In this document: in pieces, positions 1 through 64,000 of the stretch
Numbering within the stretch: position 1 is the first letter of the stretch
How the letters are laid out: every line of letters begins with the position of its first letter
Origin: an uncultured Chloroflexia bacterium
GTDB lineage: Bacteria > Chloroflexota > Limnocylindria > Limnocylindrales > CSP1-4
DNA length: 64,000 bases
Reading direction: 5' to 3'
Assembly: GCA_963829155.1 (NCBI GenBank)
Contig: CAWHIA010000018.1
Location: forward strand, 13,804-77,803
Notes under the pieces: model-generated
The model's database searches: none
Told to the model about the DNA's origin: nothing
What the model saw: only the letters and a program-made list of their open reading frames with translations
Position numbers and translations under genes: made by a program

Positions 1-1030
1 GGGTGATGTCGGCGCGCCACTGCGGCACCCGGGGATGGTTCGGCGAGCCGGTGAACCGGATGTTGACGGTGACCTGGAGCCGATCGGGCAGCAGTCGCCA
101 CGTGAACGCCGCGGGACCGCCCGTGATCGTGCCTTCCGCGCGCTGCTCCCAGTCGAACTGCTCCCGGCCGACATCGACGGGGCCTGACACCGCATCGAGG
201 GCCGTCCAGGTCAGCGGACCCACGACGCCGTCGTCGCCGAGGGGCGGCGTCCTGGAGCGCTGGAACTCCCTGACCGCCTGGCGGGTCTGGCCGCCGAACT
301 TGCCGTCCACCTCGAGCAGGGTCGCGACCTGGTCCGGCGGCACCGTGTTGAGCTTCTGCTGCAGCTCCTCGACCGCCGGGCCCGTGGAGTTGCGGCGGAT
401 CGTCGGATGGATCGTGCCGCCCAGCGGCGCGCCCCGCGGCTCGCCCTCGGCCGGGCCCTCCACGACGCTCCGGCCCTGGCGCGACACCCGCGGCGCGAGC
501 TCGTCGATCTTGGCCCACGTCTCGAGGCCGCAGACCCCGTCGGCCACGAGCGGCGGGTTGGAGGCCTGGAACGAGATCACCGCCGCCGCGGTCATGAGGT
601 CGAACACCGCCGTGATCCGCAGCGGCGGCGTCGCCGCCCCGAGCGCGTTCAGCGCCTGCTGCAGCTGGCCGACCTCCACGCTGGGGCCGTCGCCCTGCCG
701 CAGCACGGTGTGCGTCGGCGCAGCGGGCGCGGCCGGGGCCGCCCCTCCGGGCGCGGCCGGCGCGGCCCCCGGCGCGTCGTCCCGCTGGAGCAGGACCGGC
801 GCGCGCCTGCTGAACAGCGACCCGACGGCGGCGTTGCCGGCGCTCCGCTGGAGCGCCATGACGACCATCGACGACGCGGCGTGCATGGGCAGGCGCCGCG
901 GACCGGCGCCGATCACGGCCAGCTCGGGCGACTCGCCCGGCGCCGCGGCCCGGTCCGTGGCGGCGACCGGGCCGTCCGGCTGTCGCTCCCCGCCCTGGTC
1001 GTTGCTGCGCTGCGTTGCCGTCCCCGCCAT
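1..1030 (-). CDS. Putative CIS cargo/effector, N-terminal part only (gene runs off the left edge): LQRSAGNAAV leader plus two peptidoglycan-binding (PG_binding_1-like) repeats
   Basis: I translated the minus strand from the ATG at 1030-1028. The ORF is absent from the track because it has no stop inside the window. It reads MAGTATQRSN...VVMALQRSAGNAAVGSLF...PVLLQRDD. Two repeats follow: LRQGDGPSVEVGQLQQALNALG...AAAVISFQ, and IRRNSTGPAVEELQQKLN...VDGKFGGQTRQAVREFQRS...GVVGPLTWTAL. Both fit the PG-binding helical repeat. The start lies 5 nt downstream of the DUF4157 gene stop. The third codon position is GC-rich. Confidence 0.7.
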   Translation of the reverse strand, partial: MAGTATQRSNDQGGERQPDGPVAATDRAAAPGESPELAVIGAGPRRLPMHAASSMVVMALQRSAGNAAVGSLFSRRAPVLLQRDDAPGAAPAAPGGAAPAAPAAPTHTVLRQGDGPSVEVGQLQQALNALGAATPPLRITAVFDLMTAAAVISFQASNPPLVADGVCGLETWAKIDELAPRVSRQGRSVVEGPAEGEPRGAPLGGTIHPTIRRNSTGPAVEELQQKLNTVPPDQVATLLEVDGKFGGQTRQAVREFQRSRTPPLGDDGVVGPLTWTALDAVSGPVDVGREQFDWEQRAEGTITGGPAAFTWRLLPDRLQVTVNIRFTGSPNHPRVPQWRADIT

Positions 1031-1034
1031 GCGA

Positions 1035-1742
1035 TCAGGTCCCCGGGACTTCTTCTTCCTCTTCGGGCGTGGCCTCGCGCTGGACGGCGGCCACCGACGC
1101 CGTATCGTCCTCCTCGCGCTGCACCGCCGCGCCGGCGTCCGACGCCGACGGCTGGGCCGAGGAGACGGCCGACATCACCTGGTCGGCGGTCGCGTCCGCG
1201 GCGCGCTCGAACCGGTCGGACGGGTCGCTGACCCGGATGCCGCCCGGCGCGTCCGAGCCGTCCACCGGCCCGCGGGACTGCTGGACGACGTGGCTCAGCT
1301 CGTGCGCGATCGTCCGCTGACCGACCGACGACGCCGGGTCGTACTGGCCGGACTTGAACACGACGTCGGAGCCGACGGTGTAGGCGTTCGCCCCGACAGA
1401 CTCGGCCGACTTCGACGCCCGGTCGTCGGTGTGGACCCGGACGCCTTCGAACGACTGCCCGAAGGCCGACTCCATCGACGTCCGGGTGCCCTCGTCGAGG
1501 GGCGATCCCCCGCCCGACCCGACCACGTCGTGCACCGGCGACGCCTGCTCCTCCTCGCCGGCCAGCATCTGCACCACGCCCGCGTTACCGGCGGTGCGCT
1601 GGAGGTGCATGAGGGTCGCGGCGTCGAGCGCCGGCGAACGGCCGGGGGCGACCGGAGCCTGCTCCCCGGCGGCCGGCACGTGGCCGTCGCGATCGGGCGA
1701 TCGCAGCGCGGCGTGGGACGCGTCCAACTCGAAATCGCGCAT
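1035..1742 (-). CDS. DUF4157-type zincin-like protein (eCIS-associated family)
   Basis: I chose the ATG at 1742 inside ORF 1035..2204 because an AGGAGG lies just upstream on the minus strand. The protein has the leader LMHLQRTAGNAGVV (1575-1604). The DUF4157-like core reads SMESAFGQSFEGVRVHTD...ANAYTVGSDVVF...RTIAHELSHVVQQ, with HELSH at 1290-1304. The tail is acidic and carries two AAVQRE motifs. Confidence 0.85.
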   Translation of the reverse strand: MRDFELDASHAALRSPDRDGHVPAAGEQAPVAPGRSPALDAATLMHLQRTAGNAGVVQMLAGEEEQASPVHDVVGSGGGSPLDEGTRTSMESAFGQSFEGVRVHTDDRASKSAESVGANAYTVGSDVVFKSGQYDPASSVGQRTIAHELSHVVQQSRGPVDGSDAPGGIRVSDPSDRFERAADATADQVMSAVSSAQPSASDAGAAVQREEDDTASVAAVQREATPEEEEEVPGT

Positions 1743-1872
1743 GGCGGTCCTCCTGTTCCACGTGTCAGGATCGGCCACGGCGTCGGCCTCCGCAATGGGC
1801 TCGGACACGACCGCCCGGAAGTCTGCCCCAATGGGCACCGCTGCCGGAGGCGCCCTCGCTAGCATCGGCCGC

Positions 1873-3531
1873 ATGCGAACCCGCGCGGTGCCCGTCCCGG
1901 GGCACCAGGCCGCCGCCGGGCCTGCCGTCGCAGGCCCTCGCCCCGCGCCGGCCGCAGCCCCCGGGACCTCGTCCCTCTCGGCCACGTCGCCCCCCATCGA
2001 GTCCGCGGTCCTCGCCCCGGACGGGCTCGTCGACCTCCAGGCGACCGCCGGCAACCGCGCGACGGTCGAGGCGCTGCAGCGCTCGCCGGCCGCGGGCGCG
2101 GGGCCCGCCCGGCCCACGCCGATCATCGTGCAGCGCGCCGTGTCGGCGGAGCAGGCGACGACCATCGCCCGGCGGCTAGAGGACGCGATGAAGGGCTGGG
2201 GCACCGACGAGGAGGCGATCTACGGAGCGCTCGCCGGCCGGACGGCCGCGGACATGGATGAGATCCGCAAGGCCTACAAGTCCTCCTACAACAAGAACCT
2301 CGACGCGGAGCTGCGCGACGAGCTCAACGACTCGGAGCTGGCCCGGGTCAGCCAGTCGATGGCGCCGACCGCCGACGAATCCAAGCTCACCGAGGCCGAG
2401 CGACTGTCGGCGGCGACGGACCGCGCGAAGGCGGCCGCCGCGCACCTCAAGGAGGCGATGGCCGGCTGGGGGACGGAGGAGGACGAGATCTTCAACGTCC
2501 TCGAGGGTCGCGAGCCCGAGGAGATCCTCGCGATCCAGCGCGAGTACCTCGCTCTCACCGGCAACCACCTGGACCGGGACCTGCAGGACGAGCTGAGCGG
2601 CTCCGACCTGCGGAAGGCGCTCGCGCTGCTCCAGGTGCAGGCCGCGGGCACGTTCACGAACGAGATCGACCAGCACATGACCGAGGGCGAGACGACCACG
2701 GTCCAGGGCCGGTTCGAGTACGTCCTCCAGCAGCGCGAGCTGACGGTCCGCGTGCCGGTGGACTTCAAGCCGGACGCCGGCGTAACCGCGCCGATCGCGA
2801 CCTGGCAGTCGCAGATCGACACGGTCTGGAACCAGTTCGCGGCCGTGGAGAGCGGCGGCCTCAAGGTCCCGATCCGGTTCGGGATCGAGAACCGGGCGGG
2901 CGCCGACAAGTCGATCCGTGTGAAGGACAACAAGGTGCCGGGGACGCAGTCGGTCGAAGACCGGGCGAACGCGGGGATGTGGTTCCCGCTGATGGACGCC
3001 ACCACCGCGCCGCACGAGTTCGGGCACCTCGTCGGCCTCCAGGACGAGTACCAGCGCACGCACGGCGACTACAAGAAGATCACCGGCGAGGACAAGACAG
3101 GCCCCGCCAATGCCTCGGGCAAGACCGCCGCGGAGATCGCGGTCGACCTCCACGCGGCGCTCTACCTCGCCGACGCGACCCAGCGGGCCCCGACGGCCAC
3201 GACGCTGCTGACGACCGTCGGCCTGATCGTCGGCGGGGTCCCGCAGCAGGGCGACTTCGCGCAGGAGGTCCAGAAGGCGTACGACGACAAGTACTCGGGC
3301 TGGTTCAGCAAGTCGCTCGTCCAGGCGATGCGCGACAAGATCCCCGAGGGGAGCAAGTGGACGATCCAGTCGGTGTTCTCGTACGCCAGCCGGAGCATCA
3401 TGGGCAACCCGGAGATCCTGGGCGCCCCGGACCCGCACGACCACGCGGTCGAGCCACGCCACCTCGAGGAGTTCGTGCGCATCGTCCGTCGCGCCTACCC
3501 GGATCTCACCTGGACGGCCGGGTCGCGATGA
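1873..3531 (+). CDS. Putative CIS effector: N-terminal leader, two annexin-type repeats and a HEXXH zinc metallopeptidase domain
   Basis: The ATG at 1873 lies within ORF 1429..3531 and is divergent from the DUF4157 gene. The leader is LVDLQATAGNRATVEALQRS (2035-2067). Two annexin-like repeats span ~2155-2631: ARRLEDAMKGWGTDEEAIYGAL..IRKAYKSSYNKNLDAELRDEL and AAHLKEAMAGWGTEEDEIFNVL..IQREYLALTGNHLDRDLQDELSG. The C-terminal part carries APHEFGHLVGLQDEY, with HEFGH at 3013-3027. Confidence 0.8.
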   Translation: MRTRAVPVPGHQAAAGPAVAGPRPAPAAAPGTSSLSATSPPIESAVLAPDGLVDLQATAGNRATVEALQRSPAAGAGPARPTPIIVQRAVSAEQATTIARRLEDAMKGWGTDEEAIYGALAGRTAADMDEIRKAYKSSYNKNLDAELRDELNDSELARVSQSMAPTADESKLTEAERLSAATDRAKAAAAHLKEAMAGWGTEEDEIFNVLEGREPEEILAIQREYLALTGNHLDRDLQDELSGSDLRKALALLQVQAAGTFTNEIDQHMTEGETTTVQGRFEYVLQQRELTVRVPVDFKPDAGVTAPIATWQSQIDTVWNQFAAVESGGLKVPIRFGIENRAGADKSIRVKDNKVPGTQSVEDRANAGMWFPLMDATTAPHEFGHLVGLQDEYQRTHGDYKKITGEDKTGPANASGKTAAEIAVDLHAALYLADATQRAPTATTLLTTVGLIVGGVPQQGDFAQEVQKAYDDKYSGWFSKSLVQAMRDKIPEGSKWTIQSVFSYASRSIMGNPEILGAPDPHDHAVEPRHLEEFVRIVRRAYPDLTWTAGSR

Positions 3532-4211
3532 CTCTCGTCACGTGGCGGCGCCTGTCGTCGATGCCGCCGCCGGAGCGCGAGATCCTCGAGGTTGAGCCGG
3601 ACGGGTCGTTCCGGCTGTGGCGATCGATCGCGCCGGTCGTCGGGCGGTTCGGCGGGTCGCTCCCGGACGACGCAGCCGCGGATCTCCGCACGCTCGTGGA
3701 GGCCGTCGGGTCGTCGTCGGCGCCGCGCCCGGGCAAGGTGCCTCCCGACGCGAGCGTCGAGCAGCTCGAGATCGCCGGGACGCTGTCCGTGTTCGAGGCC
3801 GATGGGGACGTGGCCGCCCCCTGGGGGGACCTGCTCGCCGCGTGCCGCCGCCTCGCCGATGGGCTCGTGGACCGGCCGCTGGCGGCGATCGCGCTCGAGG
3901 TCGACCTCGCGGACGGTGGTGCGCAGATCCGCCTCGTCCATCGGGGCTCGGGCTCGCTGCCCGTCGAGCTGGCCGCGGCCCGCCTCAAGGTCGCGGTCTG
4001 GCGAGCCATGATCAACGCCGCTAACGCGACGGCGCCGGCCCTCGACCTCGGGCGGGTGGACGCAGGCCCCGGCTGGTCGACGGAGACCGCCGTCGATCTA
4101 CCGGCCCTCGAGCCGGGCGACAAGGTCACGGCCGACGCGCGGTTCATCGCGGACGACGGCGGGGTGTTCATCCCGGTCGCGATGTCGACGACGATCGTCG
4201 TCCCGGGTTGA
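3528..4211 (+). CDS. Hypothetical protein translationally coupled to the annexin-metalloprotease gene (candidate immunity/inhibitor or chaperone)
   Basis: The ATG at 3528 overlaps the upstream stop (ATGA). The product is 227 aa, MTLVTWRRLSSMPPPEREILEVEPDGSF... The third codon position is GC-rich. I recognised no motif. Confidence 0.6.
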   Translation: MTLVTWRRLSSMPPPEREILEVEPDGSFRLWRSIAPVVGRFGGSLPDDAAADLRTLVEAVGSSSAPRPGKVPPDASVEQLEIAGTLSVFEADGDVAAPWGDLLAACRRLADGLVDRPLAAIALEVDLADGGAQIRLVHRGSGSLPVELAAARLKVAVWRAMINAANATAPALDLGRVDAGPGWSTETAVDLPALEPGDKVTADARFIADDGGVFIPVAMSTTIVVPG

Positions 4212-4227
4212 GCCGCGGGATCGCGGC
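4212..4227. terminator. Possible bidirectional hairpin between convergent genes
   Basis: GCCGCG-GGAT-CGCGGC is a perfect 6-bp GC stem with a 4-nt loop. It fills the 19-bp gap between the stops at 4211 (+) and 4231 (-). There is no U-tract. Confidence 0.3.
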
Positions 4228-4230
4228 CGG

Positions 4231-6372
4231 CTAGCCGTTCACCAGGTCGTAGTACTCGCCGAACTCGGCCTCCACCGTCAGTCGCCCGAGCTTGCGGTAC
4301 TCGCGTTCCGTGGCGCGCACGAGGTCGGGCATCGCGACCGGGCGGTCCTCCGCCGCGGCGAGGTACGCGGCCGTCACGCACACGTTCCGGATATTGCCGC
4401 CCGAGATCTTGAACCGGCGGGCGAGGAAGTCGAGGTCGATGTCGTCGGCGACCGGCAGGTCCGGCGCGAGGTTCGCCGCCCACAGCCGGCGACGATGCTC
4501 CTCCTCGGGCATCGGGAAGTCGATGATCGCGTCCAGGCGCCGCACGAAGGCCTCGTCGACGTTCGAGCGCAGGTTGGTCGTCAGGACGGCCAGCCCGTCG
4601 AAGCGCTCCATGCGCTGGAGCAGGTAGGCGACCTCGACGTTGGCGTACCGGTCGCGAGCGTCCTTGACCTCGGACCGCTTGCCGAACAGCGCGTCCGCCT
4701 CGTCGAACAGCAGGATCCCGTTGACCCGGTCGGCCTCCGTGAAGATCCGGTCCAGGTTCTTCTCGGTCTCGCCGATGTACTTGTCGACGACCGTGGACAG
4801 GTCGATCACGTAGACGTCGAGCGCGAGGTCGTGGCCGACGACCTCCGCCGACATCGTCTTGCCGGTCCCCGAGTCGCCGGCGAACAGCGCGGTGACGCCG
4901 ACGCCGCGTGCGCCCTTGGTGCCCATGTGCCACTCGCCGATGACCCGGTCGCGGTGGCGAGCCCGGGCCGTGAGCTCGCGCAGCTGGGCCTCGACCACCG
5001 AGGGGAGCACGAGGTCGTCCCAGCCCACGGTCGGCTCGATCCGGCGCGCGAGCCGCTCGAGACCCGCGGCGTTCTGGGCCCGCGCGCCGCCCGCGACGTC
5101 CGTGATCGTCATCGGACGGTTCTCGGCGGTCGCCGCGTGGCGGGCGGCCCGCGCGGCCCGGTCGATCTGCTCGGGGGTGAGGCGGAACGCGATCGTGGCG
5201 GCGGCCGGGTCGAAGCCCGCCGGCGCGTCCCCGTTGAGCGAGTCGACCCACAGCTGGTGCCGCCGGACGATCGAGGGCACGGGCGCGTCCACGATGAGCG
5301 GCGGCTCGCGCGACCAGGCCGGGTCCCAGTCGCGGCCGCCGACGAGGATCACCGGCCCCGGCTGCTCCGCGAACGCGCGGACCGCGGCCGCGCCGCGCTC
5401 GACCAGCGGCTCCACCGGGCCGACCACCAGGCCGGCGCCGCGCAGCCTCGCCTCGCGCGACGCCGCGGCAGCGAGCAGCACCGGGTCGTCGCCCGCCGAC
5501 AGGCGCCCGAGGTCGAGCGCGATGGCCGGCCGGCCGAGCCGAGCCATCGCCGTCCAGCCGAGCGACCGCCCGGACGCCCCCGGACGCTCGCGCACGTAGA
5601 CCAGCGACTGCCCGGCGGCCAGCCCGCGCGCGACCACCTCGACCTCGTCGACGTCCACCGGGACCGACGAGGCCAGCAGCGCCTCGATGGCGGGGTCGGG
5701 GCTGTCGTCGCCCAGCAGGTGGGCCGCCACCCGGTCGGGCACCCGGAGCGGCCGGGTCAGCGAGGGGCGGTCGACGTCCTCCACCAGGAGCAGGCGTCCG
5801 GCGACCAGCGGCGCGAGCGGGCCGAGCCGTTCGCGGAGCGGCGCGCCGGCGGTGGACGCCGTCACGCCACCGGGTCCCGTCGTCGCCCCGCACAGCTCGA
5901 TCGCCAGCCCGACGCTCGCCCGGCGCCGCGAGACGTCGTCGTGGAGGTAGCCGTAGAGCCGCTCGAACCGGGGGTCGAGGTCGGGGGCGAGCGCGACCAG
6001 CAGCAGGTCGACGTCCACGGGCTCGAGACCGAAGGCCCGCGCGAGGCCCCGCAGGCGGACGTCGCTCCCCGCCCGCTCGGCCTCGTCCGCGCGCGTCTCG
6101 AGCGCATCACGCAGGTGCGCGACCGCCTCATCGGCCTCCGGGGGCACGAGCGGGCCGCCGGGCCGGTCGAGCAGCCCGTCCACCTGCTCGTCGGAGATGT
6201 ACAGGCCGCGGAACCGATCGCCGGGGTCGGCGTCGACGGCGCGCCGCCGGTCCACGGCCGCGCGCACGCGCTGCTCGATCAGCGACAGCCGGCCCAGGAG
6301 GTACAGGAGGGACGGGTCCGACGGGCCGAGCGCGTGCTCCGCGTCCGCGCCGGGCGGAGCGGCGCCCGTCAT
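4231..6372 (-). CDS. CIS-associated AAA+ ATPase (Afp15/Pvc15-like)
   Basis: The ORF is an intact 713 aa. The C-terminal AAA+ module has Walker A GDSGTGKTM, Walker B ILLFDEADALFG, and then YANVEVAYLLQRME...TTNLRSNVDEAFVRR. A long N-terminal non-ATPase region precedes it. The gene is adjacent to the DUF4255 gene, as in other CIS loci. Confidence 0.9.
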   Translation of the reverse strand: MTGAAPPGADAEHALGPSDPSLLYLLGRLSLIEQRVRAAVDRRRAVDADPGDRFRGLYISDEQVDGLLDRPGGPLVPPEADEAVAHLRDALETRADEAERAGSDVRLRGLARAFGLEPVDVDLLLVALAPDLDPRFERLYGYLHDDVSRRRASVGLAIELCGATTGPGGVTASTAGAPLRERLGPLAPLVAGRLLLVEDVDRPSLTRPLRVPDRVAAHLLGDDSPDPAIEALLASSVPVDVDEVEVVARGLAAGQSLVYVRERPGASGRSLGWTAMARLGRPAIALDLGRLSAGDDPVLLAAAASREARLRGAGLVVGPVEPLVERGAAAVRAFAEQPGPVILVGGRDWDPAWSREPPLIVDAPVPSIVRRHQLWVDSLNGDAPAGFDPAAATIAFRLTPEQIDRAARAARHAATAENRPMTITDVAGGARAQNAAGLERLARRIEPTVGWDDLVLPSVVEAQLRELTARARHRDRVIGEWHMGTKGARGVGVTALFAGDSGTGKTMSAEVVGHDLALDVYVIDLSTVVDKYIGETEKNLDRIFTEADRVNGILLFDEADALFGKRSEVKDARDRYANVEVAYLLQRMERFDGLAVLTTNLRSNVDEAFVRRLDAIIDFPMPEEEHRRRLWAANLAPDLPVADDIDLDFLARRFKISGGNIRNVCVTAAYLAAAEDRPVAMPDLVRATEREYRKLGRLTVEAEFGEYYDLVNG

Positions 6373-6426
6373 CCCGGGTCCATCGCCGGGCTCAACGCCA
6401 GGCTCGCAGCCATGTCCTCGACCGGC

Positions 6427-7206
6427 TCACCGGCGGGGCGGACGACGGACGCCGCTCACGCGGATGCGCACGCCCCCGTCCTTGGCGCCCGCGTTGGCCG
6501 GCAGCAGCTCGGTCGTCGAGGCGTCGAGCTCGATCGCCGGTCCCGCGGCGCCACCCGGGCTCTTGCGGGACTCGCTGGCGCCGCCGGTGGACGAGATCCC
6601 GATCGACGGCCCCTCCTGGACCGGCGGCCCGATGTAGGCGCTGGAGTCGACGACGATCGGCGCCGTGACGACGAGGTCGAGCGAGGGCTTGAGCTCGCCG
6701 CCCAGCGCCGACCAGATGTCCGCGAGGGACCGCTCCTGGCTGGCCGGCTGGCCGACCTCGATGTACACGGGCAGGTCGGCCTCGTTGAGCGGGGCATCGA
6801 GGTCTTCGGCCTTGATGAACGGGTTGCGGAGGAAGCAGGCGAGCAGCGACGACAGCAGCCGGTGCTCGTCCTCGGGACGCTGCGTCCACGCCGTCACCAG
6901 GTAGGCGAGCCGGAACCGCCGCGGGGGCTGGTGGCGCCGGGTCACGGTCCCGTTGGCATCCCGGACGTCCTCCCAGGCGGGCACGCGCCGCTGGAGGTCC
7001 TCGCGGATGTCGTACAGGTACAGGTCGACCGCGGGCCCGCTCCGCCTGGCGACCCAGTCCTTCGTGGGCGCCTCGAACACGAGGTCGACGGACGACCCGT
7101 TGAGCGCGTCGCGCTTGACCAGCTTCTCGAGCAGCTGATCGACGTCGTGGATCACCCGCCGATCGTCGGCCCGCGCGGCGTCCCACGCCAGCCGGTCGCG
7201 GGGCAT
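6427..7206 (-). CDS. DUF4255 protein (Afp16/Pvc16-like tail terminator/cap)
   Basis: ORF 6427..7338 reads ...VIHDVDQLLEKLVKR...VDLVFEAPTKDWV...VDLYLYDIRED...FRLAYLVTAWT..EDEHRLLS, which is typical of DUF4255. The start is uncertain: the ATG at 7206 or the GTG at 7155 (VIHDVDQLL). The gene is divergent from the sheath operon. Confidence 0.8.
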   Translation of the reverse strand: MPRDRLAWDAARADDRRVIHDVDQLLEKLVKRDALNGSSVDLVFEAPTKDWVARRSGPAVDLYLYDIREDLQRRVPAWEDVRDANGTVTRRHQPPRRFRLAYLVTAWTQRPEDEHRLLSSLLACFLRNPFIKAEDLDAPLNEADLPVYIEVGQPASQERSLADIWSALGGELKPSLDLVVTAPIVVDSSAYIGPPVQEGPSIGISSTGGASESRKSPGGAAGPAIELDASTTELLPANAGAKDGGVRIRVSGVRRPPRR

Positions 7207-7340
7207 CCGTCCGGGCAGCCCTCGTCGCCCCTTCGGGCAATGGTGCCCGCCCTCCCGCGCGCCCTGTCGGGCCTTGTCCGACCCCGTCGCGGGTGGGACG
7301 GTCAGCGGGCTGGGATCCATGCATCCGGAAAGGGACACGT

Positions 7341-8843
7341 ATGCCGAACTATCTGTCGCCCGGCGTGTACGTCGAGGAGGTGGAGGCCGGGTCCCGTCCG
7401 ATCGAGGGCGTGGGCACCGCAGTCGCCGCCTTCGTCGGGCTCGCCGGCCGCGGGCCTGCGAACACGCCGACGCTCGTCACCAACTGGAACCAGTTCACCT
7501 CCACGTTCGGTGACTTCATCGAGGGCTCGTACCTCGCCCACGCCGTCTACGGCTACTTCCTGAACGGCGGCGGCGCCGCGTACGTCGTGCGCGTGGGCGC
7601 CGACGGCGTCGTGCCCACCGCCACCGCCGAGGTGCCGAGCTCGACCGACAAGGCCAAGCCGGCGTTCCAGGTCGCGGCCCTCGAGGCCGGCCCGGAAGGC
7701 AACGACATCAGCGTCGACGTCCAGCCGGCGGCCGACGAGGGCTCGTTCAAGCTCGTCGTCAAGCGCGGCGGCCGGGAGGTCGAGTCGTTCGACAACCTGA
7801 CGACCGCGAAGGGCAAGCAGAACGTCGCCACGGTCGTCAAGGCGCAGTCGAAGACGATCACGATCGAAGAGGCGGGCGCGCTCGCTCCCGCCGCGGGCAC
7901 GACCTCGCTCGCCGGCGGCTCGGCCGCGGTCCCCTCGCGCGTGACGCCCGACGACTACGTCGGCAACTCGGCCGACCGGACCGGCTTCGCCGGCCTCGAG
8001 GCGGTGGACGAGGTCACGATGCTGGCCGTCCCCGACCTGATGGCGGTCTACGAGCAGGGGATGATCGACCTGGAGGGCCTGCAGGCCGTCCATCTCGCGA
8101 TGATCGCCCACTGCGAGCTCATGGGCGACCGCGTCGCCATCCTCGACGCGCCGCCAGGGCTCAACGCGCAGCAGATCAAGGAGTGGCGGGTCGACAAGGC
8201 CGGCTACGACAGCAAGTACGCGACCCTCTACTGGCCCTGGATCAAGGTCTTCGACCCACTGTCCGGCCAGGCCAAGTTCGTGCCGCCGTCCGGCCACGTG
8301 GGCGGGATCTGGGCGCGCAACGACGACACCCGCGGCGTCCACAAGGCGCCGGCCAACGAGGTCGTCCGCGGCGCGATCAGCCTCGCGCTCAACCTGACCA
8401 AGGCCGAGCACGACCAGCTCAACCCCAACGGGATCAACTGCATCCGGGCGTTCCCCGGCCGCGGCATCCGGGTGTGGGGCGCACGGACGATCTCGAGCGA
8501 CCCGTCGTGGCGCTACCTGAACGTCCGGCGGCTGTTCAACTACATCGAGGAGTCGATCTTCGAGGGCACCCAGTGGGTGGTCTTCGAGCCCAACGACCAG
8601 CGCCTGTGGGGCCGCGTGAAGCGGACCATCAACGCGTTCCTCCTGCGGGTCTGGCGCGACGGCGCGCTGTTCGGCGCGACGCCCGACCAGGCGTTCTTCG
8701 TCAAGTGCGACGAGGAGAACAACCCGCCCGAGGTCCGCGACGCGGGGCAGCTGATCATCGACATCGGCATCGCCCCCGTGAAGCCGGCCGAGTTCGTGGT
8801 GTTCCGCATCGCCCAGTTCTCGGGCTCGCCGGACGCCGAGTAG
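7341..8843 (+). CDS. Contractile tail sheath protein
   Basis: The ATG at 7341 gives MPNYLSPGVYVEEVEAGSRPIEGVGTAVAAFVG..., the canonical phage/CIS sheath N-terminus. The C-terminus reads ...GINCIRAFPGRGIRVWGARTIS...WRYLNVRRLFNYIEESI. The product is 500 aa. Confidence 0.95.
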   Translation: MPNYLSPGVYVEEVEAGSRPIEGVGTAVAAFVGLAGRGPANTPTLVTNWNQFTSTFGDFIEGSYLAHAVYGYFLNGGGAAYVVRVGADGVVPTATAEVPSSTDKAKPAFQVAALEAGPEGNDISVDVQPAADEGSFKLVVKRGGREVESFDNLTTAKGKQNVATVVKAQSKTITIEEAGALAPAAGTTSLAGGSAAVPSRVTPDDYVGNSADRTGFAGLEAVDEVTMLAVPDLMAVYEQGMIDLEGLQAVHLAMIAHCELMGDRVAILDAPPGLNAQQIKEWRVDKAGYDSKYATLYWPWIKVFDPLSGQAKFVPPSGHVGGIWARNDDTRGVHKAPANEVVRGAISLALNLTKAEHDQLNPNGINCIRAFPGRGIRVWGARTISSDPSWRYLNVRRLFNYIEESIFEGTQWVVFEPNDQRLWGRVKRTINAFLLRVWRDGALFGATPDQAFFVKCDEENNPPEVRDAGQLIIDIGIAPVKPAEFVVFRIAQFSGSPDAE

Positions 8844-8885
8844 CCGTCGACATGACCACACCCATGGAAGGCCACGGAGGCACCT

Positions 8886-9320
8886 ATGCCCACGACTGAC
8901 CCGCTGCTGCAAGGCAACGTCCTGCTGGACATCGACGGCGTCGGCGTCGTCGCGAACTTCACCTCCGTCTCGGGCGTCTCGAGCGAGGTCGAGATCGTCG
9001 ACAACCCGTTCGTCAACGACCAGGGCAAGGTCACCATCGGCAAGCTCCCGGGCAAGCCGAAGACCCCGACGGTCACGCTCAAGCGCGGCCTCACGGGGGC
9101 GACCGAGATCTGGGACTGGCACAGCGCCGTCATGCAGGGGAACCCGGACCGCCGCAACGGCTCGGTGATCCTCATGAACACGATCGGCGAGGAGATCCTT
9201 CGCTACAACTTCACCAACGCGATGGTGTCCAAGATCAGCCTCTCCGAGGGCGGCGCTACGACCAGCGGCGTCCAGATCGAGGAGGCGACCCTCGCCTGCG
9301 AGACCCTCGTCAAGGCCTAG
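8886..9320 (+). CDS. Tail tube protein (T4 gp19-like / Afp1-type)
   Basis: The 144 aa product follows the sheath gene directly. It reads ...LLDIDGVGVVANFTSVSGVSSEVEIVD...TVTLKRGLTGATEIWDWH...GSVILMN..GEEILRYNFTNAMVSKISL, the conserved tube fold signature. Confidence 0.9.
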   Translation: MPTTDPLLQGNVLLDIDGVGVVANFTSVSGVSSEVEIVDNPFVNDQGKVTIGKLPGKPKTPTVTLKRGLTGATEIWDWHSAVMQGNPDRRNGSVILMNTIGEEILRYNFTNAMVSKISLSEGGATTSGVQIEEATLACETLVKA

Positions 9321-9324
9321 GCCG

Positions 9325-9759
9325 ATGACCCTCGCCCTCCCGCCCGAGCTCGGCGACGAGCGCAGGAGCACGAACGCGTCCGACGCCCTCCGGACGGAAT
9401 ACGCGTTCGTGCTGCCCCGCGGCTTCGTCGACGGGTCCGGCACCGTCCACCGCGACGGCGTCATGCGCCTCGCGACCGCGCGCGACGAGATCATCCCGCA
9501 GCGGGACCCTCGCGTCCGCGAGAACGAGGCCTACCTGACGATCCTCCTCCTGTCCCGCGTCGTGACCCGGCTCGGGACGCTGCCCCAGGTGCACACCGGG
9601 GTGATCGAGGGGCTGTTCGCGTCCGACCTCGCCTTCCTGCAGGACCTGTACCGCAGGATCAACCAGGAGGGCCACACCCAGGCCTCGGTCACCTGTCCCG
9701 CGTGCAACCACGCGTTCACGGTCGACGTGGCGGGTGAGCAGCGCCTGGGGGAATCGTGA
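9325..9759 (+). CDS. Conserved CIS hypothetical protein in the tail-assembly-chaperone position
   Basis: The 144 aa product lies between the tube and tape-measure-like genes. It reads ...FVLPRGFVDGSGTVHRDGVMRLATARDEI...YLTILLLSRVV..., with a single CPAC near the C-terminus. The function is inferred only from its position. Confidence 0.55.
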   Translation: MTLALPPELGDERRSTNASDALRTEYAFVLPRGFVDGSGTVHRDGVMRLATARDEIIPQRDPRVRENEAYLTILLLSRVVTRLGTLPQVHTGVIEGLFASDLAFLQDLYRRINQEGHTQASVTCPACNHAFTVDVAGEQRLGES

Positions 9760-9914
9760 CGTACGCGACCGACCGGCTGTTCGAGGAGGTCGCGTACGTC
9801 GCCTATCACTTCCACTGGCCGATGGACTCGATCCTCGACCTGGAGCACCCGCTCCGGCTGCGGTTCGTGGATGAGATCGGTCGCATCAACCGGCGTCTGA
9901 CCGAGGAGGAGTGA
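9756..9914 (+). CDS. Small conserved-looking ORF (52 aa) between chaperone-position gene and tape-measure-like gene
   Basis: This ORF is not in the track. The GTG at 9756 overlaps the upstream stop (GTGA), and its own stop overlaps the next GTG at 9911 (GTGA). My translation is VTYATDRLFEEVAYVAYHFHWPMDSILDLEHPLRLRFVDEIGRINRRLTEEE. It is not low-complexity, and the third codon position is GC-rich. Confidence 0.5.
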   Translation: MTYATDRLFEEVAYVAYHFHWPMDSILDLEHPLRLRFVDEIGRINRRLTEEE

Positions 9915-11891
9915 GTCCCGTGCGTCTGCCGTGGCCGTTCGGCCGCAGCGAGAGCGACCGCGGGGCGTCCTCCGGCTCGGGCGCGGACGCCGGTGGTGGC
10001 GCGCCCGGCGCCGGCTCGGCGGTCGGTCGGCGCGTCGTCGTCGCCGGCCGAGGCGCCGATCCGGCCCACGGGCGCGTGGCGGACGCTGCCGCCGATCCAG
10101 CGCTCGTCGGGCCCACCGCCGGTCGTGGCGCCGGCCGCGCCGTTCCTCGCCGACGTGCCCGGCCACGCCCCGCTGCCGCCGATCGTCACGCCGCTGGGCC
10201 ACGAGTCGAGCCCGAGCGCGCCCGCCGGTCTCGTCGTCGCGCACCCGCACGCCGTCCCGAGCCTCACCTCGAGCGCGCCGCTCCCCGGCGAGGCCCGTGC
10301 AGCGGCACGCCGCGGGCGGCGAGTCCGCCTCGACCGCGGCGCCGGCCTGGGAGGCCGAGGAGGCGCCCGTCGTCTCGCGCCAGGCGGAGCCCGCGTCGAC
10401 GGGGGCCGCGTCGCCCTCGTCGTGGACGCCGGCCGCCGCGCCCGAGCTCCCGCCGATCCGCACCGTGCCGGCCGTGGCGCCGTCGGCCGTCGCGACGCCC
10501 GCGTCGCGTCCGCTGACCCAGACCGCGCCGTCCCTGGTCCCGTTGTCTTCGGGGCGGTCCGGCGGCACGACGCCGTCCGCGGAGGGCGCGCGATCGAGGC
10601 CGGCCGACATCGCGCTGCCGATCCAGGCGAGCGGGCGCGTCCCGACGTCGGTCTCCCCGTCGCCGTCCGCGGCCCCGGGTGCCGGTCGGGCGCCGCTTGC
10701 GCCGGTCCGGCGGTTCGCCGAGCTCCCGGTGGAGGCGCCGGCGCCGCCCGTCCAGCGCGAGGCCACCGGCCGCCGCGCCGGCCTCGGCGCCCCGCTGCCC
10801 GCGGCCCCCGACTCCGCCGTTGCCGAGCGCCTGCCGATGCGCCGCCCGGCGCCCGGCCTCCCGGTGACGCCCGCGTCGCCCGCCGCGTCCCCGGCCACCG
10901 TCTCGCGGCTGTCGGACGGGACGCACGACACCCACGATCCGGCCCCGGCGATCGCCGCCGCGCCCGCCGCCCCTGCTCGCCCGCTCCCGATCCTGCCGGT
11001 CGCGCGCCAGCGCCAGGACGCCGCGCCGACGTCCCCGGGCGCCGCGACCGTCGTCGCGCGCGACCGCGGCCCGCTACGGCGAGCCCGGCGCGGTCCGCGG
11101 CCTCGTCCGCTCCGACCGTCTCCCGGTCCGCCACGACGGTCCTGCCCACCGTCGGCGCGCGGCCGCTGCGCCCGGCCGTGACCGCGGCGCCCTCCGGCCC
11201 CGGCCGCTCGCAGCCGCCGACCGTCGGTGCACCCGCGTCCGGCGCGGACGCCGAGGCGCCGATGCCCGTCGCCGCACGCTGGGACGCCGGCGACACCCTG
11301 CCGTCGACGGTGACCTCGCTGCCGGCGTTCCCGCACTCGGAGCCCGATCTGCCGGTCCAGCTGTCGCCGGTCGGCTCGGCGCCGCGGCCGGCCGCCGTGC
11401 CCCAGGCCGCGAACGGGGCCCGCGAGATCGTGTTCCCGCCGCGCGACGGCGGCGATGCCCCCGAGTGGTCGTCGGGCGGCTTCCCGGCGGCGCCGGCGCC
11501 GGCCCAGGAGCGCCCGTCCGCGCCGTCCCGGACCGCGCCGCTGACCCTCGCCCGATCCGCGGTCGCCGCCCCGGCACAGCCCCAGGCGCCGGCCCCCGCG
11601 AGCACGCCGGTGGTCGCCCGGATCGTCGCCGACCCCGCCTCGCCCGGCACGCCGCCGGTCGTCCAGACGCTGCCCGCCGGCGGCGGCATCCCGGTCGCGA
11701 CGTTCACGGCGACCCCCATCGTCCAGCGCGAGGAGGCCGCGGCGCCGACCCCGCCGCAGCCGTCGAACGGCCGCTCCGACCGGGAGCTCGACGAGCTCGC
11801 CAAGGCGCTGTTCGGGCGCATCCGGACGCAGCTCAAGTCCGAGGTCATCCACGAGCGCGAGGCCAAGGGCCTCGGCTTCGACGCGTTCTAG
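9911..11891 (+). CDS. Pro/Ala-rich tape-measure-like protein (Afp14 position), reading frame apparently switches three times
   Basis: The plausible protein text moves between frames. Frame 2 runs from GTG 9911 (VSPVRLPWPFGRSESDRG...). Frame 0 runs from ~10030 (APIRPTGAWRTLPPIQRS...SAPLPGE). Frame 1 runs from ~10295 (PVQRHAAGGESAST...PPVQREATGRRAGLGAPL...). Frame 0 resumes from ~11075 and ends ...ATPIVQREEAAAPTPP..SDRELDELAKALFGRIRTQLKSEVIHEREAKGLGFDAF at 11891. Off-frame stretches are Arg-rich junk. The role is assigned by position between the tube and baseplate genes. Confidence 0.6.
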
Positions 11892-11903
11892 CAGGGAGCA
11901 CCG

Positions 11904-12389
11904 ATGGGCGATCCGGCAGTCAGCATCGCGTACAAGTGCACGATCGACGGCTTCATCCCGCTCGGGATCTGGACCAAGATCGAGGGCCTGGGCTTCGAGT
12001 ACGAGATCAAGGAGTTCCGCGAGGGCGGCATCAACGGCTTCACCCACAAGGTCCTCGGCCCCTGCAAGTACACGAACCTGCGGCTCAGCCGGCCGGTCGA
12101 CTCGACGTCCGAGCTCCTGATGCTCTGGCTCCAGAGCAACATGATCAAGGTCATCCCGCAGACGATGTCGATCACGGCGATGACCATGAACGGCGACGAG
12201 ATCACGACCTGGAACCTCGCCGGCGTGATCCCCGTGAAGTGGACCGGCCCCTCGCTCGACATCATGAGCAACAACGTCGCCACCGAGACGCTCGAGGTCA
12301 CCTACCAGGAGATCATCGGGCTCGGCGCGCTGGGCGGGCTGCTGGCGGGCGCGATGTCCGTCTCGGCCAACGTGAGCGTCGGGTTCTGA
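11904..12389 (+). CDS. Second tube-like protein (Afp5-type tube initiator)
   Basis: The 161 aa product reads ...CTIDGFIPLGIWTKIEGLGFEYEIKEFREGGINGFTHKVLGPCKYTNLRLSRPV...WNLAGVIPVKWTGPSLD, a gp19-like tube fold signature. Confidence 0.85.
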   Translation: MGDPAVSIAYKCTIDGFIPLGIWTKIEGLGFEYEIKEFREGGINGFTHKVLGPCKYTNLRLSRPVDSTSELLMLWLQSNMIKVIPQTMSITAMTMNGDEITTWNLAGVIPVKWTGPSLDIMSNNVATETLEVTYQEIIGLGALGGLLAGAMSVSANVSVGF

Positions 12390-12399
12390 GGGCCCGGCG

Positions 12400-13137
12400 A
12401 TGGTGATGGACGCGGTCGGCGGGGCCGTATCGGCGGTCGCCGGGGCGCTCGGGCTGATCAAGTCCGACAAGGCGAAGCTCGTGTGCGTGGGCAGCAACAT
12501 GCCCGACGGCCCGCACGAGATCGAGTGCGCGTTCAACCCGACCGACTACACGCTGACCCAGACCGTCAGCGTCCCCGCGACGACGTCCCCCGCCAAGGAG
12601 GGCGGCCAGCAGCAGTACAGCGGCACCGGGGCGCTCACGTTCTCGACCAACCTGTTCTTCGACGCGTTCTCGGAGGCCAAGGGCGACGTCACGCCCAAGA
12701 TCACCACGCTGCTCAGCTGGATGAAGCCCACCAACAAGTCGAGCTCGAACGGGCGGCACTCGCCGCCGCTCGTCCAGTTCAAGTGGGGCGGCAACCCGCA
12801 GCTGGATCAGCTGAAGGGGTTCATCACCAGCTCGACGGTCAAGTACACGCTGTTCCGGATCGACGGCACGCCCGTCCGGGCCGAGGTCGCGATCACGATC
12901 ACCAGCCAGGCCGACCCCGAGACGGGCCAGAACCCGACCTCGCAGGCCACCAACAGCCGGCGCGTCCACCAGGTGATCGACGGCGACACGCTGCAGTCGG
13001 TCGCCTACCGGGAGCTCGGCAAGCCGCAGTACTGGCGCGCGATCGCCGAGCTCAACGCCATCGACGACCCGATGCGCCTGTCCCCGGGGTCGGTCCTCCT
13101 GATCCCCAGCGTCGCCGACGCGACGAAGAGCGCCTGA
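12400..13137 (+). CDS. LysM-domain baseplate hub protein (Afp7/Pvc7-like)
   Basis: The 245 aa product has a tube-like N-terminal part (ECAFNPTDYTLTQ...PPLVQFKWGG). Its C-terminus carries LysM: HQVIDGDTLQSVAYRELGKPQYWRAIAELNAIDDPMRLSPGSVLLIP. Confidence 0.85.
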   Translation: MVMDAVGGAVSAVAGALGLIKSDKAKLVCVGSNMPDGPHEIECAFNPTDYTLTQTVSVPATTSPAKEGGQQQYSGTGALTFSTNLFFDAFSEAKGDVTPKITTLLSWMKPTNKSSSNGRHSPPLVQFKWGGNPQLDQLKGFITSSTVKYTLFRIDGTPVRAEVAITITSQADPETGQNPTSQATNSRRVHQVIDGDTLQSVAYRELGKPQYWRAIAELNAIDDPMRLSPGSVLLIPSVADATKSA

Positions 13138-13143
13138 GCCGCC

Positions 13144-14814
13144 ATGCCGGACCCGAGCGTCGCCATCCAGCGCGAGATCGAGATCGACGGCAGCAGGCTG
13201 CCCGACAACGTGCTCATCCACCTCGAGAGCACGACGGTCATCGACCGGCTCTCGATGCCCGACACGTTCACGCTGGTGTTCCGCGACCCGGACCGCAACA
13301 TCCTGAGCACGGCCCGGATCCAGGTCGGCACCAAGGTCGTGATCTCGACGACGTCGACGCGCGAGGACGCCCCGAAGGTCCTGATCGACGCCGAGGTCAC
13401 CTCGATCGAGACCGAGTACGGCGCGCACGGCACGCTCGCGGTCGTCCGCGGCTACGACCGGTCGCACCGCCTTGCGGCGGGCCGCAAGTCGAAGACCTTC
13501 CTCAACGCGAAGTACTCGGACATCGCGACCCAGCTGGCCAGCGCCGCCGGGCTCACGCCCGACGTCGACGAGTCCGAGGGCACCCACGACCACGTGTTCC
13601 AGGCCAACCAGTCCGACCTCGACTTCCTGTCCGGCCTGGCGCGCCAGATCGGCTACGACTGCCGGGTGGACGGCGAGAACCTGCTGTTCAAGAAGCCCGT
13701 CGAGTCGTCGTCCGGACCCGCCGAGGGCGAGGCGCTGGGCACCAATCCGACCGCCCTCGTCTGGGGCGACGACCTGCTCGACTTCCGCGCCCGCATGAGC
13801 GCCGTGGCGCAGGTCAGCAAGGTCGAGGTCCGGGGCTGGGACCCGGCGACAGAAGAAGGAGATCATCGGGACCGCCCAGGCGACGGCGAACAACGCCGAC
13901 ATGCCCATGAAGCCGGCGGATCTCGCCGAGAAGGTCGGCGGCCAGACGCACGTCGTCGTCGATCGAGGCGTCGGCTCGCAGCAGGTCGCGGACCAGATGG
14001 CGCACGCCGCCTCCGCGGCCATCGGCTCGGCGGCGTTCGAGGCCACGGCCATCACCACGGGCTCGCCCGACCTCAAGGCCGGCGTCGCGGTGAGCGTCGG
14101 CGGCGTCGACCCGGCCCTGGCCGGCAAGTGGGTGATCTCGGGTTCCCGCCACGAGTTCGGCGACGGGTTCTATCGGACGTCGCTGGAGTTCGCCGGCCGC
14201 CAGGACCGGTCCGTCCACGGGCTGCTGGGCCAGGGCGGCGGCGCCGCCAACGACCGGATCTACGGCCTCGTGATCGGGATCGTGACCGACAACAACGACC
14301 CCGACAACATCGGGCGGGTCAAGGTCAAGTTCCCGTGGCTGGGCGACGACGTCGAGTCGTGGTGGGCGCGGATCGCCGCGCCGGGCGCCGGGCCGGACTA
14401 CGGCATCGTCTGGGTGCCGCAGGTCAACGACGAGGTCCTGGTCGGGCTTCCTGCACGGCGACGTGCGCATGCCCGTACGTGCTCGGCGGGCTGTGGAACG
14501 GCGTGGACCCGATCCCGTTCGACACGAGCGCGAACCTCGACGCCGGCTCCGTGACCTTCTGCGGGTTCAAGTCGCGGACGGGCCACCAGATCAACTTCTG
14601 GGAGAGCGGCGACGACTCATCGATCCAGCTGCTGACCAAGGGCGGCGCGATCGAGATCACGCTCGACGAGCTGAACTCCGAGCTGAAGATCACGGTCAAG
14701 GGCAAGGTCACGTTCCAGGCCGACGGCGACGTCGAGATCAAGGCCGGGGGCTCGATGAAGCTCGAGGCCACCGGGCAGATGACGGTCAAGGGCGCGACCG
14801 TCGCGATCAACTAG
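13144..14814 (+). pseudogene. VgrG / phage gpD-like spike protein (Afp8-like), three +1 frame breaks
   Basis: The N-terminal part MPDPSVAIQREIEIDGSRLP...VEVRGWDPAT runs in the ORF 13144 frame. The text continues as KKEIIGTAQ...GDGFYRTSLEF...IGIVTDNNDPDNIGRVKVKFPWLGDD..WARIAAPGAG..GIVWVPQVNDEVLVG in the ORF 13901 frame. After a short FLHGDVRMP stretch it returns to the first frame: YVLGGLWNGVDPIPF...KGATVAIN. The extra bases lie near 13852, 14447 and 14475. Confidence 0.85.
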
Positions 14815-14827
14815 AGGACGCTGAGCA

Positions 14828-15229
14828 ATGGCACAGCCGCTCGTCATGGGCGACAAGATCCAGGGGCAGTGCGCGATCCACCAGATCCCGAACCCGGCGT
14901 CCGGTGCGCCGCAGCCCTCGCCGCCGATGCCGTTCTCGGCGCCGCTGCTGACCGGCCTCGAGCCGACCGTGACCATCGGCGGCAAGGCCGTCGCGGTGCT
15001 CGGGTCCTCGGGCTACAACACGCCGCCCCACGTGGGCCTGCATCCGACCGACCCGTTCATGGTCCCGACGACGCAGCAGGGCATGGTGATCAGCGGCAGC
15101 CCGACGGTCACGGCCGGCGGCAAGCCGATCGCGACGTCGAGCTCGCAGGTGGCGATGTGCGCCCAGGTGCCCGGCCAGCCGATGGCGACGGTCACGCGAC
15201 GTGACGGTCGCGTGAGGAGGCGGGCGTGA
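14828..15229 (+). CDS. PAAR-like spike-tip protein
   Basis: The 133 aa product reads MAQPLVMGDKIQGQC...TVTIGGKAVAVLGS...GMVISGSPTVTAGGKPIA. This PAAR-type pattern sits directly after the spike gene. Its stop overlaps the next start (GTGA). Confidence 0.8.
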   Translation: MAQPLVMGDKIQGQCAIHQIPNPASGAPQPSPPMPFSAPLLTGLEPTVTIGGKAVAVLGSSGYNTPPHVGLHPTDPFMVPTTQQGMVISGSPTVTAGGKPIATSSSQVAMCAQVPGQPMATVTRRDGRVRRRA

Positions 15230-15624
15230 GCGACGAGTTCATCGGCCGCGGCTGGGCGTTCCCGCTGCGCACCGACCCCACGGGCGGGATCGCGCTCGTC
15301 GCGCGCGAGCGCGAGATCGAGGAGGCGATCCGGCTGGTGCTCGGGACCTCGCCCGGCGAGCGCCCGATGCGGCCCGAGTTCGGCTGCCGGATCCACGACT
15401 ACGTGTTCGCGTCGGCCGACGGCGCGACGGCGTCGGCGATCGCGGCCGAGGTCCGCGAGGCGATCCGGCGCTGGGAGCCGCGGGTCGACGTCGAGGACGT
15501 CCAGGTCTCGTTCGACGCCCGTGACGCCGCCGTCATGTACATCGACATCAAGTACGCCATCCGGCGGACCAACGACCGCCGCAACCTCGTGTTCCCGTTC
15601 TACGTGATCCCGGGAGGAGACTGA
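15226..15624 (+). CDS. GPW/gp25-family baseplate wedge protein
   Basis: MSDEFIGRGWAFPLRTDPTGGIALV..EREIEEAIRLVLGTSPGERPMRPEFGCRIHDYVF is a textbook gp25 signature. An AGGAGG lies upstream of GTG 15226. Confidence 0.9.
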   Translation: MSDEFIGRGWAFPLRTDPTGGIALVAREREIEEAIRLVLGTSPGERPMRPEFGCRIHDYVFASADGATASAIAAEVREAIRRWEPRVDVEDVQVSFDARDAAVMYIDIKYAIRRTNDRRNLVFPFYVIPGGD

Positions 15625-15626
15625 TC

Positions 15627-17573
15627 ATGGCCCTGCCGGTCCCCAACCTCGACGACCGCCGCTTCCAGGACCTCGTGGACGACGCCAAGCGGCTCGTCCA
15701 GCAGCGCTGCCCGGAGTGGTCGGACCACAACGTCTCCGACCCGGGCGTGACGCTGATCGAGCTGTTCGCGTGGATGACCGACCAGGTCGTCTACCGCCTC
15801 AACCGCGTGCCGGACCGCAACTACGTCAAGTTCCTCGAGCTCATCGGGGTCAGCCTCTATCCGCCGACGGCCGCGCGCAGCCCGATGACGTTCTGGCTGT
15901 CGGCCCCGCAGCCGGACGTCGTCACGATCTCCGCCGCGACCCAGGTGGCCACGGTCCGCACCGACACCGACGAGGCGATCGCGTTCACGACGATCGAGGA
16001 CCTGCCGATCATCCCGTCCGAGCTGGCCGCCCTGGGCTCGATGATCGACGGCAAGACGCTGCGCGACCACATGGCCGCCCTCGAGAAGGGCACCGAGGTC
16101 TACTGCTTCCAGAAGGTGCCGTCCGCGGGCGACGCGCTGTACATCGGCCTGTCCGAGGCGGTCCCGTCGAACGCGGTCCGGCTGCGGTTCAAGGCCGACA
16201 TCGATGGCGTCGGCGTCGACCCGACCAACCCGCCGCTGGCCTGGGAGGCCTGGACCGGCGACGACTGGGAGCCGTGCGAGCTCGACTCCGACTCCACCGG
16301 CGGGCTCAACCGCGACGGCGACGTGGTGATCCACGTGCCGCACGGCCACGTGGTGTCGCTGATCGCGAAGCAGCGGGCCGGCTGGCTGCGGGCGCGGGTG
16401 ACGGATCTCGCCGAGGGCCAGCCCGCCTACTCGGCCTCGCCCAACATCAAGGGCCTCGAGGCGATCACGATCGGCGGCACCGTCGACGTGGTCAACGCCG
16501 AGCTCGTCACCGACGAGGAGATCGGGATCTCCGAGGGCGTCCCGGGGCAGCGGTTCCTGCTCAAGCGTGGGCCGGTGGTGCCCGGGGACGACGACCCCGT
16601 GCTCGAGGTGGCCGGCGACGAGGGCTGGGACGAGTGGACCTACGTGCCCGACTTCGCCGCCAGCGGCCCCGACGACAAGCACTTCACGATCGACCTGTCG
16701 ACGGGCGAGGTCCGGCTCGGGCCGGCGGTCCGCCTGGCCGACGGCGCGCTGCGACGCTACGGCGCGGTGCCCGTGAAGGGCGCCCATCTCCGGCTGGCCC
16801 AGTACCGGACCGGCGGCGGCCGCAAGGGCAACGTCTCGGCGCGCGCGATCAGCGTGCTCAAGTCGTCGATCCCGTTCGTGTCGCGCGTCGAGAACCGGCG
16901 TCCGGCCCGGGGCGGCGTCGACGGCGAGGACATCGAGAACGCCAAGATCCGGGGTCCGATCCGGCTGCGCGCCCGCGGCCGAGCGGTGACCACCGAGGAC
17001 TACGAGCAGCTCGCCCGCGAGGCCGCGCCCGAGGTCGCCCGCGTGCGGGCCGTGGCGGCCGGCGACGGCACCGACGCCGGGTCGGTCCGGGTCCTGATCG
17101 TGCCGTCGGCGGTGTCCGAGCTCGGGCGGCTGCGGTTCGACCAGCTCGTCCCCAACCCCGACACGCTCCAGAAGATCACCGACCGGCTCGAGGAGAGCCG
17201 GGTCATCGGCACCCGCGCGATCGTCGAGCCGCCCGTGTACCGCGGGATCACGGTGGTCGCGAAGCTCAAGGCGCGCTCGCGCATCAACCCGACCCGGCTC
17301 CAGGAGGAGGCGCTGCTCGCGCTGTACGAGTACTTCCACCCGATCACCGGCGGCCCCGACGGGACCGGCTGGCCGTTCGGCCGCCCGGTGAACGCGGGCG
17401 AGATCTACTCGGTCCTGCAGGGGATCCGCGGGACCGAGATGGTCGAGGACGCACGCCTGTTCGGGGCGGACCCGGTGACGGGCCAGCGCGGCCAGCAGAC
17501 CCAGCGCCTCGAGCTCGAGACCCACGCGCTCGTGTTCAGCTACGAGCACCAGGTCCTGGTCGAGGGCGCGTGA
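15627..17573 (+). CDS. Baseplate J-like protein (gp6/Afp11-like)
   Basis: The 648 aa product reads MALPVPNLDDRRFQDLVDDAKRLVQQRCPEWSDHNVSDPGVTLIELFAWMTDQVVYRLNRVPDRNY..., the conserved N-terminus of putative baseplate assembly proteins. Confidence 0.9.
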   Translation: MALPVPNLDDRRFQDLVDDAKRLVQQRCPEWSDHNVSDPGVTLIELFAWMTDQVVYRLNRVPDRNYVKFLELIGVSLYPPTAARSPMTFWLSAPQPDVVTISAATQVATVRTDTDEAIAFTTIEDLPIIPSELAALGSMIDGKTLRDHMAALEKGTEVYCFQKVPSAGDALYIGLSEAVPSNAVRLRFKADIDGVGVDPTNPPLAWEAWTGDDWEPCELDSDSTGGLNRDGDVVIHVPHGHVVSLIAKQRAGWLRARVTDLAEGQPAYSASPNIKGLEAITIGGTVDVVNAELVTDEEIGISEGVPGQRFLLKRGPVVPGDDDPVLEVAGDEGWDEWTYVPDFAASGPDDKHFTIDLSTGEVRLGPAVRLADGALRRYGAVPVKGAHLRLAQYRTGGGRKGNVSARAISVLKSSIPFVSRVENRRPARGGVDGEDIENAKIRGPIRLRARGRAVTTEDYEQLAREAAPEVARVRAVAAGDGTDAGSVRVLIVPSAVSELGRLRFDQLVPNPDTLQKITDRLEESRVIGTRAIVEPPVYRGITVVAKLKARSRINPTRLQEEALLALYEYFHPITGGPDGTGWPFGRPVNAGEIYSVLQGIRGTEMVEDARLFGADPVTGQRGQQTQRLELETHALVFSYEHQVLVEGA

Positions 17574-18124
17574 TGCGCGGCTACATCCCGGGGCTCGAGA
17601 CGCCCCACCCGCTCGGGCCGGCGCTCCCGGCCCTGTACCAGGACGACGACTTCGTCCAGCGGATGCTCGACGGGCTCGACGCGGTCGTGGCGCCGGTGTT
17701 CACCACGATCGACAACTTCGACTCGTACCTCGACCCCAGCCTCACGCCCGACGACTTCCTCGCCTGGCTCGCCGGCTGGGTGGGGATCGCGCTGGACGAG
17801 GGCTGGGACGAGGCCCGCCGCCGGGCGATCGTCGCGCGTGCCGTGGAGCTGTACCGGCTCCGGGGGACGGCGGCTGGGCTGGCCGGCCAGGTCGAGATCC
17901 AGACCGGCGGGACGGTCGAGATCGTCGAGAACGGGGCAACCGGGTGGTCCGTGGACCCGGGCGGCGAGCTGCCGGGGTCGGCCGACCCGCTCGTCGTCGT
18001 GCGGGTGACCGTGCCCGACCCGAAGGCGATCGACGCCCAGCAGCTGGACACGCTCGTCGCCACGGCCAAGCCGGCCCACGTGATGCACCGGATCGAGATC
18101 GTCAAGGGCGCCGCGAAGGCTTGA
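17573..18124 (+). CDS. Phage tail protein I-like baseplate protein (Afp12-like)
   Basis: The ATG at 17573 overlaps the upstream stop (TGATG). The protein reads MRGYIPGLETPHPLGPALPALYQDDDFVQRMLDGLD...LAWLAGWVGIALDEGWDEARRRAIVARAVELYRLRGT, which is P2 gpI-like. Confidence 0.85.
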   Translation: MRGYIPGLETPHPLGPALPALYQDDDFVQRMLDGLDAVVAPVFTTIDNFDSYLDPSLTPDDFLAWLAGWVGIALDEGWDEARRRAIVARAVELYRLRGTAAGLAGQVEIQTGGTVEIVENGATGWSVDPGGELPGSADPLVVVRVTVPDPKAIDAQQLDTLVATAKPAHVMHRIEIVKGAAKA

Positions 18125-18201
18125 CGTCTGTCCCGTCGCCGTCGCTTCCCCGCTCGTGTCGCTCCTGCCCGCGCGCCCTCGTCTGGCCTCCCGCACGCCC
18201 G

Positions 18202-18364
18202 CGTGCGTCGCACGCACGATTTCGCGTCATCGCGACGGCGTCCGTGCGTCGCACGCACCACCACGACATCGAATTCGACGGAATCCGGCCCGATTCGGAC
18301 CAAACCCGTGCGTGGCACGCACGGTCTCGTCCTTCGTGACCGGAATTGGTGCGTCGCACGCACG
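18202..18364. repeat. Composite intergenic element, copy A: four CGTGCG-N5-CGCACG palindromes spaced 41/64/41 nt
   Basis: The motifs lie at 18202-18218 (CGTGCGTCGCACGCACG), 18243-18259, 18307-18323 (CGTGCGTGGCACGCACG) and 18348-18364. A second copy with the same spacing lies at 35408-35569. Confidence 0.65.
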
Positions 18365-18484
18365 AATCGACCGGCCGGCCTACCCGATCGTCACCCTGCG
18401 ATTGAGGCCAACGGCGGCTCCCGCACGCCCGGCGACCCGTCTATCCTCTGCCCGACCCTCGCTGGACGGTGGAGAGTGGGCTGA

Positions 18485-21177
<2,693 letters not shown>

Positions 21178-21370
21178 GCCTGTCTCCCCGCGCCGCGGAC
21201 CGCTGAGCGGACCACCGGGCGCACGAGGCGACCAACGGGCCGCCGAGCGAACCGGTAGATGCACGGGAGCCCACGTCCTGCGATGGACGGGCCGCTGAGC
21301 GAACGGAACGTGCGGCCGCGCCACCAGTGGGCCGGCCATCGAACCAGCCCATGGACGGCGGCAGCCGGGA

Positions 21371-24300
21371 TCAGGCGTGCCCGGCGTGGCCCATGGAGGC
21401 CGATGGAGCGGCGCCCACGCCGAGCCCCTCGAGGATCGCCGCGTACTCGCGCCGGTCCCGGCTCGCCGCCCCGGTGTCGCCGGCCCGGTCCCGTGCCTCG
21501 ATGAGCATCCGCCACAGCGAATCCTGGTACCGGTCGATCTCGAGCCCGAAGCGGCACGCCCGGACGGCCGTCCCGAAGTCGCCGGCCAGCATCGACTCGG
21601 ACGCCAGCTCGCCCGCGGCCTCGACCGCCGCCTCCCGGTAGTGATCGCGCCGGCTGACGATCCACTCCGCCGGGCCTTCCTCGGGCAGGAGCTCGCCCCC
21701 GTACAGCTCGAGCGCGAGCGCGTACGCGGCCGAGGCGACCTCGCCCCGCGATCGCGCCGACCGGCCCTCGGCCATCGCGCGATCGAACCGCCCGACGTCG
21801 ACCGTCTCGGAAACCACGTCCAGCCGGTACGCGTCGCCCTCGCGGGCCACGAGCGAGGCACCGATGGGCGCGCCCACCTCGTCCAGCCAGCGCCGCAGCG
21901 CGGACAGCGCAACGTGCAGGCTCCGGGCGCCGGCCGCGGCGTCGGCCTCGGACCACAGCGCGTCCTGGATGACCTCGCGGTGGACCGCGGCACCCGCGTG
22001 GACCGCGAGCAGCCGCAGCAGGCTCCGGACGCGCGGCTTGGCCCCGTCGAGGAAGATGCGGCGTCCGTCGACGTCCAGCGCGAAGCCCCCGAGGGTGCGG
22101 ATCCTGACGGTGGTCTCAGCCGAATGCCGGGCGCCGTTCGCGCCATTCGCGCCGATCGCGCCGGTTGCGCCGTTCAGTCCAGCGCCGGACACGGACCCGG
22201 AATCCCCCGCCAAGACCGCGACCGCCTCGCGACGAGCCGGGTCCTCCGCCGCAACCGTGACAGCCTGCGCCCGGGGCACGACGAGCCCCGTCTCGGCCGC
22301 CACCGTCTCCGCGAGCAGCGCGTACTCCGCGCCACGCACCTCGTCCACGTCCGCCAGCGCCGCGTAGGCGTACATCCGAGCGGGCTGCGACCCGGCCGCG
22401 CGACCCGCCGACTCCGCGCCCAGCGCGGCGTCGCGGGCGTCCGGCGTCCCGAGGCTCGCGGACGCGAGCGCCGCCAGGCCGCGGGCCCAGGCCTCGAGCA
22501 CCCCCGCGCCCAGGCGCCGGAACCCGGCCGTGGCCGTGTCGGCCCGCGCGAGGCGCCGTTCCGGATCGGCGGACGCGGCCCAGGCCTCGGCGAGGTCGAG
22601 GAGCGCCTGCCCCCAGGCATCCTGCGCGAGGTCGGCCTCCACGTTTCCGGCCGGGTCCGCCCCCGCCCACTGCGGATCGAGCCGCATCGCCAGCGATCGC
22701 CCGAGGCGCGCGAGCCACGGTGACCCGGCCCGTTCCGCCTCCTCGACGGCCCGGTCCATCGCCCGCGCGTCCCAGTCCCGGCCCCCGAGACGGGCGGCGA
22801 CCACCGCCCCGAGCCGGGCCGCCGCACAGGCGACCGCGCCGGCCTCGCCCGCGTCGGCAGCCCCCTCGAGCATCCGCTGGGCGGTCGCGACCTCGCCCGC
22901 CGCCAGGTGGAGCAGGCCGCGCGCTACGGGCGCCGACGAGTCGTCGAGCCGCGCGGCGTCGCGGGCGCTCAGCACCGGCTCGCGGACGAGCCCGGTCCGC
23001 AGCGTGCCGACCGCGTCGGGCGTGGGCATCGCGACCGGATCGAGCCAGGCTGCGATGCGCTGGCGTTCGCGGCGCGGCGCATCGGCGGCCCGCGCCGGGC
23101 CGAACGCGGCCTCGGCCCGCACGTAGCCGTCGATCGCCGATGACCAGCGGCCGTCGTTGCGCGCCCGGCGGGCGGCGGCCAGGGCCACCCACGGGTCGTG
23201 GCGCTCGATGGCGGGCGGCACGGCGTCGACCCAGCCGCTCTGCTCGGTCGCCGCGAGCCGCTCCCCCTGCCCGCCGAGGAGGCGCCGGACGGCGTCCCAG
23301 TCCTCCGCCCGGCAGTAGGCACGAAGGGCCTCCGGGAGGGCGCCATCGGCCTCGAGCACCGAACCCGCCTTCGCGTGCCTGGCGCGGGCCTCGGCCTCGC
23401 CGATCGCCTCGACCAGCATCCGGTCGAGGTGCTGGCGGAGGACCTCGTGATAGCGGAACGCGTCCTCGGCGTCCTCGACGCGGCACCGTGAACACGCTCC
23501 GGCGGGCCAGCTCGTCGAGCAGCGCGCCGCTGCCTGTCGTCCCCCGCAGGCGATCGCACAGCGGCCCCGACAGCCGGCCCAGCACGCAGGTGTCGACGAG
23601 GAACTCGCGCAGGTCCTCCGGCAGCCCGAACAGCACGTTCTGCGCGAGGTACTCGCGCAGCAGCCGGCCGCTCATCTCGGCGCCGCTCAGCACGCGCCGT
23701 CGCTCGTCGGCGGACCGGCCGCGGGTCGCGAGGTGGAACAGCTGCAGGCCGGCCGCCCAGCCCTCGGTCCGGCGGGCCAGCACCGCGAGGTCGCCCGGCA
23801 GCACCGGGTCGTGGTAGACGTCGCGGAACAGCTGCTCGACCTCCCAGGCGCGGAAGCGCAGGTCGTCCGGCCCGAGCTCGAGCAGCTCGCCGGACACGCG
23901 GAGGCGGGGAAGGTTGATCGAGGGCGGCACGCGGCTGGCGACGATCACCGCCAGCCACTCGGGGGCGTAGTCCACGAGGCGCCCGAGCGCGGCTTCGGCG
24001 GCGGTCCCCTCGAGCGCGTGGCCGTCGTCGATGACGAGGGCCGCCGCGGGCTCGGGTCGGGCGTCGAGCGCCTTCGCGACGTCCTCGATGCTCGCCCAGC
24101 CGCCGGGCAGGTCCGGCAGCACGGACCGCAGCGCGGCCTCGAGATGGCGCACGAACGATGTTTCGTCGGCGTCCCACGTCTCGGCGCGGTACCAGCCCAC
24201 CGGGACGGTCGCCTGGGCGGCGAATCGAGCCAGGAGGGTCGTCTTCCCCGACCCGGCAGGCGCAACGACCAGCGTCAGGCGGTGCCGCCAAGCGTCGAGG

Positions 24301-24431
24301 AGCCGCGCCTCGAGTCGCTCGCGCGGCAGGGCGTCCGGAGACGGCACCCGGATCTTCGCGGGTACCACGAGCGGCACGGCGATCCGCGCCGCGCGCTGCC
24401 CGTCTCGAGCCGGACGTTGCCCGTCTCGCAA
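21371..24431 (-). pseudogene. Large STAND-type transcriptional regulator: MalT/LAL-like N-terminal ATPase, helical repeats and a C-terminal SARP module (OmpR-type wHTH + BTAD); one frame break
   Basis: The N-terminal part lies in ORF 22116..24431: ...LTLVVAPAGSGKTTLLARF...VIDDGHAL...GWAAGLQLF...LLDELARRSVFTV. The text continues in the frame of ORF 21371..23419: (V)EDAEDAFRYHEVLRQHLDRMLVE... The C-terminus reads VRIRTLGGFALDVDGRRIFLDG.KPRVRSLLRLLAVH....LHVALSALRRWLD...YRLDV..VDVGRFDRA... (BTAD). One extra base lies near 23478-23485. The start is uncertain: TTG 24431 or GTG ~24377. Confidence 0.8.
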
Positions 24432-24543
24432 TCGCCGCCCTCCACCCTCGAGTCCCCGGTCGGCGGGGCCCGACTATCCTGCACCGCGTTGTCGCACGGG
24501 TCCACCCCGGTCGGCCGATTCCGGACCGATCCGATGGTCCCTG

Positions 24544-26007
24544 TTACCTCCAGTCGGCCTGGCCGTTCGATGCGCCGTCGACGCCGAACTCGTCGATCTG
24601 CGCACCGGTCGCCGCGTCGACGATCACGATCATCGAGCCGGCGTTGCCGCGGGTCAGCGCGATGAGCGCCGAGTCGGGCGACCAGGTCGGGTCGCTCACG
24701 TCGGTGTCGAACGAGCCGACCTGGGTCATGTCGCTGCCGTCGGCGTTGGCGACGAACAGCTGCTTCTGCGCGTTGGCGTTGTCCCGGCGCGTGAACGCGA
24801 GCTTCTCGCCGTCGGGCGAGAACGCCGGGTCGTCGAACACCCCGTTGCCCAGCTTCAGCGCCACCTGGCCGTTCCCGTTCGGCCGCATCGTGAACAGGTG
24901 CGCGTCGCCGTTGCGCTCGGACACGAACACGATCCTGTTGCCGTCCGGGGACCAGGCCGGGTCCCAGTCGTCCGCCGGGCTGTCGACCAGCAGGTTCTCG
25001 GTGGTCGTCGCCTCGTACACGCGCGAGTAGATGTCGAGGTTCTTGTTCTGGGTGTGGTCGCGCGTCGAGGAGAACACGATCGTGCCGCCGTCGGGCGACC
25101 AGGCCGGGTTGCGGTCGACGTCGTGGTGGGTGAAGTCGAACACGCTGGCCGGGCCGCCGTTGTCCTTGACGACGCGCAGCCCCTCGTCGGGCGTCCCGCC
25201 GTTGGGGCTGTAGGGCGGAATGTTGTCGATGTAGACGATCCGCTTCCCGTCCGGGTCCCAGGCCGGCTCGGACTGGTCGCCCTTGCCGCCGGCGAGCTTC
25301 TCGATGTCGCCCGTGTCGGCGGACCAGACCATCACGTCGCTGTTGGCGTTCTTGCGCGCCTGAAACGCGATCCGGCCCGTCGGGACAGGGGGTGCCGGCG
25401 TGACCTCCGAGCTTGGCGACGGCGACTCCACCGCACCCGAGGCGGACGCAGCGGGCGATGCGCTCGCCTCGATCGAGGGCGGGTTGCTCGCGACGACGGC
25501 GGACGGCACCTCGGTGATCGCGGCCTCGGACGAGGGCGCCGGCGATCCCTTGGGCAGCAGGACGAAGGCGAGGATCGCGAGCAGGGCGACCGCGCCGATG
25601 GCGCCCGCGATCGCGACCGGCGGGATGCTGCGCGACGTGGGCGGCGCGGCGACGACCTGGTCGCTCGCCGCGACGACCGGGGCGAGCTCGGTCGCGCAGC
25701 GCGAGCAGTAGACGCGGGTCGGGTCGTTGGCCTGGCCGCAGTTGGGACAGATGATCGAGCCCGGCGGGGCCGTCTCCGCAGTCGCGGCGGTAGACGTGAC
25801 GATCGCCGTCGTGTCGCCGGTCGAGGCGTCCCCGCTGGGCGCTCCCGAGGCCCCGGTCGGGCCGGGCGGCGGTCCATCGGCGGCCTGGGGCTGGGTCGAG
25901 CCGTCGGGCTGGACGGCCTCGCCGCTCCACTCGAGGAACGAGCCGCAGGTGCCGCAGAAGGTCGCACCCTGCTCGTTCGTCGCGCCGCAGACCTTGCAGA
26001 CGATCAA
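24544..26007 (-). CDS. Double zinc-ribbon single-pass membrane protein with TolB-like (PD40 repeat) beta-propeller ectodomain
   Basis: A GGGGAGGG RBS precedes the TTG start at 26007. The protein begins MIVCKVCGATNEQGATFCGTCGSFLEW. A second ribbon follows (IICPNCGQANDPTRVYCSRCA), then the TM segment VAIAGAIGAVALLAILAFVLL. Repeated ...PAWSPDG..IVF... PD40-type blades complete it. Confidence 0.85.
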   Translation of the reverse strand: MIVCKVCGATNEQGATFCGTCGSFLEWSGEAVQPDGSTQPQAADGPPPGPTGASGAPSGDASTGDTTAIVTSTAATAETAPPGSIICPNCGQANDPTRVYCSRCATELAPVVAASDQVVAAPPTSRSIPPVAIAGAIGAVALLAILAFVLLPKGSPAPSSEAAITEVPSAVVASNPPSIEASASPAASASGAVESPSPSSEVTPAPPVPTGRIAFQARKNANSDVMVWSADTGDIEKLAGGKGDQSEPAWDPDGKRIVYIDNIPPYSPNGGTPDEGLRVVKDNGGPASVFDFTHHDVDRNPAWSPDGGTIVFSSTRDHTQNKNLDIYSRVYEATTTENLLVDSPADDWDPAWSPDGNRIVFVSERNGDAHLFTMRPNGNGQVALKLGNGVFDDPAFSPDGEKLAFTRRDNANAQKQLFVANADGSDMTQVGSFDTDVSDPTWSPDSALIALTRGNAGSMIVIVDAATGAQIDEFGVDGASNGQADWR

Positions 26008-26129
26008 ACCCGCCCTCCCCGTTGTCGACAGGAGGGCCAGTCTAACCGGGACGACGCGCCGGCAGGCGGACGGCCGACCGGCCGGGACGGGAGGTCGCCG
26101 GCCCTGCCCGTCCGCGTAGACTGCCCCGG

Positions 26130-27704
26130 ATGAGCGCAGTCACCTCGCTGTCCCGCAACGATCCGACGGTCGACCCGGGCGGCCAGGCCGCGGTGTCGGT
26201 CAAAGTCCGCAACGCGGGGTCGATCGTCGACCGGTTCGACGTCGACATCGTCGGTCCCTCTGCGGGCTGGGCCCGCGTGGATCCGCCCTCCCTGTCGCTG
26301 TTCCCCGGCGTCGAGGGCACCGTGACGATCACGTGGGCGCCGCCGAAGGCGAGCAGCCCGCGAGCCGGCGTCTACCCGTTCGGGATCCGCGTCCGGCCGG
26401 CGGCAGACCCGAGCGGCTCGACGGTCGAGGAGGGCAAGATCGCGGTCACGCCGTTCACGAGCGTGGCCGCCGATATCGTGCCCGTGACATCGCGCGGCAG
26501 CCGCACCGGCCGGCACCAGGTCGTCGTCGCCAACCGCGGCAACGCCTCGTCCGAGGTGGCCGTCACGGCCGAGGACCCCGACGCGCGACTCAGGCTGATG
26601 GTCCAGCCGCCACGATCGGTGGTCGCGCCCGACGCCAAGGTCGCGTTCGCCATCCGCGTCGACGTCGACGACCCGTTCCCGTTCGGGCCCGAGCGCCAGC
26701 GTCCGTTCCAGGTCAGCGTCACGGCTGGACGACAGGCGCCGATCGCCCTCCGCGGCGTGCTCACGCAACGCCCGGGGCTGCCCGGCTGGATCCCGCCGGT
26801 CGCCGGTGTGATCGGGCTCGTCGCGCTGCTGTCGATCGGCGCCTTCCTCGCCAAGGCCGGGCCGTTCGCGCCCGAGGCCACGCCGGCTCCGTCGATCGCG
26901 CAGGCCTCCGCCCCGCCGTCGGCCGCGGCGCCGTCGCAGGCCGCGCCATCGCAGCCGGCCTCGGCCGAGGCCCCGTCCCAGCCGCCGACCGCCGCGGCCT
27001 CGCCGACGCCGCCGCCCTCCCCCACCGCGCCCCAGAACGAGATTCGCTTCCAGGGCTTCGAGCTCGAGGACCTCGGCCTGCGCGCCGATCCACCCGCCGC
27101 GAAGCGGCAGCCGCTGATCGCCTTCAACACCGACGGCCCGGGCGACGTCGTCCTCACGATGACCCGGAACGACGGCAACAACGGGGTCCCCGTGCGGCTG
27201 TGCCTGGTCCCCGACGGCGGCGACCGTGTCTGCCAGGAGCTCACGGCCCCGGGCGCGGTCACCGCGCCCAACGACCAGGCCGGGACGCGGGCGTGGACCG
27301 CGTTCGCCCGGCCGACCGCCGAGAACAGCGCCCCGTTCGTCGACCTCACGCTGACGTTCTTCGCCAACTCGCGATCGGTCACCTGGACCGACAACGCCGA
27401 GCTCGCGGGCGACGTGACGAGCGCAACGCCCGGCTACTACGGCTTCAACGCGATCATCCGCGCGCCGGCGACGCCGAGCCTGCTGTCCATCACCACGACC
27501 TTCGTCGAGCAGCCCGCGAACTTCGCGTGGGGCCAATGGGTCGTCGGCCAGCCCGAGCCGCCCCTGACCCAGGAGACAGGCCTCGCCAGCAAGACCGTGG
27601 GTCCGATCCCGCTCGCGCCGGGAACGTTCGTCCAGTTCCGGCACGTGGGCCAGTCGACGTTCGACGGCTCGCCGGTCACCTACTCGGTCGCGTTCACCTG
27701 GTAG
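26130..27704 (+). CDS. Membrane protein with two N-terminal Ig-like (CARDB/NEW3-like) domains, a TM helix, a Pro/Ala/Ser linker and a beta-rich C-terminal domain
   Basis: The intact 524 aa ORF is divergent from the TolB-type gene. It reads ...VDPGGQAAVSVKVRNAGSIVDRFDVDIVGP...WARVDPPSLSLFPG.EGTVTITW..., with a second similar module. The TM segment is IPPVAGVIGLVALLSIGAFLA. The domain calls rest on pattern only. Confidence 0.65.
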   Translation: MSAVTSLSRNDPTVDPGGQAAVSVKVRNAGSIVDRFDVDIVGPSAGWARVDPPSLSLFPGVEGTVTITWAPPKASSPRAGVYPFGIRVRPAADPSGSTVEEGKIAVTPFTSVAADIVPVTSRGSRTGRHQVVVANRGNASSEVAVTAEDPDARLRLMVQPPRSVVAPDAKVAFAIRVDVDDPFPFGPERQRPFQVSVTAGRQAPIALRGVLTQRPGLPGWIPPVAGVIGLVALLSIGAFLAKAGPFAPEATPAPSIAQASAPPSAAAPSQAAPSQPASAEAPSQPPTAAASPTPPPSPTAPQNEIRFQGFELEDLGLRADPPAAKRQPLIAFNTDGPGDVVLTMTRNDGNNGVPVRLCLVPDGGDRVCQELTAPGAVTAPNDQAGTRAWTAFARPTAENSAPFVDLTLTFFANSRSVTWTDNAELAGDVTSATPGYYGFNAIIRAPATPSLLSITTTFVEQPANFAWGQWVVGQPEPPLTQETGLASKTVGPIPLAPGTFVQFRHVGQSTFDGSPVTYSVAFTW

Positions 27705-27743
27705 AGCAGGCCCGGCCCGCGCGTCGGCGCTTGCCCGGGATCC

Positions 27744-30533
<2,790 letters not shown>

Positions 30534-30757
30534 CGGGACGAGCTCCTCGGAGTCGGGCGCCCACGCGTGGGCGGGCGCGGGTGGTGCATCGCTGAGGTGG
30601 CGATTGTACCCGCGTCCCCCGTCCGACCCGGGTTGCGGAACGGTGCCGGGAGAGGCCGATCGGCACCCATGGACCGTCCCTCCGGCCCCCGTCCGCGGGC
30701 CTGGACGCGCGGTACCATCCGCACGACGTCCGCCACGCCGGGAGAGCCCGTCCCTCG

Positions 30758-31642
30758 ATGACCGATCCCATCGCCGCGCCCACCGCCGCCCTCGAGATGC
30801 CTGCGCCGGCGCCGATCGTGCCCGATGCGCCGGTCTACAACGCGAGCCTCGTCCGCCGCGTCGACGAGACCGACTCGCTCGCCTACTTCTGGGTGCGCTT
30901 CGACGGCGAGCCCACGCCCTTCGAGGCCGGGCAGTACATGACGATCGGCGTGATGCAGGGCGAGAAGATCGTCCAGCGACCGTACTCGGTCGCCTCGCCG
31001 CCGGCCGTCGCCGGGACCGAGGGCTACGAGTTCTACGTGCGGCGCGTGCAGGGCGGGACGTTCACGCCGGTCCTGTTCGACCTCCCGGTCGGGCACCGGA
31101 TGCGGATGATCGGGCCCAAGGGCAAGTTCATGCTGCAGCCCGACGACGACCGGACGCACATCTTCATCTCGTCGGGCACGGGCAACGCTCCGTTCGTCTC
31201 GATGATGCGGCAGCTCCTGATCGACGGCCGCCCTCGGCCGGTCGTCTTCCTCAACGGCGTGTCGTACGCCAGCGAGCTCGGCTACCGCGAACGCGTCGAG
31301 GGCTGGGCACAGTCAGGCGAGTATCCGGTCACGTTCGTGCCGACCGTGTCACGTCCCCAGGACCCGTCCAACGCCGCCTGGATGGGCCGGACGGGCCGCG
31401 TGGAGATGATCCTGGCACCCGTGCTCGACGAGCTCGGCCTGACGCCGGCCAACTCGATCGCCTACATCTGCGGCAACCCGGACATGATCCTGTCCGCGGA
31501 GGAGACGCTGCTGGGCCGCGGCTACCCGGAGGACCAGGTCCACAAGGAGCTCTACTGGCCCAAGGGCAAGGAGCCCCGCGGGATGGCCGGTGCCGACCTG
31601 GCCACGGCGATGGCCGAAGCCGAGGCGAACGCCGACCAGTAG
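30758..31642 (+). CDS. Ferredoxin-NADP(+) reductase family oxidoreductase
   Basis: The 294 aa product has FAD- and NAD-binding motifs: ...GQYMTIG...RPYSVAS...YEFYVRRV.GG.FTP.L..., then IFISSGTGNAPFVSM and ...YICGNPDM. A GGAGAG RBS lies at 30741-30746. Confidence 0.8.
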   Translation: MTDPIAAPTAALEMPAPAPIVPDAPVYNASLVRRVDETDSLAYFWVRFDGEPTPFEAGQYMTIGVMQGEKIVQRPYSVASPPAVAGTEGYEFYVRRVQGGTFTPVLFDLPVGHRMRMIGPKGKFMLQPDDDRTHIFISSGTGNAPFVSMMRQLLIDGRPRPVVFLNGVSYASELGYRERVEGWAQSGEYPVTFVPTVSRPQDPSNAAWMGRTGRVEMILAPVLDELGLTPANSIAYICGNPDMILSAEETLLGRGYPEDQVHKELYWPKGKEPRGMAGADLATAMAEAEANADQ

Positions 31643-31754
31643 GATCGGGCTCAAGCCAACCACCCTGGGCCCACAGCTCCAAACGAAGGCTCTCGATGTC
31701 AGTGCGGACGAGGATCGTCCGAACCGTGGAGGCGTCGCGCTCGGAGGAGGAACG

Positions 31755-33467
31755 GTGGACACCGCTGGTACATCGACCTCCTCACTCGCACGCGTGGAGC
31801 GTTGGATCCCGGGCGTGCGGGTCTTCCGGACGTACGACCGTGGGTGGCTCCCGCGCGACCTGATCGCAGGCGTCGTGCTCGTCACGCTGCTCGTCCCGCA
31901 GGGGATGGCCTACGCGGAGCTGGCCGGATTGCCCGCGATCACCGGGCTCTATACCACCGTCGTCTGCCTCGTCGCCTATGCCTTCGTCGGACCGTCGCCC
32001 GTCCTCGTCCTCGGTCCCGATTCCTCGCTCGGACCGATGATCGCGGCGACGATCCTGCCCTTGGCCGCCGGCGACCAGCAGGTGGCGATCGCCCTCGCTG
32101 GCCTGCTTGCCCTGATGGTCGGACTCGTCACGGTCGGCGCCGGCATTGCCCGGCTCGGCTTTGTCGCCGACCTCCTGTCGAACCCCGTCCGGACCGGGTA
32201 CCTGGCGGGTCTCGCCGTGGTGATCTTCGTCGGTCAACTACCGAAGCTGTTCGGGTTCTCGACCGATGCGAGCGGGCTGATCGCGGAGATCGGAGCCTTC
32301 GTCGCGGGTCTCGACGAGACCAACATCTGGGCCCTCGGCATCGGCCTGCTCAGCCTCGGCATCATCCTGGGTCTCCGGCGGCTCGCGCCACGCACGCCGG
32401 GCATCCTCGTGGCCGTCGTGGCCGCGATCGGGCTTTCGATCGTGCTCGACCTCGCCTCGCGCGGAGTGTCCGTCATCGGCGTCCTGCCGCAGGGGTTCCC
32501 GACGCCCGCCCTGCCGGCGGCATCGCCGTCGGACATTCCCCTCCTGCTGGCGACCGCCGCCGGGATCTCGCTCGTCGCGATCGGCGACACGATCTCGACG
32601 TCAGGCGGCTTCGCCACCCGACGCGGCTACGAGGTCAATGGCAACCAGGAGCTTGCCGGGATCGGAATCGCCAACTTGGCGGCCGGTCTGTTCTCCGGGT
32701 TCCCGGTGAGCACGAGCGGCTCCCGCACCGCGGTCGCGGACCAGTCGGGGGCGAAGACACAGCTGACTGGCCTCGTCGCCGCCGCGCTCGTGCTGCTGAT
32801 GCTGCTCGTCGCGCCAGGGCTCGTCCAGGCCATGCCTCAGCCGGTCCTCGCGGCCGTCGTCATCGCGGCGTCGATCAGCCTGTTCGACGTTGCCGAGTTG
32901 CGACGGCTCTACCACGTTCGGAGGACCGAATTCCTCCTTGCCCTCGCTTGCGCGCTCGGCGTGGCGCTCGTTGGCGTCCTCCAGGGGATCGTCATCGCCG
33001 TCGCCCTATCGGCGGTCTACGTCTTCAAGCGTGCCTGGGCGCCGTATTCGGCGGTGCTCGGAAAGAGTCCCGGCGTGCGCGGATACCACGACGTCCTGCG
33101 CGACCCGGACGCCGAGCAGATCCCGGGGCTGCTCATCGTCCGCTGGTCGGCCCCATTGTTCTTCGCCAATGCCAACCAGTTCCGCGACCGGATTCGCGAT
33201 CTCCTCAAGCCTCTAGACCCGCCGCCCGCCTGGGTGCTCGTGGTGGCCGAACCGATCACCGACATCGATACGACGGCCGGGCGAATGCTGGCCGATCTCG
33301 ATGCCGAGCTGAACGCCGGCGGCACGCACCTCGCGTTCGCCGAGTTGCAGTCAGCCGTCCGAGACTCCATCGTGCGGTACGGGCTGCTCGAGACCATCGA
33401 CGAGGGTCACCTGTATGCCTCGGTCGACGAGGCGGTCGACGCCTATCACCAGGAGGTCGGATCCTGA
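31755..33467 (+). CDS. SulP-family anion (sulfate) permease with C-terminal STAS domain
   Basis: A GGAGGAGG RBS precedes GTG 31755. The protein reads ...WLPRDLIAGVVLVTLLVPQGMAYAELAGLPAITGLYT..., has multiple TM segments, and ends in a STAS-like part: LLIVRWSAPLFFANA...ITDIDTTAGRMLADL. Confidence 0.9.
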   Translation: MDTAGTSTSSLARVERWIPGVRVFRTYDRGWLPRDLIAGVVLVTLLVPQGMAYAELAGLPAITGLYTTVVCLVAYAFVGPSPVLVLGPDSSLGPMIAATILPLAAGDQQVAIALAGLLALMVGLVTVGAGIARLGFVADLLSNPVRTGYLAGLAVVIFVGQLPKLFGFSTDASGLIAEIGAFVAGLDETNIWALGIGLLSLGIILGLRRLAPRTPGILVAVVAAIGLSIVLDLASRGVSVIGVLPQGFPTPALPAASPSDIPLLLATAAGISLVAIGDTISTSGGFATRRGYEVNGNQELAGIGIANLAAGLFSGFPVSTSGSRTAVADQSGAKTQLTGLVAAALVLLMLLVAPGLVQAMPQPVLAAVVIAASISLFDVAELRRLYHVRRTEFLLALACALGVALVGVLQGIVIAVALSAVYVFKRAWAPYSAVLGKSPGVRGYHDVLRDPDAEQIPGLLIVRWSAPLFFANANQFRDRIRDLLKPLDPPPAWVLVVAEPITDIDTTAGRMLADLDAELNAGGTHLAFAELQSAVRDSIVRYGLLETIDEGHLYASVDEAVDAYHQEVGS

Positions 33468-33576
33468 GCATCCGTCGGAGAACACGAGCCGGAACAACCC
33501 GCGCCAAGAGCGGCGCCGACATCGGGAGGTCGCGCGGGCGCACCCGGGTCGCCATGGCGGCTGTGTGGAGTCCTCG

Positions 33577-35259
33577 TCAACGCCCGGCGGTCCCGCCCGC
33601 GTACAGCCCGAGCAGGCGGGAGCGGAGCTGTCCCGAGGCGCCGACGAGATCGAGGAACGCCTCGCCCTCGAGCGCCAGGAGCAGACCGTCCGTCTCAGCG
33701 GTGACCGTCGCCGTGCGGGACGTGCGGTACAGCAGGCCGATCTCACCGAACACGGCGTCCGCTCCGAGCTTGCGCAGGACGACCGGCTCCGCACCGGTCC
33801 CGGCGGCCTGGGTGACCGTGAAGGCCCCCGACTCGATGATGTAGAACCGGTCTGCCGGATCGCCCTGGCGCACGATCACCTCGCCGGCGGTGACCGGGAT
33901 CTCGACCACCTGCTCCATCGCGGCCTCGAGGCGGGACGCGGAGACACCGGCGAACAGCGGCAGCTTGATCACCCGGCTGATCGTCGCCTCGTACGGCGTG
34001 ACTGGGCGGTCCGCCGCGGAGCCGATCATCACGAGGCCGACGCCCGTCAGGACGATCGTCGCGATGCCCGACACCCCGAGCGTCGCGAACGGGCCGTACG
34101 CGATGAGGAGCACGGGCATGAGAAACGCGCCGACGGCGCCGGTCAGCGTCGCGAGGGTCATCAGGACCCCGGTGCCGCGACCCCGCAGCCGATCCGGGAT
34201 GAGGCGCTGGAAGATCGTCGTCGTCGCGACGTCGACGATCAGCGCCCCGGCGGACGCGATGCCGATCGTCAGCAAGGCGAAGGGGAGGTTGGTCGCCAGT
34301 CCCAGCGCAATCGTTCCGCCACCGGCGACGATGGCCCCAACGATCAACGGCATGCCCATGCCGCGCCGCAGCACGAGGGCCCCGGCGGCGATCGCGCCGA
34401 TCAGACCGCCGATGCCGATGGCCGCGTTGAGGTAACCGTTGGCCTGGTCGCCGGCGTTGAGCACGTCGATCGCGAGGATGACCGTGATCACCTGGAACCC
34501 GCCCCCGAGGAAGCCCGCCATCAGCTGGACGACGACGAGCCCGCCGAGGGGTCGAAGGCGCAGCGGGGTCTCCGGCGGTGCAGGGGTGCTGCCCTCGACG
34601 GCGGGCGCTGTGGCATCGGCGGGTGGCGATCCCTCCGGAGGCGGGGCCGCCTCGGCTCGATCTCGGGCCCGGGAGCTTGGGAGGGACCACAGGACGACGG
34701 CGATGAACGCGAAGGTCAGGGCGTTCACGATGAACGCGGTCGTCACGGTGCCGAAGGCGAGGACGAGCCCGCCGATCGCCGGACCAAGGATGTAGCTCAC
34801 GTTCTGGAGGCTCGCCCAGGCGCTGTTTGCGGGCCCGAGCTGCTGCTCGTCCTTTGCCAGGGCCGGCAGGTAGGCACCCATCGCCGGGTAGAAGAACGCC
34901 GAGCCGCAGGCGGCGAGGATTGCGAGGGCAGCGAGGATCAAGGTCGATCCGCCCGTCGCAACGACGACGGCCATAACGACCATGAGCCCGCCGCGATAGA
35001 GGTCCGAGACGAGCAGCACGATGCGGCGGTCGAACCGATCCGCGACGATCCCGGCCGGCACGGACAACAGCACGTACGGCAGCAAGCGGACCGCGCCGAA
35101 CGCGCCGACGAGGGCGGCGCTCCCCAATTCGCTGTAGATCACGACGAAGATCGCGACGATGTACAGCCAGTCGCCGATTCCGCTGACGAACTCGCCGAGC
35201 AGGAGTCGGACGAGCGGGCGGTTGCCTAGCAGGTCCCGGTAGACGCGCAGGCCAGCCAA
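33577..35259 (-). CDS. MFS transporter fused to a C-terminal cyclic-nucleotide-binding domain
   Basis: A GGAGG RBS precedes TTG 35259. The 560 aa product has an MFS core with about 12 TM segments (...LLGEFVSGIGDWLYIVAIFVV...PAGIVADRFDRR...). The C-terminal cNMP domain reads LPLFAGVS...VIVRQGDPADRFYIIESGAF...LGADAVFGEIGLLYRTSRTATV. Confidence 0.85.
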   Translation of the reverse strand: MAGLRVYRDLLGNRPLVRLLLGEFVSGIGDWLYIVAIFVVIYSELGSAALVGAFGAVRLLPYVLLSVPAGIVADRFDRRIVLLVSDLYRGGLMVVMAVVVATGGSTLILAALAILAACGSAFFYPAMGAYLPALAKDEQQLGPANSAWASLQNVSYILGPAIGGLVLAFGTVTTAFIVNALTFAFIAVVLWSLPSSRARDRAEAAPPPEGSPPADATAPAVEGSTPAPPETPLRLRPLGGLVVVQLMAGFLGGGFQVITVILAIDVLNAGDQANGYLNAAIGIGGLIGAIAAGALVLRRGMGMPLIVGAIVAGGGTIALGLATNLPFALLTIGIASAGALIVDVATTTIFQRLIPDRLRGRGTGVLMTLATLTGAVGAFLMPVLLIAYGPFATLGVSGIATIVLTGVGLVMIGSAADRPVTPYEATISRVIKLPLFAGVSASRLEAAMEQVVEIPVTAGEVIVRQGDPADRFYIIESGAFTVTQAAGTGAEPVVLRKLGADAVFGEIGLLYRTSRTATVTAETDGLLLALEGEAFLDLVGASGQLRSRLLGLYAGGTAGR

Positions 35260-35407
35260 ACGCGACGCCTCCTTGAGGGGCCTGACCGCGCCGCTCCCGC
35301 GTCAGGTCGCGCGATCATATCGGGGAGACGAGACGGCGTGTGGGTCGCGAGCGCAGCAGCCAGTTGGGCGTGGCAGAACGTGCAACCCGGACGCACCGCA
35401 TCGCAGC

Positions 35408-35569
35408 GATGCGTCGCACGCACGAATCCCTGTCGGGATGGCTGCGATCGTGCGTCCCGCGCACGGCGCCGACGCGAATCGGGCGTCATCCGCGTGAAAT
35501 CGCGTCGATCCCGTGCGTGCCGCGCACGATCCGGTCGATTTGGACACGAATTGATGCGTGGCACGCACG
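35408..35569. repeat. Composite intergenic element, copy B: four (C/G)(G/A)TGCG-N5-CGCACG palindromes spaced 41/63/41 nt
   Basis: The motifs lie at 35408-35424, 35449-35465 (CGTGCGTCCCGCGCACG), 35512-35528 (CGTGCGTGCCGCGCACG) and 35553-35569. The architecture matches copy A at 18202-18364. Confidence 0.65.
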
Positions 35570-35595
35570 AGCGGGCCCGCGGCCCGCGGCTCCGC

Positions 35596-36535
35596 TCAGC
35601 CTGACGCGTCGACCATCAACGGCCGCATGAACGCCGCGGCTTCGCGGACGCCCTCGTCGGCGGGTTGCCACTCGTCCTCGTTCTCGATGGACAGGACGTC
35701 GTCATAGCCGACCTCGCGGAGCGCGCTGACGAAGGCGGCCCAGAACGCCGGCCCATGGCCACGCCCGACCGTCCGAAACCCCCAGGCGCGCCCGGCGGGG
35801 TCCTCGAATGGATGCTGATCGAGCACGCCGGCGATCGCCACGATGTCCGGGACCAGCTCGGTGTCCTTGAGATGGACGTGATGCACCGCGGGTCCCAGCG
35901 CCCGGACGACGGCGATCGGATCCATCTGCTGCCAGAACATGTGCGATGGATCCACGTTCGCGCCGATGATCGGACCGATCGCCGACCGCATCCGCTCCAG
36001 CGTCGGGACGTTGTAGACGAGGAACAGCGGATGCAGCTCGAAGGCGATCCGCCGGACTCCGTGCTCGTCGGCGAAGCGGGCCATCTCGCGCCAGAACGGG
36101 ATCGCCGTGTCCCACTGTCGCTCGAGGAGCGCGACGGCGTCCGGGGGCCACGGATACCAGATCCAGTTGACGGTCGTCGCGCCGGGTCCGTCGCCCGGAC
36201 AGCCGGACATGGTGACGATCTTGTCGACGCTCGAGCAGCTCGGCCAGCCGGATCGTGTCCTCGATGCTCCGGCGCTGCTGCTCGCCGATCACCGGGTGGA
36301 GCGGGAACCCTGAGCAGTTGAGCGCGGCGATGCGCAGGCCGCGGCTCGCGAACGCGTCACGGAACCGCGACCGTGCCGCCGGATCCGTGAGCAGCGTCGC
36401 CGTATCGGCGTGGGTCATCTCGGACGTCCCGCCGACGGCGATCTCGATGGCGGTCGCGCCGATGTCCACGGCCAGATCCAGGGCGGCCTCGAACGACGAC
36501 TCGGGCACGGAGTCGGTGAACAGACCAAGGTCCAT
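35596..36535 (-). pseudogene. Sugar phosphate isomerase/epimerase (xylose-isomerase-like TIM barrel), one frame break
   Basis: The N-terminal part lies in ORF 35702..36535: MDLGLFTDSVP...GATAIEIAVGG...LRIAALNCSGFPLHP....IRLAELLE. The rest lies in the frame of ORF 35596..36210: VDKIVTMSGCPGDG...IAFELHP..LVYN...HVHLKD... One extra base lies near 36228-36231. Confidence 0.8.
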
Positions 36536-36554
36536 CGTGCGTCCCGCTCCCGGC

Positions 36555-37430
36555 TCAGCCGCCGCCCTGGATCGCGCCGACCACGGTCGCCTTGATCAGG
36601 TAGCGCCGGACCAGGAGGTACAGGATGATCGTCGGGACCATGTAGACCACCGAGATGGCCGCGAGCAGACCCCAGTCAACCGTGTTCCGGTAGCTGAACG
36701 CCTGGAACAGGCCGATCGAGATCGGTGTCTTGTCCGAGGACGTGATCAGGATCAGCGGGGTCAGGAAGTCGCCCCACGATTCGATGAACGCGAACAGCGC
36801 GACGGCGCCGACGCCCGGGGCCGCAAGTGGGAGGACGATCCGGAATGCGCTGCCCAGGCGGGACGCCCCATCCACCCAGGCTGCCTCCTCGAGCTCGCCG
36901 GGGACGGTGTCGAAGAAGCCCTTCATCAACCAGATGGCCAGCGGCAGCTGCTGCGCCGCCAGCACGAGGATCAGCCCCTGATAGGTGTCGATCATCTTGA
37001 GCCACTGGACGATGAGGTAGAGCGGGGCGATGGTGGCTGAGACGGGGATGATGCGGGTCATCAGGATCCCGAACATGAGGAGCCGCCGACCCCGGAAGTC
37101 GAACCGCGAGAACGCATAGCCGGCCAGGGCGCTCGTGACGATCACCAGCACCGTCGACCCGCCGGCCATGATCATGCTGTTGACGATGTAGCGGCTGAAG
37201 GTCGGATCCGTCAGGAACCGGGCGTAGGCGCTCAGGTCGACCCAGGCCGGGATCTGGAGGTGGACGCCGGCGTTCGGGTCCACGGACGCGAGCAGGATCC
37301 ACAGGAATGGGATCACGCAGAACAGCGCCAGGATCGCCAGGAAGGCGTAGACGAGCGGCAGGGCGCGACTTTGTCGCGGGCCGCGGCGCGCGGAACGAAC
37401 GACGGGCGCGTCGATCGATCGGACGGCCAC
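36555..37430 (-). CDS. Carbohydrate ABC transporter permease (MalG-type)
   Basis: The 291 aa product has multiple TM segments and the EAA-loop-like sequence ELEEAAWVDGASRLGAFRIVLPLAAPG. Confidence 0.9.
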   Translation of the reverse strand: MAVRSIDAPVVRSARRGPRQSRALPLVYAFLAILALFCVIPFLWILLASVDPNAGVHLQIPAWVDLSAYARFLTDPTFSRYIVNSMIMAGGSTVLVIVTSALAGYAFSRFDFRGRRLLMFGILMTRIIPVSATIAPLYLIVQWLKMIDTYQGLILVLAAQQLPLAIWLMKGFFDTVPGELEEAAWVDGASRLGSAFRIVLPLAAPGVGAVALFAFIESWGDFLTPLILITSSDKTPISIGLFQAFSYRNTVDWGLLAAISVVYMVPTIILYLLVRRYLIKATVVGAIQGGG

Positions 37431-37431
37431 G

Positions 37432-38340
37432 CTAGACCTGCGCTCGGAGCAGGCGGACGTAGATGAGGCCGATCCCGAGCACGACTCCGAGCATGATCAC
37501 GGAGGCCGCGCTGCCGAGCCCGATCTCGAAGAACTTGAACGCCCGCTCGTAGACGAAGATCGAGAGCGTGGTCGTGTCGCCGCCGGGCCCACCCCGCGTC
37601 AGGAAGTAGATCAAGCCAAACACGGTCACGGTCCCGATCGTCGTCAGCAGCATGTACAGGACGATCGCGTGCTTGATGAGCGGCAGGGTGATCTTCGTGA
37701 GGAGCTGGCGCGGCGAGGCTCCATCGACCGTGGCCGCCTCGGTCACCTCCTGCGGCACCCCTTCCAGCGCGGCGGCAAACAGGATCATCGCGAACGCGAT
37801 CCCGCGCCAGATGTTGACCACGATGATCGCCAGCATGGCGCTGTCCTGGAGCCAGGCGACGGGGGCGAAACCGGCCAGCCCGATCGCCCGATTGACCGTC
37901 CCCTGGTCGCTCGACTCGAGCATGCTCGACCACGCGAAGGCGGCCACCGTCTCCGGCACGACCAGCGGCATCAGGATCGCGGCACCCCACAGGCCCTTGA
38001 GCCGGATGTCTCGGCGGTGGAGCGCGAGGGCGGCGGCCAGGCCGATGACGAACTGGCCGATGATCGCCGAGAAGGCGACGAAGATCCCGGTCCGAAGGAC
38101 GGCCTGCTGGAAGCCCTCGCTGCCGACCAGGCGCCCATAGTTGGTGAGGCCGATGAACTTCGGGTGGAGTGCGCCCGGACCGGTCAGGCGCCAGTCGGTG
38201 AGGCTCAGGCCGACGGCCCACGCCACCGGCGCAACGACGAAGATCCCGAGCAGGATCAGGGCCGGGGCGAGGAACCCGCCGACGATCAGGTGCTGACGGA
38301 GGCCGCGAGGTCGACGGGCGATCATCGAGCGGCGGCCCAC
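37432..38340 (-). CDS. Carbohydrate ABC transporter permease (MalF-type)
   Basis: The 302 aa product has the EAA loop VTEAATVDGASPRQLLTKITLPLI. It is adjacent to the second permease and the binding protein. Confidence 0.9.
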   Translation of the reverse strand: MGRRSMIARRPRGLRQHLIVGGFLAPALILLGIFVVAPVAWAVGLSLTDWRLTGPGALHPKFIGLTNYGRLVGSEGFQQAVLRTGIFVAFSAIIGQFVIGLAAALALHRRDIRLKGLWGAAILMPLVVPETVAAFAWSSMLESSDQGTVNRAIGLAGFAPVAWLQDSAMLAIIVVNIWRGIAFAMILFAAALEGVPQEVTEAATVDGASPRQLLTKITLPLIKHAIVLYMLLTTIGTVTVFGLIYFLTRGGPGGDTTTLSIFVYERAFKFFEIGLGSAASVIMLGVVLGIGLIYVRLLRAQV

Positions 38341-38444
38341 GTCATCGGATCAGCGGACTCCCGAGAAGCGATGGCTCGGCGCCATCGACCGACCGCCTGG
38401 GCGGCGGCCGGGTCGATGGCGCTGTTGACGCTGGAGCGGACGAG

Positions 38445-39899
38445 CTATTGCGACTCGACTGCGTCAGGGCCGAGGAGATCGGTGGCCTGCTGGGTGAAGA
38501 AGTCGGCGGCCTGGTTGCCGTCCATCTTGTTGAGCAGGATCTGCTCGGTGGCTGCACCGACCGCCTGCTGGATCTTGTCGATCCCGACCTGTGCCTTGAA
38601 GGTCCTGCCGGAGGTCATCAGCTCTTCCATCTTGATCAGGTAGGGCATGTCCTTGTAGGGCGCGATATCACGGATGTCGTCACGCGGGGCGAGGTTGCCG
38701 ACAGCCGCGACGTCCATCGCCAGGGGCGCACCAGTGTTCAGGCACTGCAGGAGCGCGAACGCCTCGTCGGGGTGCTTGGACTTTGCGGAGACGGTCCACA
38801 TCCAGTCCTCGGCGGACCACACGAAGTTGTCGCCCGCGGCTTTGCTCGGGAACGCCCAGGTGTCCACCTTGCCGTCGTAGATGCCGGGGATGGGCCGGGC
38901 GCCGGTCGGCGGCGGACCCCAGTCGTACACCCAGCCCCACGACCCCTGGGTCGTGATCGGAGGTGCCACCGGGATCGCCTTGCCGTCGGCGGTCGTTCCC
39001 GTGAAGCCGTCGTACTTGGTGGGTTCCCACGGCTGAGGATCGAGCAGCGCCTTGGTGGGCAGGAGTCCGCCCTTCTGGAGCGTGCTGTAGAAGTTGAAGG
39101 CGTCCGTCAGTCCCTGGCTCTTGACGATCCACTTGCCGGTCGCGTCGTCGAAGAGCTTGCCGCCGGTCCCGTTGAAGATGTGGATGAACCCCTCGTCGAA
39201 GGTTCCGCCGCCCCAGGTCTTGCCGGCGGGGATCGTGATCGCCGGGAGATTCGTCTTCGCGTGCAGGGCCGTCAGCCGGTCGATCAGCTCCTGCCACGAG
39301 TTGGGCTGATCGGTGGAGATGCCGTTCTGCTCCAGGACATCCTTGCGGATGAACAGCTCGATGACCGTGCCGTGGCGCGGCATGGAGTAGTACTTGCCGT
39401 CCGCCTGCTTGGCCCGCTCGCGCAGGACCGGATAGAAATGCGCCTCCCAGTCCGGCCAGGCTGCGAGCCTGTCCGAGATGTCCAGGAGGTAGCCGGCGGT
39501 GGCGAAGTCCGGCACCCAGGAGCCCGGGTAGGACGTGATATCCGGCGGGTTGTCGCCCTGGTACAGGATCGTCACGTTCTGGCGGAACTGCTCATCCTCG
39601 ACCACGTCGCCGGTCAGGTTGACCTTGACGTTGAGCCCCTGCTCGGCCAGGGAGGCCTCGCACATCGGGAGGATCTTGGCCAGGACTTCCTGGCGCGGCT
39701 TCTGGTGCTCGAGCAGGGTGAGCTCCACGGCCTCGGCGGCCGTGGACGGAGCGGCCGACGGCGCTCCGACGGAGGCAGCCGGCGTCGCCGCACCGGTCGA
39801 GGCACCCGTCGTCGCTGCCGGACTCGCAGCCGACGGCGAACACGCCTGGATGACGAGCGCCAGGCCGAAGACGGCCGTGACGGCGCGGGATTTGCGCAC
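38445..39899 (-). CDS. ABC transporter extracellular solute-binding lipoprotein (sugar-type)
   Basis: A GGAGGA RBS precedes GTG 39899. The signal/lipobox is VRKSRAVTAVFGLALVIQAC. The body is typical of family-1 sugar-binding proteins. Confidence 0.85.
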   Translation of the reverse strand: MRKSRAVTAVFGLALVIQACSPSAASPAATTGASTGAATPAASVGAPSAAPSTAAEAVELTLLEHQKPRQEVLAKILPMCEASLAEQGLNVKVNLTGDVVEDEQFRQNVTILYQGDNPPDITSYPGSWVPDFATAGYLLDISDRLAAWPDWEAHFYPVLRERAKQADGKYYSMPRHGTVIELFIRKDVLEQNGISTDQPNSWQELIDRLTALHAKTNLPAITIPAGKTWGGGTFDEGFIHIFNGTGGKLFDDATGKWIVKSQGLTDAFNFYSTLQKGGLLPTKALLDPQPWEPTKYDGFTGTTADGKAIPVAPPITTQGSWGWVYDWGPPPTGARPIPGIYDGKVDTWAFPSKAAGDNFVWSAEDWMWTVSAKSKHPDEAFALLQCLNTGAPLAMDVAAVGNLAPRDDIRDIAPYKDMPYLIKMEELMTSGRTFKAQVGIDKIQQAVGAATEQILLNKMDGNQAADFFTQQATDLLGPDAVESQ

Positions 39900-40160
39900 G
39901 AGACTCCTCCTAGAAACGGTCGGCCGACAAGGCGGCGACCCTTCTCTACGTCTCCGGGTCCGACCGGCGGCACAAGGCGCTGTCGTTTCGCACCGTGGAG
40001 CGACTGTGCCCGTAAAGGAAACCCGGCCGCGAATGTACGCCGGTTCCCTCCGCGATGTCAATGCAGGTTCACCGCGGCAGTGGCTTGGGTGCGATCGGCA
40101 CCGATTGACGTCGTGCGCCCGGCTCCCCTAGGCTGCTCCAGACATTCGACAGGAGGCACC

Positions 40161-40985
40161 GTGGTTGCGACCAATGGTCGCTCGGCTCGCCAACGCCAAG
40201 CGGAGCGCTACTCCATCGGGGCCGTCGAAAACGCGCTCGTCCTGCTCCGCGCGATCGCCGAGCAGGACGTCCTGGGCCTCGGCGAGGCCGCCGAGCTCGC
40301 CGGCGTCAGCAAGAGCACGGCCTATCGACTGCTGGCCACCCTCGAGGTCGCCGGCCTTGCCGAGCGTCTGCCGGAGTCGGGCTATCGCGCCGGCGTCGAG
40401 GCCATGCGATGGGCATCGCGCCTGCTCGCCGGGCTGGACGTGAGGACCGTCGCCTTGCCTGCCCTGAAGCGCCTCAGGGATGAGACCGGGGAGACGGTCA
40501 ACCTCGCCATCCTGCGCGACTCCAGCCTGGTCTACGTCGAGATCCTCGAGAGCCCGGCGGCCTTCCGGATGGCCGACGTGCCCGGATCCGTCGTGCCCAT
40601 CCACGCGACCGCCCTCGGCAAGGCGATCGCGGTGCATCTCGAGCCGAAACGTCTCGCCGCCGTCCTCGGCCCCGAGCCGTACGAGCGCTTCACCGCCGAG
40701 ACCCCGACGACGTGGCAGGCCTTCAATGCCTCGCTCGCCGCGACCCGGACGACGGGCTACGGCGTCGACATGGAGGAGATGTCCATCGGCGTCGCCTGCG
40801 TGGGTGCGGCCGTGCTCACCGGCAGCGGCGTCGTCGGCGCCATGAGCGTGTCGGCCCCGCGGGCGCGGATGACCGACGCGCGGATCGAGGACGTCGGGCA
40901 ACGCATCGTGGCGCTCGCCGCCGAGGTGTCTCAACGACTCGCTCCCGCGGACGAGATCTCGAGGTCTGCCACCAACCCGAGGTGA
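40161..40985 (+). CDS. IclR-family transcriptional regulator
   Basis: An AGGAGG RBS precedes GTG 40161. The HTH reads LGLGEAAELAGVSKSTAYRLLATLEVAGLAER, and the effector domain reads ...ETVNLAIL....VYVE......R...PGSVVPIHATALGKA. The gene is divergent from the ABC operon. Confidence 0.9.
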   Translation: MVATNGRSARQRQAERYSIGAVENALVLLRAIAEQDVLGLGEAAELAGVSKSTAYRLLATLEVAGLAERLPESGYRAGVEAMRWASRLLAGLDVRTVALPALKRLRDETGETVNLAILRDSSLVYVEILESPAAFRMADVPGSVVPIHATALGKAIAVHLEPKRLAAVLGPEPYERFTAETPTTWQAFNASLAATRTTGYGVDMEEMSIGVACVGAAVLTGSGVVGAMSVSAPRARMTDARIEDVGQRIVALAAEVSQRLAPADEISRSATNPR

Positions 40986-41746
40986 TCGCTCGGGTAGAGG
41001 CCCGGGTCGTCGGCGGCGGGCTGATCGAAGGCGATCGCGGCCGTGCTCACGCGGGCCGACCCCCGGACCAGGATGTAGTCGATGCAGAAGCGCGGCCCGC
41101 GGTAGACGGTCGGCGCGACGAGACCGCTGCCGAACGTCCCCGGATCACCGATCCCGGCCTCTCGCGTCGCGGACCGGAAGCCGGCGTCGAACAGGTAGGC
41201 CAGGCTGGGTTCGTCGGGCAGCCCGTTGAGGTCGCCGCCGAGGACGGTCGCGTCCGTCGCGGGCAGCGCCTCGAGGAATGCGACGATGGTGCGGGCCTGG
41301 CGAAGCCGGGCGACGTAGCCCGGCGGGCCGTCGGGGTGGTGGAGATGCGTGTTGGTGACCGCCAGCGTGGTCCCGTTCGGGAGGCGCAGCCCAACCGCCT
41401 GGACGACCCGCAGGTGGGTCAGCCGACGGGTCTCGTGGAACAGGATCTCGCCGACTGCGCGACGGACGAGCAGGACGACGCCGTCCCAGTGACGCGGGTA
41501 CCGCTCGCGGATGGTCTCGGACGCCCGCAGCACCTGGTAGTCGAGGGACCCGGACGCGGCCGCGAGCCCGCGGTCCTGGTCCTTCGCCCGGTTCACCTCC
41601 TGGAACCCGATGACGTCGGGGGCGAGTGCGCCCAGCTGTGCCTCGACCAGCGGGCGACGCTCCGTCCATCGATCGCCCTGCGGGTAATACAGGAGGTTGA
41701 GCGTGGCGAGCCTGATCGGCGCAGGTTGCATCGCGCGATCCGGCAC
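40931..41746 (-). CDS. Endonuclease/exonuclease/phosphatase (EEP) family protein
   Basis: IRLATLNLLYYP...DVIGFQEV...TNTHLHH...VLGGDLNG...DYILVRG...PSDHLGLVADL matches the EEP motif set. The 3' end overlaps the convergent IclR gene by 55 nt. Confidence 0.8.
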   Translation of the reverse strand: MPDRAMQPAPIRLATLNLLYYPQGDRWTERRPLVEAQLGALAPDVIGFQEVNRAKDQDRGLAAASGSLDYQVLRASETIRERYPRHWDGVVLLVRRAVGEILFHETRRLTHLRVVQAVGLRLPNGTTLAVTNTHLHHPDGPPGYVARLRQARTIVAFLEALPATDATVLGGDLNGLPDEPSLAYLFDAGFRSATREAGIGDPGTFGSGLVAPTVYRGPRFCIDYILVRGSARVSTAAIAFDQPAADDPGLYPSDHLGLVADLEISSAGASR

Positions 41747-42946
41747 TCAGAAGATCGGCAGTGCGGGCACCCAGTCCGGCCGGTGCGGGTCGTAGAACTC
41801 GTTGACCTCGGCGTTGTCGAGGAAGTGGCGATGGTAGAAGTCGAGCTTGGTCCGATCGAGCTCGACACCGAGGCCCGGCCCGGTCGGGAGGTCGAACCGG
41901 CCGTCGCGATAGACCCACGGCTCGGTGACGATGTCGTCGGCCTGATCGTGATAGTGGCTGTCGATGGCGTAGGTCAGGTTCGGGATCGCACAGGCCAGCT
42001 GCACCATCGCGGCCGTGGAGATCCCGAGCTCCCGGTCGCTGTGCATCCCCAGGCCGAGGTTGAAGGCTTCGACGACCGCGGCCATCTTCTGGTTGGCCCG
42101 GAACCCGCCCCAGTAGTGGACGTCGGCCAGGATCACGTCGACGCTCCGCGCCCGGATGCCCGGCGCGAGCTGGTCCGGCCCGATCAGGCACATGTTCGTC
42201 GCGAACGGGATGCCGGTCGCGGCGCGAGCCTGGCTCATCCCCTCCAGGCCGTTGCACGGATCCTCGAGCCACTGCAGCTCGAAGGCGTCGGCCGTCAGCC
42301 GGCGACCGATCCGCATCGTCGTCTCGACCGACCATGCCGCGTTCGGGTCCCAGACCAGCGGGTCGTCGGGGAACCGGTCGCGCAGCAGGCGCAGGGCGCG
42401 ATACTCCTCGACCGGGGGCAGGACGCCGCCCTTGAGCTTGTGGACCCGGTGGCCGTTGCGCTCGACGAGCTCCTCGGCCCGGTCGAGGATGGCCTCGGCG
42501 GTGTCGACGGCCGGCAGTCGGCCGTCCGCTGACGCGTAGCGGTAGAACAGGTAGCTGGCCACGTCCACCCCGTCGCGGACCGCGCCGCCGAGCAGCGATG
42601 CGACCGACCGGCCGAGGGCCTTCCCGGCGGCATCCAGGCAGGCCATCTCGATCACCGCCCGGACGAGGGGCGGCACGCTCATCTCGTAGCCGATGCAGAA
42701 CACGCCGAGCCGATGCTGGAGGAGCCCGGTCTCGAGCGGGTCGAGCCCGACGACGAACGGCTTCGCGATCTGGAGCGCCTCGACCGTGCGCACGCCGCCG
42801 TACGTCTCCCCGAGCCCGACGATCCCCTCGTCGGTGATCAGCTCGACGATCGTCCTCGTGGTGCCGGTCTCGATGCCCATGCTCCACCGCCACGGCGCCT
42901 CAGCCGGGACGGTCACGGGGGTCGCGCGCAGGTCGACGATCTTCAC
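41747..42946 (-). CDS. Enolase-superfamily enzyme (mandelate racemase / acid-sugar dehydratase-like)
   Basis: The 399 aa product begins MKIVDLRATPVTVP...IVELITDEGIVGLGETYGG. The KLKGG, ...DPN..W and ...LEDP motif pattern fits MR/MLE-type dehydratases. Its GTG start overlaps the SDR stop (GTGA). Confidence 0.85.
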   Translation of the reverse strand: MKIVDLRATPVTVPAEAPWRWSMGIETGTTRTIVELITDEGIVGLGETYGGVRTVEALQIAKPFVVGLDPLETGLLQHRLGVFCIGYEMSVPPLVRAVIEMACLDAAGKALGRSVASLLGGAVRDGVDVASYLFYRYASADGRLPAVDTAEAILDRAEELVERNGHRVHKLKGGVLPPVEEYRALRLLRDRFPDDPLVWDPNAAWSVETTMRIGRRLTADAFELQWLEDPCNGLEGMSQARAATGIPFATNMCLIGPDQLAPGIRARSVDVILADVHYWGGFRANQKMAAVVEAFNLGLGMHSDRELGISTAAMVQLACAIPNLTYAIDSHYHDQADDIVTEPWVYRDGRFDLPTGPGLGVELDRTKLDFYHRHFLDNAEVNEFYDPHRPDWVPALPIF

Positions 42947-43734
42947 GATCCGTCCTCGTACAGGTCGTACAGCCGGCTCAGGATCCCGCCGTCCACCAGG
43001 ACGTGCGTGCCGTTGATGCCGATGGCGTCGTCACTCGCGAGGAACACGGCCGTCCGGGCGATCTCGGAGGGCCGGGCGATCCGGCGGTCCGGGTACTCGC
43101 GCTCGATCCGCGCGCGAAACGCCGCGGGGTCGGCCTGGCTCTCGAAGTAGCGCTGGTTGAGGTCCGTGTCGACGTCGCCGGGGCAGATGGCCACGCACCG
43201 GATCCCCTGGGCCGCGTAGGCGATCGCGGTCGACTTGGTGAGCCCGAGGATCCCGTGCTTGGTCGCCGAGTAGACCGGCAGCATCGCATCGCCGACGAGC
43301 CCGAGGACCGACGAGAGGTTGACGATCACGCCCGAGCCCTGGGCGAGCATCGACGGGAGGACCGCGCGGCTGTAGAGGAACGTGCCAAGGAGGTTGGTGT
43401 CGACGATCGAGCGGAAGTCATCGACCGTCTGGTCCAGGAGCCGCGCTTCGACCTGCACCGCGGCGTTGTTCACCATCACGTCGATCCGCCCGGCCGCGCC
43501 AAGCACGGACGCCACGATCTCGCCGACGCGCGCCTCATCACCCACATCGCCCACGAACCAGCCGACCGGTCCGGCCGATCCCCGGATGGCCTCGGCGGTC
43601 GCCCGGGTCCGATCGGGGTCGCGTCCCACGATGAACACGCGCGCGCCCTCGGCCGCGTAGGCCTCGGCGATCGCCCGACCGATGCCGCGACCGCCCCCGG
43701 TCACGATCGCGACCCGGGCCTCGAGTCTCCCCAT
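42943..43734 (-). CDS. SDR-family oxidoreductase
   Basis: The protein reads VAIVTGGGRGIGRAIA..., ...NNAAV..., and the catalytic YSATKHG. Confidence 0.9.
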   Translation of the reverse strand: MGRLEARVAIVTGGGRGIGRAIAEAYAAEGARVFIVGRDPDRTRATAEAIRGSAGPVGWFVGDVGDEARVGEIVASVLGAAGRIDVMVNNAAVQVEARLLDQTVDDFRSIVDTNLLGTFLYSRAVLPSMLAQGSGVIVNLSSVLGLVGDAMLPVYSATKHGILGLTKSTAIAYAAQGIRCVAICPGDVDTDLNQRYFESQADPAAFRARIEREYPDRRIARPSEIARTAVFLASDDAIGINGTHVLVDGGILSRLYDLYEDGS

Positions 43735-43742
43735 GTGGCCTC

Positions 43743-44759
43743 CTACCCTCGGCCGTGGACCACGCCGTCCGCGACCCCTTCGACCGAGCTGACGCCGTCG
43801 AAGGCGATGAACCGGACCTCAGTCTCGATGGCTTCGCCGGGCGCGAGGGTCCGGGCCCGCCCCACGGCAATGACCTCGTCGAGCCTCGCCGGATGCGCTG
43901 TCCACGCTTCGAGCGCGATCGCATACACCCCTCGCCAGCCGCCGTAGACGCCCCACAGCCACGCCACCGGGAAGACATCCGGATCGAAGGACATGGCGAA
44001 GCCCGACCGGCTCGCCGGGTCGGTGACGGCCAGCCAGCCGTCCGAGAGCTCGTCGACGAACACGAGCTCCCACGACGGTGGATCGGGTGCGCGCGCCACC
44101 GACAGGTCGATCGGACCGCCGGCCGCCGGCAGGTTCGGCCACGGAAACCGGGTCCCCGGTGCGACGCCGAGGTCGGCGTGGCCCTCGTGGAACGTCCCCG
44201 TCCGGCCGGGGACCTGCACCAGCGCGCCGGGTCGGACGGCGAGTCCCGGGTGGATCCCCCACATGAACGGCATCGGCTCGTACCCGACGTTGCTCAGGCG
44301 ATGGCTGGATCGGACGAACGACTCGCCGGCGCGGAGCTCCATCCGACGCTCGATCCGGAACGGCGTGATGATCCCCGCGCAGCCCAGCTCGACCGCGACC
44401 GCGTCCGGACCATCGGCCGCGATCCGGCTCGACCAGGCCTGCGACCACACCTCGCCCAGGAACGGGAGCTGCTCGCCGCCGACCATCGCCGGATGACCGG
44501 TCGGGACGATCTCGTCGATCCCGCCCGTCCACCAGTCGTCCGGGTTCGCGCCGAAGACGGGCGGCCGGACGTCGAGCCGCGGATGGTGGTACAGCAGGTC
44601 ACGGTCGGCGGCCTTGGACACGAACTCCACGATCCTGGCCCCGTGCGTGGGGAGCACCGTCATCCGGACGCGGTCGTTCTCGAGCACGACGGCCGGGAAC
44701 CCGCGGTAGGTCCACGCATCGGTGATCCAGGCGCCCGAGCCGAAGTCCGGCCGGCTCAC
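43743..44759 (-). CDS. Aldose-epimerase/mutarotase-fold-like protein (uncertain)
   Basis: The intact 338 aa ORF has a GTG start overlapping the upstream stop (GTGA). It reads ...VVLENDRVRMTVLPTHGARIVEF......DLLYHHP. The family assignment is tentative. Confidence 0.5.
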   Translation of the reverse strand: MSRPDFGSGAWITDAWTYRGFPAVVLENDRVRMTVLPTHGARIVEFVSKAADRDLLYHHPRLDVRPPVFGANPDDWWTGGIDEIVPTGHPAMVGGEQLPFLGEVWSQAWSSRIAADGPDAVAVELGCAGIITPFRIERRMELRAGESFVRSSHRLSNVGYEPMPFMWGIHPGLAVRPGALVQVPGRTGTFHEGHADLGVAPGTRFPWPNLPAAGGPIDLSVARAPDPPSWELVFVDELSDGWLAVTDPASRSGFAMSFDPDVFPVAWLWGVYGGWRGVYAIALEAWTAHPARLDEVIAVGRARTLAPGEAIETEVRFIAFDGVSSVEGVADGVVHGRG

Positions 44760-46087
44760 CGCAACGTCTCACCGGCGGCTGCTGCGGCCGCCTCGGCCGT
44801 CGCGTCGATGTCGGCGTCGCCGTGGGCCGTCGAGACGTACCACAGGCCGCGCGGCGTCGCGTGGACCCCGTGGGCCAGCAGCGCCTCGATGAACCGGCCA
44901 TGCGCCGCCGGGTCGCCCGTCCGATCGCGGACCGAGCGGATGGCGGCGGGCTCGTCGACGGCCGTGTGGACGATCGGCCCGAGCTGGCGGACCGTCAGCC
45001 GCGGGGATGCGGCCCGGAGCGCCGCCGCCAGCCGCTCGCCAAGCCGGTCGAGCTCCGGATACAGGCGCGCCCGGTGCTCGACGAGGTGGCTGAGCGTCGC
45101 GACCCCGGCGGCCATCGCGATCGGGTTGCCGTTGAACGTTCCGTTGTGGGCCAGGCGGCCGTCGGCGATCGGCGCCATGATCGAGCGGGACCCGGTCACC
45201 GCGCTCAGCGCGATCCCACCTGCGATCGCCTTGGCGAACACCGCGAGGTCGGCACGCACGCCCGTCCGCTCCTGTGCACCCCCGAGCGCGACGCGGAACC
45301 CGGTGATGACCTCGTCGAACACGAGGAGCGCCCCGGAACGGCTCGCGGCCTGGCGGAGCGCCTCGAGGAACCCGTCCTGGGCCACGATCAGGCCGCCGTT
45401 GACCGCGACGGGCTCGCACAGGATGGCGGCCACGGCCGACGGGTGCTCGGCGAGGATCCGCTCGACCGAGGCGATGTCGTTCCATTGGGCGACGACGACG
45501 TCGGCCAACGCGGCGGGCGGGATCCCAGGGGTCGCGGGGACCGTCGCGGGACGGTCCGCCGGGCCGGACCGGCCCGGGTCGAACCCGGTGCTGGCGAACA
45601 CGCCGTCGAACCAGCCGTGATAGTGGCCCTCGAACTTGATGACGAGGTCGCGACCGGTCACGACCCGCGCCAGGCGGATGGCCGCGGCAACGGCTTCGCT
45701 CCCGGTGGTCGCGAAGATCGCCTGGTCCGCTCCAGGGACCGTCTGGACCAGGAGCTCGGCCAGCTGCGGCTCGAGGCGGTGCTGCGAGCCGAAGGTGAGC
45801 CCCCGCTCGAGCTGGGGCGCGATGGCGTCGCGGACGACGATCGGAGCATGGCCCAGGATGAGCGGCCCGTAGCCCAGGGCGTAGTCGACGTACCGGTTGC
45901 CGTCGACATCCCACACGTAGGGGCCCTGACCTCGATCGAGATACAGCGGGTGGGGCCGCGCCCCGGCCCTGATGGACGACGTGACGCCGCCCGGGATGAC
46001 GGCCCGCGAGGCCTCGAACAGGGCCTGCGACGTCGGGAACGGTGAGGAAGGCCCGGTCGCGGCCGGCGTGGGTTCCACGACGCTCAC
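44756..46087 (-). CDS. Class-III (omega) aminotransferase, glutamate-1-semialdehyde aminomutase-like
   Basis: GTG 46087 overlaps the stop of the upstream gene (GTGA). The protein reads ...AVIPGGVTSS.R......P.YLDRGQGPYVWDVDGNRYVDY..GYGPLILGH...VFDEVITGFR... Confidence 0.85.
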   Translation of the reverse strand: MSVVEPTPAATGPSSPFPTSQALFEASRAVIPGGVTSSIRAGARPHPLYLDRGQGPYVWDVDGNRYVDYALGYGPLILGHAPIVVRDAIAPQLERGLTFGSQHRLEPQLAELLVQTVPGADQAIFATTGSEAVAAAIRLARVVTGRDLVIKFEGHYHGWFDGVFASTGFDPGRSGPADRPATVPATPGIPPAALADVVVAQWNDIASVERILAEHPSAVAAILCEPVAVNGGLIVAQDGFLEALRQAASRSGALLVFDEVITGFRVALGGAQERTGVRADLAVFAKAIAGGIALSAVTGSRSIMAPIADGRLAHNGTFNGNPIAMAAGVATLSHLVEHRARLYPELDRLGERLAAALRAASPRLTVRQLGPIVHTAVDEPAAIRSVRDRTGDPAAHGRFIEALLAHGVHATPRGLWYVSTAHGDADIDATAEAAAAAAGETLR

Positions 46088-48212
46088 CGGGTCAGCCGGA
46101 GGCTGAAGCGAAACATCGCGTCGTCCTCGTACCACTGGGGAAAGTCGGTGCCCCAGAGGTTGTTGTGGAGGTTGAAGTGGAGACCGTCGCGCAGGTCGGG
46201 TTGGCGGTTCCCGAAGTCAATGAGGCTCGGCCGTCCGGGCGCGACAAGGGGCGCATCGAGCGTCTCGACCGACACCGCGTGCTGCCCGTCGTCGGCGCAC
46301 AGGCCGCTCCCGACCGCATGCAGACGCCGATTGCCGTTTCGCACGACATCCAGCGGCGAGACCCACTCGCCGAGCTTGTCCATTCGCCAGCTCCGACGCC
46401 AGCGTGGGCCGTGATCCGGCAGGACGAACGAGAACCAGGCGGCCTCCGGGAGCCGGCTCGCCGGCTTGTCGAACCACTGGACGACGAAGTCGACGCGGGG
46501 TTCGGCGCGCGGAAACACGACCTCGATCGACAGCTGCCCCGGTGCGCCGAATCGCTCGTGTGCCTCGGCCGGGAGATCCAGGAGCAGCAGGATCGACTCC
46601 TGCTGGTCTTCGATGCGTCGACCAGACCAGGTCACCCGGGGCCGGAAGACGCGGTGCTCGCTCGCTTCGCCTTCGATCCCCGGCTTGGTGAAATCGGGGC
46701 GGGCATACCAGCTCGTGGTCCGCTTGTTGATCAGGTACTGCCGGCGAAAGCGTGCATAGTCCGCAGCCGAGTAGGTCTCGTACCAGAACGTCCCCAGCGG
46801 GCTGGCTGGTCCGGCCCAATCCGTGTCGCCCGATTGCAGCCTGATGAGGGAGCCGACCCGCTGGTCGAAGGCGACGCTGAATTGCTCGGTCTGGAGCGGC
46901 TGGGACAGGTCCGCGATCCGCTCGTAGGCGGTGGCATCCGGACGCGCCGGCGTGAGCTGGGCGAGGACGTCGGCCGCCTCGGATCGCCGGCGCTCGGGTA
47001 GGGCGGACACTGCCGCCCCAAGATAGTCGCGCTGCTCCTGCCAAGAAGCCTCCATCCGTCGGAAGTTCGGCTGCCCGCGCACGGCCTGGAAGTCGCCCCG
47101 GCTGTAGTGGGTCCAGTCGTTCAGGTGCGTCTTGACGTCGAGGCCGTTCGTGTGCTCCGGGACCAGCAGGAGGTTGCTGCTGAAGCCCTCGAGCTCCGTC
47201 CCCGATGCGCCCGATCCGAGCCACGCCTGGCGGAGACGGAGGAGGGCCCGGTACTGCGCCTGCTTCTGTGGATCGCTGGCGACGCCGTAGATCCAGGTAT
47301 CGCCGATCTCCTCGGTGATGACCGGCAGGCTGTCGCGAATCGAGCGAAGTCGCTCGGCGAATGCGTCCATCGTCGACGCCTGGATCCGTGCGTCCGGAAA
47401 GCGTGCCGCCAGCGTGCGGTAGACGTCCTCGAGCTGGTCGGCGGACTGCGGTCCGACGTTGTCGTCGGTGTGGGCGAACGCCAGGGCGTCGGCCAGGCCG
47501 GGCACGACCATCACGTCGCCGTAGTTGCCCTGGTACATCACGACGATCTCGGCCCCGCTCGCTGGATCCCGCCAGACGAACACGGGCGGGACGTCGGGCG
47601 GCGTGGACGCGGCATTGACTCCGATATGGAGGAACTCGACGCGGGCCTCGGCGAGCAGGGGGACGATGCCGCGCGTGTGCCCGGGGACGTCGGTCATCTT
47701 GGCCGCGATCGTGCGCTTGCCGAACCGCGCATCCAGTCGCTGGGACAAGCTGAGCCCGAACCGGAACAGGGACGCGTCCATGTTCTCGCTGAACAGGCTG
47801 AACGGCAAAGCATGCCAGGCAACGTCCCCGGCCTCGATCGCGGCTTCCATCCGCCTGCGACCAGCTCCGTCGGCTCGCTCGAGGTACTCGTGGATCAGCC
47901 ACGAGCCCGTCGTCCAGATGAATCCCGTCGACGGCTGGTCCGTCGGCGTCCGGCCCTCCCTGGCCCGGCCGCGCGCATCTGTTCGCTGAGGGAGATCGCC
48001 TTGGGGATGAACTCGTCCATGTACCTCGCGACGATGGTCGACGCGAAGTCGCTGAACCCGATGTCGAGGTGGGTCTTGAACACGACGTGCACGCGATCGA
48101 CCGCCTGGTTGACGGCTCGGCTCCTGATCGGCGGTGAAAAGCGCTGCGCCGATCCACGACCGTTCAGGCCATCCGCGACGTGCCGACGCTCGGCGGACCC
48201 GATCGTGCTCAC
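46084..48212 (-). pseudogene. Glycoside-hydrolase family 38 N-terminal-like (DUF5054-like) protein, one frame break
   Basis: A GGAGG RBS precedes GTG 48212. The N-terminal part reads ...DRVHVVFKTHLDIGFSDFASTIVARYMDEFIPKAISLSEQMR, in the ORF 47895..48284 frame. The text continues as ...STGFIWTTGSWLIHEYLERA...MEAAIEAGDVAWHALPFSLFSE... in the ORF 46084..47850 frame. The junction lies near 47955-47972 and is a net -1 or two +1 shifts. Confidence 0.7.
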
Positions 48213-48555
48213 GTACCCCACCTCCGCACTGGGCGCAATCCGCTGCCGGTCGGGTCGGCCGTACGCGACGGTCTGGGAGGCCACACTCGGCCGAGGATTC
48301 GGAGGCCCGGGCGCCGATGCGATCCGATTGTTAGTGACCGAAACCCCGCATTGGTCAGACGAACCGTGTTCAAACCTAGCATCGCCAATCGGACAGTGTC
48401 AAGGCAAGGCACGTGAAGTTGACCGGCATCCGATTCACTTTCTATGCTCGAAGTCCTCGTTCACGACGGTGAACCTCGCTTGCCGAGTGACGGGCCGCGG
48501 AGGCACGCTCGAGCATGCACCTGACGACCGGTCAATCGTCCGAGATCGAGTCCGC

Positions 48556-49701
48556 ATGAGCTCGATGGTCGAGCGTCCGCTCCGGGTCGGGCTGATCGGG
48601 TGCGGCAACGTCGCCCTCGGTGACCACGTCCCGGCCTACCTCGCGATGCCCGATCGGTACCGCCTCGTCGCGATCGCAGATCCGACGCCCGAACGCCTCG
48701 AGCTCGGCGGCGTCGCGAGCGGCCTGGGGCCCGATGATCGGCACGCCGACGCGGCGGCCCTGCTCGCGCGGTCGGATCTCGATCTCATCGACGTCTGCAC
48801 GCCACAGAACGTCCATCGCGACCTGGTCATCGCCGCCGCGAACAGCGGACGTCATGTCCTGTCCGAGAAGCCGCTCGCGACGACGCCGCGCGACGCGTGG
48901 GCGATGGTCGAGGCGGCGCAGGCGGCGGACCGGACGCTGGCGATCATGCATAACTACCTGTTCTTCAACGAGGTCGTCCGGACGCTCGAGCTGATCGCCG
49001 CCGGCGAGATCGGGCCCGTCGAGGTCGCCATCCTCAACTGGCTCGGGGTCCGCGACTACCCGGGCAACGCCGCCTACAGGCCGACCTGGCGCCACGACAG
49101 CCGGCAGGCAGGCGGCGGCGTGCTGATGGACATGCTCCACATCGTCTACCTGGCAGAGGCGCTCCTCGGCGCTCCGATCGAGCGGGTGTCCGCCTGGGTC
49201 ACCGCGCGGACAGACGACGCGCCGGTCGAGGACATCGCCCTGGCCCGGTTCGAGACGTCGACCAACGCCGCCCTCGTCAACGTCGGCTGGGGCCTCGGGA
49301 TGGGCGGCTTTGGCGTGTCCGGCCCGCTCGGTCGGATCGAGGTGACCTACGAGGATGGCGGGAACGGCGCGTTCGTCCCGCACGATCGACTCGTCGTCCA
49401 CGGTCGAAGTGGTCGCGCCGAGGTGACCGCCATGCCATTCGACGATGGTGTCCGACCGCTCATCGCCGACCTGGCCGACAGGATCCGCGCCGGTCGCCCC
49501 CCGATCGCGAGCGGCGCGCAGGGGGCGCACATCCTCGAGGCGACACTGGCCGTGTACGCCAGTGGCGCGACCGGCCGGACCTGGGAGCTGCCGCTGATCC
49601 CGGGTTCGCCCCTCTTCGAGCGCGGCGTCGCCGGTCTCGCCGAGCTCGACCTGTCCCCGTCGAGCCCGATCCGGACCAGGCGGATCTTCGGCCTCGGGTA
49701 G
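48556..49701 (+). CDS. Gfo/Idh/MocA-family NAD(P)-dependent oxidoreductase
   Basis: The ATG at 48556 gives MSSMVERPLRVGLIGCGNVALGDH...DVCTP...H.....AA..GRHVLSEKPLA. The product is 381 aa. Confidence 0.9.
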   Translation: MSSMVERPLRVGLIGCGNVALGDHVPAYLAMPDRYRLVAIADPTPERLELGGVASGLGPDDRHADAAALLARSDLDLIDVCTPQNVHRDLVIAAANSGRHVLSEKPLATTPRDAWAMVEAAQAADRTLAIMHNYLFFNEVVRTLELIAAGEIGPVEVAILNWLGVRDYPGNAAYRPTWRHDSRQAGGGVLMDMLHIVYLAEALLGAPIERVSAWVTARTDDAPVEDIALARFETSTNAALVNVGWGLGMGGFGVSGPLGRIEVTYEDGGNGAFVPHDRLVVHGRSGRAEVTAMPFDDGVRPLIADLADRIRAGRPPIASGAQGAHILEATLAVYASGATGRTWELPLIPGSPLFERGVAGLAELDLSPSSPIRTRRIFGLG

Positions 49702-49710
49702 GGTCCGCCG

Positions 49711-50587
49711 ATGGATGACGCGCTCGAGCTCATCGTCGACGCGCACGCCTCGCTTGGCGAGAGCCCGGTCTGGGACGAGCGTCAGCGGCGGCTGTGGTGG
49801 GTCGACCTCCTCGGCGGGATCGTCCACGCGACCGACCCGGTCACCGGCGAGGACCGGCAGATCCCCGTCGGCCAGCCGATCGGCGCCATCGCCCTTCGTG
49901 AATCGGGCCGCCCGATCCTGGCGGTCCGGGACGGATACGCCACCCTCGACTCGATCGAACGGGAGGCTCGACCTGATCGCGCCGATCGCGCCGGACGACC
50001 CGGGCATCCGGATGAATGACGGCAAGGTCGGGCCGGATGGCGGGTTCTGGGCCGGGTCGATGGCCGCCGACGAGGGTCCAGGCCGGGGCCGCCTTCATCG
50101 GCTCGATCCCGACGGCACGGTGACCGAGGTCCTGGCCGACCTCACGATCCCGAACGGGCTCGACTGGACGGCCGATGGACGCGAGCTCCTGTTCATCGAC
50201 ACGCCCACGCGACGCGTGGATCGCTTCGACGTCGATCCGACCGGTCGAGCCATCTCGGGCCGGCGTCCCGCGGTCGAGATCGCCACGGGGCATGGCTGGC
50301 CGGACGGGATGACCATCGATGCGGCGGGATTCCTGTGGGTCTGCCTGTGGGACGGCTGGGCCGTCGAGCGATTCGCACCGGACGGAACGATCGACCGGCG
50401 CGTCGAGCTCCCCGCCGCGCAGGTCACGAGCTGCACCTTCGGGGGGCCGGACCTTGACGAGCTGTACATCACGACCGGGCAGGAGGGATTTCCTCCCGGA
50501 GGCCTCCCGGAGCAACCGCATGCCGGTGGCCTGTTCCGCTATCGGGCCGGCGTGAAGGGTCGGCCCACGCGACGGTTCGCGGGCTGA
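49711..50587 (+). pseudogene. SMP-30/gluconolactonase/LRE-family lactonase, one +1 frame break
   Basis: The N-terminal part reads MDDALELIVDAHASLGESPVWDERQRRLWWVDLLGG.VH..DP, in the ORF 49711 frame. The text continues as ...RMNDGKVGPDGGFWAGSM...PNGLDWTADGRELLFIDT...PDGMTIDAAGFLWVCLWDG..V.RF.PDG...TSCTFGGPDLDELYITT in the ORF 49715 frame. The break lies near 49948-49960. Confidence 0.8.
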
Positions 50588-50607
50588 CGCGCACGCCCGA
50601 CCCGTCG

Positions 50608-53197
50608 TCAGGCCACGGCGCGTGATGGGTCGATCTCGGGGGCCGGCGGGCCGAGCACCTCGTCGATGAGAGGGTCACCGAGTGCTCGCGCGGACGTCAG
50701 GTCGAACCGGTCGAGCACGCCGTGCGTCCTGGCGGCGTGGATCGCGCACGCGCGCAGCCAAGCGCAGCGCCACTGCGCGCCCGGATCCTCGACCAGGTCT
50801 CGTAGCCATCCCACCAGGTCAACGGAGTCGGACGGCGCGGGCAGCCAGCGCAGCCGCTGACCGTCGGCGAGGCCTGGCTGCACGCAGGCGAGCACGGCCC
50901 GCGACTCGTCAGCGGCCAGCATCACCCCGAGCGCCTCGAGGGCCAGGGCCAGGTTCGGCGCCTCGGGCGCGACGCCGACCATCACCGGACCCAGTCGCTG
51001 CGTGCCGTGGCGAGCGAGCCGGTTGGCCACGACGCGCCGCCGGACGAGGTCCAGCTCGTCCCGCAGGGCTCGCCGGAGGATCCCGGGAGGTGCGTATGGG
51101 TCGTCGCTGGCGTCGCCCAGGGCGACGAGCGCCGCCAGGATTCGTCCCGCGTGGCCGGCGTCGTCGGCGAGGACCGCGTCGAGGAGACCGACGGACTGGG
51201 CGGGCGTCGCGGCAGGCGATGCGAGCCGTGTCATCACCACCAGCCCCAGCTCGCGGTCCGGGTGGCCGACGTGGCGCCGGAGCACGTCGTCGCGCATGGG
51301 CGTCGGCGTCGCCGCCGACCGGACGAGGCGCATGACCAGCGGCGAGGCGGGCGATCCGGCCTCGTTCAGCAGCGCGTCCATCGTCGGGACGAGGGCGTCG
51401 CCGAGTCGCTCGACGGCACCCGCCGCGGCCTCGAGGGATCCCGGATCGTCGAGGGCCGCGACGACCGCGGGAACGGCGTCCACGTCGCCGGCCTGAACCG
51501 CATCGAGCGCGGCGCGCCGGACCGCCAGGTCGTCGTCGATCAGCAGGTGCCGACGCGGCGGCCCGCTCGGTCGCGTCGAGCGTCCCGAGCGCGCCGGCGG
51601 CGCTGACCCGGACCGCCACGTCGGACGACCCTGCCGCGCTCCGGACCTCGAGCGCCAGCTGATGCCGGGCCGGCTCGTCCCCGGCTGCCGCGAGGCCGGC
51701 GAGCCCCGGCAGCCGGACCGCCGGGTCGGGATCGCGGCTCAGCACGGCCAGGTCTGCGGCGAGCCCCGGCGACGACATCGACCCCGCGAGCTCGACCCCG
51801 AGCCGCACGGCGCGCGCGTCGCCACTGGCCAGCAGGTCACGCGCCGTTGCCACGTGGTCGGCGGTCGCTTCGAACGCGGCGTCCGGATCGAGGTGTCTGC
51901 GGCGGTCCAGCGCAGCGACGAGCGCGGGCGCGTAGGCGCGGTAGAGCACGACGGCCACCCACGTCCAGATGCCGCACACGAGGATGGTGACGACGATCAA
52001 CGCCACGAGGGCGGCGGGAAGTGCGTTGATGACCAGGATCAGCACGCCTGAGATGCCGATCGCGAACGGGACGCCGATCCCTTCGACGGTGGTCTGGACC
52101 GCCAGGCGGCCGCGACCCGGCAGGACCTGGTACATCGCGTTGATCGAGGTCCGTGTCGTGCCGTCCGTGAGCGCGATGTCCGCGATCCGGGTCGCGGAGG
52201 CGATCGCGAGCAGCGCCAGCGAGCCTGCCCCCGACAGCGCGTACACGACGAGCATGCCGACGGCGAGGATCGTGACCACGAACGGGTTCGCCACGACGCC
52301 GAGCCTGAGCCCGAACCGCTGCAGGAGCGGGCCTGCGAGCACGAACAGGAAGGCGATGGCCACCGCGTTCATGACCGCGGTGTAGCCGGCCATGAAGCGG
52401 GCGAGATCGGCGGTCGCGGGGTATTGGGCGGTCGCCCGGTCGAGGACCAGGAAGTCGGAGAGCTGGCTGCCGAGGGCGGAGAGGACCTGGTACGCCAGGA
52501 TCAGCGCGACGAACCGGCTCCGCAACAGCCGCCGGGTCGAGGGGGCGGCCGCGGGATCGTCGGCGACGCGCGGGCGCTCGATCGTCGTCCCGCCGCGCCC
52601 GGAGTCGGCGAGCTCGGCCGGGTGACGACGCTCCGTCGCCAGCACGAGCAGGGCGAACGTCGCCTGGGCGACTGCCGTCGCGAGCAACAGCGACTCCGTC
52701 CGACCGGTCACGGAGACCAGCCAGCCGCCGAGCAGGCCCCCGGCGACGGCACCGACCGGAAACCCCGCCATGATGCGCGGGAAGCTCCGCTTGATCCCCG
52801 AGATGTCCAGCAGCCGGCCGGCCTGGGCGCCGATGAACACGAACCCGAGCTGGATCAGGATCGGGAACAGCACCAGCAGCGGGGCGGACACCCACGCCCC
52901 GTCTCCGCCCGCGGCGACGAGCCACGCGGCGGCGATGAGGGCCGCGGCTCCGCCCAGCACGGACACGGCGATCCGCACGAGGTCGAACCGCTGCGCGCTG
53001 CGGGCGACGACGCCGGAGACCGCGAACCCGACCACGCCGATCGCGATGTACGTCACGGGCAGCCACGCCGAGCCGTAGGCGTCCAGGAACATCGCGTTGG
53101 CGACGATCCCGAGCAGCGCGGCCATCGCGCCGAAGACCAGCGACTGCGACGTCAGCCACCGCACGGCCGCCCGCTCGGCTCCCGCGGGACCGGTCAC
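50608..53197 (-). pseudogene. Multi-pass (MFS-like) membrane protein fused to a HEAT/armadillo-like repeat domain, one +1 frame break
   Basis: GTG 53197 overlaps the upstream stop (GTGA). About 12 TM segments lie in ORF 50909..53197, followed by helical repeats (DPAVRL.....AAG...VRVSAAGALG). The text continues as ...LLIDDDLAVRRAALDAVQAGDVDAVPAVVAALDD... in the ORF 50608..51483 frame. The break lies near 51545-51556. Confidence 0.7.
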
Positions 53198-53634
53198 GCG
53201 GACGACGTGTCGGCCTCGGCGTGCGTTCGTTCCCGGACCATGGCGACCAGCGCCTCGATGACCCCGCTCGCGAGCGCGGGCCGGTCGGCGAGCAGCTCGT
53301 CCAGGATCGGCTTGTCGATCCGGAGCAGGAGCGTCGGCTCGAGGGCGGTCACCGATGCGGAGCGTGGCTCCGGAACGAGCGCGGCGAGCTCACCGACGGT
53401 CGAGCCGGCTCCCAGCGACGCGACCGTCCGGTCCCCGTGGTGCACGCGCAACCGACCCTGGACCACCGCGAACAGGTGGTCCTCCATGGCGCCCTCGACG
53501 ATGACGGTCTCGCCGGTCGCGACGGCGACCTCGTGCGCCCGCTGGGCGACGGCGGCGAGGGTCCGACCGGGGACGTCGGCGAACATCGGGACCCGGTGGA
53601 GCGCCACCACGCGCTCGATGGTGGTCATCGTCAT
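53194..53634 (-). CDS. Stand-alone cyclic-nucleotide-binding domain protein
   Basis: The ATG at 53634 overlaps the upstream stop (ATGA). The 146 aa product reads MTMTTIERVVALHRVPMFADVPGRTLAAVA......TGETVIVEGAMEDHLFAVVQGRLRV......LGAGSTVGELAAL...PRSASVTA. Confidence 0.8.
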   Translation of the reverse strand: MTMTTIERVVALHRVPMFADVPGRTLAAVAQRAHEVAVATGETVIVEGAMEDHLFAVVQGRLRVHHGDRTVASLGAGSTVGELAALVPEPRSASVTALEPTLLLRIDKPILDELLADRPALASGVIEALVAMVRERTHAEADTSSA

Positions 53635-55428
53635 ACGGGTGCCAGCCGTTCCGGGAGTCGCGCCAGGAGCTCGTCGACGCTGAGCGGGCGGAGCCACTCC
53701 CGCGCGTAGAGCTCGCCGGGGATCACGATCACGTCGACGGTGCGCTCGGCGACGATCTCGCTGTTGCGCTCGGCGCGGCGGATCACGCCGGTCGTCCCGA
53801 CGGGCACCCACGGATGGAGTGGCCTGCGGGGCGTAGCCGCCGTCCGGTCGCACGACGAGGCCCGGGCCGGTCGGGACATACACGAACGTGGGCGGCGACC
53901 CCTGGGCGACCAGCACCTCGCCGGGTCGGATCGTCGCCCGGCACACCTCGGCAAACGCCGCGACGCGGTTCAGCGTCGAGGTGTCGGCGCCGTGGTCGGC
54001 CAGCCGTCGGACGATCTCGTCGGCCTGGGGATCGTCGGCGCGGACGGGCGCGGCCTCGTAGAACCGGCGACGCTCATCGGGCGCCGCTCCCTCGACGTCC
54101 GCCACGGTCACGAGCCTCCGCGCGAGCGCCGGGTCGCAGTCCGCCACCACGCGGGCGACCCGCTCGGCGAAGATCGGCCGGTCCTCGGGGCGCTCGAGCT
54201 GGATCTGGATGTCGTCGACCGAACGCGTCGGCGGCGGCAGGTCCCCGGCGACGGGGGCGCCGCCGAAGGACGGGATGACGTCCGCCTCGATGTCCTGGAC
54301 CACGCCGGCGACGCACTCGGCCGCGCGGCGCTCGGCCTCCTCGTCACCGAACGCGCCGCGGTGGAACGCGATGCGCAGATGTCCCAGCGGCGTCACGAAT
54401 GCCACTTTGATATTCGCCTCGCCGGCACACCGGGGGTCGTGGTAGCTGATGACGTAGGCCGCGTCGCCGCCCGCGGGCCGTAACGTGCACACGGCCTTGG
54501 CCGTCGCGCCGTCGATGCACAGCTCGAATCCGCCGGACGTCCGGAGCACCATCCCCCGCTGCCGCAGCACGTCCGCCGCCCGCAACGCCCGCAGCGCGTC
54601 GATCACGTCGTCGGCGAAGGCGGCCTGTGGCCCGTCCATCGCGGACAGCCAGGCGAAGGCCTGGGTCGGGTCCGCGTACGCGTCGGTGTTCGCGTCGAAC
54701 GGGATCGGATCGGCGTCCGTCGCGGTCGGGAGCCGGTCGGCGCCCCGGATCGTGTCGAGGTCGGTGAAGACCACGCGCTGTGCGAGGCGCCGAAACGCCA
54801 CGCGGTCGTTGAGCACGGCGGCGGGCACCGCCGACTTGCTGTGGGCGAGGGTCAGGCTAAGCATCTCGCGGACGACGACCTCGAGCGACGTCGAGAACGG
54901 CGCGCGTGCCGCGACCTCGTCGAGACGGTCGCGGACCGGCCCTGGCCCGAGGAGACGGTCGACCAGGGGCGTGACGTCCGGGCCGAACGCAGCGTGTGCG
55001 GCGAACTGTGGATGCGTCCGGCGTCCGACGGGCGTCAGGTCCACCATGCCGACGTCGTGGAGGTAGGCGGCCGCGACGCCGTACGCCTCCACGAAGCGCC
55101 GCCGGGGTCCGGGCCGTCGGGGCAGCAGGACCCCGTCGATCGTCTCGAGCAGCCGGACGAGGCCGATGGCGACGTCGCGGACGTGGACGACCCCGTGGTC
55201 CGCGAACATCGCCGGGTGCGTGCCCGGGCTCGCGAGGAAGTCGGGATCGTCGCGCAGGATCTCGAGCGTCGCTTGCGCCTCGATCGGCCGCCAGAACCGA
55301 TCCTCGAGATCGTCCCGTACGGCAGGCGTGAGGATGGCGTCGATGACCGCCAGACCGCCATCCTCCTCCATCGGCCTACGGTAGCCGCTGCTCACCCCGC
55401 CGACAACGAATTCGACGATCGGCGTCAA
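53631..55428 (-). pseudogene. HD-domain protein with C-terminal cyclic-nucleotide-binding domain, one +1 frame break
   Basis: The HD signature reads ...FADHGVVHVRDVA...AAAYLHDVGM. The long central region lies in the frame of ORF 53194..55428. The cNMP-like end begins FAEVCRATIRPGEVLVAQGSPPTFVYVPTGPGLVVRPDGGYAPQ. It then shifts frame to PLHPWVPVGTTGVIRRAERNSEIVAE...LAPV (ORF 53631..53954). The extra base lies near 53820-53826. Confidence 0.7.
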
Positions 55429-55503
55429 TCCCGGCCGACGCGGAGCGGCCCGGCCTCGGCTGCACGCGAGCCCGCCGGCGCGTCCGCGAGATCGACCGGA
55501 GGC

Positions 55504-57086
55504 TTACGGGCCGTTGACGAGACCGCTGGTGTCGACCACCTCGAGGTTGGAGCCCTTGAACCGGTCCAGCTCGTGCAGGACGTCATCGTCGAAGCGCGGG
55601 TCGCTGGCGCCCGAGACGTACCACGGCGAGCCGTTGTCGGCGAGGATCATCCCGTAGCGCTGGAGCGCGACCGCGATCACCTTCGCGTCGTGCGACAGGC
55701 CGGTCAGGTCCGCGTTCGCCTTCAGCCGGACGCGAAGGCCCATCGGCGGCAGCGACGCGCTGTGCGAGGACGACGCCTCGTGGCGCGCCGGGTAGATGTA
55801 GGTGTCACGGGTCTCGGGGGCGGTGAACCGGAGGGCGTGGGTGATCTCGCCCGCGGCCACCTCGTCCCAACGGACGAGGCCTGGCAGGATCGGCAGGCCG
55901 GCGGCGTCGGCCGACGTCCAGCCGTCGGGGCGGAGGTCGTTCGACGACAGGTCCCAGATCGCGCCCGAGCCCGCGTGCCAGGTGCCGCTCGCTGACTGGC
56001 GGGCGGCGAACAGCTCGTACAGCTTGCAGCCGACCCGGTCGACCATGAGCAGGTGGCCGTCGGAGCCGTCCTCGATCATGCGGCGCGACGGGGATCGGGT
56101 ACGGGCCGGCATCGGACTCGTCGTCGTAGTCGAAGATCACCGTCCGCAGCGTCGTCGTCGCGTCGACCACCTGGTACGGGATCCCGTAGCCCGCGTACGA
56201 GCCGAAGTCCATGTGGAACGACCGGCCCGAGCCGATGGTCGAGATCATCGTGCGCGCTGTTGGTCGCGACGTCGAGGCCGTCGACGCGCGCGTTCCAGAC
56301 GTTGTCGGCCGGGAACACCGTGCAGCCGGGCGCGCCCTGGATCACCGGCGCGTCGACCACGTCCACGTGCTCGTCGCCGTCGGGCGTGCCGTCGTCGTCC
56401 GAGTCGGCGTCCTTCGGGTCGAGGTCGCGGACGACCTCCGCCAGCGTCATCAGGCCGTCGGCGTCGGGATCCTCCTCACCGTCGGGCTTGCCGTCGCCGT
56501 CGGTGTCCTTGAGGCCGGGGTTCGTGCCGACCTGCTGCTCGATCCGGTTCGCCAGCCCGTCGTCGCGCGTCCCCTCGATGCCGTCGCGGCGCCCGTCGCC
56601 GTCGGTGTCGGCGTCGCGCGGGGCGGTGCCGGCGCGGAACTCGATGATGTTCCACAGGCCGTCGCCGTCGGGATCCTCGCGGTCGTCGCGCGTCCCGTCG
56701 CCGTCGGAGTCGGCCTTGCGCGGGTAGGTGCGGGCCGCCTGCTCGCGGGCATTGGAGAGGCCGTCGCCGTCGGGATCCTCGGCGCCATCCTTCGTGCCGT
56801 CGCCGTCGGTGTCCTTCTTGCGGGGGTTCGTGCCCGCGAGGTACTCGTAGCGGTTCCACAGGCCGTCGCCGTCGGGATCCTCGTAGGTGTCGCGGGTCCC
56901 GTCGTGGTCGGTGTCCTTGCGATGGGGGTTCGTGTGCGTCTGCTGGCGCTCGAACTTGTTGGGCAGCCCGTCGCCGTCGGAATCGGTGGTGGCGGACGAG
57001 GCCCCGGGCACGCCGAGCGCGCCGACCAGGAGCAGCCCGGCGATGGCCGCGCCGAGCGCCCTCCTTCGATTCCCCGTCATCGTCAA
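55504..57086 (-). pseudogene. Secreted protein with thrombospondin type-3 (DxDxDG calcium-binding) repeats and a conserved C-terminal domain, two +1 frame breaks
   Basis: The signal peptide is MTMTGNRRRALGAAIAGLLLVGALGVPGASS. At least 7 DTDGDG/DPDGDG repeats follow. The C-terminal domain is spread over three frames. These read ...CTVFPADNVWNARVDGLDVATNS, then ARTMISTIGSGRSFHMDFGSYAGYGIPYQVV...DAGPYPIP, then RRMIEDGSDGHLLMVDRVGCKLYELF...GWTSADAAGLPILPGLVRWDEV. The breaks lie near 56252-56262 and 56085-56092. Confidence 0.75.
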
Positions 57087-57352
57087 TGTCGCCCCTCAGC
57101 GATGGGTGGACGCGGCCGCCTCACACGGTCGTCATGCGGACCGTGCTCAACGACCGCGCCCCTGCCGGCATCCTCATCGACCCTCGTCGCGGTCGAGATG
57201 ACCCGGAGGTCCCGGTCGGTGACGACGGGCACCAGAACCCGTGAACGGCCAGGATCAGCCGCCGCTGAACACCGCGAACAGGCGCGAGCCGGCGATCGCG
57301 CCGATCGCCGCCGCCACGACGACCAGCCACGGAACGAGGCGTCGCGAGATCG

Positions 57353-58211
57353 TCACGAGCGGGCCTCCAGCCCGCGCATCACGGCGTCCTTCGCCGTCTC
57401 GTACTCCTCGGCCGTCAGCAGGCCGCGGTCGCGCATGTCGGCGAGACGTTCCAACCGGTCGAGCAGGGCCTGCGTGCTCTCCGGGAGCTCGGGCGTCCCG
57501 GGACCCGGCGTCCCGTCGCGCGGGATCACGATCGACGTCGCGGCCGCGCGGCCGCATCGGTGACGGCGGCGCCCATCAGCGCATCGATCGCACGCAGCTG
57601 GTCCGTCGCGCCGATCCTGCCACCTCGACCCGGTGCTCCCGCGCGACCGTCGGCGGACGCGTGTCTCCGGCCCCCGTCGGCCGGCGCGCCGCCGTCCCCG
57701 CCCCGCGGAGGGTGTTGGCCGTGATCGCGACCCGCCCCGAGCCGCGTTGGAACCCCTCGGCGCCCCGGAGCGTGAGCAGGACGAAGGCCACCGGCACCCA
57801 CGCCATCAGCTGGAACAGCACGCCGGGGATGACGTAGCCCCACTCGATCCCCTGCCCCTCCGGCGGGTTGACCAGCCCGTAGTCGAGGAAGTTCCAGCCG
57901 AGCGTGGCGAACAGGCCCGTCCACGCGAGCAGCGGCAGCCAGCCGTAGCCGCCGATCCGCGCGCCGGACGCCATCCCGAGGGCGCCGAACCCGAACAGGC
58001 CGAACGCCCCGAGCAGCATCGCAGCAGGGGTCCCGTCGGGACATGGCTGCGCCGAGACGTACGGCCCGCCGTCGGCACAGGCACCGCCGACGTCCATCAC
58101 GGCCCGCATGCCGAGGTAGATCAGCGTGATGCACGCGGTCAGGCCCGCGACCGCCACCAGGAGCAGGAGCACGTCGCGCAGCCTCGGGTCGTCGCGTCCC
58201 GGTCCGTTCAC
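57353..58211 (-). pseudogene. Membrane protein with C-terminal SHOCT-like domain; reading frame appears broken twice
   Basis: A GGGAGGA RBS precedes GTG 58211. The TM-rich part (LLLLVAVAGLTACITLIYLG...GWLPLLAWTGLFATLGW...MAWVPVAFVLLTL) lies in ORF 57576..58514. The plausible text then moves to other frames: ...ATDQLRAIDALMGA... and finally ...STQALLDRLERLADMRDRGLLTAEEYETAKDAVMRGLEARS, with the stop at 57353-57355. The last segment matches the SHOCT pattern. Confidence 0.5.
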
Positions 58212-58267
58212 GCGGTCCTCCCGTCGGCGGCCGTCGCTCGGCCGCGGCGGAGAGTCTACGGCCGTCG

Positions 58268-59677
58268 TCAGGGCCGAACGGCCGCCATCCGGTCGAGGAT
58301 CAGGCGCTTGACACCCTCGAGCGGCACCCGGTCCTGGGTCATCAAGTCGCGGTCGCGCACGGTCACCGCGCCGTCGTCGAGCGAGTCGACGTCCACGGTC
58401 ACGCACCACGGCGTCCCGATCTCGTCCTGGCGCCGGTACAGCTTGCCGATCGCGGCGGTGTCGTCGTACACGGCCATCAGGTCGCGCTTGAGGTCCGCGA
58501 GCAGGCGGTGGCACATCTCGACGATCTCGGGCCGCTTCTTGAGCAGCGGCAGGACGGCGACCTTGTACGGCGCGAGGTCGGGATGGAGCCCGAGCACGAC
58601 GCGCTTCTCGCCGCGGACCTCCTCCTCGCGATAGGCGTCGATCAGGAACGTGAACGCCGCCCGATCGGCGCCGGCTGCCGTCTCGACGATCCAGGGGATG
58701 AAGTGCTCCTCGGTCGCCTGGTCGAAGTACTCAAGGTTCTCCCCGGTCGCCTTCGCGTGGCTGCTCAGGTCGAAGTCGCCGCGGTTGTGGATCCCCTCGA
58801 GCTCCTTCCAGCCGAACGGGAAGCGGTACTCGACGTCGATCGCCTTCCTGGCGTAGTGGGCGAGCTCGTCGGGCGCGTGCTCGCGGAAGCGCAGCCGCTC
58901 CGGGGTGACGCCGTAGGCCTCGTACCACGCCCGCCGGCGCGGCAGCCACTCCTCGAACGCCTGCGCCGCGCCCGCTTCGGGGCGGACGAAGTACTGCATC
59001 TCCATCTGCTCGAACTCGCGCATCCGGAACACGAAGTTGCCGGGCGAGATCTCGTTGCGGAACGACTTGCCGATCTGGGCGATGCCGAACGGGATCTTCT
59101 TGCGCGAGCTCTGCTGGACGTTCTTGAAGTTGACGTAGCTGCCCTGGGCCGTCTCGGGGCGGAAGTACACGATCGACGCGTCCTCCTCGACCGGGCCCAT
59201 GTGCGACGTGAACATCAGGTTGAACTGGCGGGGTGCCGACAGCGGGCCGCCGTCGTTCGGGCAGACGAGGCCGAGGCGCTCGACGATGCCCGGGTCCCGG
59301 AGCTCGGTGGCGCTCAGGTTCTCGGCGCCGGGCAGCTCGTCGAGCCGGTAGCGGCGGTGGCAGCTCCCGCACTCGACCAGCGGGTCGCTGAACGAGCCGA
59401 CGTGGCCGCTGGTGACCCACACCTGGGGGTGCATCAGGATCCCGGCGTCGAGGCCGACGATGTCGTCGCGGTCCTGGACCATCGCGCGCCACCAGGCGCG
59501 CTTGACGTTGTTCTTGAGCTCGACGCCGAGGGGCCCGTAGTCCCACACGGCGTTGATGCCGCCGTAGATCTCGGACGACGGGAAGATGAAGCCGCGGCGC
59601 TTCGAGAGCGAGACGATCGTGTCGAGGGCGGCCACGGCGGGCGCGACGTCGTTGGGGTCGACGGTGGGGGTGGTCAC
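58268..59677 (-). CDS. glyQS: Glycine--tRNA ligase (dimeric class II type)
   Basis: I chose GTG 59677 inside ORF 58268..59968. The protein reads VTTPTVD...[46 protein letters not shown]...FNLMF...GPVE...[13 protein letters not shown]...[23 protein letters not shown]. It is 469 aa. Confidence 0.95.
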
Positions 59678-59808
59678 AGGAGGCTCCGCTGATACGCGAC
59701 CGTGGAAGGGCCGCGCGGGATGACTGGTGGCCGGATGGTAGCAGGCGAATGCGCCACGCTCGCTGGTCGTCGATTGACCACCACGCGGCCATCGACCACG
59801 ATCAGGCG

Positions 59809-61315
59809 ATGGGAACCGAGACCGAGCATGCGGTCGTGATCGCCGGAGCCGGTCCGACGGGGCTGATGCTGGCGGGCGAGCTGGCATTGGCCGGCGTCGA
59901 CGTCGCCATCGTCGAGCGGCGCCCCAATCAGGACCTCCCGGGCTCGCGCGCGGGCGGTCTGCAGTCACGCACCATCGAGGTCCTCGATCAGCGCGGCATC
60001 GCCGATCGGTTCCTCGCCGAGGGGCAGGTGGCCCAGGTCGCCGGGTTCGGCATGATCCGCCTGGACATCAGCGACTTCCCCACCCGCCATCCCTACGGGC
60101 TCGGGCTGTGGCAGCGACACATCGAGCGCATCCTCGCCGGCTGGGTCGCCGAGCTGAAGGTCCCGCTCCGCTACGGCACCGAGGTGACCGGATTCGCGCA
60201 GGACGACGCCGGCGTGGACGTCGCGCTGTCCGACGGCCAACGCGTACGGGCGCAGTATCTCGTCGGGTGCGACGGCGGACGCAGCCTGGTCCGCAAGGCG
60301 GCCGGCATCGAGTTCCCCGGCTGGGATCCGACGACGAGCGCCCTGCTCGCCGAGGTCGAGATGACCGAGGAGCCGGAGCTGGGCGTTCGCCGCACGCCAT
60401 CGGGCACGCATGCCCTGGGCAAGACCGACTACGAGGTCAAGGACGGCGTGGTGGTCTACAAGCCGGGCGGAACGGTCGGGGTCATGCTGACCGAGTCGGA
60501 GGTCGGCACGCAGGGAGCCCACCCTGCAGGATCTCCGCGAGGGCCTCGTCGCCGTGTACGGGACCGACTACGGGGTCCACAACCTCACCTGGATCACCAG
60601 GTTCACCGACGTGACCCGGCAGGCTGCTGCCTACCGCAAGGGACGGGTCCTGCTGGCCGGCGACGCCGCCCACGTGCATTCCCCGGTCGGCGGACAGGGC
60701 CTCAACACCGGTGTGCAGGACGCGGTGAACCTGGGATGGAAGCTGGCGCAGGTGGTCAAGGGCATCTCGCCGGACACCCTGCTGGATACCTACCACGGCG
60801 AGCGGCACCCGGTCGGTGCCCGCGTGCTCCGCAACACGATGGCGCAGGTCGCGCTCACGCGCGTCGACGATCGCACCGAGGCGTTGCGCGACAGCGTGTC
60901 CGAGCTCCTGGGCATGGACGAGCCTCGCCGACGATTCGCCGCGATGATGTCCGGCCTGGACATTCACTACGATCTCGGCGACGGCCACCCGCTGCTCGGA
61001 CGCCGCATGCCCGATCTCGACCTGGTGACCGCCAACGGTCCGCTGCGGGTCTACACGCTGCTGCACGACGCCCGACCGGTGCTGCTCGACCTCGGTCAGC
61101 CCGGCGGCATCGACATCACGCCGTGGGCGGATCGGGTGCAGGTGGTCGAGGCCAGGTACGACGGTCCGTGGGAGCTGCCGGCACTCGGGGCGGTCGCCGC
61201 TCCTTCCGCCGTCGTGATCCGGCCCGACGGATACGTGGCGTGGGTGGGAGACCGGACGCAGCCGGGGCTCGCTGACGCGCTGACCACCTGGTTCGGACCG
61301 CCGACCGCCGGATAG
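59809..61315 (+). pseudogene. FAD-dependent aromatic-ring monooxygenase (PheA/TfdB-like), one +1 frame break
   Basis: The N-terminal part reads [37 protein letters not shown]...YLVGCDGGRSLVRK, in the ORF 59749 frame. The text continues as EPTLQDLREGLVAVYGTDYGVHN...RVLLAGDAAHVHSPVGGQGLNTGVQDAVNLGWKLA... in the ORF 60554 frame. The extra base lies near 60511-60516. Confidence 0.85.
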
Positions 61316-61462
61316 CGCACCGACCCAGGCCCTAACCGCGAGTCGCGGCAGGGGGCTTGACACCTGGCGTAGATTCGGTCAAACGACCGATGTCGGTCGA
61401 TCGACCGACTGATGTCGGTCAGGCGAACCGGTCGAGCCAGAAGGCAAACGGAGGGTCCCGCG

Positions 61463-62071
61463 ATGGCGTACGACGTCGAAGGCAAGCTGCTCGAGGTGTG
61501 CACGTGCAACGTGCTCTGCCCGTGCTGGATCGGCGAGAACCCGGACGGGGGTGTCTGCGAGTCCGCGCTCGCGTGGCACGTGGACAAGGGGTCGATCGAG
61601 GGCGTGGACGTCTCCGGCCTGACCATCGCCGCCTCGGTCCACATCCCCGAGAACGTCCTGATCCCGAAGTCGTGGAAGGCGGCGATCTTCGTCGACGAGC
61701 GCGCCTCGGACGCCCAGGAGCAGGCGATGCTCAAGGTCTGGACCGGCCAGCTGGGCGGCGCGATCGCCGACCTCGCCGGGCTCATCGGCGAGGTCGTCGC
61801 GGTCGAGCGCGCACCCATCACGTTCACGGTCGACGGCGGCAAGGGCCGGCTCACGATCGGCGACGTCGCCGATGCCGACCTCATCCCCTACGTCGGCGCC
61901 ACCGGCAAGACGACCGTCCTGTCGGAGACCGTGTTCTCGACGATCCCCGGTTCCCCGGTCTACGCGGCCAAGTCCGACTTCTTCAAGCGCAACGGGTCGC
62001 GGCACGGGATGGTCGACGTCGACCGGCACGGCAACAACGCCCTCCAGGGCCACTTCCACTTCGCGAACTAA
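61463..62071 (+). CDS. DUF1326-family protein
   Basis: A GGAGGG RBS precedes ATG 61463. The protein begins MAYDVEGKLLEVCTCNVLCPCWIGENPDGGVC. This Cys-rich N-terminus is typical of the family that pairs with DUF2182. Confidence 0.75.
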   Translation: MAYDVEGKLLEVCTCNVLCPCWIGENPDGGVCESALAWHVDKGSIEGVDVSGLTIAASVHIPENVLIPKSWKAAIFVDERASDAQEQAMLKVWTGQLGGAIADLAGLIGEVVAVERAPITFTVDGGKGRLTIGDVADADLIPYVGATGKTTVLSETVFSTIPGSPVYAAKSDFFKRNGSRHGMVDVDRHGNNALQGHFHFAN

Positions 62072-62086
62072 CGGAGACGTCGAGCG

Positions 62087-62854
62087 ATGTTCGCGGTCGG
62101 CCACCTCCGCGACCCGAAGCGCGACCGGGCGATCCTCGGCGGATCGCTCGTCGCGCTGTCGGCGCTCGCCTGGCTCAGCCTGTGGGCGTGGTCGGCCTCG
62201 CCGTACGCCCCGTACCTCCACCACGAGGGCGGCGTCGCCCCCATCCCGGTCGAGGCGCTCCTGTTCTCCCTGGGCTGGCTGCTGATGATCGTGGCGATGA
62301 TGCTGCCGTCGAGCGTGCCGCTGGTCGTCACGTTCGGTGCGATCGTCGGCCGGCGTCCCCAACCGCGGCGGCTCATCGCCCTCCTGGTCGCCGGGTACCT
62401 CGTGGTCTGGGGCGCCTTCGGCCTCGCGGCCTGGGTCCTGGACCGCGGCATCCACGCGGCCGTCGCGGCGCTTCCCTGGCTGGCGGCGCATCCGCAGCTG
62501 ATCATGGGCTCGACGCTCGCGATCGCGGGCCTGTGGCAGTTCAGCCCGCTGCGAGCCCGATGCCTCGACGAGTGCCGCAGCCCGCTGGGCTTCGTCATGA
62601 ACCACTGGCGCGGCGTCGACGCCCGTCGCGAGTCGTTCCGCATGGGCATCGCGCACGGCGCGTTCTGCGTCGGCTGCTGCTGGTCGCTGATGCTCGTGAT
62701 GTTCGGCGTCGGCCTCGGCAGCGTGCCGGCGATGCTCGGGCTGGGCATGCTCACGGCCGTCGAGAAGAACATGCCCTGGGGCGACCGCCTCACGCGACCG
62801 CTGGGGTTCGCGCTGATCCTGGCGGCCGTCTACTCGGTCGCCTCCGTCACCTGA
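62087..62854 (+). CDS. DUF2182-family predicted metal-binding membrane protein
   Basis: The 255 aa product has several TM segments and the conserved ...LRARCLDECRSPLGF... and GIAHGAFCVGCCW motifs. It directly follows the DUF1326 gene. Confidence 0.75.
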   Translation: MFAVGHLRDPKRDRAILGGSLVALSALAWLSLWAWSASPYAPYLHHEGGVAPIPVEALLFSLGWLLMIVAMMLPSSVPLVVTFGAIVGRRPQPRRLIALLVAGYLVVWGAFGLAAWVLDRGIHAAVAALPWLAAHPQLIMGSTLAIAGLWQFSPLRARCLDECRSPLGFVMNHWRGVDARRESFRMGIAHGAFCVGCCWSLMLVMFGVGLGSVPAMLGLGMLTAVEKNMPWGDRLTRPLGFALILAAVYSVASVT

Positions 62855-63510
62855 TGGGGTCGTATCCTCGTGACACCTTGGATGACGCCGTTGCCGTTCC
62901 GGAGACCCGTGCCGAGCGCCGGGATCGCGCGACCGCCGACACCCGCGCCTCGATCCTCGCCGCCGCCCGCGAGCGGCTGCTGGCCGTCGGCTACGCCAAC
63001 CTCTCCACGAGGACCGTGGCCGACGCCGCTGGCGTGCCGCTCAGCCAGATCCACTACCACTTCGGCAGCAAGCAGCAGCTCATCCTCGATGTCCTCGAGG
63101 CGGAGAACGAGCGGCTCCTCGCCCGCCAGCGTTCGATGTACGCGGGGCCGGAGCCGCTGTGGCGCCAGTGGGAGCTTGCCTGCGACTACCTGGACGAGGA
63201 CATCGAGTCCGGCTACGTCCGGATCCTCCAGGAGATGATCGCCGCGGGCTGGTCCGACGCCGAGGTCGCGGCGGCCGTGCGCGAGTACCAGCTCGGCTGG
63301 TACCGGCTGCTGACCCAGGTGGCCGAGCGCGAGTCGAAGCGTCTGGGAGGCCTCGGGCCGTTCGAGCCGAGGGAGGTGGCGGCCCTGATGGGCCTGCCCT
63401 TCATCGGCGCCGAGTCCCTGATCCTGCTCGGCATGCCCGAGTCCGTCCTGCCGGCCAGGGCGGCCTTGCGCAAGCTCGGCGAGTTCATCCGGTCGCTCGA
63501 GGAGCGATGA
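62854..63510 (+). CDS. TetR/AcrR-family transcriptional regulator
   Basis: The ATG at 62854 overlaps the upstream stop (TGATG). The HTH reads ILAAARERLLAVGYANLSTRTVADAAGVPLSQIHYHFGSKQQL. Confidence 0.9.
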   Translation: MGSYPRDTLDDAVAVPETRAERRDRATADTRASILAAARERLLAVGYANLSTRTVADAAGVPLSQIHYHFGSKQQLILDVLEAENERLLARQRSMYAGPEPLWRQWELACDYLDEDIESGYVRILQEMIAAGWSDAEVAAAVREYQLGWYRLLTQVAERESKRLGGLGPFEPREVAALMGLPFIGAESLILLGMPESVLPARAALRKLGEFIRSLEER

Positions 63511-63511
63511 C

Positions 63512-64000
63512 GTGGCGGCGCCGACGGTCGCTGCGGGCACGAGCGCGAGCCGCGAGCAGTCGCGGGCGGCCTACCCGGACGAGACCGGCTACATCGTGCG
63601 CGACGGCGTTCGCGTGTTCTGGGAGCGGTACGGAGACGGCAGCCCGACGATCCTCCTGATGCCGACTTGGTCGATCGTGCACTCGCGTCACTGGAAGCTG
63701 CAGATCCACTTCCTCGCCCGCCACTTCCGGGTCGTCACGTTCGACGGTCGCGGCAACGGGCGCTCCGACCGTCCGACCGAGGTCGCGGCCTACGCGGACA
63801 CGGAGTTCGTCGCCGACACCATCGCTGTCATGGACGCGACCGGCACCGACCGGGCGGTCGCCGCGGGGCTGTCGATGGGCGCAGGCTTCGCGGTGCGGCT
63901 CGCCGTCGAGCACCCGGATCGCGTCATGGGCCTGTGCCTGTTCGGCTCGACCATCCCGGTCAACGATCGCAAGCCGGACGACCCTGACGTCGGCCCCGAT
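63512..64000 (+). CDS. Alpha/beta-hydrolase fold protein, N-terminal part (runs off the right edge)
   Basis: I translated this myself; the ORF is absent from the track because it has no stop in the window. From GTG 63512 it reads ...YPDETGYIVRDGVRVFWERYGDGSPTILLMPTWSIVHSRHWKLQIHFLARHFRVVTFDGRGNGRSDRP...AAGLSMGAGFAVRLAVEHPDRV. GLSMG is the nucleophile elbow. Confidence 0.75.
   Translation, partial: MAAPTVAAGTSASREQSRAAYPDETGYIVRDGVRVFWERYGDGSPTILLMPTWSIVHSRHWKLQIHFLARHFRVVTFDGRGNGRSDRPTEVAAYADTEFVADTIAVMDATGTDRAVAAGLSMGAGFAVRLAVEHPDRVMGLCLFGSTIPVNDRKPDDPDVGPD

Follow-up and report, generated by a model that had tools for sequence, protein, structure and literature searches.

Fibre-less contractile injection systems (CIS) of the Streptomyces type, including their membrane protein CisA, are already known, and the absence of a fibre is a recognised hallmark of this subtype, hence expected of its members. 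Type IId CIS have also been described outside Actinomycetota, in Chloroflexota (Roseiflexus, Thermogemmatispora and Deinococcota are the cases reported; ISME J 2026, PMC12998442), where free cytoplasmic particles were seen and a Streptomyces-like action was presumed (PMC12998442). What is new here is a member from the uncultured soil Chloroflexota, a phylum different from that of Streptomyces. The stretch of DNA that was analysed (64,000 nucleotides, termed ‘the window’ below) probably holds a complete, chromosome-borne type IId CIS, orthologous to the cytoplasmic CIS of S. coelicolor and S. venezuelae and likely to share their intracellular mode of action, a reading to which we assign, from sequence comparisons, a probability of about 0.72. 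The intracellular mode itself is proposed for this organism by homology.

An initial annotation of the same DNA had named a complete core set of CIS families, and a profile-HMM search with Pfam retrieved all of them, each at its place and above the curated cut-offs. On the minus strand lie an Afp15/Cis15-type AAA+ ATPase with an N-terminal winged-helix domain (4231..6372; Pfam WHD 1.5e-26, AAA 4.7e-22) and the cap or tail terminator Cis16, a DUF4255 protein (6427..7206; Pfam Pvc16_N 7e-40; Cis16 chain of PDB 9gts, E 2e-56). The remaining structural genes run along the plus strand, beginning with the contractile sheath Cis2 (7341..8843; Pfam Phage_sheath_1 and _1C), which matches the S. coelicolor entry 8bky with an E-value of 3e-199 and 8bl4 with 2e-196, and whose identity to the sheaths of Streptomyces and Kitasatospora is 58-64%. 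The two gp19-like tube paralogs described earlier are indeed present, as the inner tube Cis1a (8886..9320; Pfam Phage_T4_gp19 7e-23) and a second paralog or tube initiator, Cis1b (11904..12389; Phage_T4_gp19 3e-24). Between them are encoded a 144-aa protein similar to tail assembly chaperones (9325..9759; phrog_508, E 5e-6), whose slot is also filled in Kitasatospora and Streptomyces clusters; a 52-aa DUF6760 protein (9756..9914; Pfam 2e-12), annotated at the same place in a Kitasatospora plasmid; and a Pro/Ala-rich protein of about 650 aa in the tape-measure position (9911..11891, delimited by a GC3 frame plot; 547-656 aa in relatives), for which the single frame scanned (the 9993 frame) gave no Pfam match. 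The gene at 9325-9759 was also considered as a tube paralog and was rejected on account of its resemblance to the chaperone family.

Downstream follow the LysM hub or tube initiator Cis7 (12400..13137; Pfam CIS_tube 3e-25 plus LysM; LysM chain of PDB 9gtp, E 3e-30), the VgrG-like spike Cis8 (13144..14814; Pfam Phage_GPD in one frame and the Phage_base_V OB domain in another), the PAAR tip Cis10 (14828..15229; Pfam PAAR_motif 1e-7), the gp25-like wedge protein Cis9 (15226..15624; Pfam GPW_gp25 9e-28; 9gtp chain, E 4.5e-47), baseplate J, Cis11 (15627..17573; Pfam Baseplate_J 1e-16; Cis11 of 9gtp, E 5e-237, full length), and the 183-aa gpI-like wedge protein Cis12 (17573..18124; Pfam Tail_P2_I 7e-16; NCBIfam TIGR02242 6.5e-33; 9gtp chain, E 1e-39). 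In a search of PDB sequences, the structural proteins were best matched, over their full length, by chains of the S. coelicolor cryoEM structures (‘CIS-Sc’). Their order (cap, ATPase, sheath, two tubes, chaperone-like protein, DUF6760, tape-measure-position protein, LysM hub, VgrG, PAAR, gp25, baseplate J, Cis12) recurs in the clusters of Streptomyces, Kitasatospora and Actinoplanes. The proposal that the locus is kin to the fibre-less CIS of actinomycetes, with a cargo set of its own, is thereby supported by the CIS-Sc matches, by gene order and by the homologue found at the cisA position.

That homologue (18485..21177, plus strand) occupies the place in which a fibre gene would be sought. 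The initial annotation correctly placed a zinc-ribbon membrane protein there and no fibre; the protein does not, however, simply stand ‘instead’ of one, but belongs to a family that already has a name. If continuous, it is a CisA-family membrane adaptor of about 897 aa (Pfam, NCBIfam and PDB profiles, hhalign), with an N-terminal zinc ribbon (18485-18565; Pfam Zn_Ribbon_1), a disordered linker of (Glu-Pro)n repeats (array at 18637-19669, identified with TRF), a second zinc ribbon (about 20370-20430; Zn_Ribbon_1), a transmembrane helix (20599-20655, from hydropathy) and a C-terminal discoidin or NADase-type glycan-binding domain (about 20780-21140; NCBIfam NADase_discoid 1e-14, above the cut-off, with PDB profile matches to F5/8 type C domains). 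Comparison by hhalign with proteins at the Streptomyces cisA position gave 99.8% and an E-value of 5e-30, the comparison proteins being from Streptomyces sp. NBC_00250 and other Streptomycetaceae at the same position rather than the SCO4242 sequence itself, and an HMM of the family matches the ORFs behind cis12 in four actinobacterial loci (Kitasatospora, Streptomyces, Actinoplanes and Thermoleophilaceae). In a direct BLASTP comparison with P0198 the zinc ribbon alone aligns; for the C-terminal domain, the putative homology is supported by profile matches.

The same three-domain architecture has been published for Sco4242/CisA (PMC10020575, text and Suppl. Data 7; PMC12237407). The likeness to that protein (Casu et al. 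2025, eLife; Vladimirov et al. 2023) extends to a gene directly behind the baseplate wedge genes, an N-terminal zinc ribbon with a mostly disordered cytoplasmic part, a Cys-rich zinc-binding segment right ahead of a single transmembrane helix, an F5/8 type C (discoidin) domain of some 150 aa at the C-terminus, and profile homology to the Streptomyces proteins in this position. In contrast, the window protein is about twice as long (about 897 versus 468 aa), because of its EP-repeat linker, which occurs in most Limnocylindria-like loci and is missing from the Dormibacterota and Actinomycetota homologues inspected, and its identity to Streptomyces members lies below the reach of BLASTP except in the zinc ribbon. 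By these profiles and its transmembrane helix, the product of the fibre-position gene is a CisA-family bitopic membrane protein.

Behind it, on the minus strand (21371..24431), is encoded a large regulator with an N-terminal AAA_16/AAA_22 ATPase and C-terminal Trans_reg_C and BTAD domains (Pfam; SARP type), and three related loci (L008-L010) as well as an Actinoplanes locus (L084) also have a BTAD regulator in this place. Both the cisA-like gene and the regulator are parts of the system, so that the extent first given for it, 1-18124, was too small: it reaches to about 24431 and, on the other side, past the left edge of the window, where the cargo genes of positions 1-4211 include one cut by that edge. 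The machine is thus flanked by a SARP-type regulator and by three proteins with an N-terminal LQRxAGN motif.

The relationship to actinomycetes holds for the machine, but its host most likely lies outside the actinomycetes: the nearest relatives point to a high-GC, Limnocylindria-like soil bacterium of the Chloroflexota. The closest loci (80-98% amino acid identity) come from soil MAGs labelled Chloroflexia, Limnocylindrales or Chloroflexota, one of them on a 2.69-Mb contig, and the similarity extends beyond the CIS; baseplate J is at most 56-58% identical to its actinomycete homologues (56% in Streptacidiphilus, Streptomycetaceae).

The first of the three tagged proteins (1..1030, minus strand) is represented by its N-terminal 343 aa, with the tag LQRSAGN and two PG_binding_1 repeats (Pfam E 4e-25); in relatives it measures 600 aa and ends in the same HEFGHxxGLxDEY domain as the third, and its full-length homologue in the related locus L002 is 30% identical to the third over the protease-like domain (E 2e-22). 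The second (1035..1742, minus strand), a cargo or accessory protein of 235 aa tagged LQRTAGN, is an eCIS_core (DUF4157, HExxH) protein (Pfam E 7e-32). The third (1873..3531, plus strand) joins the tag LQATAGN to two annexin repeats (Pfam E 1e-26) and a metzincin-like C-terminal domain of about 300 aa with an invariant HEFGHxxGLxDEY and a Met-Gly; it has 46 homologues in all among 5.8e9 clusters, and its AF2 model (pLDDT 86) found no fold counterpart in the PDB. Three copies of the LQRxAGN motif lie in the window, all at the edge of the CIS, and 27 in 1.55 Mb of related loci, bordering CIS genes in every inspected locus that has one, Actinoplanes included; by this association the tagged proteins are the predicted cargo of the system.

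In two cargo proteins, a peptidoglycan-binding or an annexin (membrane-binding) module is fused to a common, unannotated metzincin-like or zinc-protease-like domain, an architecture that would fit an envelope-directed action. The third cargo gene is translationally coupled (ATGA overlap, 3528-3531) to that of a 227-aa partner (3528..4211, plus strand), which gave no match in Pfam, NCBIfam or PHROG and is homologous to a gene adjoining the PG_binding cargo of the locus L094 (29% identity, E 1e-9). This protein could be an inhibitor, an immunity protein or a chaperone, and the coupled partner of each metzincin-like cargo probably keeps the cargo inactive or aids its loading.

The mechanism proposed for this machine is carried over, across a phylum boundary, from work in Streptomyces (Casu 2023, Vladimirov 2023, Casu 2025). 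Particles would assemble free in the cytoplasm and be loaded with tagged cargo; under stress, CisA, with its zinc ribbons and linker in the cytoplasm and its discoidin domain outside, would bring the baseplate to the cytoplasmic membrane; this recruitment would lead to sheath contraction, the cargo would reach the envelope, and the cell would lyse. The role of the system would then be regulated cell death or development, not attack by released particles.

The same machine might instead be an intercellular weapon, whose particles or envelope-delivered cargo strike neighbouring strains or other organisms and whose partner proteins confer immunity. The effector/partner cassette differs between near-identical strains: the third cargo is 48%, and its partner 40%, identical in amino acids to the L002 counterparts, in machines that share 95-97% of their nucleotides, and yet a strain less closely related (P0121, L006/L085 contig) has the same cargo domain with 84% identity, which shows cassette exchange of the kind known from polymorphic toxin loci. 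Divergence this sharp is commoner for inter-strain weapons than for self-lysis devices, and it counts against the main reading. The partner genes are moreover conserved, translationally coupled and co-varying with the effector; Sco4242 was initially proposed as a fibre (Vladimirov 2023); and DUF4157 and BTAD are domains associated with eCIS in general (PMC8213781). However, a partner serving as inhibitor or chaperone would suit a self-lysis device equally, the Pfam scans and the PHROG scan of nine ORFs turned up no fibre gene, and the protein in its place belongs to a family whose S. coelicolor member is embedded in the membrane of the producing cell itself and required for firing in situ (PMC12237407). 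Type IId particles in Streptomyces and Roseiflexus have, in addition, been observed solely inside cells. On balance, use as a weapon appears unlikely, though it deserves some weight, and the intracellular reading is preferred.

A smaller chance attaches to the idea that the CIS is decaying and non-functional, its frameshifts being real mutations; if they were, the spike would be broken and the system dead. The indels number at least three in VgrG, one in PAAR, at least two in the tape-measure-position gene and at least one in cisA (near 19650). Those in VgrG are +1 insertions at about 13851, 14444 and 14472, the first lying outside any homopolymer, and the intact 554-aa VgrG of the more distant L006 aligns to the window as three HSPs in frames 1/2/1. 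In PAAR, a 1-nt insertion near the 3' end (evident against L004, L009 and L010) puts the last 10 or so codons out of frame. The plus-strand genes had been described as chained by overlapping stop and start codons; the sequence does contain GTGA at 9756 and 9911 as well as TGATG at 17571-17575, but the GTGA at 15226 exists because of this insertion, the PAAR stop of relatives lying 10 nt ahead of the gp25 start. Against decay, the three VgrG insertions total +3, the codon-position GC bias is still 0.95-0.99 in the shifted segments, the short-read contig L012 stays in one frame across the first VgrG break, and sister contigs of the same ENA assembly series carry private indels, each at differing sites. 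Unrelated housekeeping genes in the window (an AP_endonuc_2 TIM barrel and a FAD_binding_3 FAD monooxygenase) are split as well, as is the regulator (over two frames, near 23450), and because such genes are affected too, indel errors of a long-read assembly are the most likely source of the frameshifts in VgrG, PAAR, cisA and the tape-measure-position gene.

The earlier judgement that the locus is not a prophage stands: Pfam scans of positions 1-64000 found no capsid, portal, terminase or integrase families, nor were head or packaging families found to the right of the system in the window or in the ORFs scanned to the left of the cargo in relatives, and nine ORFs scanned (seven of them lacking a clear Pfam assignment) gave no PHROG tail-fibre match. 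A prophage tail module or R-pyocin-like tailocin, with head or lysis genes to the left of a window that does begin inside a gene, is hardly credible, given that the Afp15-type ATPase, DUF4255 cap, DUF4157 and CisA are eCIS markers and not phage genes (PMC8213781), that relatives carry to the left of the cargo a partner gene, LuxR regulator, malic enzyme, DUF2330 and M14 carboxypeptidase or, in another case, a further annexin cargo, and that phage records align with 34% of baseplate J at most (best matches 26-31% identical).

Among known systems, those of S. coelicolor (CIS-Sc, sco4242-4260) and S. venezuelae (CIS-Sv) are closest. The structural gene set and order are identical, with divergent cap/ATPase and sheath operons, two tube paralogs, PAAR (as in S. 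venezuelae), neither a fibre nor a typical Afp14 tape-measure protein, and cisA immediately behind cis12; the nearest chains are 9gtp, 9gts, 8bky and 8bl4 of CIS-Sc. The differences lie in the host (Actinomycetota there, most likely Limnocylindria-like Chloroflexota here), in the (Glu-Pro)n array of about 1 kb that forms the CisA linker here, and in the cargo: the S. coelicolor effectors Sco4256-4258 carry a transmembrane segment and a ricin domain, whereas the cargo recognised here consists of LQRxAGN-tagged peptidoglycan-binding or annexin modules with a metzincin-like domain and of a small DUF4157 protein.

The Tme-type CIS of Streptomyces davawensis (Nagakubo 2024) and the Kitasatospora plasmid cluster likewise run from sheath and tube through a small ORF, DUF6760 and a large ORF to the baseplate genes, with a CisA-family protein at the end of the Kitasatospora cluster. 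Their tape-measure-position ORF, however, bears an N-terminal DUF4157 (and, in S. davawensis, a nuclease), whereas here DUF4157 resides in the separate 235-aa protein and the large ORF is without a Pfam match in the 9993 frame, the one scanned. Roseiflexus is reported to have no close cisA homologue (PMC12998442), in contrast to the present clade, and is absent from the best 80 loci of a baseplate J scan that seeds on peptide patterns of the query, so that divergent homologues may escape, and that ends at actinomycete loci of 43-58% identity; for these two reasons the present clade may be closer to actinomycete systems than Roseiflexus is. Finally, Afp, PVC and AlgoCIS share the common core (sheath, tube, LysM hub, VgrG, PAAR, gp25, baseplate J, gpI-like protein, DUF4255 cap and AAA+ ATPase), but have an Afp13-type fibre behind the wedge genes, an Afp14 tape measure and released particles, and their sheaths match that of the window with about 110-165 bits, compared with 667 bits for CIS-Sc.

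Because the GC content of the window is about 72%, lists of raw open reading frames were uninformative, and genes were called from GC content at the third codon position. The layout obtained begins with two minus-strand genes (1-1030, truncated at the window edge, and 1035-1742), followed by two plus-strand genes coupled through an ATGA overlap (1873-3531 and 3528-4211), two further minus-strand genes (4231-6372 and 6427-7206) and an unbroken plus-strand series from 7341 to 18124; past a gap of about 360 nt the plus series resumes with the cisA-like gene (18485-21177), and a large minus-strand gene, encoding a regulator, occupies 21371-24431. Every core family named in the initial annotation was recovered above the Pfam gathering thresholds: the sheath, two gp19 tube genes (8886-9320 and 11904-12389, both on the plus strand), CIS_tube with LysM, Phage_GPD, PAAR, GPW_gp25, Baseplate_J, Tail_P2_I, Pvc16_N (DUF4255) and the ATPase (WHD and AAA). 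Directly 3' of the first tube gene lies a tail-assembly-chaperone-like gene (9325-9759, plus strand, matching phrog_508), which is followed on the same strand by a DUF6760 gene (Pfam) and then, at the tape-measure position, by a Pro/Ala-rich gene of about 650 codons. A tblastn search with proteins from the tape-measure position, run with the low-complexity filter off, returned hundreds of spurious Pro/Ala-rich matches and was discarded; the ‘intact’ ORF of a close relative (L001) itself includes out-of-frame stretches. The overlapping stop and start codons described earlier are present in the sequence as GTGA at 9756 and 9911 and as TGATG at 17571-17575; the remaining one, a GTGA at 15226, did not stand, because it is an artefact of a 1-nt insertion close to the end of the PAAR gene.

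The concatenated structural proteins were searched against all PDB sequences, and the cryoEM chains of CIS-Sc (the cytoplasmic type IId system of S. coelicolor) proved to be the top matches by a wide margin, together with those of its S. venezuelae equivalent, CIS-Sv. The best chain for Cis11 (baseplate J) was 9gtp, matched over its full length (E 5e-237), and the same entry was best for Cis9 (gp25; E 4.5e-47), Cis12 (E 1e-39) and Cis7 (the LysM hub; E 3e-30); the sheath matched 8bky best (E 3e-199) and also 8bl4 of S. venezuelae (E 2e-196), and Cis16 (the cap) matched 9gts (E 2e-56). In contrast, the scores of Afp, PVC, AlgoCIS and the cyanobacterial tCIS were about four times lower than those of CIS-Sc. 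Over 99% of its length the sheath aligns with those encoded on Streptomyces and Kitasatospora megaplasmids, at 58-64% identity, and the gene order is that of a Streptomyces locus (L096), a Kitasatospora plasmid (L097) and an Actinoplanes locus (L084), with the cap and ATPase genes divergent from the sheath operon. Read from these PDB matches, the sheath identity and the gene order, the locus appears to be a type IId CIS in the sense of Casu 2023 and Vladimirov 2023, while a reference phylogeny is what formally defines the subtype. The Kitasatospora plasmid (Kitasatospora sp. NBC_00070, NZ_CP108248.1) itself carries a cluster of the Tme type, in which a DUF4157 protein of 1243 aa occupies the tape-measure position and no AAA+ ATPase is annotated beside the cap gene.

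Several genes of the cluster are broken across reading frames, and real decay of the locus is one reading of such breaks, to which a small probability is given. The OB and GPD domains of VgrG fall in different frames (Pfam), the intact VgrG of a related locus (L006) aligns to the window in three pieces in frames 1/2/1, and three +1 insertions can be placed at about 13851, 14444 and 14472; both the tape-measure-position gene and cisA also switch frame. Breaks of the same kind lie outside the CIS machine, in the AAA/SARP regulator (at about 23450), in a gene for an AP_endonuc_2 TIM barrel (at about 36250-36290) and in a FAD_binding_3 monooxygenase gene (59590-61315). Taken together they amount to about one indel per 5 kb, inside and outside the CIS, a rate suggestive of an incompletely polished long-read assembly. 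Gene calls in the closest contigs (93-97% nucleotide identity; ENA assemblies ERZ250395xx) are fragmented, with indels placed differently in each, and a short-read contig (L012) is continuous through the first VgrG break. A majority consensus of L001-L011 was dropped as a clean VgrG reference because these relatives are full of private indels, and the short-read contig and the intact L006 VgrG were used in its place. The frameshifts are probably long-read assembly errors, and the locus intact.

That the cluster is instead the tail module of a prophage or tailocin is a very unlikely reading, since neither the Pfam scans, nor the PHROG scan of nine ORFs, nor the ORFs scanned in the left flanks of relatives yielded genes for fibres, heads or lysis. 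As had been claimed from the sequence, capsid, portal, terminase and integrase families are absent from the window (Pfam), and also from the ORFs scanned to the left of the cargo genes in related loci. Among 50,697 phage records, none covers more than 34% of baseplate J, and the best phage matches are 26-31% identical. Pfam also recovered the Afp15-type AAA+ ATPase (WHD and AAA), the Afp16/DUF4255 cap (Pvc16_N) and DUF4157 (eCIS_core), all of them eCIS markers without phage counterparts (PMC8213781). The left flank of the cluster was read from three relatives. Beyond the PG-binding effector, L094 carries a partner gene, a LuxR regulator, malic enzyme, DUF2330 and an M14 carboxypeptidase, and L095 has a further annexin effector there; L006 likewise has a LuxR regulator at its left end. 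Phage genes were found in none of the three flanks. The rightmost 40 kb of the window encode ordinary chromosomal families by Pfam (among them PPDK, SulP, MFS, a sugar ABC transporter, an enolase-superfamily enzyme, SDR, an aminotransferase, a class II aminoacyl-tRNA synthetase and TetR), and Rfam returned no match anywhere in the window at gathering thresholds.

A few other genes on this side deserve mention. Just past the CIS regulator, 24547-26139 (minus strand) encodes a protein of 531 aa in which two zinc ribbons (DUF7577/Zn_Ribbon_1) precede PD40 beta-propeller repeats, and a PD40 protein (5886-7172) adjoins the cargo genes in L095. A 552-aa ORF with good codon bias (26046-27701, plus strand) has no Pfam or NCBIfam match and a marginal PHROG match to a Zot-like toxin (E 0.003). 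Two minus-strand genes (33580-35301 and 53197-55503) encode membrane-transporter-like proteins with C-terminal cyclic-nucleotide-binding domains, one of them an MFS_1 and cNMP_binding fusion.

The missing tail fibre, which was the most striking point of the initial annotation, was borne out (no PHROG match to an Afp13-type fibre in nine ORFs, seven of them without a clear Pfam assignment, and no fibre family in the Pfam scans), and it is already explained in the literature. In S. coelicolor, SCO4242 (CisA) is placed just downstream of the baseplate genes, at the usual fibre site (PMC12237407). That protein is composed of an N-terminal zinc ribbon, a Cys-rich zinc-binding segment right before a strongly predicted transmembrane helix, and, at its C-terminus, a domain of some 150 residues for which HHpred gave matches to F5/8 type C, APC10 and muskelin (PMC10020575, text and Supplementary Data 7). 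The cisA-like gene of the window begins 361 nt past the stop codon of cis12, downstream of cis11 and cis12. It encodes one Zn_Ribbon_1 at its first residues (18485) and a second at about 20370 (Pfam), followed by a transmembrane helix that is the most hydrophobic 19-mer of the window (20599-20655) and by a C-terminal domain that passes the NCBIfam cut-off for an NADase-type glycan-binding (discoidin; NADase_discoid) domain. The profile of this last domain matches F5/8 type C domains, CBM32s and APC10/DOC1 in the PDB, and the zinc ribbon matches L40e; F5/8 type C, APC10 and L40e are the same families as those in Vladimirov's HHpred table for Sco4242.

More than 50 related loci have the same succession of zinc ribbon, transmembrane helix and discoidin domain downstream of baseplate J, and these were aligned as A1. 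The Streptomyces locus L096 has a protein at the same position after cis12, and an Actinoplanes homologue was used as a bridge to proteins 411-489 aa long in Streptomyces and Kitasatospora, among them P0198, which in a Streptomyces cluster comes directly after Tail_P2_I and baseplate J. An alignment of these Streptomycetaceae proteins (A4), one of them verified at the cisA position, stands in for SCO4242 itself; hhalign of A1 against A4 gave 99.8% probability (E 5e-30) over 225 columns spanning the zinc ribbon, the transmembrane helix and the C-terminal domain. A plain BLASTP alignment of the window protein with P0198 was limited to the zinc ribbon. An HMM built from A1 matched the post-cis12 ORF at full length in each of four loci (L096, L097, L080 and L090), with E-values of 2e-69 in Kitasatospora (L097, where the protein, annotated as hypothetical, is 662 aa long and ends the cluster at 26835-29027), 3e-46 in Thermoleophilaceae, 1e-34 in Actinoplanes and 1e-22 in Streptomyces (L096). 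Judged from sequence, then, the gene at the fibre position is a member of the CisA family, the link running through Streptomycetaceae proteins at the cisA position. Together with the CIS-Sc chains as best PDB matches and the shared gene order, it supports the view taken at the outset that the locus is a relative of the fibre-less CIS of actinomycetes. The need for CisA in sheath contraction and cell death, with its N-terminus inside and its C-terminus outside, has been shown only in S. coelicolor (PMC12237407).

The window protein also contains a (Glu-Pro)n linker, encoded by a 1-kb tandem array (18637-19669) of 166 GAGCCC units with a 36-nt superperiod repeated 27 times; an alternative frame of the array encodes (Ser-Pro)n, and the ORF in the window alternates between the two. 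Most Limnocylindria-like loci, that of a short-read MAG (L018) among them, have linkers rich in Glu-Pro that differ widely in length (98-255 dipeptides), whereas the Dormibacterota and Actinomycetota homologues inspected are without one; the linker is a lineage-specific feature. The gap between cis12 and cisA holds one copy (18202-18364) of a dispersed intergenic element of about 170 nt, a second copy of which (35408-35580) lies between the MFS-cNMP gene and the AP_endonuc_2 gene. The element contains four 17-bp palindromic boxes (CGTGCGT-N3-ACGCACG) at spacings of 41/64/41 nt, and there are nine matches against 0.48 expected by chance; the boxes of the cis12/cisA gap are kept in nine close relatives (L001-L005, L007, L008, L010 and L011) and not in more distant loci. 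The four boxes upstream of cisA were considered as a CIS-specific operator, an idea rejected because the same element stands at 35.4 kb beside unrelated genes; the element may represent an operator array or be REP/MITE-like.

Across all six frames, the window contains the motif [LM]xLQ[RA][ST]AGN three times, always close to the N-terminus of a protein encoded at the left end of the cluster: one with two PG_binding_1 domains (1-1030), one of 235 aa with DUF4157 (1035-1742) and one with two annexin domains (1873-3531), all assigned by Pfam. Related loci totalling 1.55 Mb contain 27 matches, which flank the CIS genes in every inspected locus that has one, and do so on both sides of the Actinoplanes clusters. 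The PG_binding_1 and annexin proteins end in a common domain, about 300 aa long and 30% identical between them (E 2e-22), in which HEFGHxxGLxDEY is invariant and a Met-Gly conserved; only 46 homologues of it were found among 5.8 billion clusters. Its AF2 model, although confident (pLDDT 86, pTM 0.76), had no Foldseek match in the PDB at E <= 1e-3, and the domain had no sequence match in Pfam, NCBIfam, PHROG or the PDB. We read it as a putative metzincin-like zinc protease from the HExxHxxGxxD...M motif alone, the searches for sequence and fold having given no match.

Behind each of these two effector genes lies a coupled gene for a partner of about 230 aa, and the two partners are homologous. 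The annexin effector and the partner next to it (3528-4211) are 48% and 40% identical to their counterparts in L002, a relative whose machine is 95-97% identical in nucleotide sequence, while the effector domain is 84% identical in amino acid sequence to that of a more distant strain (L006/L085). Correspondingly, positions 1895-4228 have no nucleotide-level match in L001-L005, although the flanking DNA is 95-97% identical, and match L006 at 81%. This low identity to a close relative, combined with high identity to a distant one, indicates that the effector-partner cassette is exchanged between strains by recombination, and exchangeable cassettes of this kind leave room for a role in conflict between strains.

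An actinomycete host, first read from the high GC content, was rejected by a genome scan in which baseplate J was compared with one genome per species (group labels being those of the submitters). Identities were 80-98% in genomes labelled Chloroflexia, Chloroflexota, Ca. Limnocylindrales (an order of Chloroflexota) or ‘Chloroflexi RBG_16_72_14’, about 60-71% in Ca. Dormibacterota, and 56-58% in Actinoplanes, Actinophytocola and Streptacidiphilus, so that the nearest relatives by this protein are soil MAGs, not actinomycetes. The best relative locus lies on a 2.69-Mb contig, and its 87% nucleotide identity persists beyond the CIS. Taken with its more than 50 relatives, the locus suggests that the complete module (the machine, CisA and the SARP regulator) is common in MAGs of uncultured high-GC soil Chloroflexota and Dormibacterota, and firing based on CisA is, on that evidence, probably not special to actinomycetes.

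Type IId CIS are, to our knowledge, the only contractile injection systems that fire inside their own producer, and CisA the only factor that couples them to the membrane, both points having been established in Streptomyces. By homology, the machine would assemble in the cytoplasm, CisA would carry it to the membrane, where firing would follow, and envelope-directed cargo would lyse the producer; the basis for supposing cytoplasmic, non-released particles that fire within the producing cell is the published work on Streptomyces (PMC10066040, PMC12237407).

A more inclusive reading, to which a probability of only about 0.15 is attached, is that a CisA-dependent, fibre-less cytoplasmic CIS is widespread and largely vertically kept in two lineages of uncultured soil bacteria, Limnocylindria (Chloroflexota) and Dormibacterota, and that the Limnocylindria-like clade has re-equipped it in two respects, its CisA rod and its cargo. 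The (Glu-Pro)n segment would form a very long, length-variable, acidic rod, up to about 100 nm if extended, and this rod could serve as a tether in the cytoplasm, catching baseplates and drawing them to the membrane. The cargo may belong to a previously unannotated metzincin-like protease family, aimed at peptidoglycan or membrane by swappable modules, paired with cognate partners and swapped between strains in the manner of polymorphic toxin-immunity cassettes. If the cargo part were true, the ‘suicide’ machine would also serve strain-level conflict or kin discrimination. In any case the locus offers LQRxAGN as a candidate cargo tag, along with a compact and modular family of effectors that have partner proteins; these could aid the engineering of CIS and help to address whether such systems kill only their producer.

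Type IId CIS have already been reported in Roseiflexus (itself of Chloroflexota), Thermogemmatispora and Deinococcota (a 2026 paper, PMC12998442), and Roseiflexus was described there as being without a close cisA homologue, whereas the present clade has a cisA-family gene. The picture of what the system is stays unchanged, while its host range and its catalogue of cargo are widened: in sum, the kind of system is a known one and the host lineage is new.

Follow-up and report, generated by a model that had tools for sequence, protein, structure and literature searches.

A candidate annexin-zincin cargo protein and its putative cognate inhibitor beside a contractile injection system of an uncultured Chloroflexota bacterium

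What may be the function of a bacterial protein that joins annexin repeats to a HEXXH zinc-protease motif, and of the small protein encoded by the gene that overlaps with its stop codon? Such a gene pair was present in the window (the whole stretch of 64,000 nucleotides analysed here, originating from an uncultured Chloroflexia bacterium). [quoted passage not shown] Its stop codon (3529-3531) is in frame with the ATG at 1873, the start that is kept across gene A homologues in alignments of homologues and loci. Two starts further upstream (1795 and 1831) were rejected on the basis of an alignment of 11 loci. The longer call of 578 amino acids from 1795 is probably wrong, as it translates a conserved DNA element of the divergent promoter region (1743..1872), delineated from the same alignment. 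This region contains a conserved block of 29 nucleotides (1809-1837) with a palindrome (TGCCCcaatGGGCA; 1824-1837), and a TAGCAT box about 7 nucleotides before the ATG at 1873. The peptide MGSxTTARKSAPMG only seems conserved because of this underlying DNA block, of which the palindrome lies upstream of the TAnnAT box. The upstream element is unique in the window and occurs once in each of 10 related loci; a simple promoter and terminator scan of positions 1600-4400 found nothing. The architecture of gene A was retrieved in more than 140 homologues, and the AlphaFold2 (AF2) model of protein A had a mean pLDDT of 84.9. Gene A is a real fusion of two annexin repeats with a zinc-protease-like domain outside the known classes; this fusion and the coupled reading frame behind it, both described in an earlier note on this DNA, were confirmed by the reading frames, the profiles, the structural model, and the invariance of the motif. 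The features of genes A and B, namely the annexin repeats, the protease motif, the ATGA overlap, and the codon statistics, are far beyond chance.

The two annexin repeats (2146..2628, forward strand; residues 92-162 and 174-252) were supported by Pfam, a PDB profile search, the AF2 model, Foldseek, and conservation. Pfam family Annexin (PF00191) matched protein A in two stretches with an E value of 1e-26 (93.2 bits, cutoff 25), and the family profile matched PDB annexins with an E value of 1e-71. In the AF2 model, each repeat consisted of five helices with a pLDDT around 90, namely residues 92-106, 113-120, 125-139, 143-150, and 153-162 for the first repeat and residues 174-196, 203-210, 215-229, 233-240, and 243-252 for the second one. 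A Foldseek search with the whole-protein model returned annexins as best matches (probability 1.00), and annexins filled the list. The annexin call of the earlier note was thus right, and the structure check that it proposed for the annexin fold yielded two repeats of the annexin type. Type II Ca2+ sites were intact in both repeats (G108-x-G110-T111...E150 and G198-x-G200-T201...E240); indeed, GxGT with an acidic residue (D or E) 38 positions further on was found in both repeats of all 51 homologues. Relatives in Ilumatobacter possess three or four annexin repeats. The idea that annexins are rare in bacteria did not hold, since annexin repeats recur among eCIS cargo proteins of many phyla, as had already been noted (PMC8213781, PMC3894181); annexin is listed among the eCIS-associated domains (PMC8213781), and eCIS-linked markers occurred within 10 kb of the annexin gene in 51 of the 72 annexin loci.

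The zincin-like domain (2629..3528, forward strand; about 300 amino acids), delineated by the AF2 model and by family and fold searches, belongs to no curated family. According to the model, a three-stranded beta-meander precedes a helix/sheet core, to which the active-site helix belongs, and the C-terminal half is helical. The translated active-site motif (HEFGHLVGLQDEY; 3013..3051, forward strand), of which residues 378-386 form the predicted helix, contains the proposed zinc ligands H381, H385, and D391, the putative catalytic E382, and Y393. This corresponds with a HEXXHXXGXXD motif with a tyrosine two residues past the aspartate. Residues H381, E382, H385, G388, D391, E392, and Y393 were invariant in 51 of 51 homologues, and the motif HEFGHxxGLxDEY was kept in the paralogues with peptidoglycan-binding (PG-binding) domains (about 30% identity) and in actinobacterial relatives as well. 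Further invariant residues (3400..3462, forward strand) comprised S-x-M510-G511, a candidate Met-turn, and H522-x-H524...R529-H530. The active-site motif aligned with the snapalysin motif HETGHVLGLPDHYQ of 1c7k/4hx3 and with the InhA motif HEYGHDLGLPDDY. Yet, the assignment of a zincin family, for which the earlier note had proposed structural comparison, was not obtained. There was no match of the domain in Pfam at default thresholds, in NCBIfam, or in PADLOC, and Foldseek searches of the C-terminal model against PDB and BFVD returned nothing at an E value of 0.001 or below, the best metzincins (fragilysin and a baculovirus MMP) having probabilities of 0.2-0.5. Among the sub-threshold Pfam matches of 17 zincin members, metallopeptidase families were the only ones that recurred, namely M6 in nine members (best E value 9e-4), M64 in five (best E value 2e-4), and M7 in two (E value 0.02 or above), with none of the 17 members above the Pfam gathering threshold for M6 (PF05547) or M64 (PF09471). 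Similarly, a PDB profile search matched snapalysin over 19 residues (E value 0.36), and hhalign of the zincin family against an InhA-like protein aligned just 36 columns with a probability of 55%. Judged from its sequence, the domain resembles M6, M7, and M64 at the active-site motif only and is outside every curated family. Glutamate dehydrogenases, the top PDB matches of the C-terminal domain in Foldseek, had probabilities below 0.1 and were considered noise, and a weak tblastn match of this domain at 60004-60339 lies inside a gene for an FAD-dependent monooxygenase and was attributed to chance.

Catalysis by the zincin-like domain is predicted from its motif. If the HEXXH domain were a catalytically dead binding or structural module, as its want of a significant fold or family match could suggest, the putative metal ligands and the catalytic glutamate would hardly be kept in every one of the 51 homologues and also in paralogues of about 30% identity. 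Such invariance marks an active site under selection, so that the HEXXH domain named in the earlier note behaves as a conserved zincin active site, and a dead module is extremely unlikely. The zincin family comprises about 630 sequence clusters at 50% identity. The domain is nearly always C-terminal, often after PG_binding_1 and/or DUF4157 (eCIS_core), with PG_binding_1 as the commonest direct fusion partner ahead of it. In distant members, this position behind eCIS_core and/or PG_binding_1 makes it look like a polymorphic toxin domain.

The genes A and B are located between a DUF4157/eCIS_core gene and those for an AAA+ ATPase, a Pvc16_N terminator, and a complete sheath-tube-baseplate operon. 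The stand-alone DUF4157/eCIS_core protein (1035..1742, reverse strand; 235 amino acids; Pfam PF13699, E value 6e-32) carries HELSH, the motif LMHLQRTAGNAGV at its N-terminus, and a tail with AVQRE repeats. Next to it, a paralogous cargo gene (1..1030, reverse strand), recognized by its motif and domains, runs off the window; its first 343 amino acids encompass the N-terminal motif VMALQRSAGNAAV, a pair of PG_binding_1 domains, and the first part of the zincin domain that protein A has as well. Related loci possess a second B-like gene behind the gene for this PG-binding paralogue. On the other side, a Pvc15/Alg15-type AAA+ ATPase with an N-terminal winged-helix domain (4231..6372, reverse strand; Pfam WHD and AAA) and a Pvc16_N tail terminator (6427..7338, reverse strand; Pfam E value 7e-40) precede the eCIS structural operon (7341..18124, forward strand), which codes for sheath and tube proteins, a LysM-tube protein, a gpD/VgrG-like hub, PAAR, gp25, Baseplate_J, and Tail_P2_I. 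Genes for Zn-ribbon proteins occur downstream of the baseplate genes. The anti-phage proteins IetA/IteA, tried for the AAA+ ATPase, scored far below cutoffs, reflecting generic AAA similarity and no defence system. This complete eCIS cluster was a context absent from the earlier note, of which the wording 'once delivered' fits the setting, as the pair adjoins the AAA+ ATPase and terminator of a full eCIS and protein A bears the shared N-terminal motif.

The N-terminal region of protein A (1873..2136, forward strand; residues 1-88), delimited by pLDDT and conservation, is predicted to be disordered except for a helix at residues 49-70; residues 1-44 and 72-87 had a pLDDT below 50. It ends in the near-invariant Q87-R88 (VQR), and G60 and N61 are conserved too. 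The region contains LQATAGNRA (2035..2061, forward strand), a candidate cargo-loading motif. In a six-frame translation, the pattern [LMIV]Q..[AVILS]GN.[AGT] occurred in the window only at 2035-2061 (forward strand), 1578-1604 (reverse strand), and 827-853 (reverse strand), which correspond with protein A, the DUF4157 protein, and the PG-binding paralogue. Across the window and related loci, LQxxAGNxA was confined to the N-termini of these three cargo-like proteins (15 sites, none elsewhere in any frame). A weak tblastn match of the N-terminal region at 42770-42841 lies inside a gene of the enolase superfamily and was ascribed to chance. Loading sequences of eCIS cargo proteins are disordered, system-specific, N-terminal, and alike between the cargos of one system, and require an AAA+ ATPase (PMC11495950, 10.64898/2026.05.27.728243); the Pvc15/Alg15 class of ATPases is required for cargo loading in PVC and AlgoCIS (same sources). 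Streptomyces CIS effectors likewise have similar N-termini (PMC10066040). The shared LQxxAGNxA N-terminus fits a system-specific cargo-loading sequence. A full-text literature search with the motif strings found no paper.

Alternatively, genes A and B may form an ordinary operon of a protease and its partner, of which the adjacency to eCIS genes in Chloroflexota is incidental and the motif serves, for instance, export or anchoring. Indeed, in Ilumatobacteraceae as well as in cultured Actinoplanes, Agromyces, and Jatrophihabitans, there is no eCIS gene within 10 kb of the zincin-B pair, so that cargo status in these lineages depends solely on the N-terminal motif. In contrast, the same synteny was found in every Chloroflexota relative on a long contig (e.g., loci L001, L004, L005, L007-L010, L013, L017, and L023) and was kept among homologues just 45-85% identical, the motif occurs on the DUF4157 protein too, which is an eCIS-specific marker (PMC8213781), and in distant zincin proteins, eCIS_core is part of the polypeptide itself. 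Moreover, no Sec or Tat signal was found in the sequence of protein A, of which the N-terminal region is hydrophilic (maximal Kyte-Doolittle value over a 19-residue window 1.27). An incidental association is therefore very unlikely.

Gene B (3528..4211, forward strand) codes for a protein of 227 amino acids, a candidate cognate inhibitor or immunity protein of the zincin, given the gene overlap, the codon statistics, the linkage, and the co-divergence. As reported in the earlier note, the start codon of B lies within the stop codon of A (ATGA; 3528-3531), although this overlap alone is not diagnostic of an immunity or chaperone arrangement, contrary to what had been suggested. Codon statistics of B were of the coding type (GC3 0.93, GC1 0.77, GC2 0.54). 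Both A and B are predicted to be cytoplasmic, B possessing neither a signal peptide nor a transmembrane segment. The B family, with 104 homologues, is previously undescribed and uncurated. Twenty B members matched no Pfam family down to an E value of 10, no match of B occurred in NCBIfam or PADLOC, and two PDB profile searches gave no chain beyond chance; the best PDB match, type II secretion system protein M, had an E value of 0.17 and was judged a chance hit. The N-terminal half of B may resemble emfourin-type inhibitors; with Pfam and PDB profiles, there was no detectable similarity of B to described inhibitor families or solved inhibitor structures. A B gene was found directly downstream of 30 of the 32 zincin open reading frames (28 of 29 where the contig leaves room), and this adjacency holds for any N-terminal modules and with or without an eCIS nearby, B following the zincin domain and not the annexin module. 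Furthermore, the identity matrices of zincin and B were correlated (Mantel r = 0.88, a value reached by none of 2000 permutations, for a set that takes in within-genome paralogue pairs), and the mean identity was lower for B than for the zincin (0.33 versus 0.41), B thus evolving faster. Zincin and B were also duplicated together as one cassette, and in L085 and L086, orphan B genes were found with no zincin at all. Hence, the specific partner protein postulated earlier is strongly supported by adjacency, co-divergence, and orphan copies. Protein B, always travelling with the protease domain, is probably its inhibitor, a role suggested by the strict linkage to the zincin domain, the parallel divergence, and the orphan copies.

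The same strict linkage and parallel divergence would also be expected if B, instead of being an inhibitor, were dedicated to the zincin domain as a chaperone or maturation factor and kept it soluble or loading-competent, and cargo proteins are thought to be loaded unfolded, which may call for holding factors. However, orphan B genes without a zincin are hard to explain in this way, B lacks the LQxxAGNxA N-terminal motif and matches no known chaperone family, and the eCIS literature examined mentions no dedicated effector chaperone besides the AAA+ ATPase. No known immunity or protease-inhibitor family was matched by B either. A chaperone function has a rather small probability.

Taken together, the reading that we favour, with moderate confidence, is that protein A is a modular cargo or effector of the adjacent contractile injection system and that B is its cognate cytoplasmic inhibitor or immunity protein. 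Firstly, A is synthesized without a Sec or Tat signal, as seen from its sequence, and its disordered N-terminus of about 90 amino acids with LQxxAGNxA would act as a system-specific loading sequence on which the adjacent Pvc15-like AAA+ ATPase operates; this role is suggested by the shared motif, its position, and the published work on eCIS loading. Secondly, after release, the annexin repeats may bind membranes with acidic phospholipids in a Ca2+-dependent way and hold the enzyme there, as the conservation of canonical type II Ca2+ sites suggests. Thirdly, the C-terminal domain would act as a zinc metallopeptidase with an active site like those of the snapalysin/InhA type, with His381, His385, and Asp391 as ligands, Glu382 as general base, and Tyr393 nearby, and cleave a protein or peptide in the target. 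Lastly, B would be made in step with A via the overlapping stop and start codons, bind the zincin, keep it inactive in the producer, and protect cells carrying B. Some observations sit uneasily with this cargo and inhibitor reading. The frequent PG_binding_1 partner points to the cell wall and not to a membrane or host protein; a cytoplasmic B is an odd immunity protein for an enzyme acting outside the membrane; a folding or loading chaperone would be an equally good reading of B; and, since the producer itself is where related Gram-positive CIS act (PMC10066040), delivery to another cell is not assured.

The latter observation leads to self-directed lysis or death, whereby the CIS fires in the producer, as in Streptomyces, annexin or PG-binding adaptors bring the peptidase to the own membrane or wall for regulated death or particle release, and B is the antidote until firing. 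In Gram-positive filamentous bacteria, CIS are cytoplasmic and mediate cell death, and envelope-targeting effectors have been proposed (PMC10066040; PMC10020575), while the Zn-ribbon proteins of the window are like the type IId 'fibre' proteins (PMC10020575). The frequent position of the zincin directly after PG_binding_1, the cytoplasmic nature of both A and B, and the acidic lipids that the inner leaflet would offer to an annexin agree with this scenario as well. Orphan B genes, however, better fit protection from toxins of others, and Ca2+ is scarce in the bacterial cytoplasm, the conserved Ca2+ sites better fitting an extracellular or target environment; self-directed death has a small but appreciable probability. 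A bolder version, which we regard as quite improbable, holds that the annexin pair is a bacterial sensor of membrane damage and Ca2+ in such a death module. The CIS of these monoderm Chloroflexota and Actinobacteria would fire inside the producer, Ca2+ influx at the wound would recruit the annexin-zincin, the PG-binding zincin would be drawn to the wall, and both would dismantle the own envelope, with B as cytoplasmic antidote and annexin as a general CIS cargo adaptor across many phyla. If true, the world of injection systems would be where most bacterial annexins belong, and perhaps also where the membrane-repair role of the fold originated.

The occurrence of annexin at eCIS loci and annexin-metalloprotease fusions are already known (PMC8213781, PMC3894181). 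So far, only a small number of eCIS effectors are characterised, and the literature searched contained none from Chloroflexota. The present locus offers a clear N-terminal motif that the cargo-like proteins of one system all have in common, a zincin family that is large, uncurated, and used as C-terminal effector domain, a B family that may represent a new class of protein inhibitors of metalloproteases, and a testable case for the role of annexin repeats in bacteria. Cultured carriers of the zincin-B pair (Actinoplanes spp., Agromyces spp., and Jatrophihabitans cynanchi) make experiments possible, and the motif and the inhibitor could aid engineered cargo loading and the safe production of protease payloads.

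Compared with known systems, protein A, a candidate eCIS cargo, shares with eCIS-associated toxins (AlgoCIS Cgo1/Cgo2 and PVC Pdp1/Pnf) the location beside the AAA+ ATPase and terminator of the eCIS cluster, a disordered N-terminus that resembles those of other cargos of the system, a neighbouring gene for DUF4157, a variable C-terminal enzymatic domain, and the absence of a Sec signal. It differs in that its effector is a zincin outside the known classes, in that an annexin pair is inserted between N-terminus and effector, and in that DUF4157 is on a separate protein. Also, the N-terminal motif of A is clear and conserved, whereas the signals of PVC and Afp are reported to have no detectable conservation of a specific sequence (PMC11297309). 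Bacterial annexins fused to metalloprotease or toxin domains have been reported, such as the DUF4157-annexin-Peptidase_M90 protein of Haliangium ochraceum (Kodavali et al. 2014, PMC3894181). Like A, these combine annexin and a HEXXH peptidase in one polypeptide, and their annexin part has been proposed to function in delivery or at membranes, but the peptidase of A is neither DUF4157 nor M90, its repeats are only two, its lineage is Chloroflexota/Acidimicrobiia, and it has a conserved partner gene and an explicit eCIS setting. With snapalysin (M7), immune inhibitor A (M6), and M64, the zincin shares HExxHxxGLxD(E/D/H)Y, in which Asp is probably the third zinc ligand and a Tyr follows two residues further on, although the likeness is confined to about 20-36 residues, below Pfam thresholds and with no significant structural match, and its approximately 300 amino acids contrast with the 132-134 of the solved snapalysin chains. 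Similarly, A and B resemble the effector-immunity pairs of polymorphic toxins and T6SS by gene linkage and divergence, a toxin-domain gene being followed by a small, fast-evolving, and co-diverging partner, with duplication as a unit and orphan partners; in contrast, B belongs to no known immunity or inhibitor family and is cytoplasmic despite the frequent fusion of the enzyme to a domain that binds the cell wall, neutralisation by B being a prediction. Finally, eukaryotic annexins and protein A have the five-helix repeat fold, the GxGT...D/E Ca2+ sites, and a highly significant sequence similarity in common, whereas A contains only two repeats instead of the canonical four-repeat core, set between a loading region and an enzyme domain, from where they are predicted to bind lipids.

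Gene A (1873 - 3531, +; 552 amino acids) probably encodes a modular cargo of the adjacent extracellular contractile injection system (eCIS), the product of gene B (3528 - 4211, +; 227 amino acids) being the partner that would hold its C-terminal zincin domain inactive. The genes around A and B form a complete eCIS-type cluster, a setting that went unseen in the earlier note, which described the annexin repeats, the HEXXH domain, and the overlap of the two genes. This cluster comprises a divergently oriented eCIS_core/DUF4157 gene (1035 - 1742, -; E 6e-32) and, on the basis of Pfam matches, genes for an AAA+ ATPase with a winged-helix domain (4231 - 6372, -), a Pvc16_N terminator (6427 - 7338, -), and the structural operon (7341 - 18124, +) with sheath, tube proteins, LysM-tube, gpD hub, PAAR, gp25, Baseplate_J, and Tail_P2_I. 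Amid the tube genes, a 632-amino-acid ORF (9993 - 11891, +; G+C about 80%) of low complexity and without Pfam match is probably the tape-measure protein; an ORF of 659 - 680 amino acids, also without Pfam match, was found at the equivalent position in three related loci (L001, L004, and L005). A BTAD/Trans_reg_C regulator is encoded at 21371 - 23419 (-). The closest relatives of A occur in Candidatus Limnocylindrales and uncultured Chloroflexia metagenome-assembled genomes (MAGs; 85% identity), and all Chloroflexota relatives on long contigs, even those of only 45% identity, retained the gene order: B', a PG-binding(-annexin)-zincin gene, and DUF4157 read leftwards, annexin-zincin and B read rightwards from the same divergent promoter, AAA and Pvc16 read leftwards again, and the sheath gene rightwards. 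In the window, the PG-binding paralogue (1 - 1030, -) runs beyond the left edge and encodes a protein in which the N-terminal motif and two PG_binding_1 domains precede the first part of the same kind of zincin domain as in A; many relatives' versions carry annexin repeats as well. As this paralogue is followed in related loci by its own B-like gene, the locus contains two zincin-partner cassettes in divergent orientation.

The window has a G+C content of about 72%, and the frame of A extends uninterrupted from 1429 to its stop codon (3529 - 3531), with in-frame ATG codons at 1795, 1831, and 1873 ahead of the conserved part. Most homologues start at the position of ATG 1873 (MRTHA, MQTRA, MHTQ), and these starts, together with the intergenic alignment, make the start chosen in the earlier note the best one. 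A gene call of 578 amino acids (P0001) is probably too long, since the apparent coding conservation upstream of ATG 1873 is due to a conserved DNA block, as revealed by aligning the divergent intergenic region of 11 loci. This 29-nucleotide block (GACCGCCCGGAAGTCTGCCCCAATGGGCA; 1809 - 1837), occurring once only in the window, contains the palindrome TGCCCcaatGGGCA (1824 - 1837; inverted repeat TGCCC-caat-GGGCA) and was kept in 10 - 11 loci whose proteins are just 45 - 85% identical. It is likely an operator for the regulator of the cluster. A TAnnAT box at about 1860 - 1865, about 7 nucleotides 5' of ATG 1873, was present too, and the leader of the A mRNA is likely very short.

The two annexin repeats seen earlier in A were recovered by Pfam (PF00191, two stretches, E 1e-26), and a family profile of 51 sequences matched solved annexins at E 1e-71. 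The AlphaFold2 model of A (mean pLDDT 84.9, pTM 0.76) displays two five-helix repeats (residues 92 - 162 and 174 - 252), for which Foldseek returned annexins with a probability of 1.0. The type II calcium site (GxGT, with an acidic residue 38 positions on) is intact in both repeats, its key positions being held in 51/51 homologues. A genome scan with the pattern GTDEEA[IV]Y, hence biased towards annexins resembling the query, retrieved 72 distinct loci with annexin genes, spread over many phyla. In 51 of them, eCIS-linked markers lay at most 10 kb away, and 49 had DUF4157; in 36 of the 81 annexin ORFs, the repeats directly followed DUF4157 and preceded a C-terminal region of about 150 - 500 amino acids. 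Annexin repeat pairs were encountered as a recurrent middle module of DUF4157 cargo proteins (related loci L027 - L079, many phyla), in the order N-terminal region, DUF4157, two to four annexin repeats, and a variable C-terminal domain; such genes adjoin eCIS AAA+ ATPase genes in Nitrospira, Proteobacteria, Acidobacteriota, Bacteroidota, Planctomycetota, and others.

The HEXXH motif noticed before in the C-terminal domain, which spans residues 253 - 552, was located at nucleotides 3013 - 3051 (HEFGHLVGLQDEY). Neither Pfam nor NCBIfam assigned this domain to a family, and in PDB its profile matched only the snapalysin motif HETGHVLGLPDHYQ (E 0.36); Y393 of A occupies the position of the Tyr in the D-H-Y of snapalysin. 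Among 17 zincin members scanned singly, the sub-threshold Pfam families that recurred were metallopeptidases only, namely M6 (9/17, best E 9e-4), M64 (5/17, best E 2e-4), and M7 (2/17), and hhalign against a genuine InhA/M6 protein aligned 36 columns around HEYGHDLGLPDDY with a probability of 55%. The assignment by fold that the earlier note had envisaged was not obtained, as Foldseek of a dedicated domain model (pLDDT 79.9) returned nothing significant in PDB or BFVD; metzincins (profragilysin-3, baculovirus MMPs) were the only enzyme class recurring among its weak matches (probability 0.2 - 0.5). Given the resemblance in motif and the lack of a significant family or fold match, the domain is, from its sequence, a zincin by motif only, outside every curated family. 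H381, E382, H385, G388, D391, E392, and Y393 are invariant among the homologues of A, with H381, H385, and D391 as the likely ligands and E382 as the likely base; that the domain is a dead enzyme is hardly credible. Exhaustive profile searching across 1.84 billion representative proteins yielded 633 zincin clusters at E <=1e-3 and 78 at E <=1e-30. The domain almost always stands at the C-terminus, and 10/10 distant members sampled had PG_binding_1 immediately before it, an eCIS_core domain at the N-terminus, or both, a layout that, judged by domain order, is that of a polymorphic effector domain. One gene of a Chitinophagales MAG (L031:9365-11059) combines in one polypeptide an N-terminal region with DUF4157, a pair of annexin repeats, and a zincin-like domain of reduced length (HEFGHVLGLYDEYDGG); it lies within a run of DUF4157 genes, adjoins an AAA+ ATPase gene, and is not followed by a B gene.

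The start codon of B overlaps the stop codon of A (ATGA, 3528 - 3531), as had been noted, and B has codon statistics of the coding type. Its homologues (15 in a single-sequence search, 104 in a profile search) are all stand-alone proteins of about 215 - 250 amino acids, annotated as hypothetical and without Pfam domain, and no relatives were found in Pfam, NCBIfam, PADLOC, or PDB. When 82 fetched loci were scanned with purpose-built HMMs, duplicate contigs being removed, a B gene stood immediately 3' of 30/32 zincin ORFs, or 28/29 where the contig leaves room, the sole true exception being the shortened, divergent zincin of a Chitinophagales DUF4157-annexin protein. This pairing holds whether the zincin is of the annexin type, belongs to the PG-binding paralogue with its own B', or is encoded, far from any eCIS gene, by the PG-binding-zincin genes that cultured Actinoplanes, Agromyces, and Jatrophihabitans possess, indicating that B tracks the zincin domain and not the annexin module or the injection system; that A and B themselves have no link to the eCIS is very unlikely. 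Actinoplanes sp. CA-030573, Actinoplanes tereljensis, and Jatrophihabitans cynanchi are among the cultivable carriers. Across 28 zincin/B pairs, among them within-genome paralogues that diverged in parallel, the identity matrices of the two proteins were correlated (r = 0.88; reached by 0/2000 permutations), B evolving faster than the zincin. Furthermore, two of five additional B-centred look-ups revealed B genes with no zincin in the surrounding 6 kb, even when matches up to E 10 were admitted (L085:6001-6756 and L086:6001-6693). These are reminiscent of orphan immunity genes, and one is flanked by tRNA synthetase genes. Strict adjacency, co-divergence, faster evolution, and orphans together typify immunity or inhibitor proteins. 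A role of B as dedicated chaperone would account for its adjacency and co-divergence, but not for the orphan copies, and is considered rather unlikely. A search of B for a signal peptide or membrane segment found neither. Its cytoplasmic location, the strong association of the zincin with PG_binding_1, and the cytoplasmic contractile injection systems (CIS) of Streptomyces (PMC10066040, PMC10020575) would fit A and B as a self-directed lysis or death module, the main alternative, which nevertheless seems unlikely.

For the favoured reading of A as an injected cargo, a loading sequence may be present. The first 90 or so residues of A are predicted to be disordered, except for a helix (49 - 70) bearing LQATAGNRA, with equivalents in the DUF4157 protein (LMHLQRTAGNAGV) and the left-edge gene (VMALQRSAGNAAV; 1 - 1030, -). 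The pattern [LMIV]Q..[AVILS]GN.[AGT] was confined to these three cargo-like N-termini in a six-frame translation of the window and to the N-termini of equivalent proteins in six related loci (15 sites in total, zero elsewhere). Cargos of eCIS possess disordered N-terminal loading sequences that are alike within one system and not between systems (10.64898/2026.05.27.728243), loading needs a Pvc15/Alg15-type AAA+ ATPase (10.64898/2026.05.27.728243; PMC11495950), and Streptomyces CIS effectors have 'a highly similar N terminus' in common (PMC10066040). This published work and the shared motif suggest that the motif-bearing region of A serves as loading sequence for the adjacent system. Further downstream, Q87-R88 is at least 90% conserved in the disordered linker right before the annexin domain (residues 86 - 88, nucleotides 2128 - 2136). 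AVQRE occurs twice in the tail of the DUF4157 protein (about 1040 - 1130, -) and LLQRDD at residues about 80 - 83 of the PG-binding paralogue, the tripeptide [VIL]QR marking domain boundaries. [VILM]Q[RK] was 2.9 times commoner in cargo-type than in structural eCIS ORFs and lay at most 25 residues ahead of the annexin start in 48/81 ORFs. Processing, perhaps by the DUF4157 peptidase, may take place at this tripeptide. As a cargo, A would be loaded through its N-terminal region with the AAA+ ATPase, its annexin pair would tether it to acidic-phospholipid membranes where calcium is present, and its zincin would cleave a substrate, while B would block zincin activity inside the producer and shield carriers.

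Proteins with N-terminal zinc-ribbon domains encoded 3' of the baseplate genes (18485 - 21177, +; 24544 - 26007, -), one with a NADase_transloc/discoidin-like domain and another with PD40 beta-propeller repeats, recall the Cys-rich, membrane-anchored 'fibre' proteins of the Streptomyces type IId CIS. Annexin is among the eukaryote-like eCIS-associated domains listed by Geller et al. (PMC8213781), and fusions of bacterial annexins with DUF4157, Peptidase_M90, and toxin domains were described by Kodavali et al. (PMC3894181), who proposed a function in delivery. Annexins at eCIS loci and annexin-peptidase fusions were known already, as were eCIS effectors that combine an adaptor module with a cognate partner. 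For PVC and Afp signals, no specific conserved sequence was detected (PMC11297309), and a full-text search for the present motif strings found no paper. New are the zincin and B families, both absent from Pfam and NCBIfam, their near-obligate pairing, the explicit N-terminal motif, and the paralogous double cassette.

Follow-up and report, generated by a model that had tools for sequence, protein, structure and literature searches.

The DNA considered here is a single stretch of 64,000 nucleotides, hereafter the window, in which two copies of a composite palindromic element (the module) are found between genes. Copy A (18202–18364, 163 bp) lies between the last baseplate gene of a contractile-injection-system (CIS) operon and a zinc-ribbon gene, both on the plus strand. 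The former (17573–18124), which encodes a Tail_P2_I protein, is the last gene of the operon, with Baseplate_J upstream, and its stop codon precedes the module by 78 nt; the latter (18485–20440), which contains a long Glu-Pro-rich repeat, starts 120 nt after it. Copy B (35408–35569, 162 bp) lies between two genes of the minus strand, namely, upstream in the sense of transcription, an AP_endonuc_2/xylose-isomerase-like TIM-barrel gene (35596–36210), the stop codon of which is 27 nt away, and, downstream, a gene for an MFS transporter fused to a cNMP-binding domain (33577–35259), which starts about 149 nt away. Each copy is thus flanked by two co-directional genes, the two pairs being on opposite strands, and both gaps are non-coding, with a flat codon-position GC. 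A previous description of the window made without database searches (the sequence-only reading) had placed the copies upstream of genes on opposite strands, which is correct; each copy is also just downstream of a co-directional gene.

Each module is built of four 17-bp palindromes, with two outer (1 and 4) and two inner (2 and 3) units, to none of which a strand is assigned. In copy A they are CGTGCGTCGCACGCACG (unit 1, 18202–18218), CGTGCGTCGCACGCACC (unit 2, 18243–18259), CGTGCGTGGCACGCACG (unit 3, 18307–18323) and GGTGCGTCGCACGCACG (unit 4, 18348–18364); in copy B, GATGCGTCGCACGCACG (unit 1, 35408–35424, with GAATC directly after it at 35424–35428), CGTGCGTCCCGCGCACG (unit 2, 35449–35465), CGTGCGTGCCGCGCACG (unit 3, 35512–35528) and GATGCGTGGCACGCACG (unit 4, 35553–35569). 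The central spacer of copy A (18281–18296) contains GAATC (18281–18285) and GATTC (18292–18296), both in helically phased slots for the motif GAWTC. The eight palindromes of the window are confined to these two intervals, with start-to-start spacings of 41/64/41 in copy A and 41/63/41 in copy B, so that all eight units, and a spacing equal to within 1 nt, are found as the sequence-only reading gave them. With respect to CGTGCG-N5-CGCACG, all units have at most one mismatch, except the outer units of copy B, which have two. A sharper pattern, TGCGTNNCNCGCAC, gives nine matches in the window, corresponding to the eight units only, one of which is read on both strands, where dinucleotide shuffles lead to an expectation of 0.07 ± 0.26. 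When the four-unit architecture is scored as a whole, copies A and B reach 46 and 44 of 48, respectively, against a maximum of 35 among 100 random windows, and no third copy, intact or degenerate, is detected in the 64 kb; the element is present exactly twice, as had been proposed. A chance origin is rejected on the basis of these matches (nine versus 0.07 expected) and of 27 further distinct copies found elsewhere, in which the spacing is conserved. The flanks of copies A and B are unrelated and, therefore, the pair is not part of a larger duplication, so that a trivial or segmental duplication is also rejected; on each of these points the original description of a repeated, regularly spaced element is borne out.

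The module belongs to a family. Pairs of units 38–44 nt apart were sought in 185,579 species-representative genomes, which yielded 72 loci; 22 of these carry the four-unit module at 41/63/41, and in rare variants the central spacing is 62–65 and a lateral one 40 or 42. All 22 modules of the genome scan are in Chloroflexota MAGs with 70–75% GC, the carriers being RBG_16_72_14 (seven contigs), several ‘uncultured Chloroflexia’ MFD bins and MAG145. Scanning JGI metagenome contigs for three units brought 11 four-unit modules, on short contigs of about 69–75% GC; three of these modules had already been met in the genome scan. Once identical rows are dropped, the family set amounts to 29 distinct sequences, 27 of them besides the window copies. 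No match to the module was found in viral contigs. The window's own genome is absent from the species representatives scanned; by BLAST among the loci, its positions 15221–19391 are 84% identical to a locus of MAG MFD05513.bin.2.203 (L039) and its positions 27777–30637 are 83.5% identical to one of RBG_16_72_14 (L058), which assigns it to the same uncultured soil/rhizosphere Chloroflexota lineage. The actinomycete setting implied by the sequence-only reading has, therefore, to be given up, the closest genomes being Chloroflexota MAGs; these identities also exclude Streptomyces as the source. The metagenomes that hold the window sequence are from soil and rhizosphere only, and in three metatranscriptome runs contigs fall in neighbouring genes or in low-complexity repeats, none of them over the element. 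As to copy number, the strict pattern has seven matches in one MAG, and the strict first pattern recovers just one of six elements found independently by a second pattern; a rough capture–recapture estimate gives perhaps tens of modules per genome. No extra copies are present in about 170 kb of flanking loci, and two modules never occur in one locus among the 1–9 kb loci around matches.

Comparison of the family members defines the anatomy of the module. The unit consensus is C-G-T-G-C-G-[T/c]-S-S-S-[A/g]-C-G-C-A-C-G, with arm positions 3–6 and 12–15 nearly invariant among 96 units and a centre triplet that is 97% G/C, either base being allowed. The sequence-only reading had drawn 6-nt conserved arms around a free 5-nt centre; the conservation of the arms holds, the freedom of the centre does not, and the unit is better described as having 7-nt arms around 3 nt. 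A centre restricted to G/C but otherwise free in its bases would fit indirect read-out by a protein better than a loop. Outer units are adjoined on their inner side by GAWTC, a motif with the same reading on both strands, and inner units are set inside GTC-N5-[unit]-N5-GAC, with G[A/G]TC preceding them, so that the palindrome is 17 bp long, or 33 bp when the GTC/GAC flanks are counted. Dyad symmetry extends over all 162 bp, units 1 and 2 having one polarity, visible as a preference for C at position 10, and units 3 and 4 the opposite one. The spacers are 24, 46 and 24 nt long and, apart from positioned motifs, unconserved in sequence; exact GAWTC occupies phased slots at positions 17, ~68, ~79, ~89 and 140. 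Spacers that had been called only loosely similar thus carry GAWTC, the GTC-N5-unit-N5-GAC frame and, as discussed below, a 10.25-bp periodicity of A/T. Outside the element no conservation extends beyond units 1 and 4, and no GTAG or CGTC tag is present at the palindrome ends, the outer flanks being C/G.

Across the family, 17 independent sites were distinguished, of which about 10 are between co-directional, three to four between convergent and one between divergent genes, the module starting 4–162 nt from the upstream stop codon. Gene calls at the MAG loci are GC3-based, with a Pfam check that covers ten flanking proteins at five sites; it confirms convergent pairs encoding an amidohydrolase and DHO_dh (L020) and a cadherin-like protein and a UvrD-like helicase (L034), as well as a conserved site between adjacent co-directional 7TM-HD and ybeY genes. 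At the lone copy between divergent genes, one of the neighbours encodes an ArsR-type regulator. Overall, the neighbours are diverse (CIS baseplate, MFS, YbeY, UvrD-like helicase, ECF sigma factor, amidohydrolase), and an all-against-all blastp of the directly flanking genes shows no recurrent protein family beside the modules. A coherent regulon is, therefore, rejected, given the lack of a recurrent family, the unrelated Pfam functions and the true convergent contexts. The convergent sites and the functionally unrelated neighbours also argue that the module is not a local operator array, and operators for the local regulators (STAND/SARP, IclR, TetR), which the sequence-only reading had named for binding assays, fail as an explanation for the same reasons.

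Information on how the module is maintained comes from copies found by BLAST among the loci at the same intergenic site in two to four related species, namely the groups {L006, L007, L026, L067}, {L015, L022}, {L020, L035}, {window copy A, L039} and {L034, L085}. Flanking genes in the four-species group have 74–84% identity, and the module spacers only 33–47%, to be compared with 43 ± 7% between non-orthologous copies; the arms retain 85–96% identity, and none of the four copies departs from spacer lengths of 24/46/24. The spacers of this group, being at the non-orthologous baseline, are therefore saturated, and the retention of arms and spacer lengths in spite of this saturation indicates purifying selection in place. 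Copies within one genome have the motifs alone in common, with random-level spacer identity, so that there has been no amplification of recent date. Presence does vary by site: L068 has a copy where L046 and L051 have none, with the reverse at a neighbouring gap, and a synteny break between L058 and the window coincides with an element. The empty-site comparisons (L058/window and L068/L046) reveal presence differences with no clean boundaries, and no flanking direct repeat that could represent a target-site duplication exceeds the control at any offset for lengths of 2–8.

Whether the palindromes are read as folded RNA or as double-stranded DNA is a central question, which the sequence-only reading had left between a dimer-binding operator array and a four-hairpin RNA or REP-like element. 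Each unit would form a very stable 7-bp hairpin if present as RNA or single-stranded DNA, 93% of the stem cells (28 stem pairs × 29 sequences = 812 cells) are able to pair, and the predicted folds are modestly more stable than those of shuffled sequences (z = −2.4 and −3.0). Yet no excess of covariation or of compensatory change is detected in the 28 stem pairs across the 29 sequences: both sides are changed in one of the 812 cells, compared with 7.3 ± 1.9 in column shuffles, 500 of 500 of which are higher, and the covariation term of RNAalifold is −0.19 kcal/mol. The pair formed by positions 7 and 11 is instructive, with T-A found 53 times, T-G 26, C-A 17 and C-G never. The weakening of a single half-site is thus tolerated and that of both never, which is the opposite of selection for pairing, and is the pattern that a dimer in need of one good half-site would give. 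Counted on the transcribed strand, C-A mismatches number 14 and U-G wobbles 9, so that the former are not the rarer class and the wobble bias expected of RNA is missing. Pairing of the GAWTC beside unit 1 with that beside unit 4 is rejected for lack of covariation; a long REPIN-like hairpin is rejected too, as spacers 1 and 3 are equally complementary whether taken from one element or from two, and so are the two halves of the centre. A known RNA family is likewise rejected, since a search of the full 64 kb against Rfam has no match at gathering score and, at E<10, copy A gives noise only.

In place of pairing, the spacers carry a helical signal. The A/T content of their unconserved columns oscillates with a period of 10.25 bp and a power of 0.715, against 0.11 in permutations (none of 500 as high), as computed from column averages of the 29 sequences and partly carried by GAWTC; in the central spacer alone, the periodicity is reached in none of 2000 permutations. 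The A/T maxima are in phase with the centres of all four units and with the dyad, and no such periodicity is present over 80 nt of flanking sequence. The spacings agree with the helix as well, 41 bp corresponding to 4.0 turns and 63 bp to 6.1 turns of 10.3 bp, and all unit centres have a common phase at about 10.3–10.4 bp per turn. Phasing of this kind, in sequence that is otherwise random, belongs to B-form DNA that bends toward a protein surface and not to RNA. The absence of stem covariation, the avoidance of double changes and the in-phase A/T together favour recognition of the duplex by a dimeric protein at the palindromes, as judged from the conservation pattern, although the invariant arms could have another cause, namely base reading by a protein that binds RNA or hairpins. 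Of the two readings put forward earlier, then, dimeric palindrome recognition with fixed phasing is favoured and the operator array is not; the dispersed, multi-copy, strand-symmetric repeat stands, while the RNA hairpins find no support in covariation or Rfam.

In composition and placement, the kind of element closest to the module is REP/BIME. In Escherichia coli, a role of BIMEs at the level of DNA, through bound gyrase and IHF, is documented. Both are composite intergenic elements made of short GC-rich palindromes with regular spacing and alternating orientation, the palindromes of REPs being imperfect and 20–40 bp long. Both lie for the most part behind the ends of genes, in gaps between co-directional or convergent neighbours (PMC3733652, PMC2817692). 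By definition, a REP palindrome carries a conserved tetranucleotide, GTAG or CGTC, on one side (PMC3733652); the module has neither tag, nor the compensatory stem variants of REPs. REPs typically exceed 100 copies per genome, and the module, with perhaps tens by the rough estimate given above, probably differs in this respect. It also differs in having one fixed four-unit form rather than variable arrays, with linkers that are exact in length, free in sequence and phased in A/T at 10.25 bp, and in being conserved at orthologous sites across species. The GTAG-tagged REP doublets and REPINs mobilized by RAYTs share with it an identical hairpin core, GTGCGT-N3-ACGCAC, a likeness that may partly reflect the search pattern used; such doublets, at a spacing of roughly 38–44 nt, were met in Planctomycetota, Thiomargarita, Alysiella, Moraxella and a Chloroflexaceae MAG. 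Their units have GTAGG...CCTAC heads and form inverted doublets, whereas half a module has no GTAG, two units of the same orientation and GAWTC on the inner side. Unlike REPINs, the module shows no REPIN-type complementarity and its copies within a genome are not near-identical; unlike MITEs, it has no target-site duplication, and its copies are dissimilar outside the motifs. Surveys of REPs report GTAG-type REPs in Chloroflexi (Thermomicrobium) and nothing like the four-unit module (PMC3733652, PMC12306157), and a full-text literature search found no description resembling it. Thus, the module is a previously undescribed intergenic element, which belongs to the class of dispersed intergenic palindromes and is set apart by its rigid, phased four-site architecture kept by selection.

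The ERIC/IRU elements of Enterobacteriaceae, imperfect palindromes of 127 bp, share with the module a length above 100 bp, dyad symmetry, an intergenic position and conservation across species, and are of low to moderate copy number. ERIC sequences are conserved along their full length and are thought to act as RNA; in the module, conservation is limited to the 17-mers, four in number, and to a few positions in phase. Octamers of the Lrp/AsnC type wrap DNA over several palindromic boxes, and the res sites of resolvases are comparable. These phased multi-operator assemblies resemble the module in their dimer-sized palindromes set integral turns apart, in a footprint of about 100–160 bp and in A/T-rich phased linkers suggestive of bending or wrapping. 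They are tied to a given promoter or recombination site, as a rule one for each type of locus, whereas modules are scattered over many unrelated gaps between genes, some of them at the ends of convergent genes. Finally, the sites of chromosome organizers (matS/MatP, SBS/SlmA, NBS/Noc, ram/RacA) are GC-containing palindromes of 12–16 bp, tens per chromosome, which are bound by dimers and have a structural role; they stand alone, in many cases within a gene, and keep to one region of the chromosome, unlike the module, which occurs only as strictly spaced quartets in intergenic DNA.

On these grounds we propose, with moderate confidence, that the host maintains the module as a docking site, in duplex form, for four putative protein dimers that would bend or wrap the DNA. 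The four palindromes would be the recognition sites of one sequence-specific, putatively dimeric protein, and the spacings of 41, 63 and 41 bp represent 4, 6 and 4 helical turns at about 10.3–10.4 bp per turn, which would put all four dimers on one side of the helix. The intervening DNA is fixed in length and free in sequence except for being A/T-rich every 10.25 bp in phase with the palindrome centres, a signature of bending or wrapping toward a protein core. The outcome would be a two-fold-symmetric nucleoprotein particle of about 160 bp, sitting at intergenic points and mostly at gene ends. Protein binding, the dimeric state, oligomerization and DNA wrapping are all predictions drawn from sequence conservation, as is the biological role, which, given the intergenic placement mostly just past gene ends, is most likely structural, e.g. 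that of a boundary, an insulator or a topological site between transcription units, similar to the role suggested for the gyrase- and IHF-binding BIMEs of E. coli; a promoter operator is not what the module looks like. The conserved site between 7TM-HD and ybeY counts against the docking-site reading: if the two genes are co-transcribed, the particle would obstruct transcription unless its binding is regulated. More speculatively, and with considerably less confidence, the module may be a positioning sequence for a bacterial chromatin-like particle, in which four dimers of a sequence-specific protein, wrapping about 160 bp at defined points between genes, would mark the boundaries of transcription units or supercoil domains in this uncultured soil lineage. 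To our knowledge, such a ‘nucleosome-positioning’ logic, made of phased A/T, fixed linkers and four anchor palindromes, has not been described in bacteria.

Among the other explanations, the one to be taken most seriously, although we regard it as unlikely, is that the module is transcribed and works as RNA, like a REP/BIME element, with four very stable GC hairpins, located in 3′ UTRs or intercistronic gaps, that would stop 3′ exonucleases, cause termination or attenuation of read-through, or be bound by an RNase or an RNA-binding protein, and in this way uncouple the expression of neighbouring genes; owing to the dyad symmetry, the element would work on either transcribed strand. Its main support is a REP-typical placement, most copies lying 4–160 nt past a stop codon. 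The placement of the module after stops, between co-directional or convergent genes, is indeed equally that of transcribed REPs, and its gene-context counts match the reported REP distribution (PMC3733652). The 7TM-HD/ybeY site, the high proportion of stem cells that can pair and the stability of the folds relative to shuffles are also in favour of RNA. What speaks against it is the evolution of the stems, with no compensatory change, double changes fewer than chance and C-A mismatches as common as U-G wobbles on the transcribed strand, together with linkers of exact length, the in-phase 10.25-nt A/T and a GAWTC that does not covary, for which RNA offers no rationale. Nor is there a match in Rfam, and a scan of copies A and B for terminator consensus found none, with no U-tract terminator.

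Less probable still is a non-autonomous mobile element of the REPIN or MITE type, in which a RAYT-type HUH or other transposase, the product of one gene per genome, would recognize the palindromes as single-stranded DNA hairpins or as end-binding sites and place copies of the 162-bp unit at further sites between genes. It would account for an element that is multi-copy and limited to one lineage, present or absent between related genomes (e.g. L068 versus L046/L051), located at a synteny break in L058, built of two sites per half with the halves inverted, like transposon ends, and endowed with the hairpin core (GTGCGT-N3-ACGCAC) of the GTAG-tagged REP doublets of other phyla. It is, however, at odds with the random-level identity of spacers within a genome, which excludes recent amplification, with orthologous copies kept in place under selection, and with an estimated copy number of about tens rather than hundreds; GTAG or CGTC tags, target-site duplications and the spacer complementarity that would give a REPIN hairpin are all missing, no transposase-like family recurs among the directly flanking genes in the all-against-all blastp, and the module is absent from viral contigs. 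We give very little credence to an array of operators through which a local or global regulator would control the gene downstream of each copy, even if palindromic 17-mers in helical phase are of typical operator size, both window copies are 120–150 nt upstream of a start codon and one related copy is between divergent genes, one of which encodes the ArsR-type regulator. At least three independent copies are between convergent genes, with no promoter to control, and the downstream genes lack functional coherence. Moreover, a stretch downstream of copy A (18415–18484) is almost identical to the orthologous sequence in L039 and is probably the promoter or 5′UTR of the zinc-ribbon gene, so that this promoter probably does not overlap the palindromes, and no sigma-70-type promoter consensus is found in or beside either copy.

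Dispersed intergenic palindromes (REP, BIME and ERIC) have been known for about 40 years, and their function is still debated between selfish DNA, RNA stabilizers and protein-binding sites. In this context, the module family, two members of which lie in a window whose contractile-injection-system locus belongs to an uncultured soil Chloroflexota lineage, offers an unusually clean comparative signal, with anchors and spacing under selection and intervening DNA that is randomized and yet A/T-phased. Such a combination argues for a nucleoprotein role of the double-stranded DNA and against hairpin pairing, and makes the family a tractable case for finding the partner protein and the role that the particle may have at the ends of genes.

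Uncultured Chloroflexota MAG contigs align to the window at 83-84% nucleotide identity, namely those of MFD05513.bin.2.203 (locus L039, which carries the orthologous copy A site) and of RBG_16_72_14 (locus L058), the aligned window segments being 15221-19391 and 27777-30637. Because of this identity, a soil Chloroflexota lineage is the owner of the contractile-injection-system locus and of the SARP-like regulator, and not Streptomyces, the setting implied by the wording of the sequence-only reading.

The comparison with L039 also bears on the zinc-ribbon gene downstream of copy A. The 70 nt directly upstream of this gene (18415-18484) are near-identical in the window and in the ortholog, unlike the remaining intergenic DNA, which has diverged, and they contain GTCTATCCT and the ribosome-binding site GGAGAG; the stretch is probably the gene's promoter or 5'UTR. 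Within the gene itself (18630-19700), GAGCCC-type units recur imperfectly in tandem over a very long stretch and encode a Glu-Pro-rich low-complexity region of the protein; these repeats draw matches from unrelated metatranscriptome contigs. Elsewhere in the window, a minus-strand gene (approx. 56076-57095) contains a tandem 102-nt (34-codon) repeat in about 6-7 copies (56370-56990).

Among the individual MAG loci carrying the four-unit module, L046 (1785-8000) and L051 (1-6233) are 96% identical across 6.2 kb, module included, and are two contigs of one MAG, MFD02840.bin.2.71; the pair is probably a strain-variant duplicate or an assembly duplicate inside that bin. At locus L060, a long minus-strand ORF with coding-like codon bias (1840-3186) extends up to and across the module (3022-3183), with the stop codon of the next gene just 4 nt away; here the module may overlap a gene start.

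In all modules the GAWTC motif occupies phased slots at positions 17, approximately 68, 79 and 89, and 140, counted from the start of unit 1. It is a narrower form of GANTC, the sequence on which CcrM/HinfI-type methyltransferases act.

The hairpin core of the module's units is identical to that of the classic GTAG-tagged REP family, GTAGG-GTGCGTnnnACGCAC-C, which frequently forms inverted doublets 38-44 nt apart (loci L010, L016, L017, L021, L023, L025, L030, L040-L042, L045, L049, L052, L053, L059, L062, L064 and others) and is common to Planctomycetota, Thiomargarita, Thiotrichaceae, Alysiella, Moraxella, Ectothiorhodospiraceae and one Chloroflexaceae MAG. A distinct repeat with the same core, GTTC-GTGCGTCCCACGCAC-AG, is found in Limnocylindria MAGs (L003, L044, L055, L069), where it forms direct tandem arrays whose period is approximately 40-72 nt. 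The hairpin core may be recognized by a factor common to Chloroflexota.
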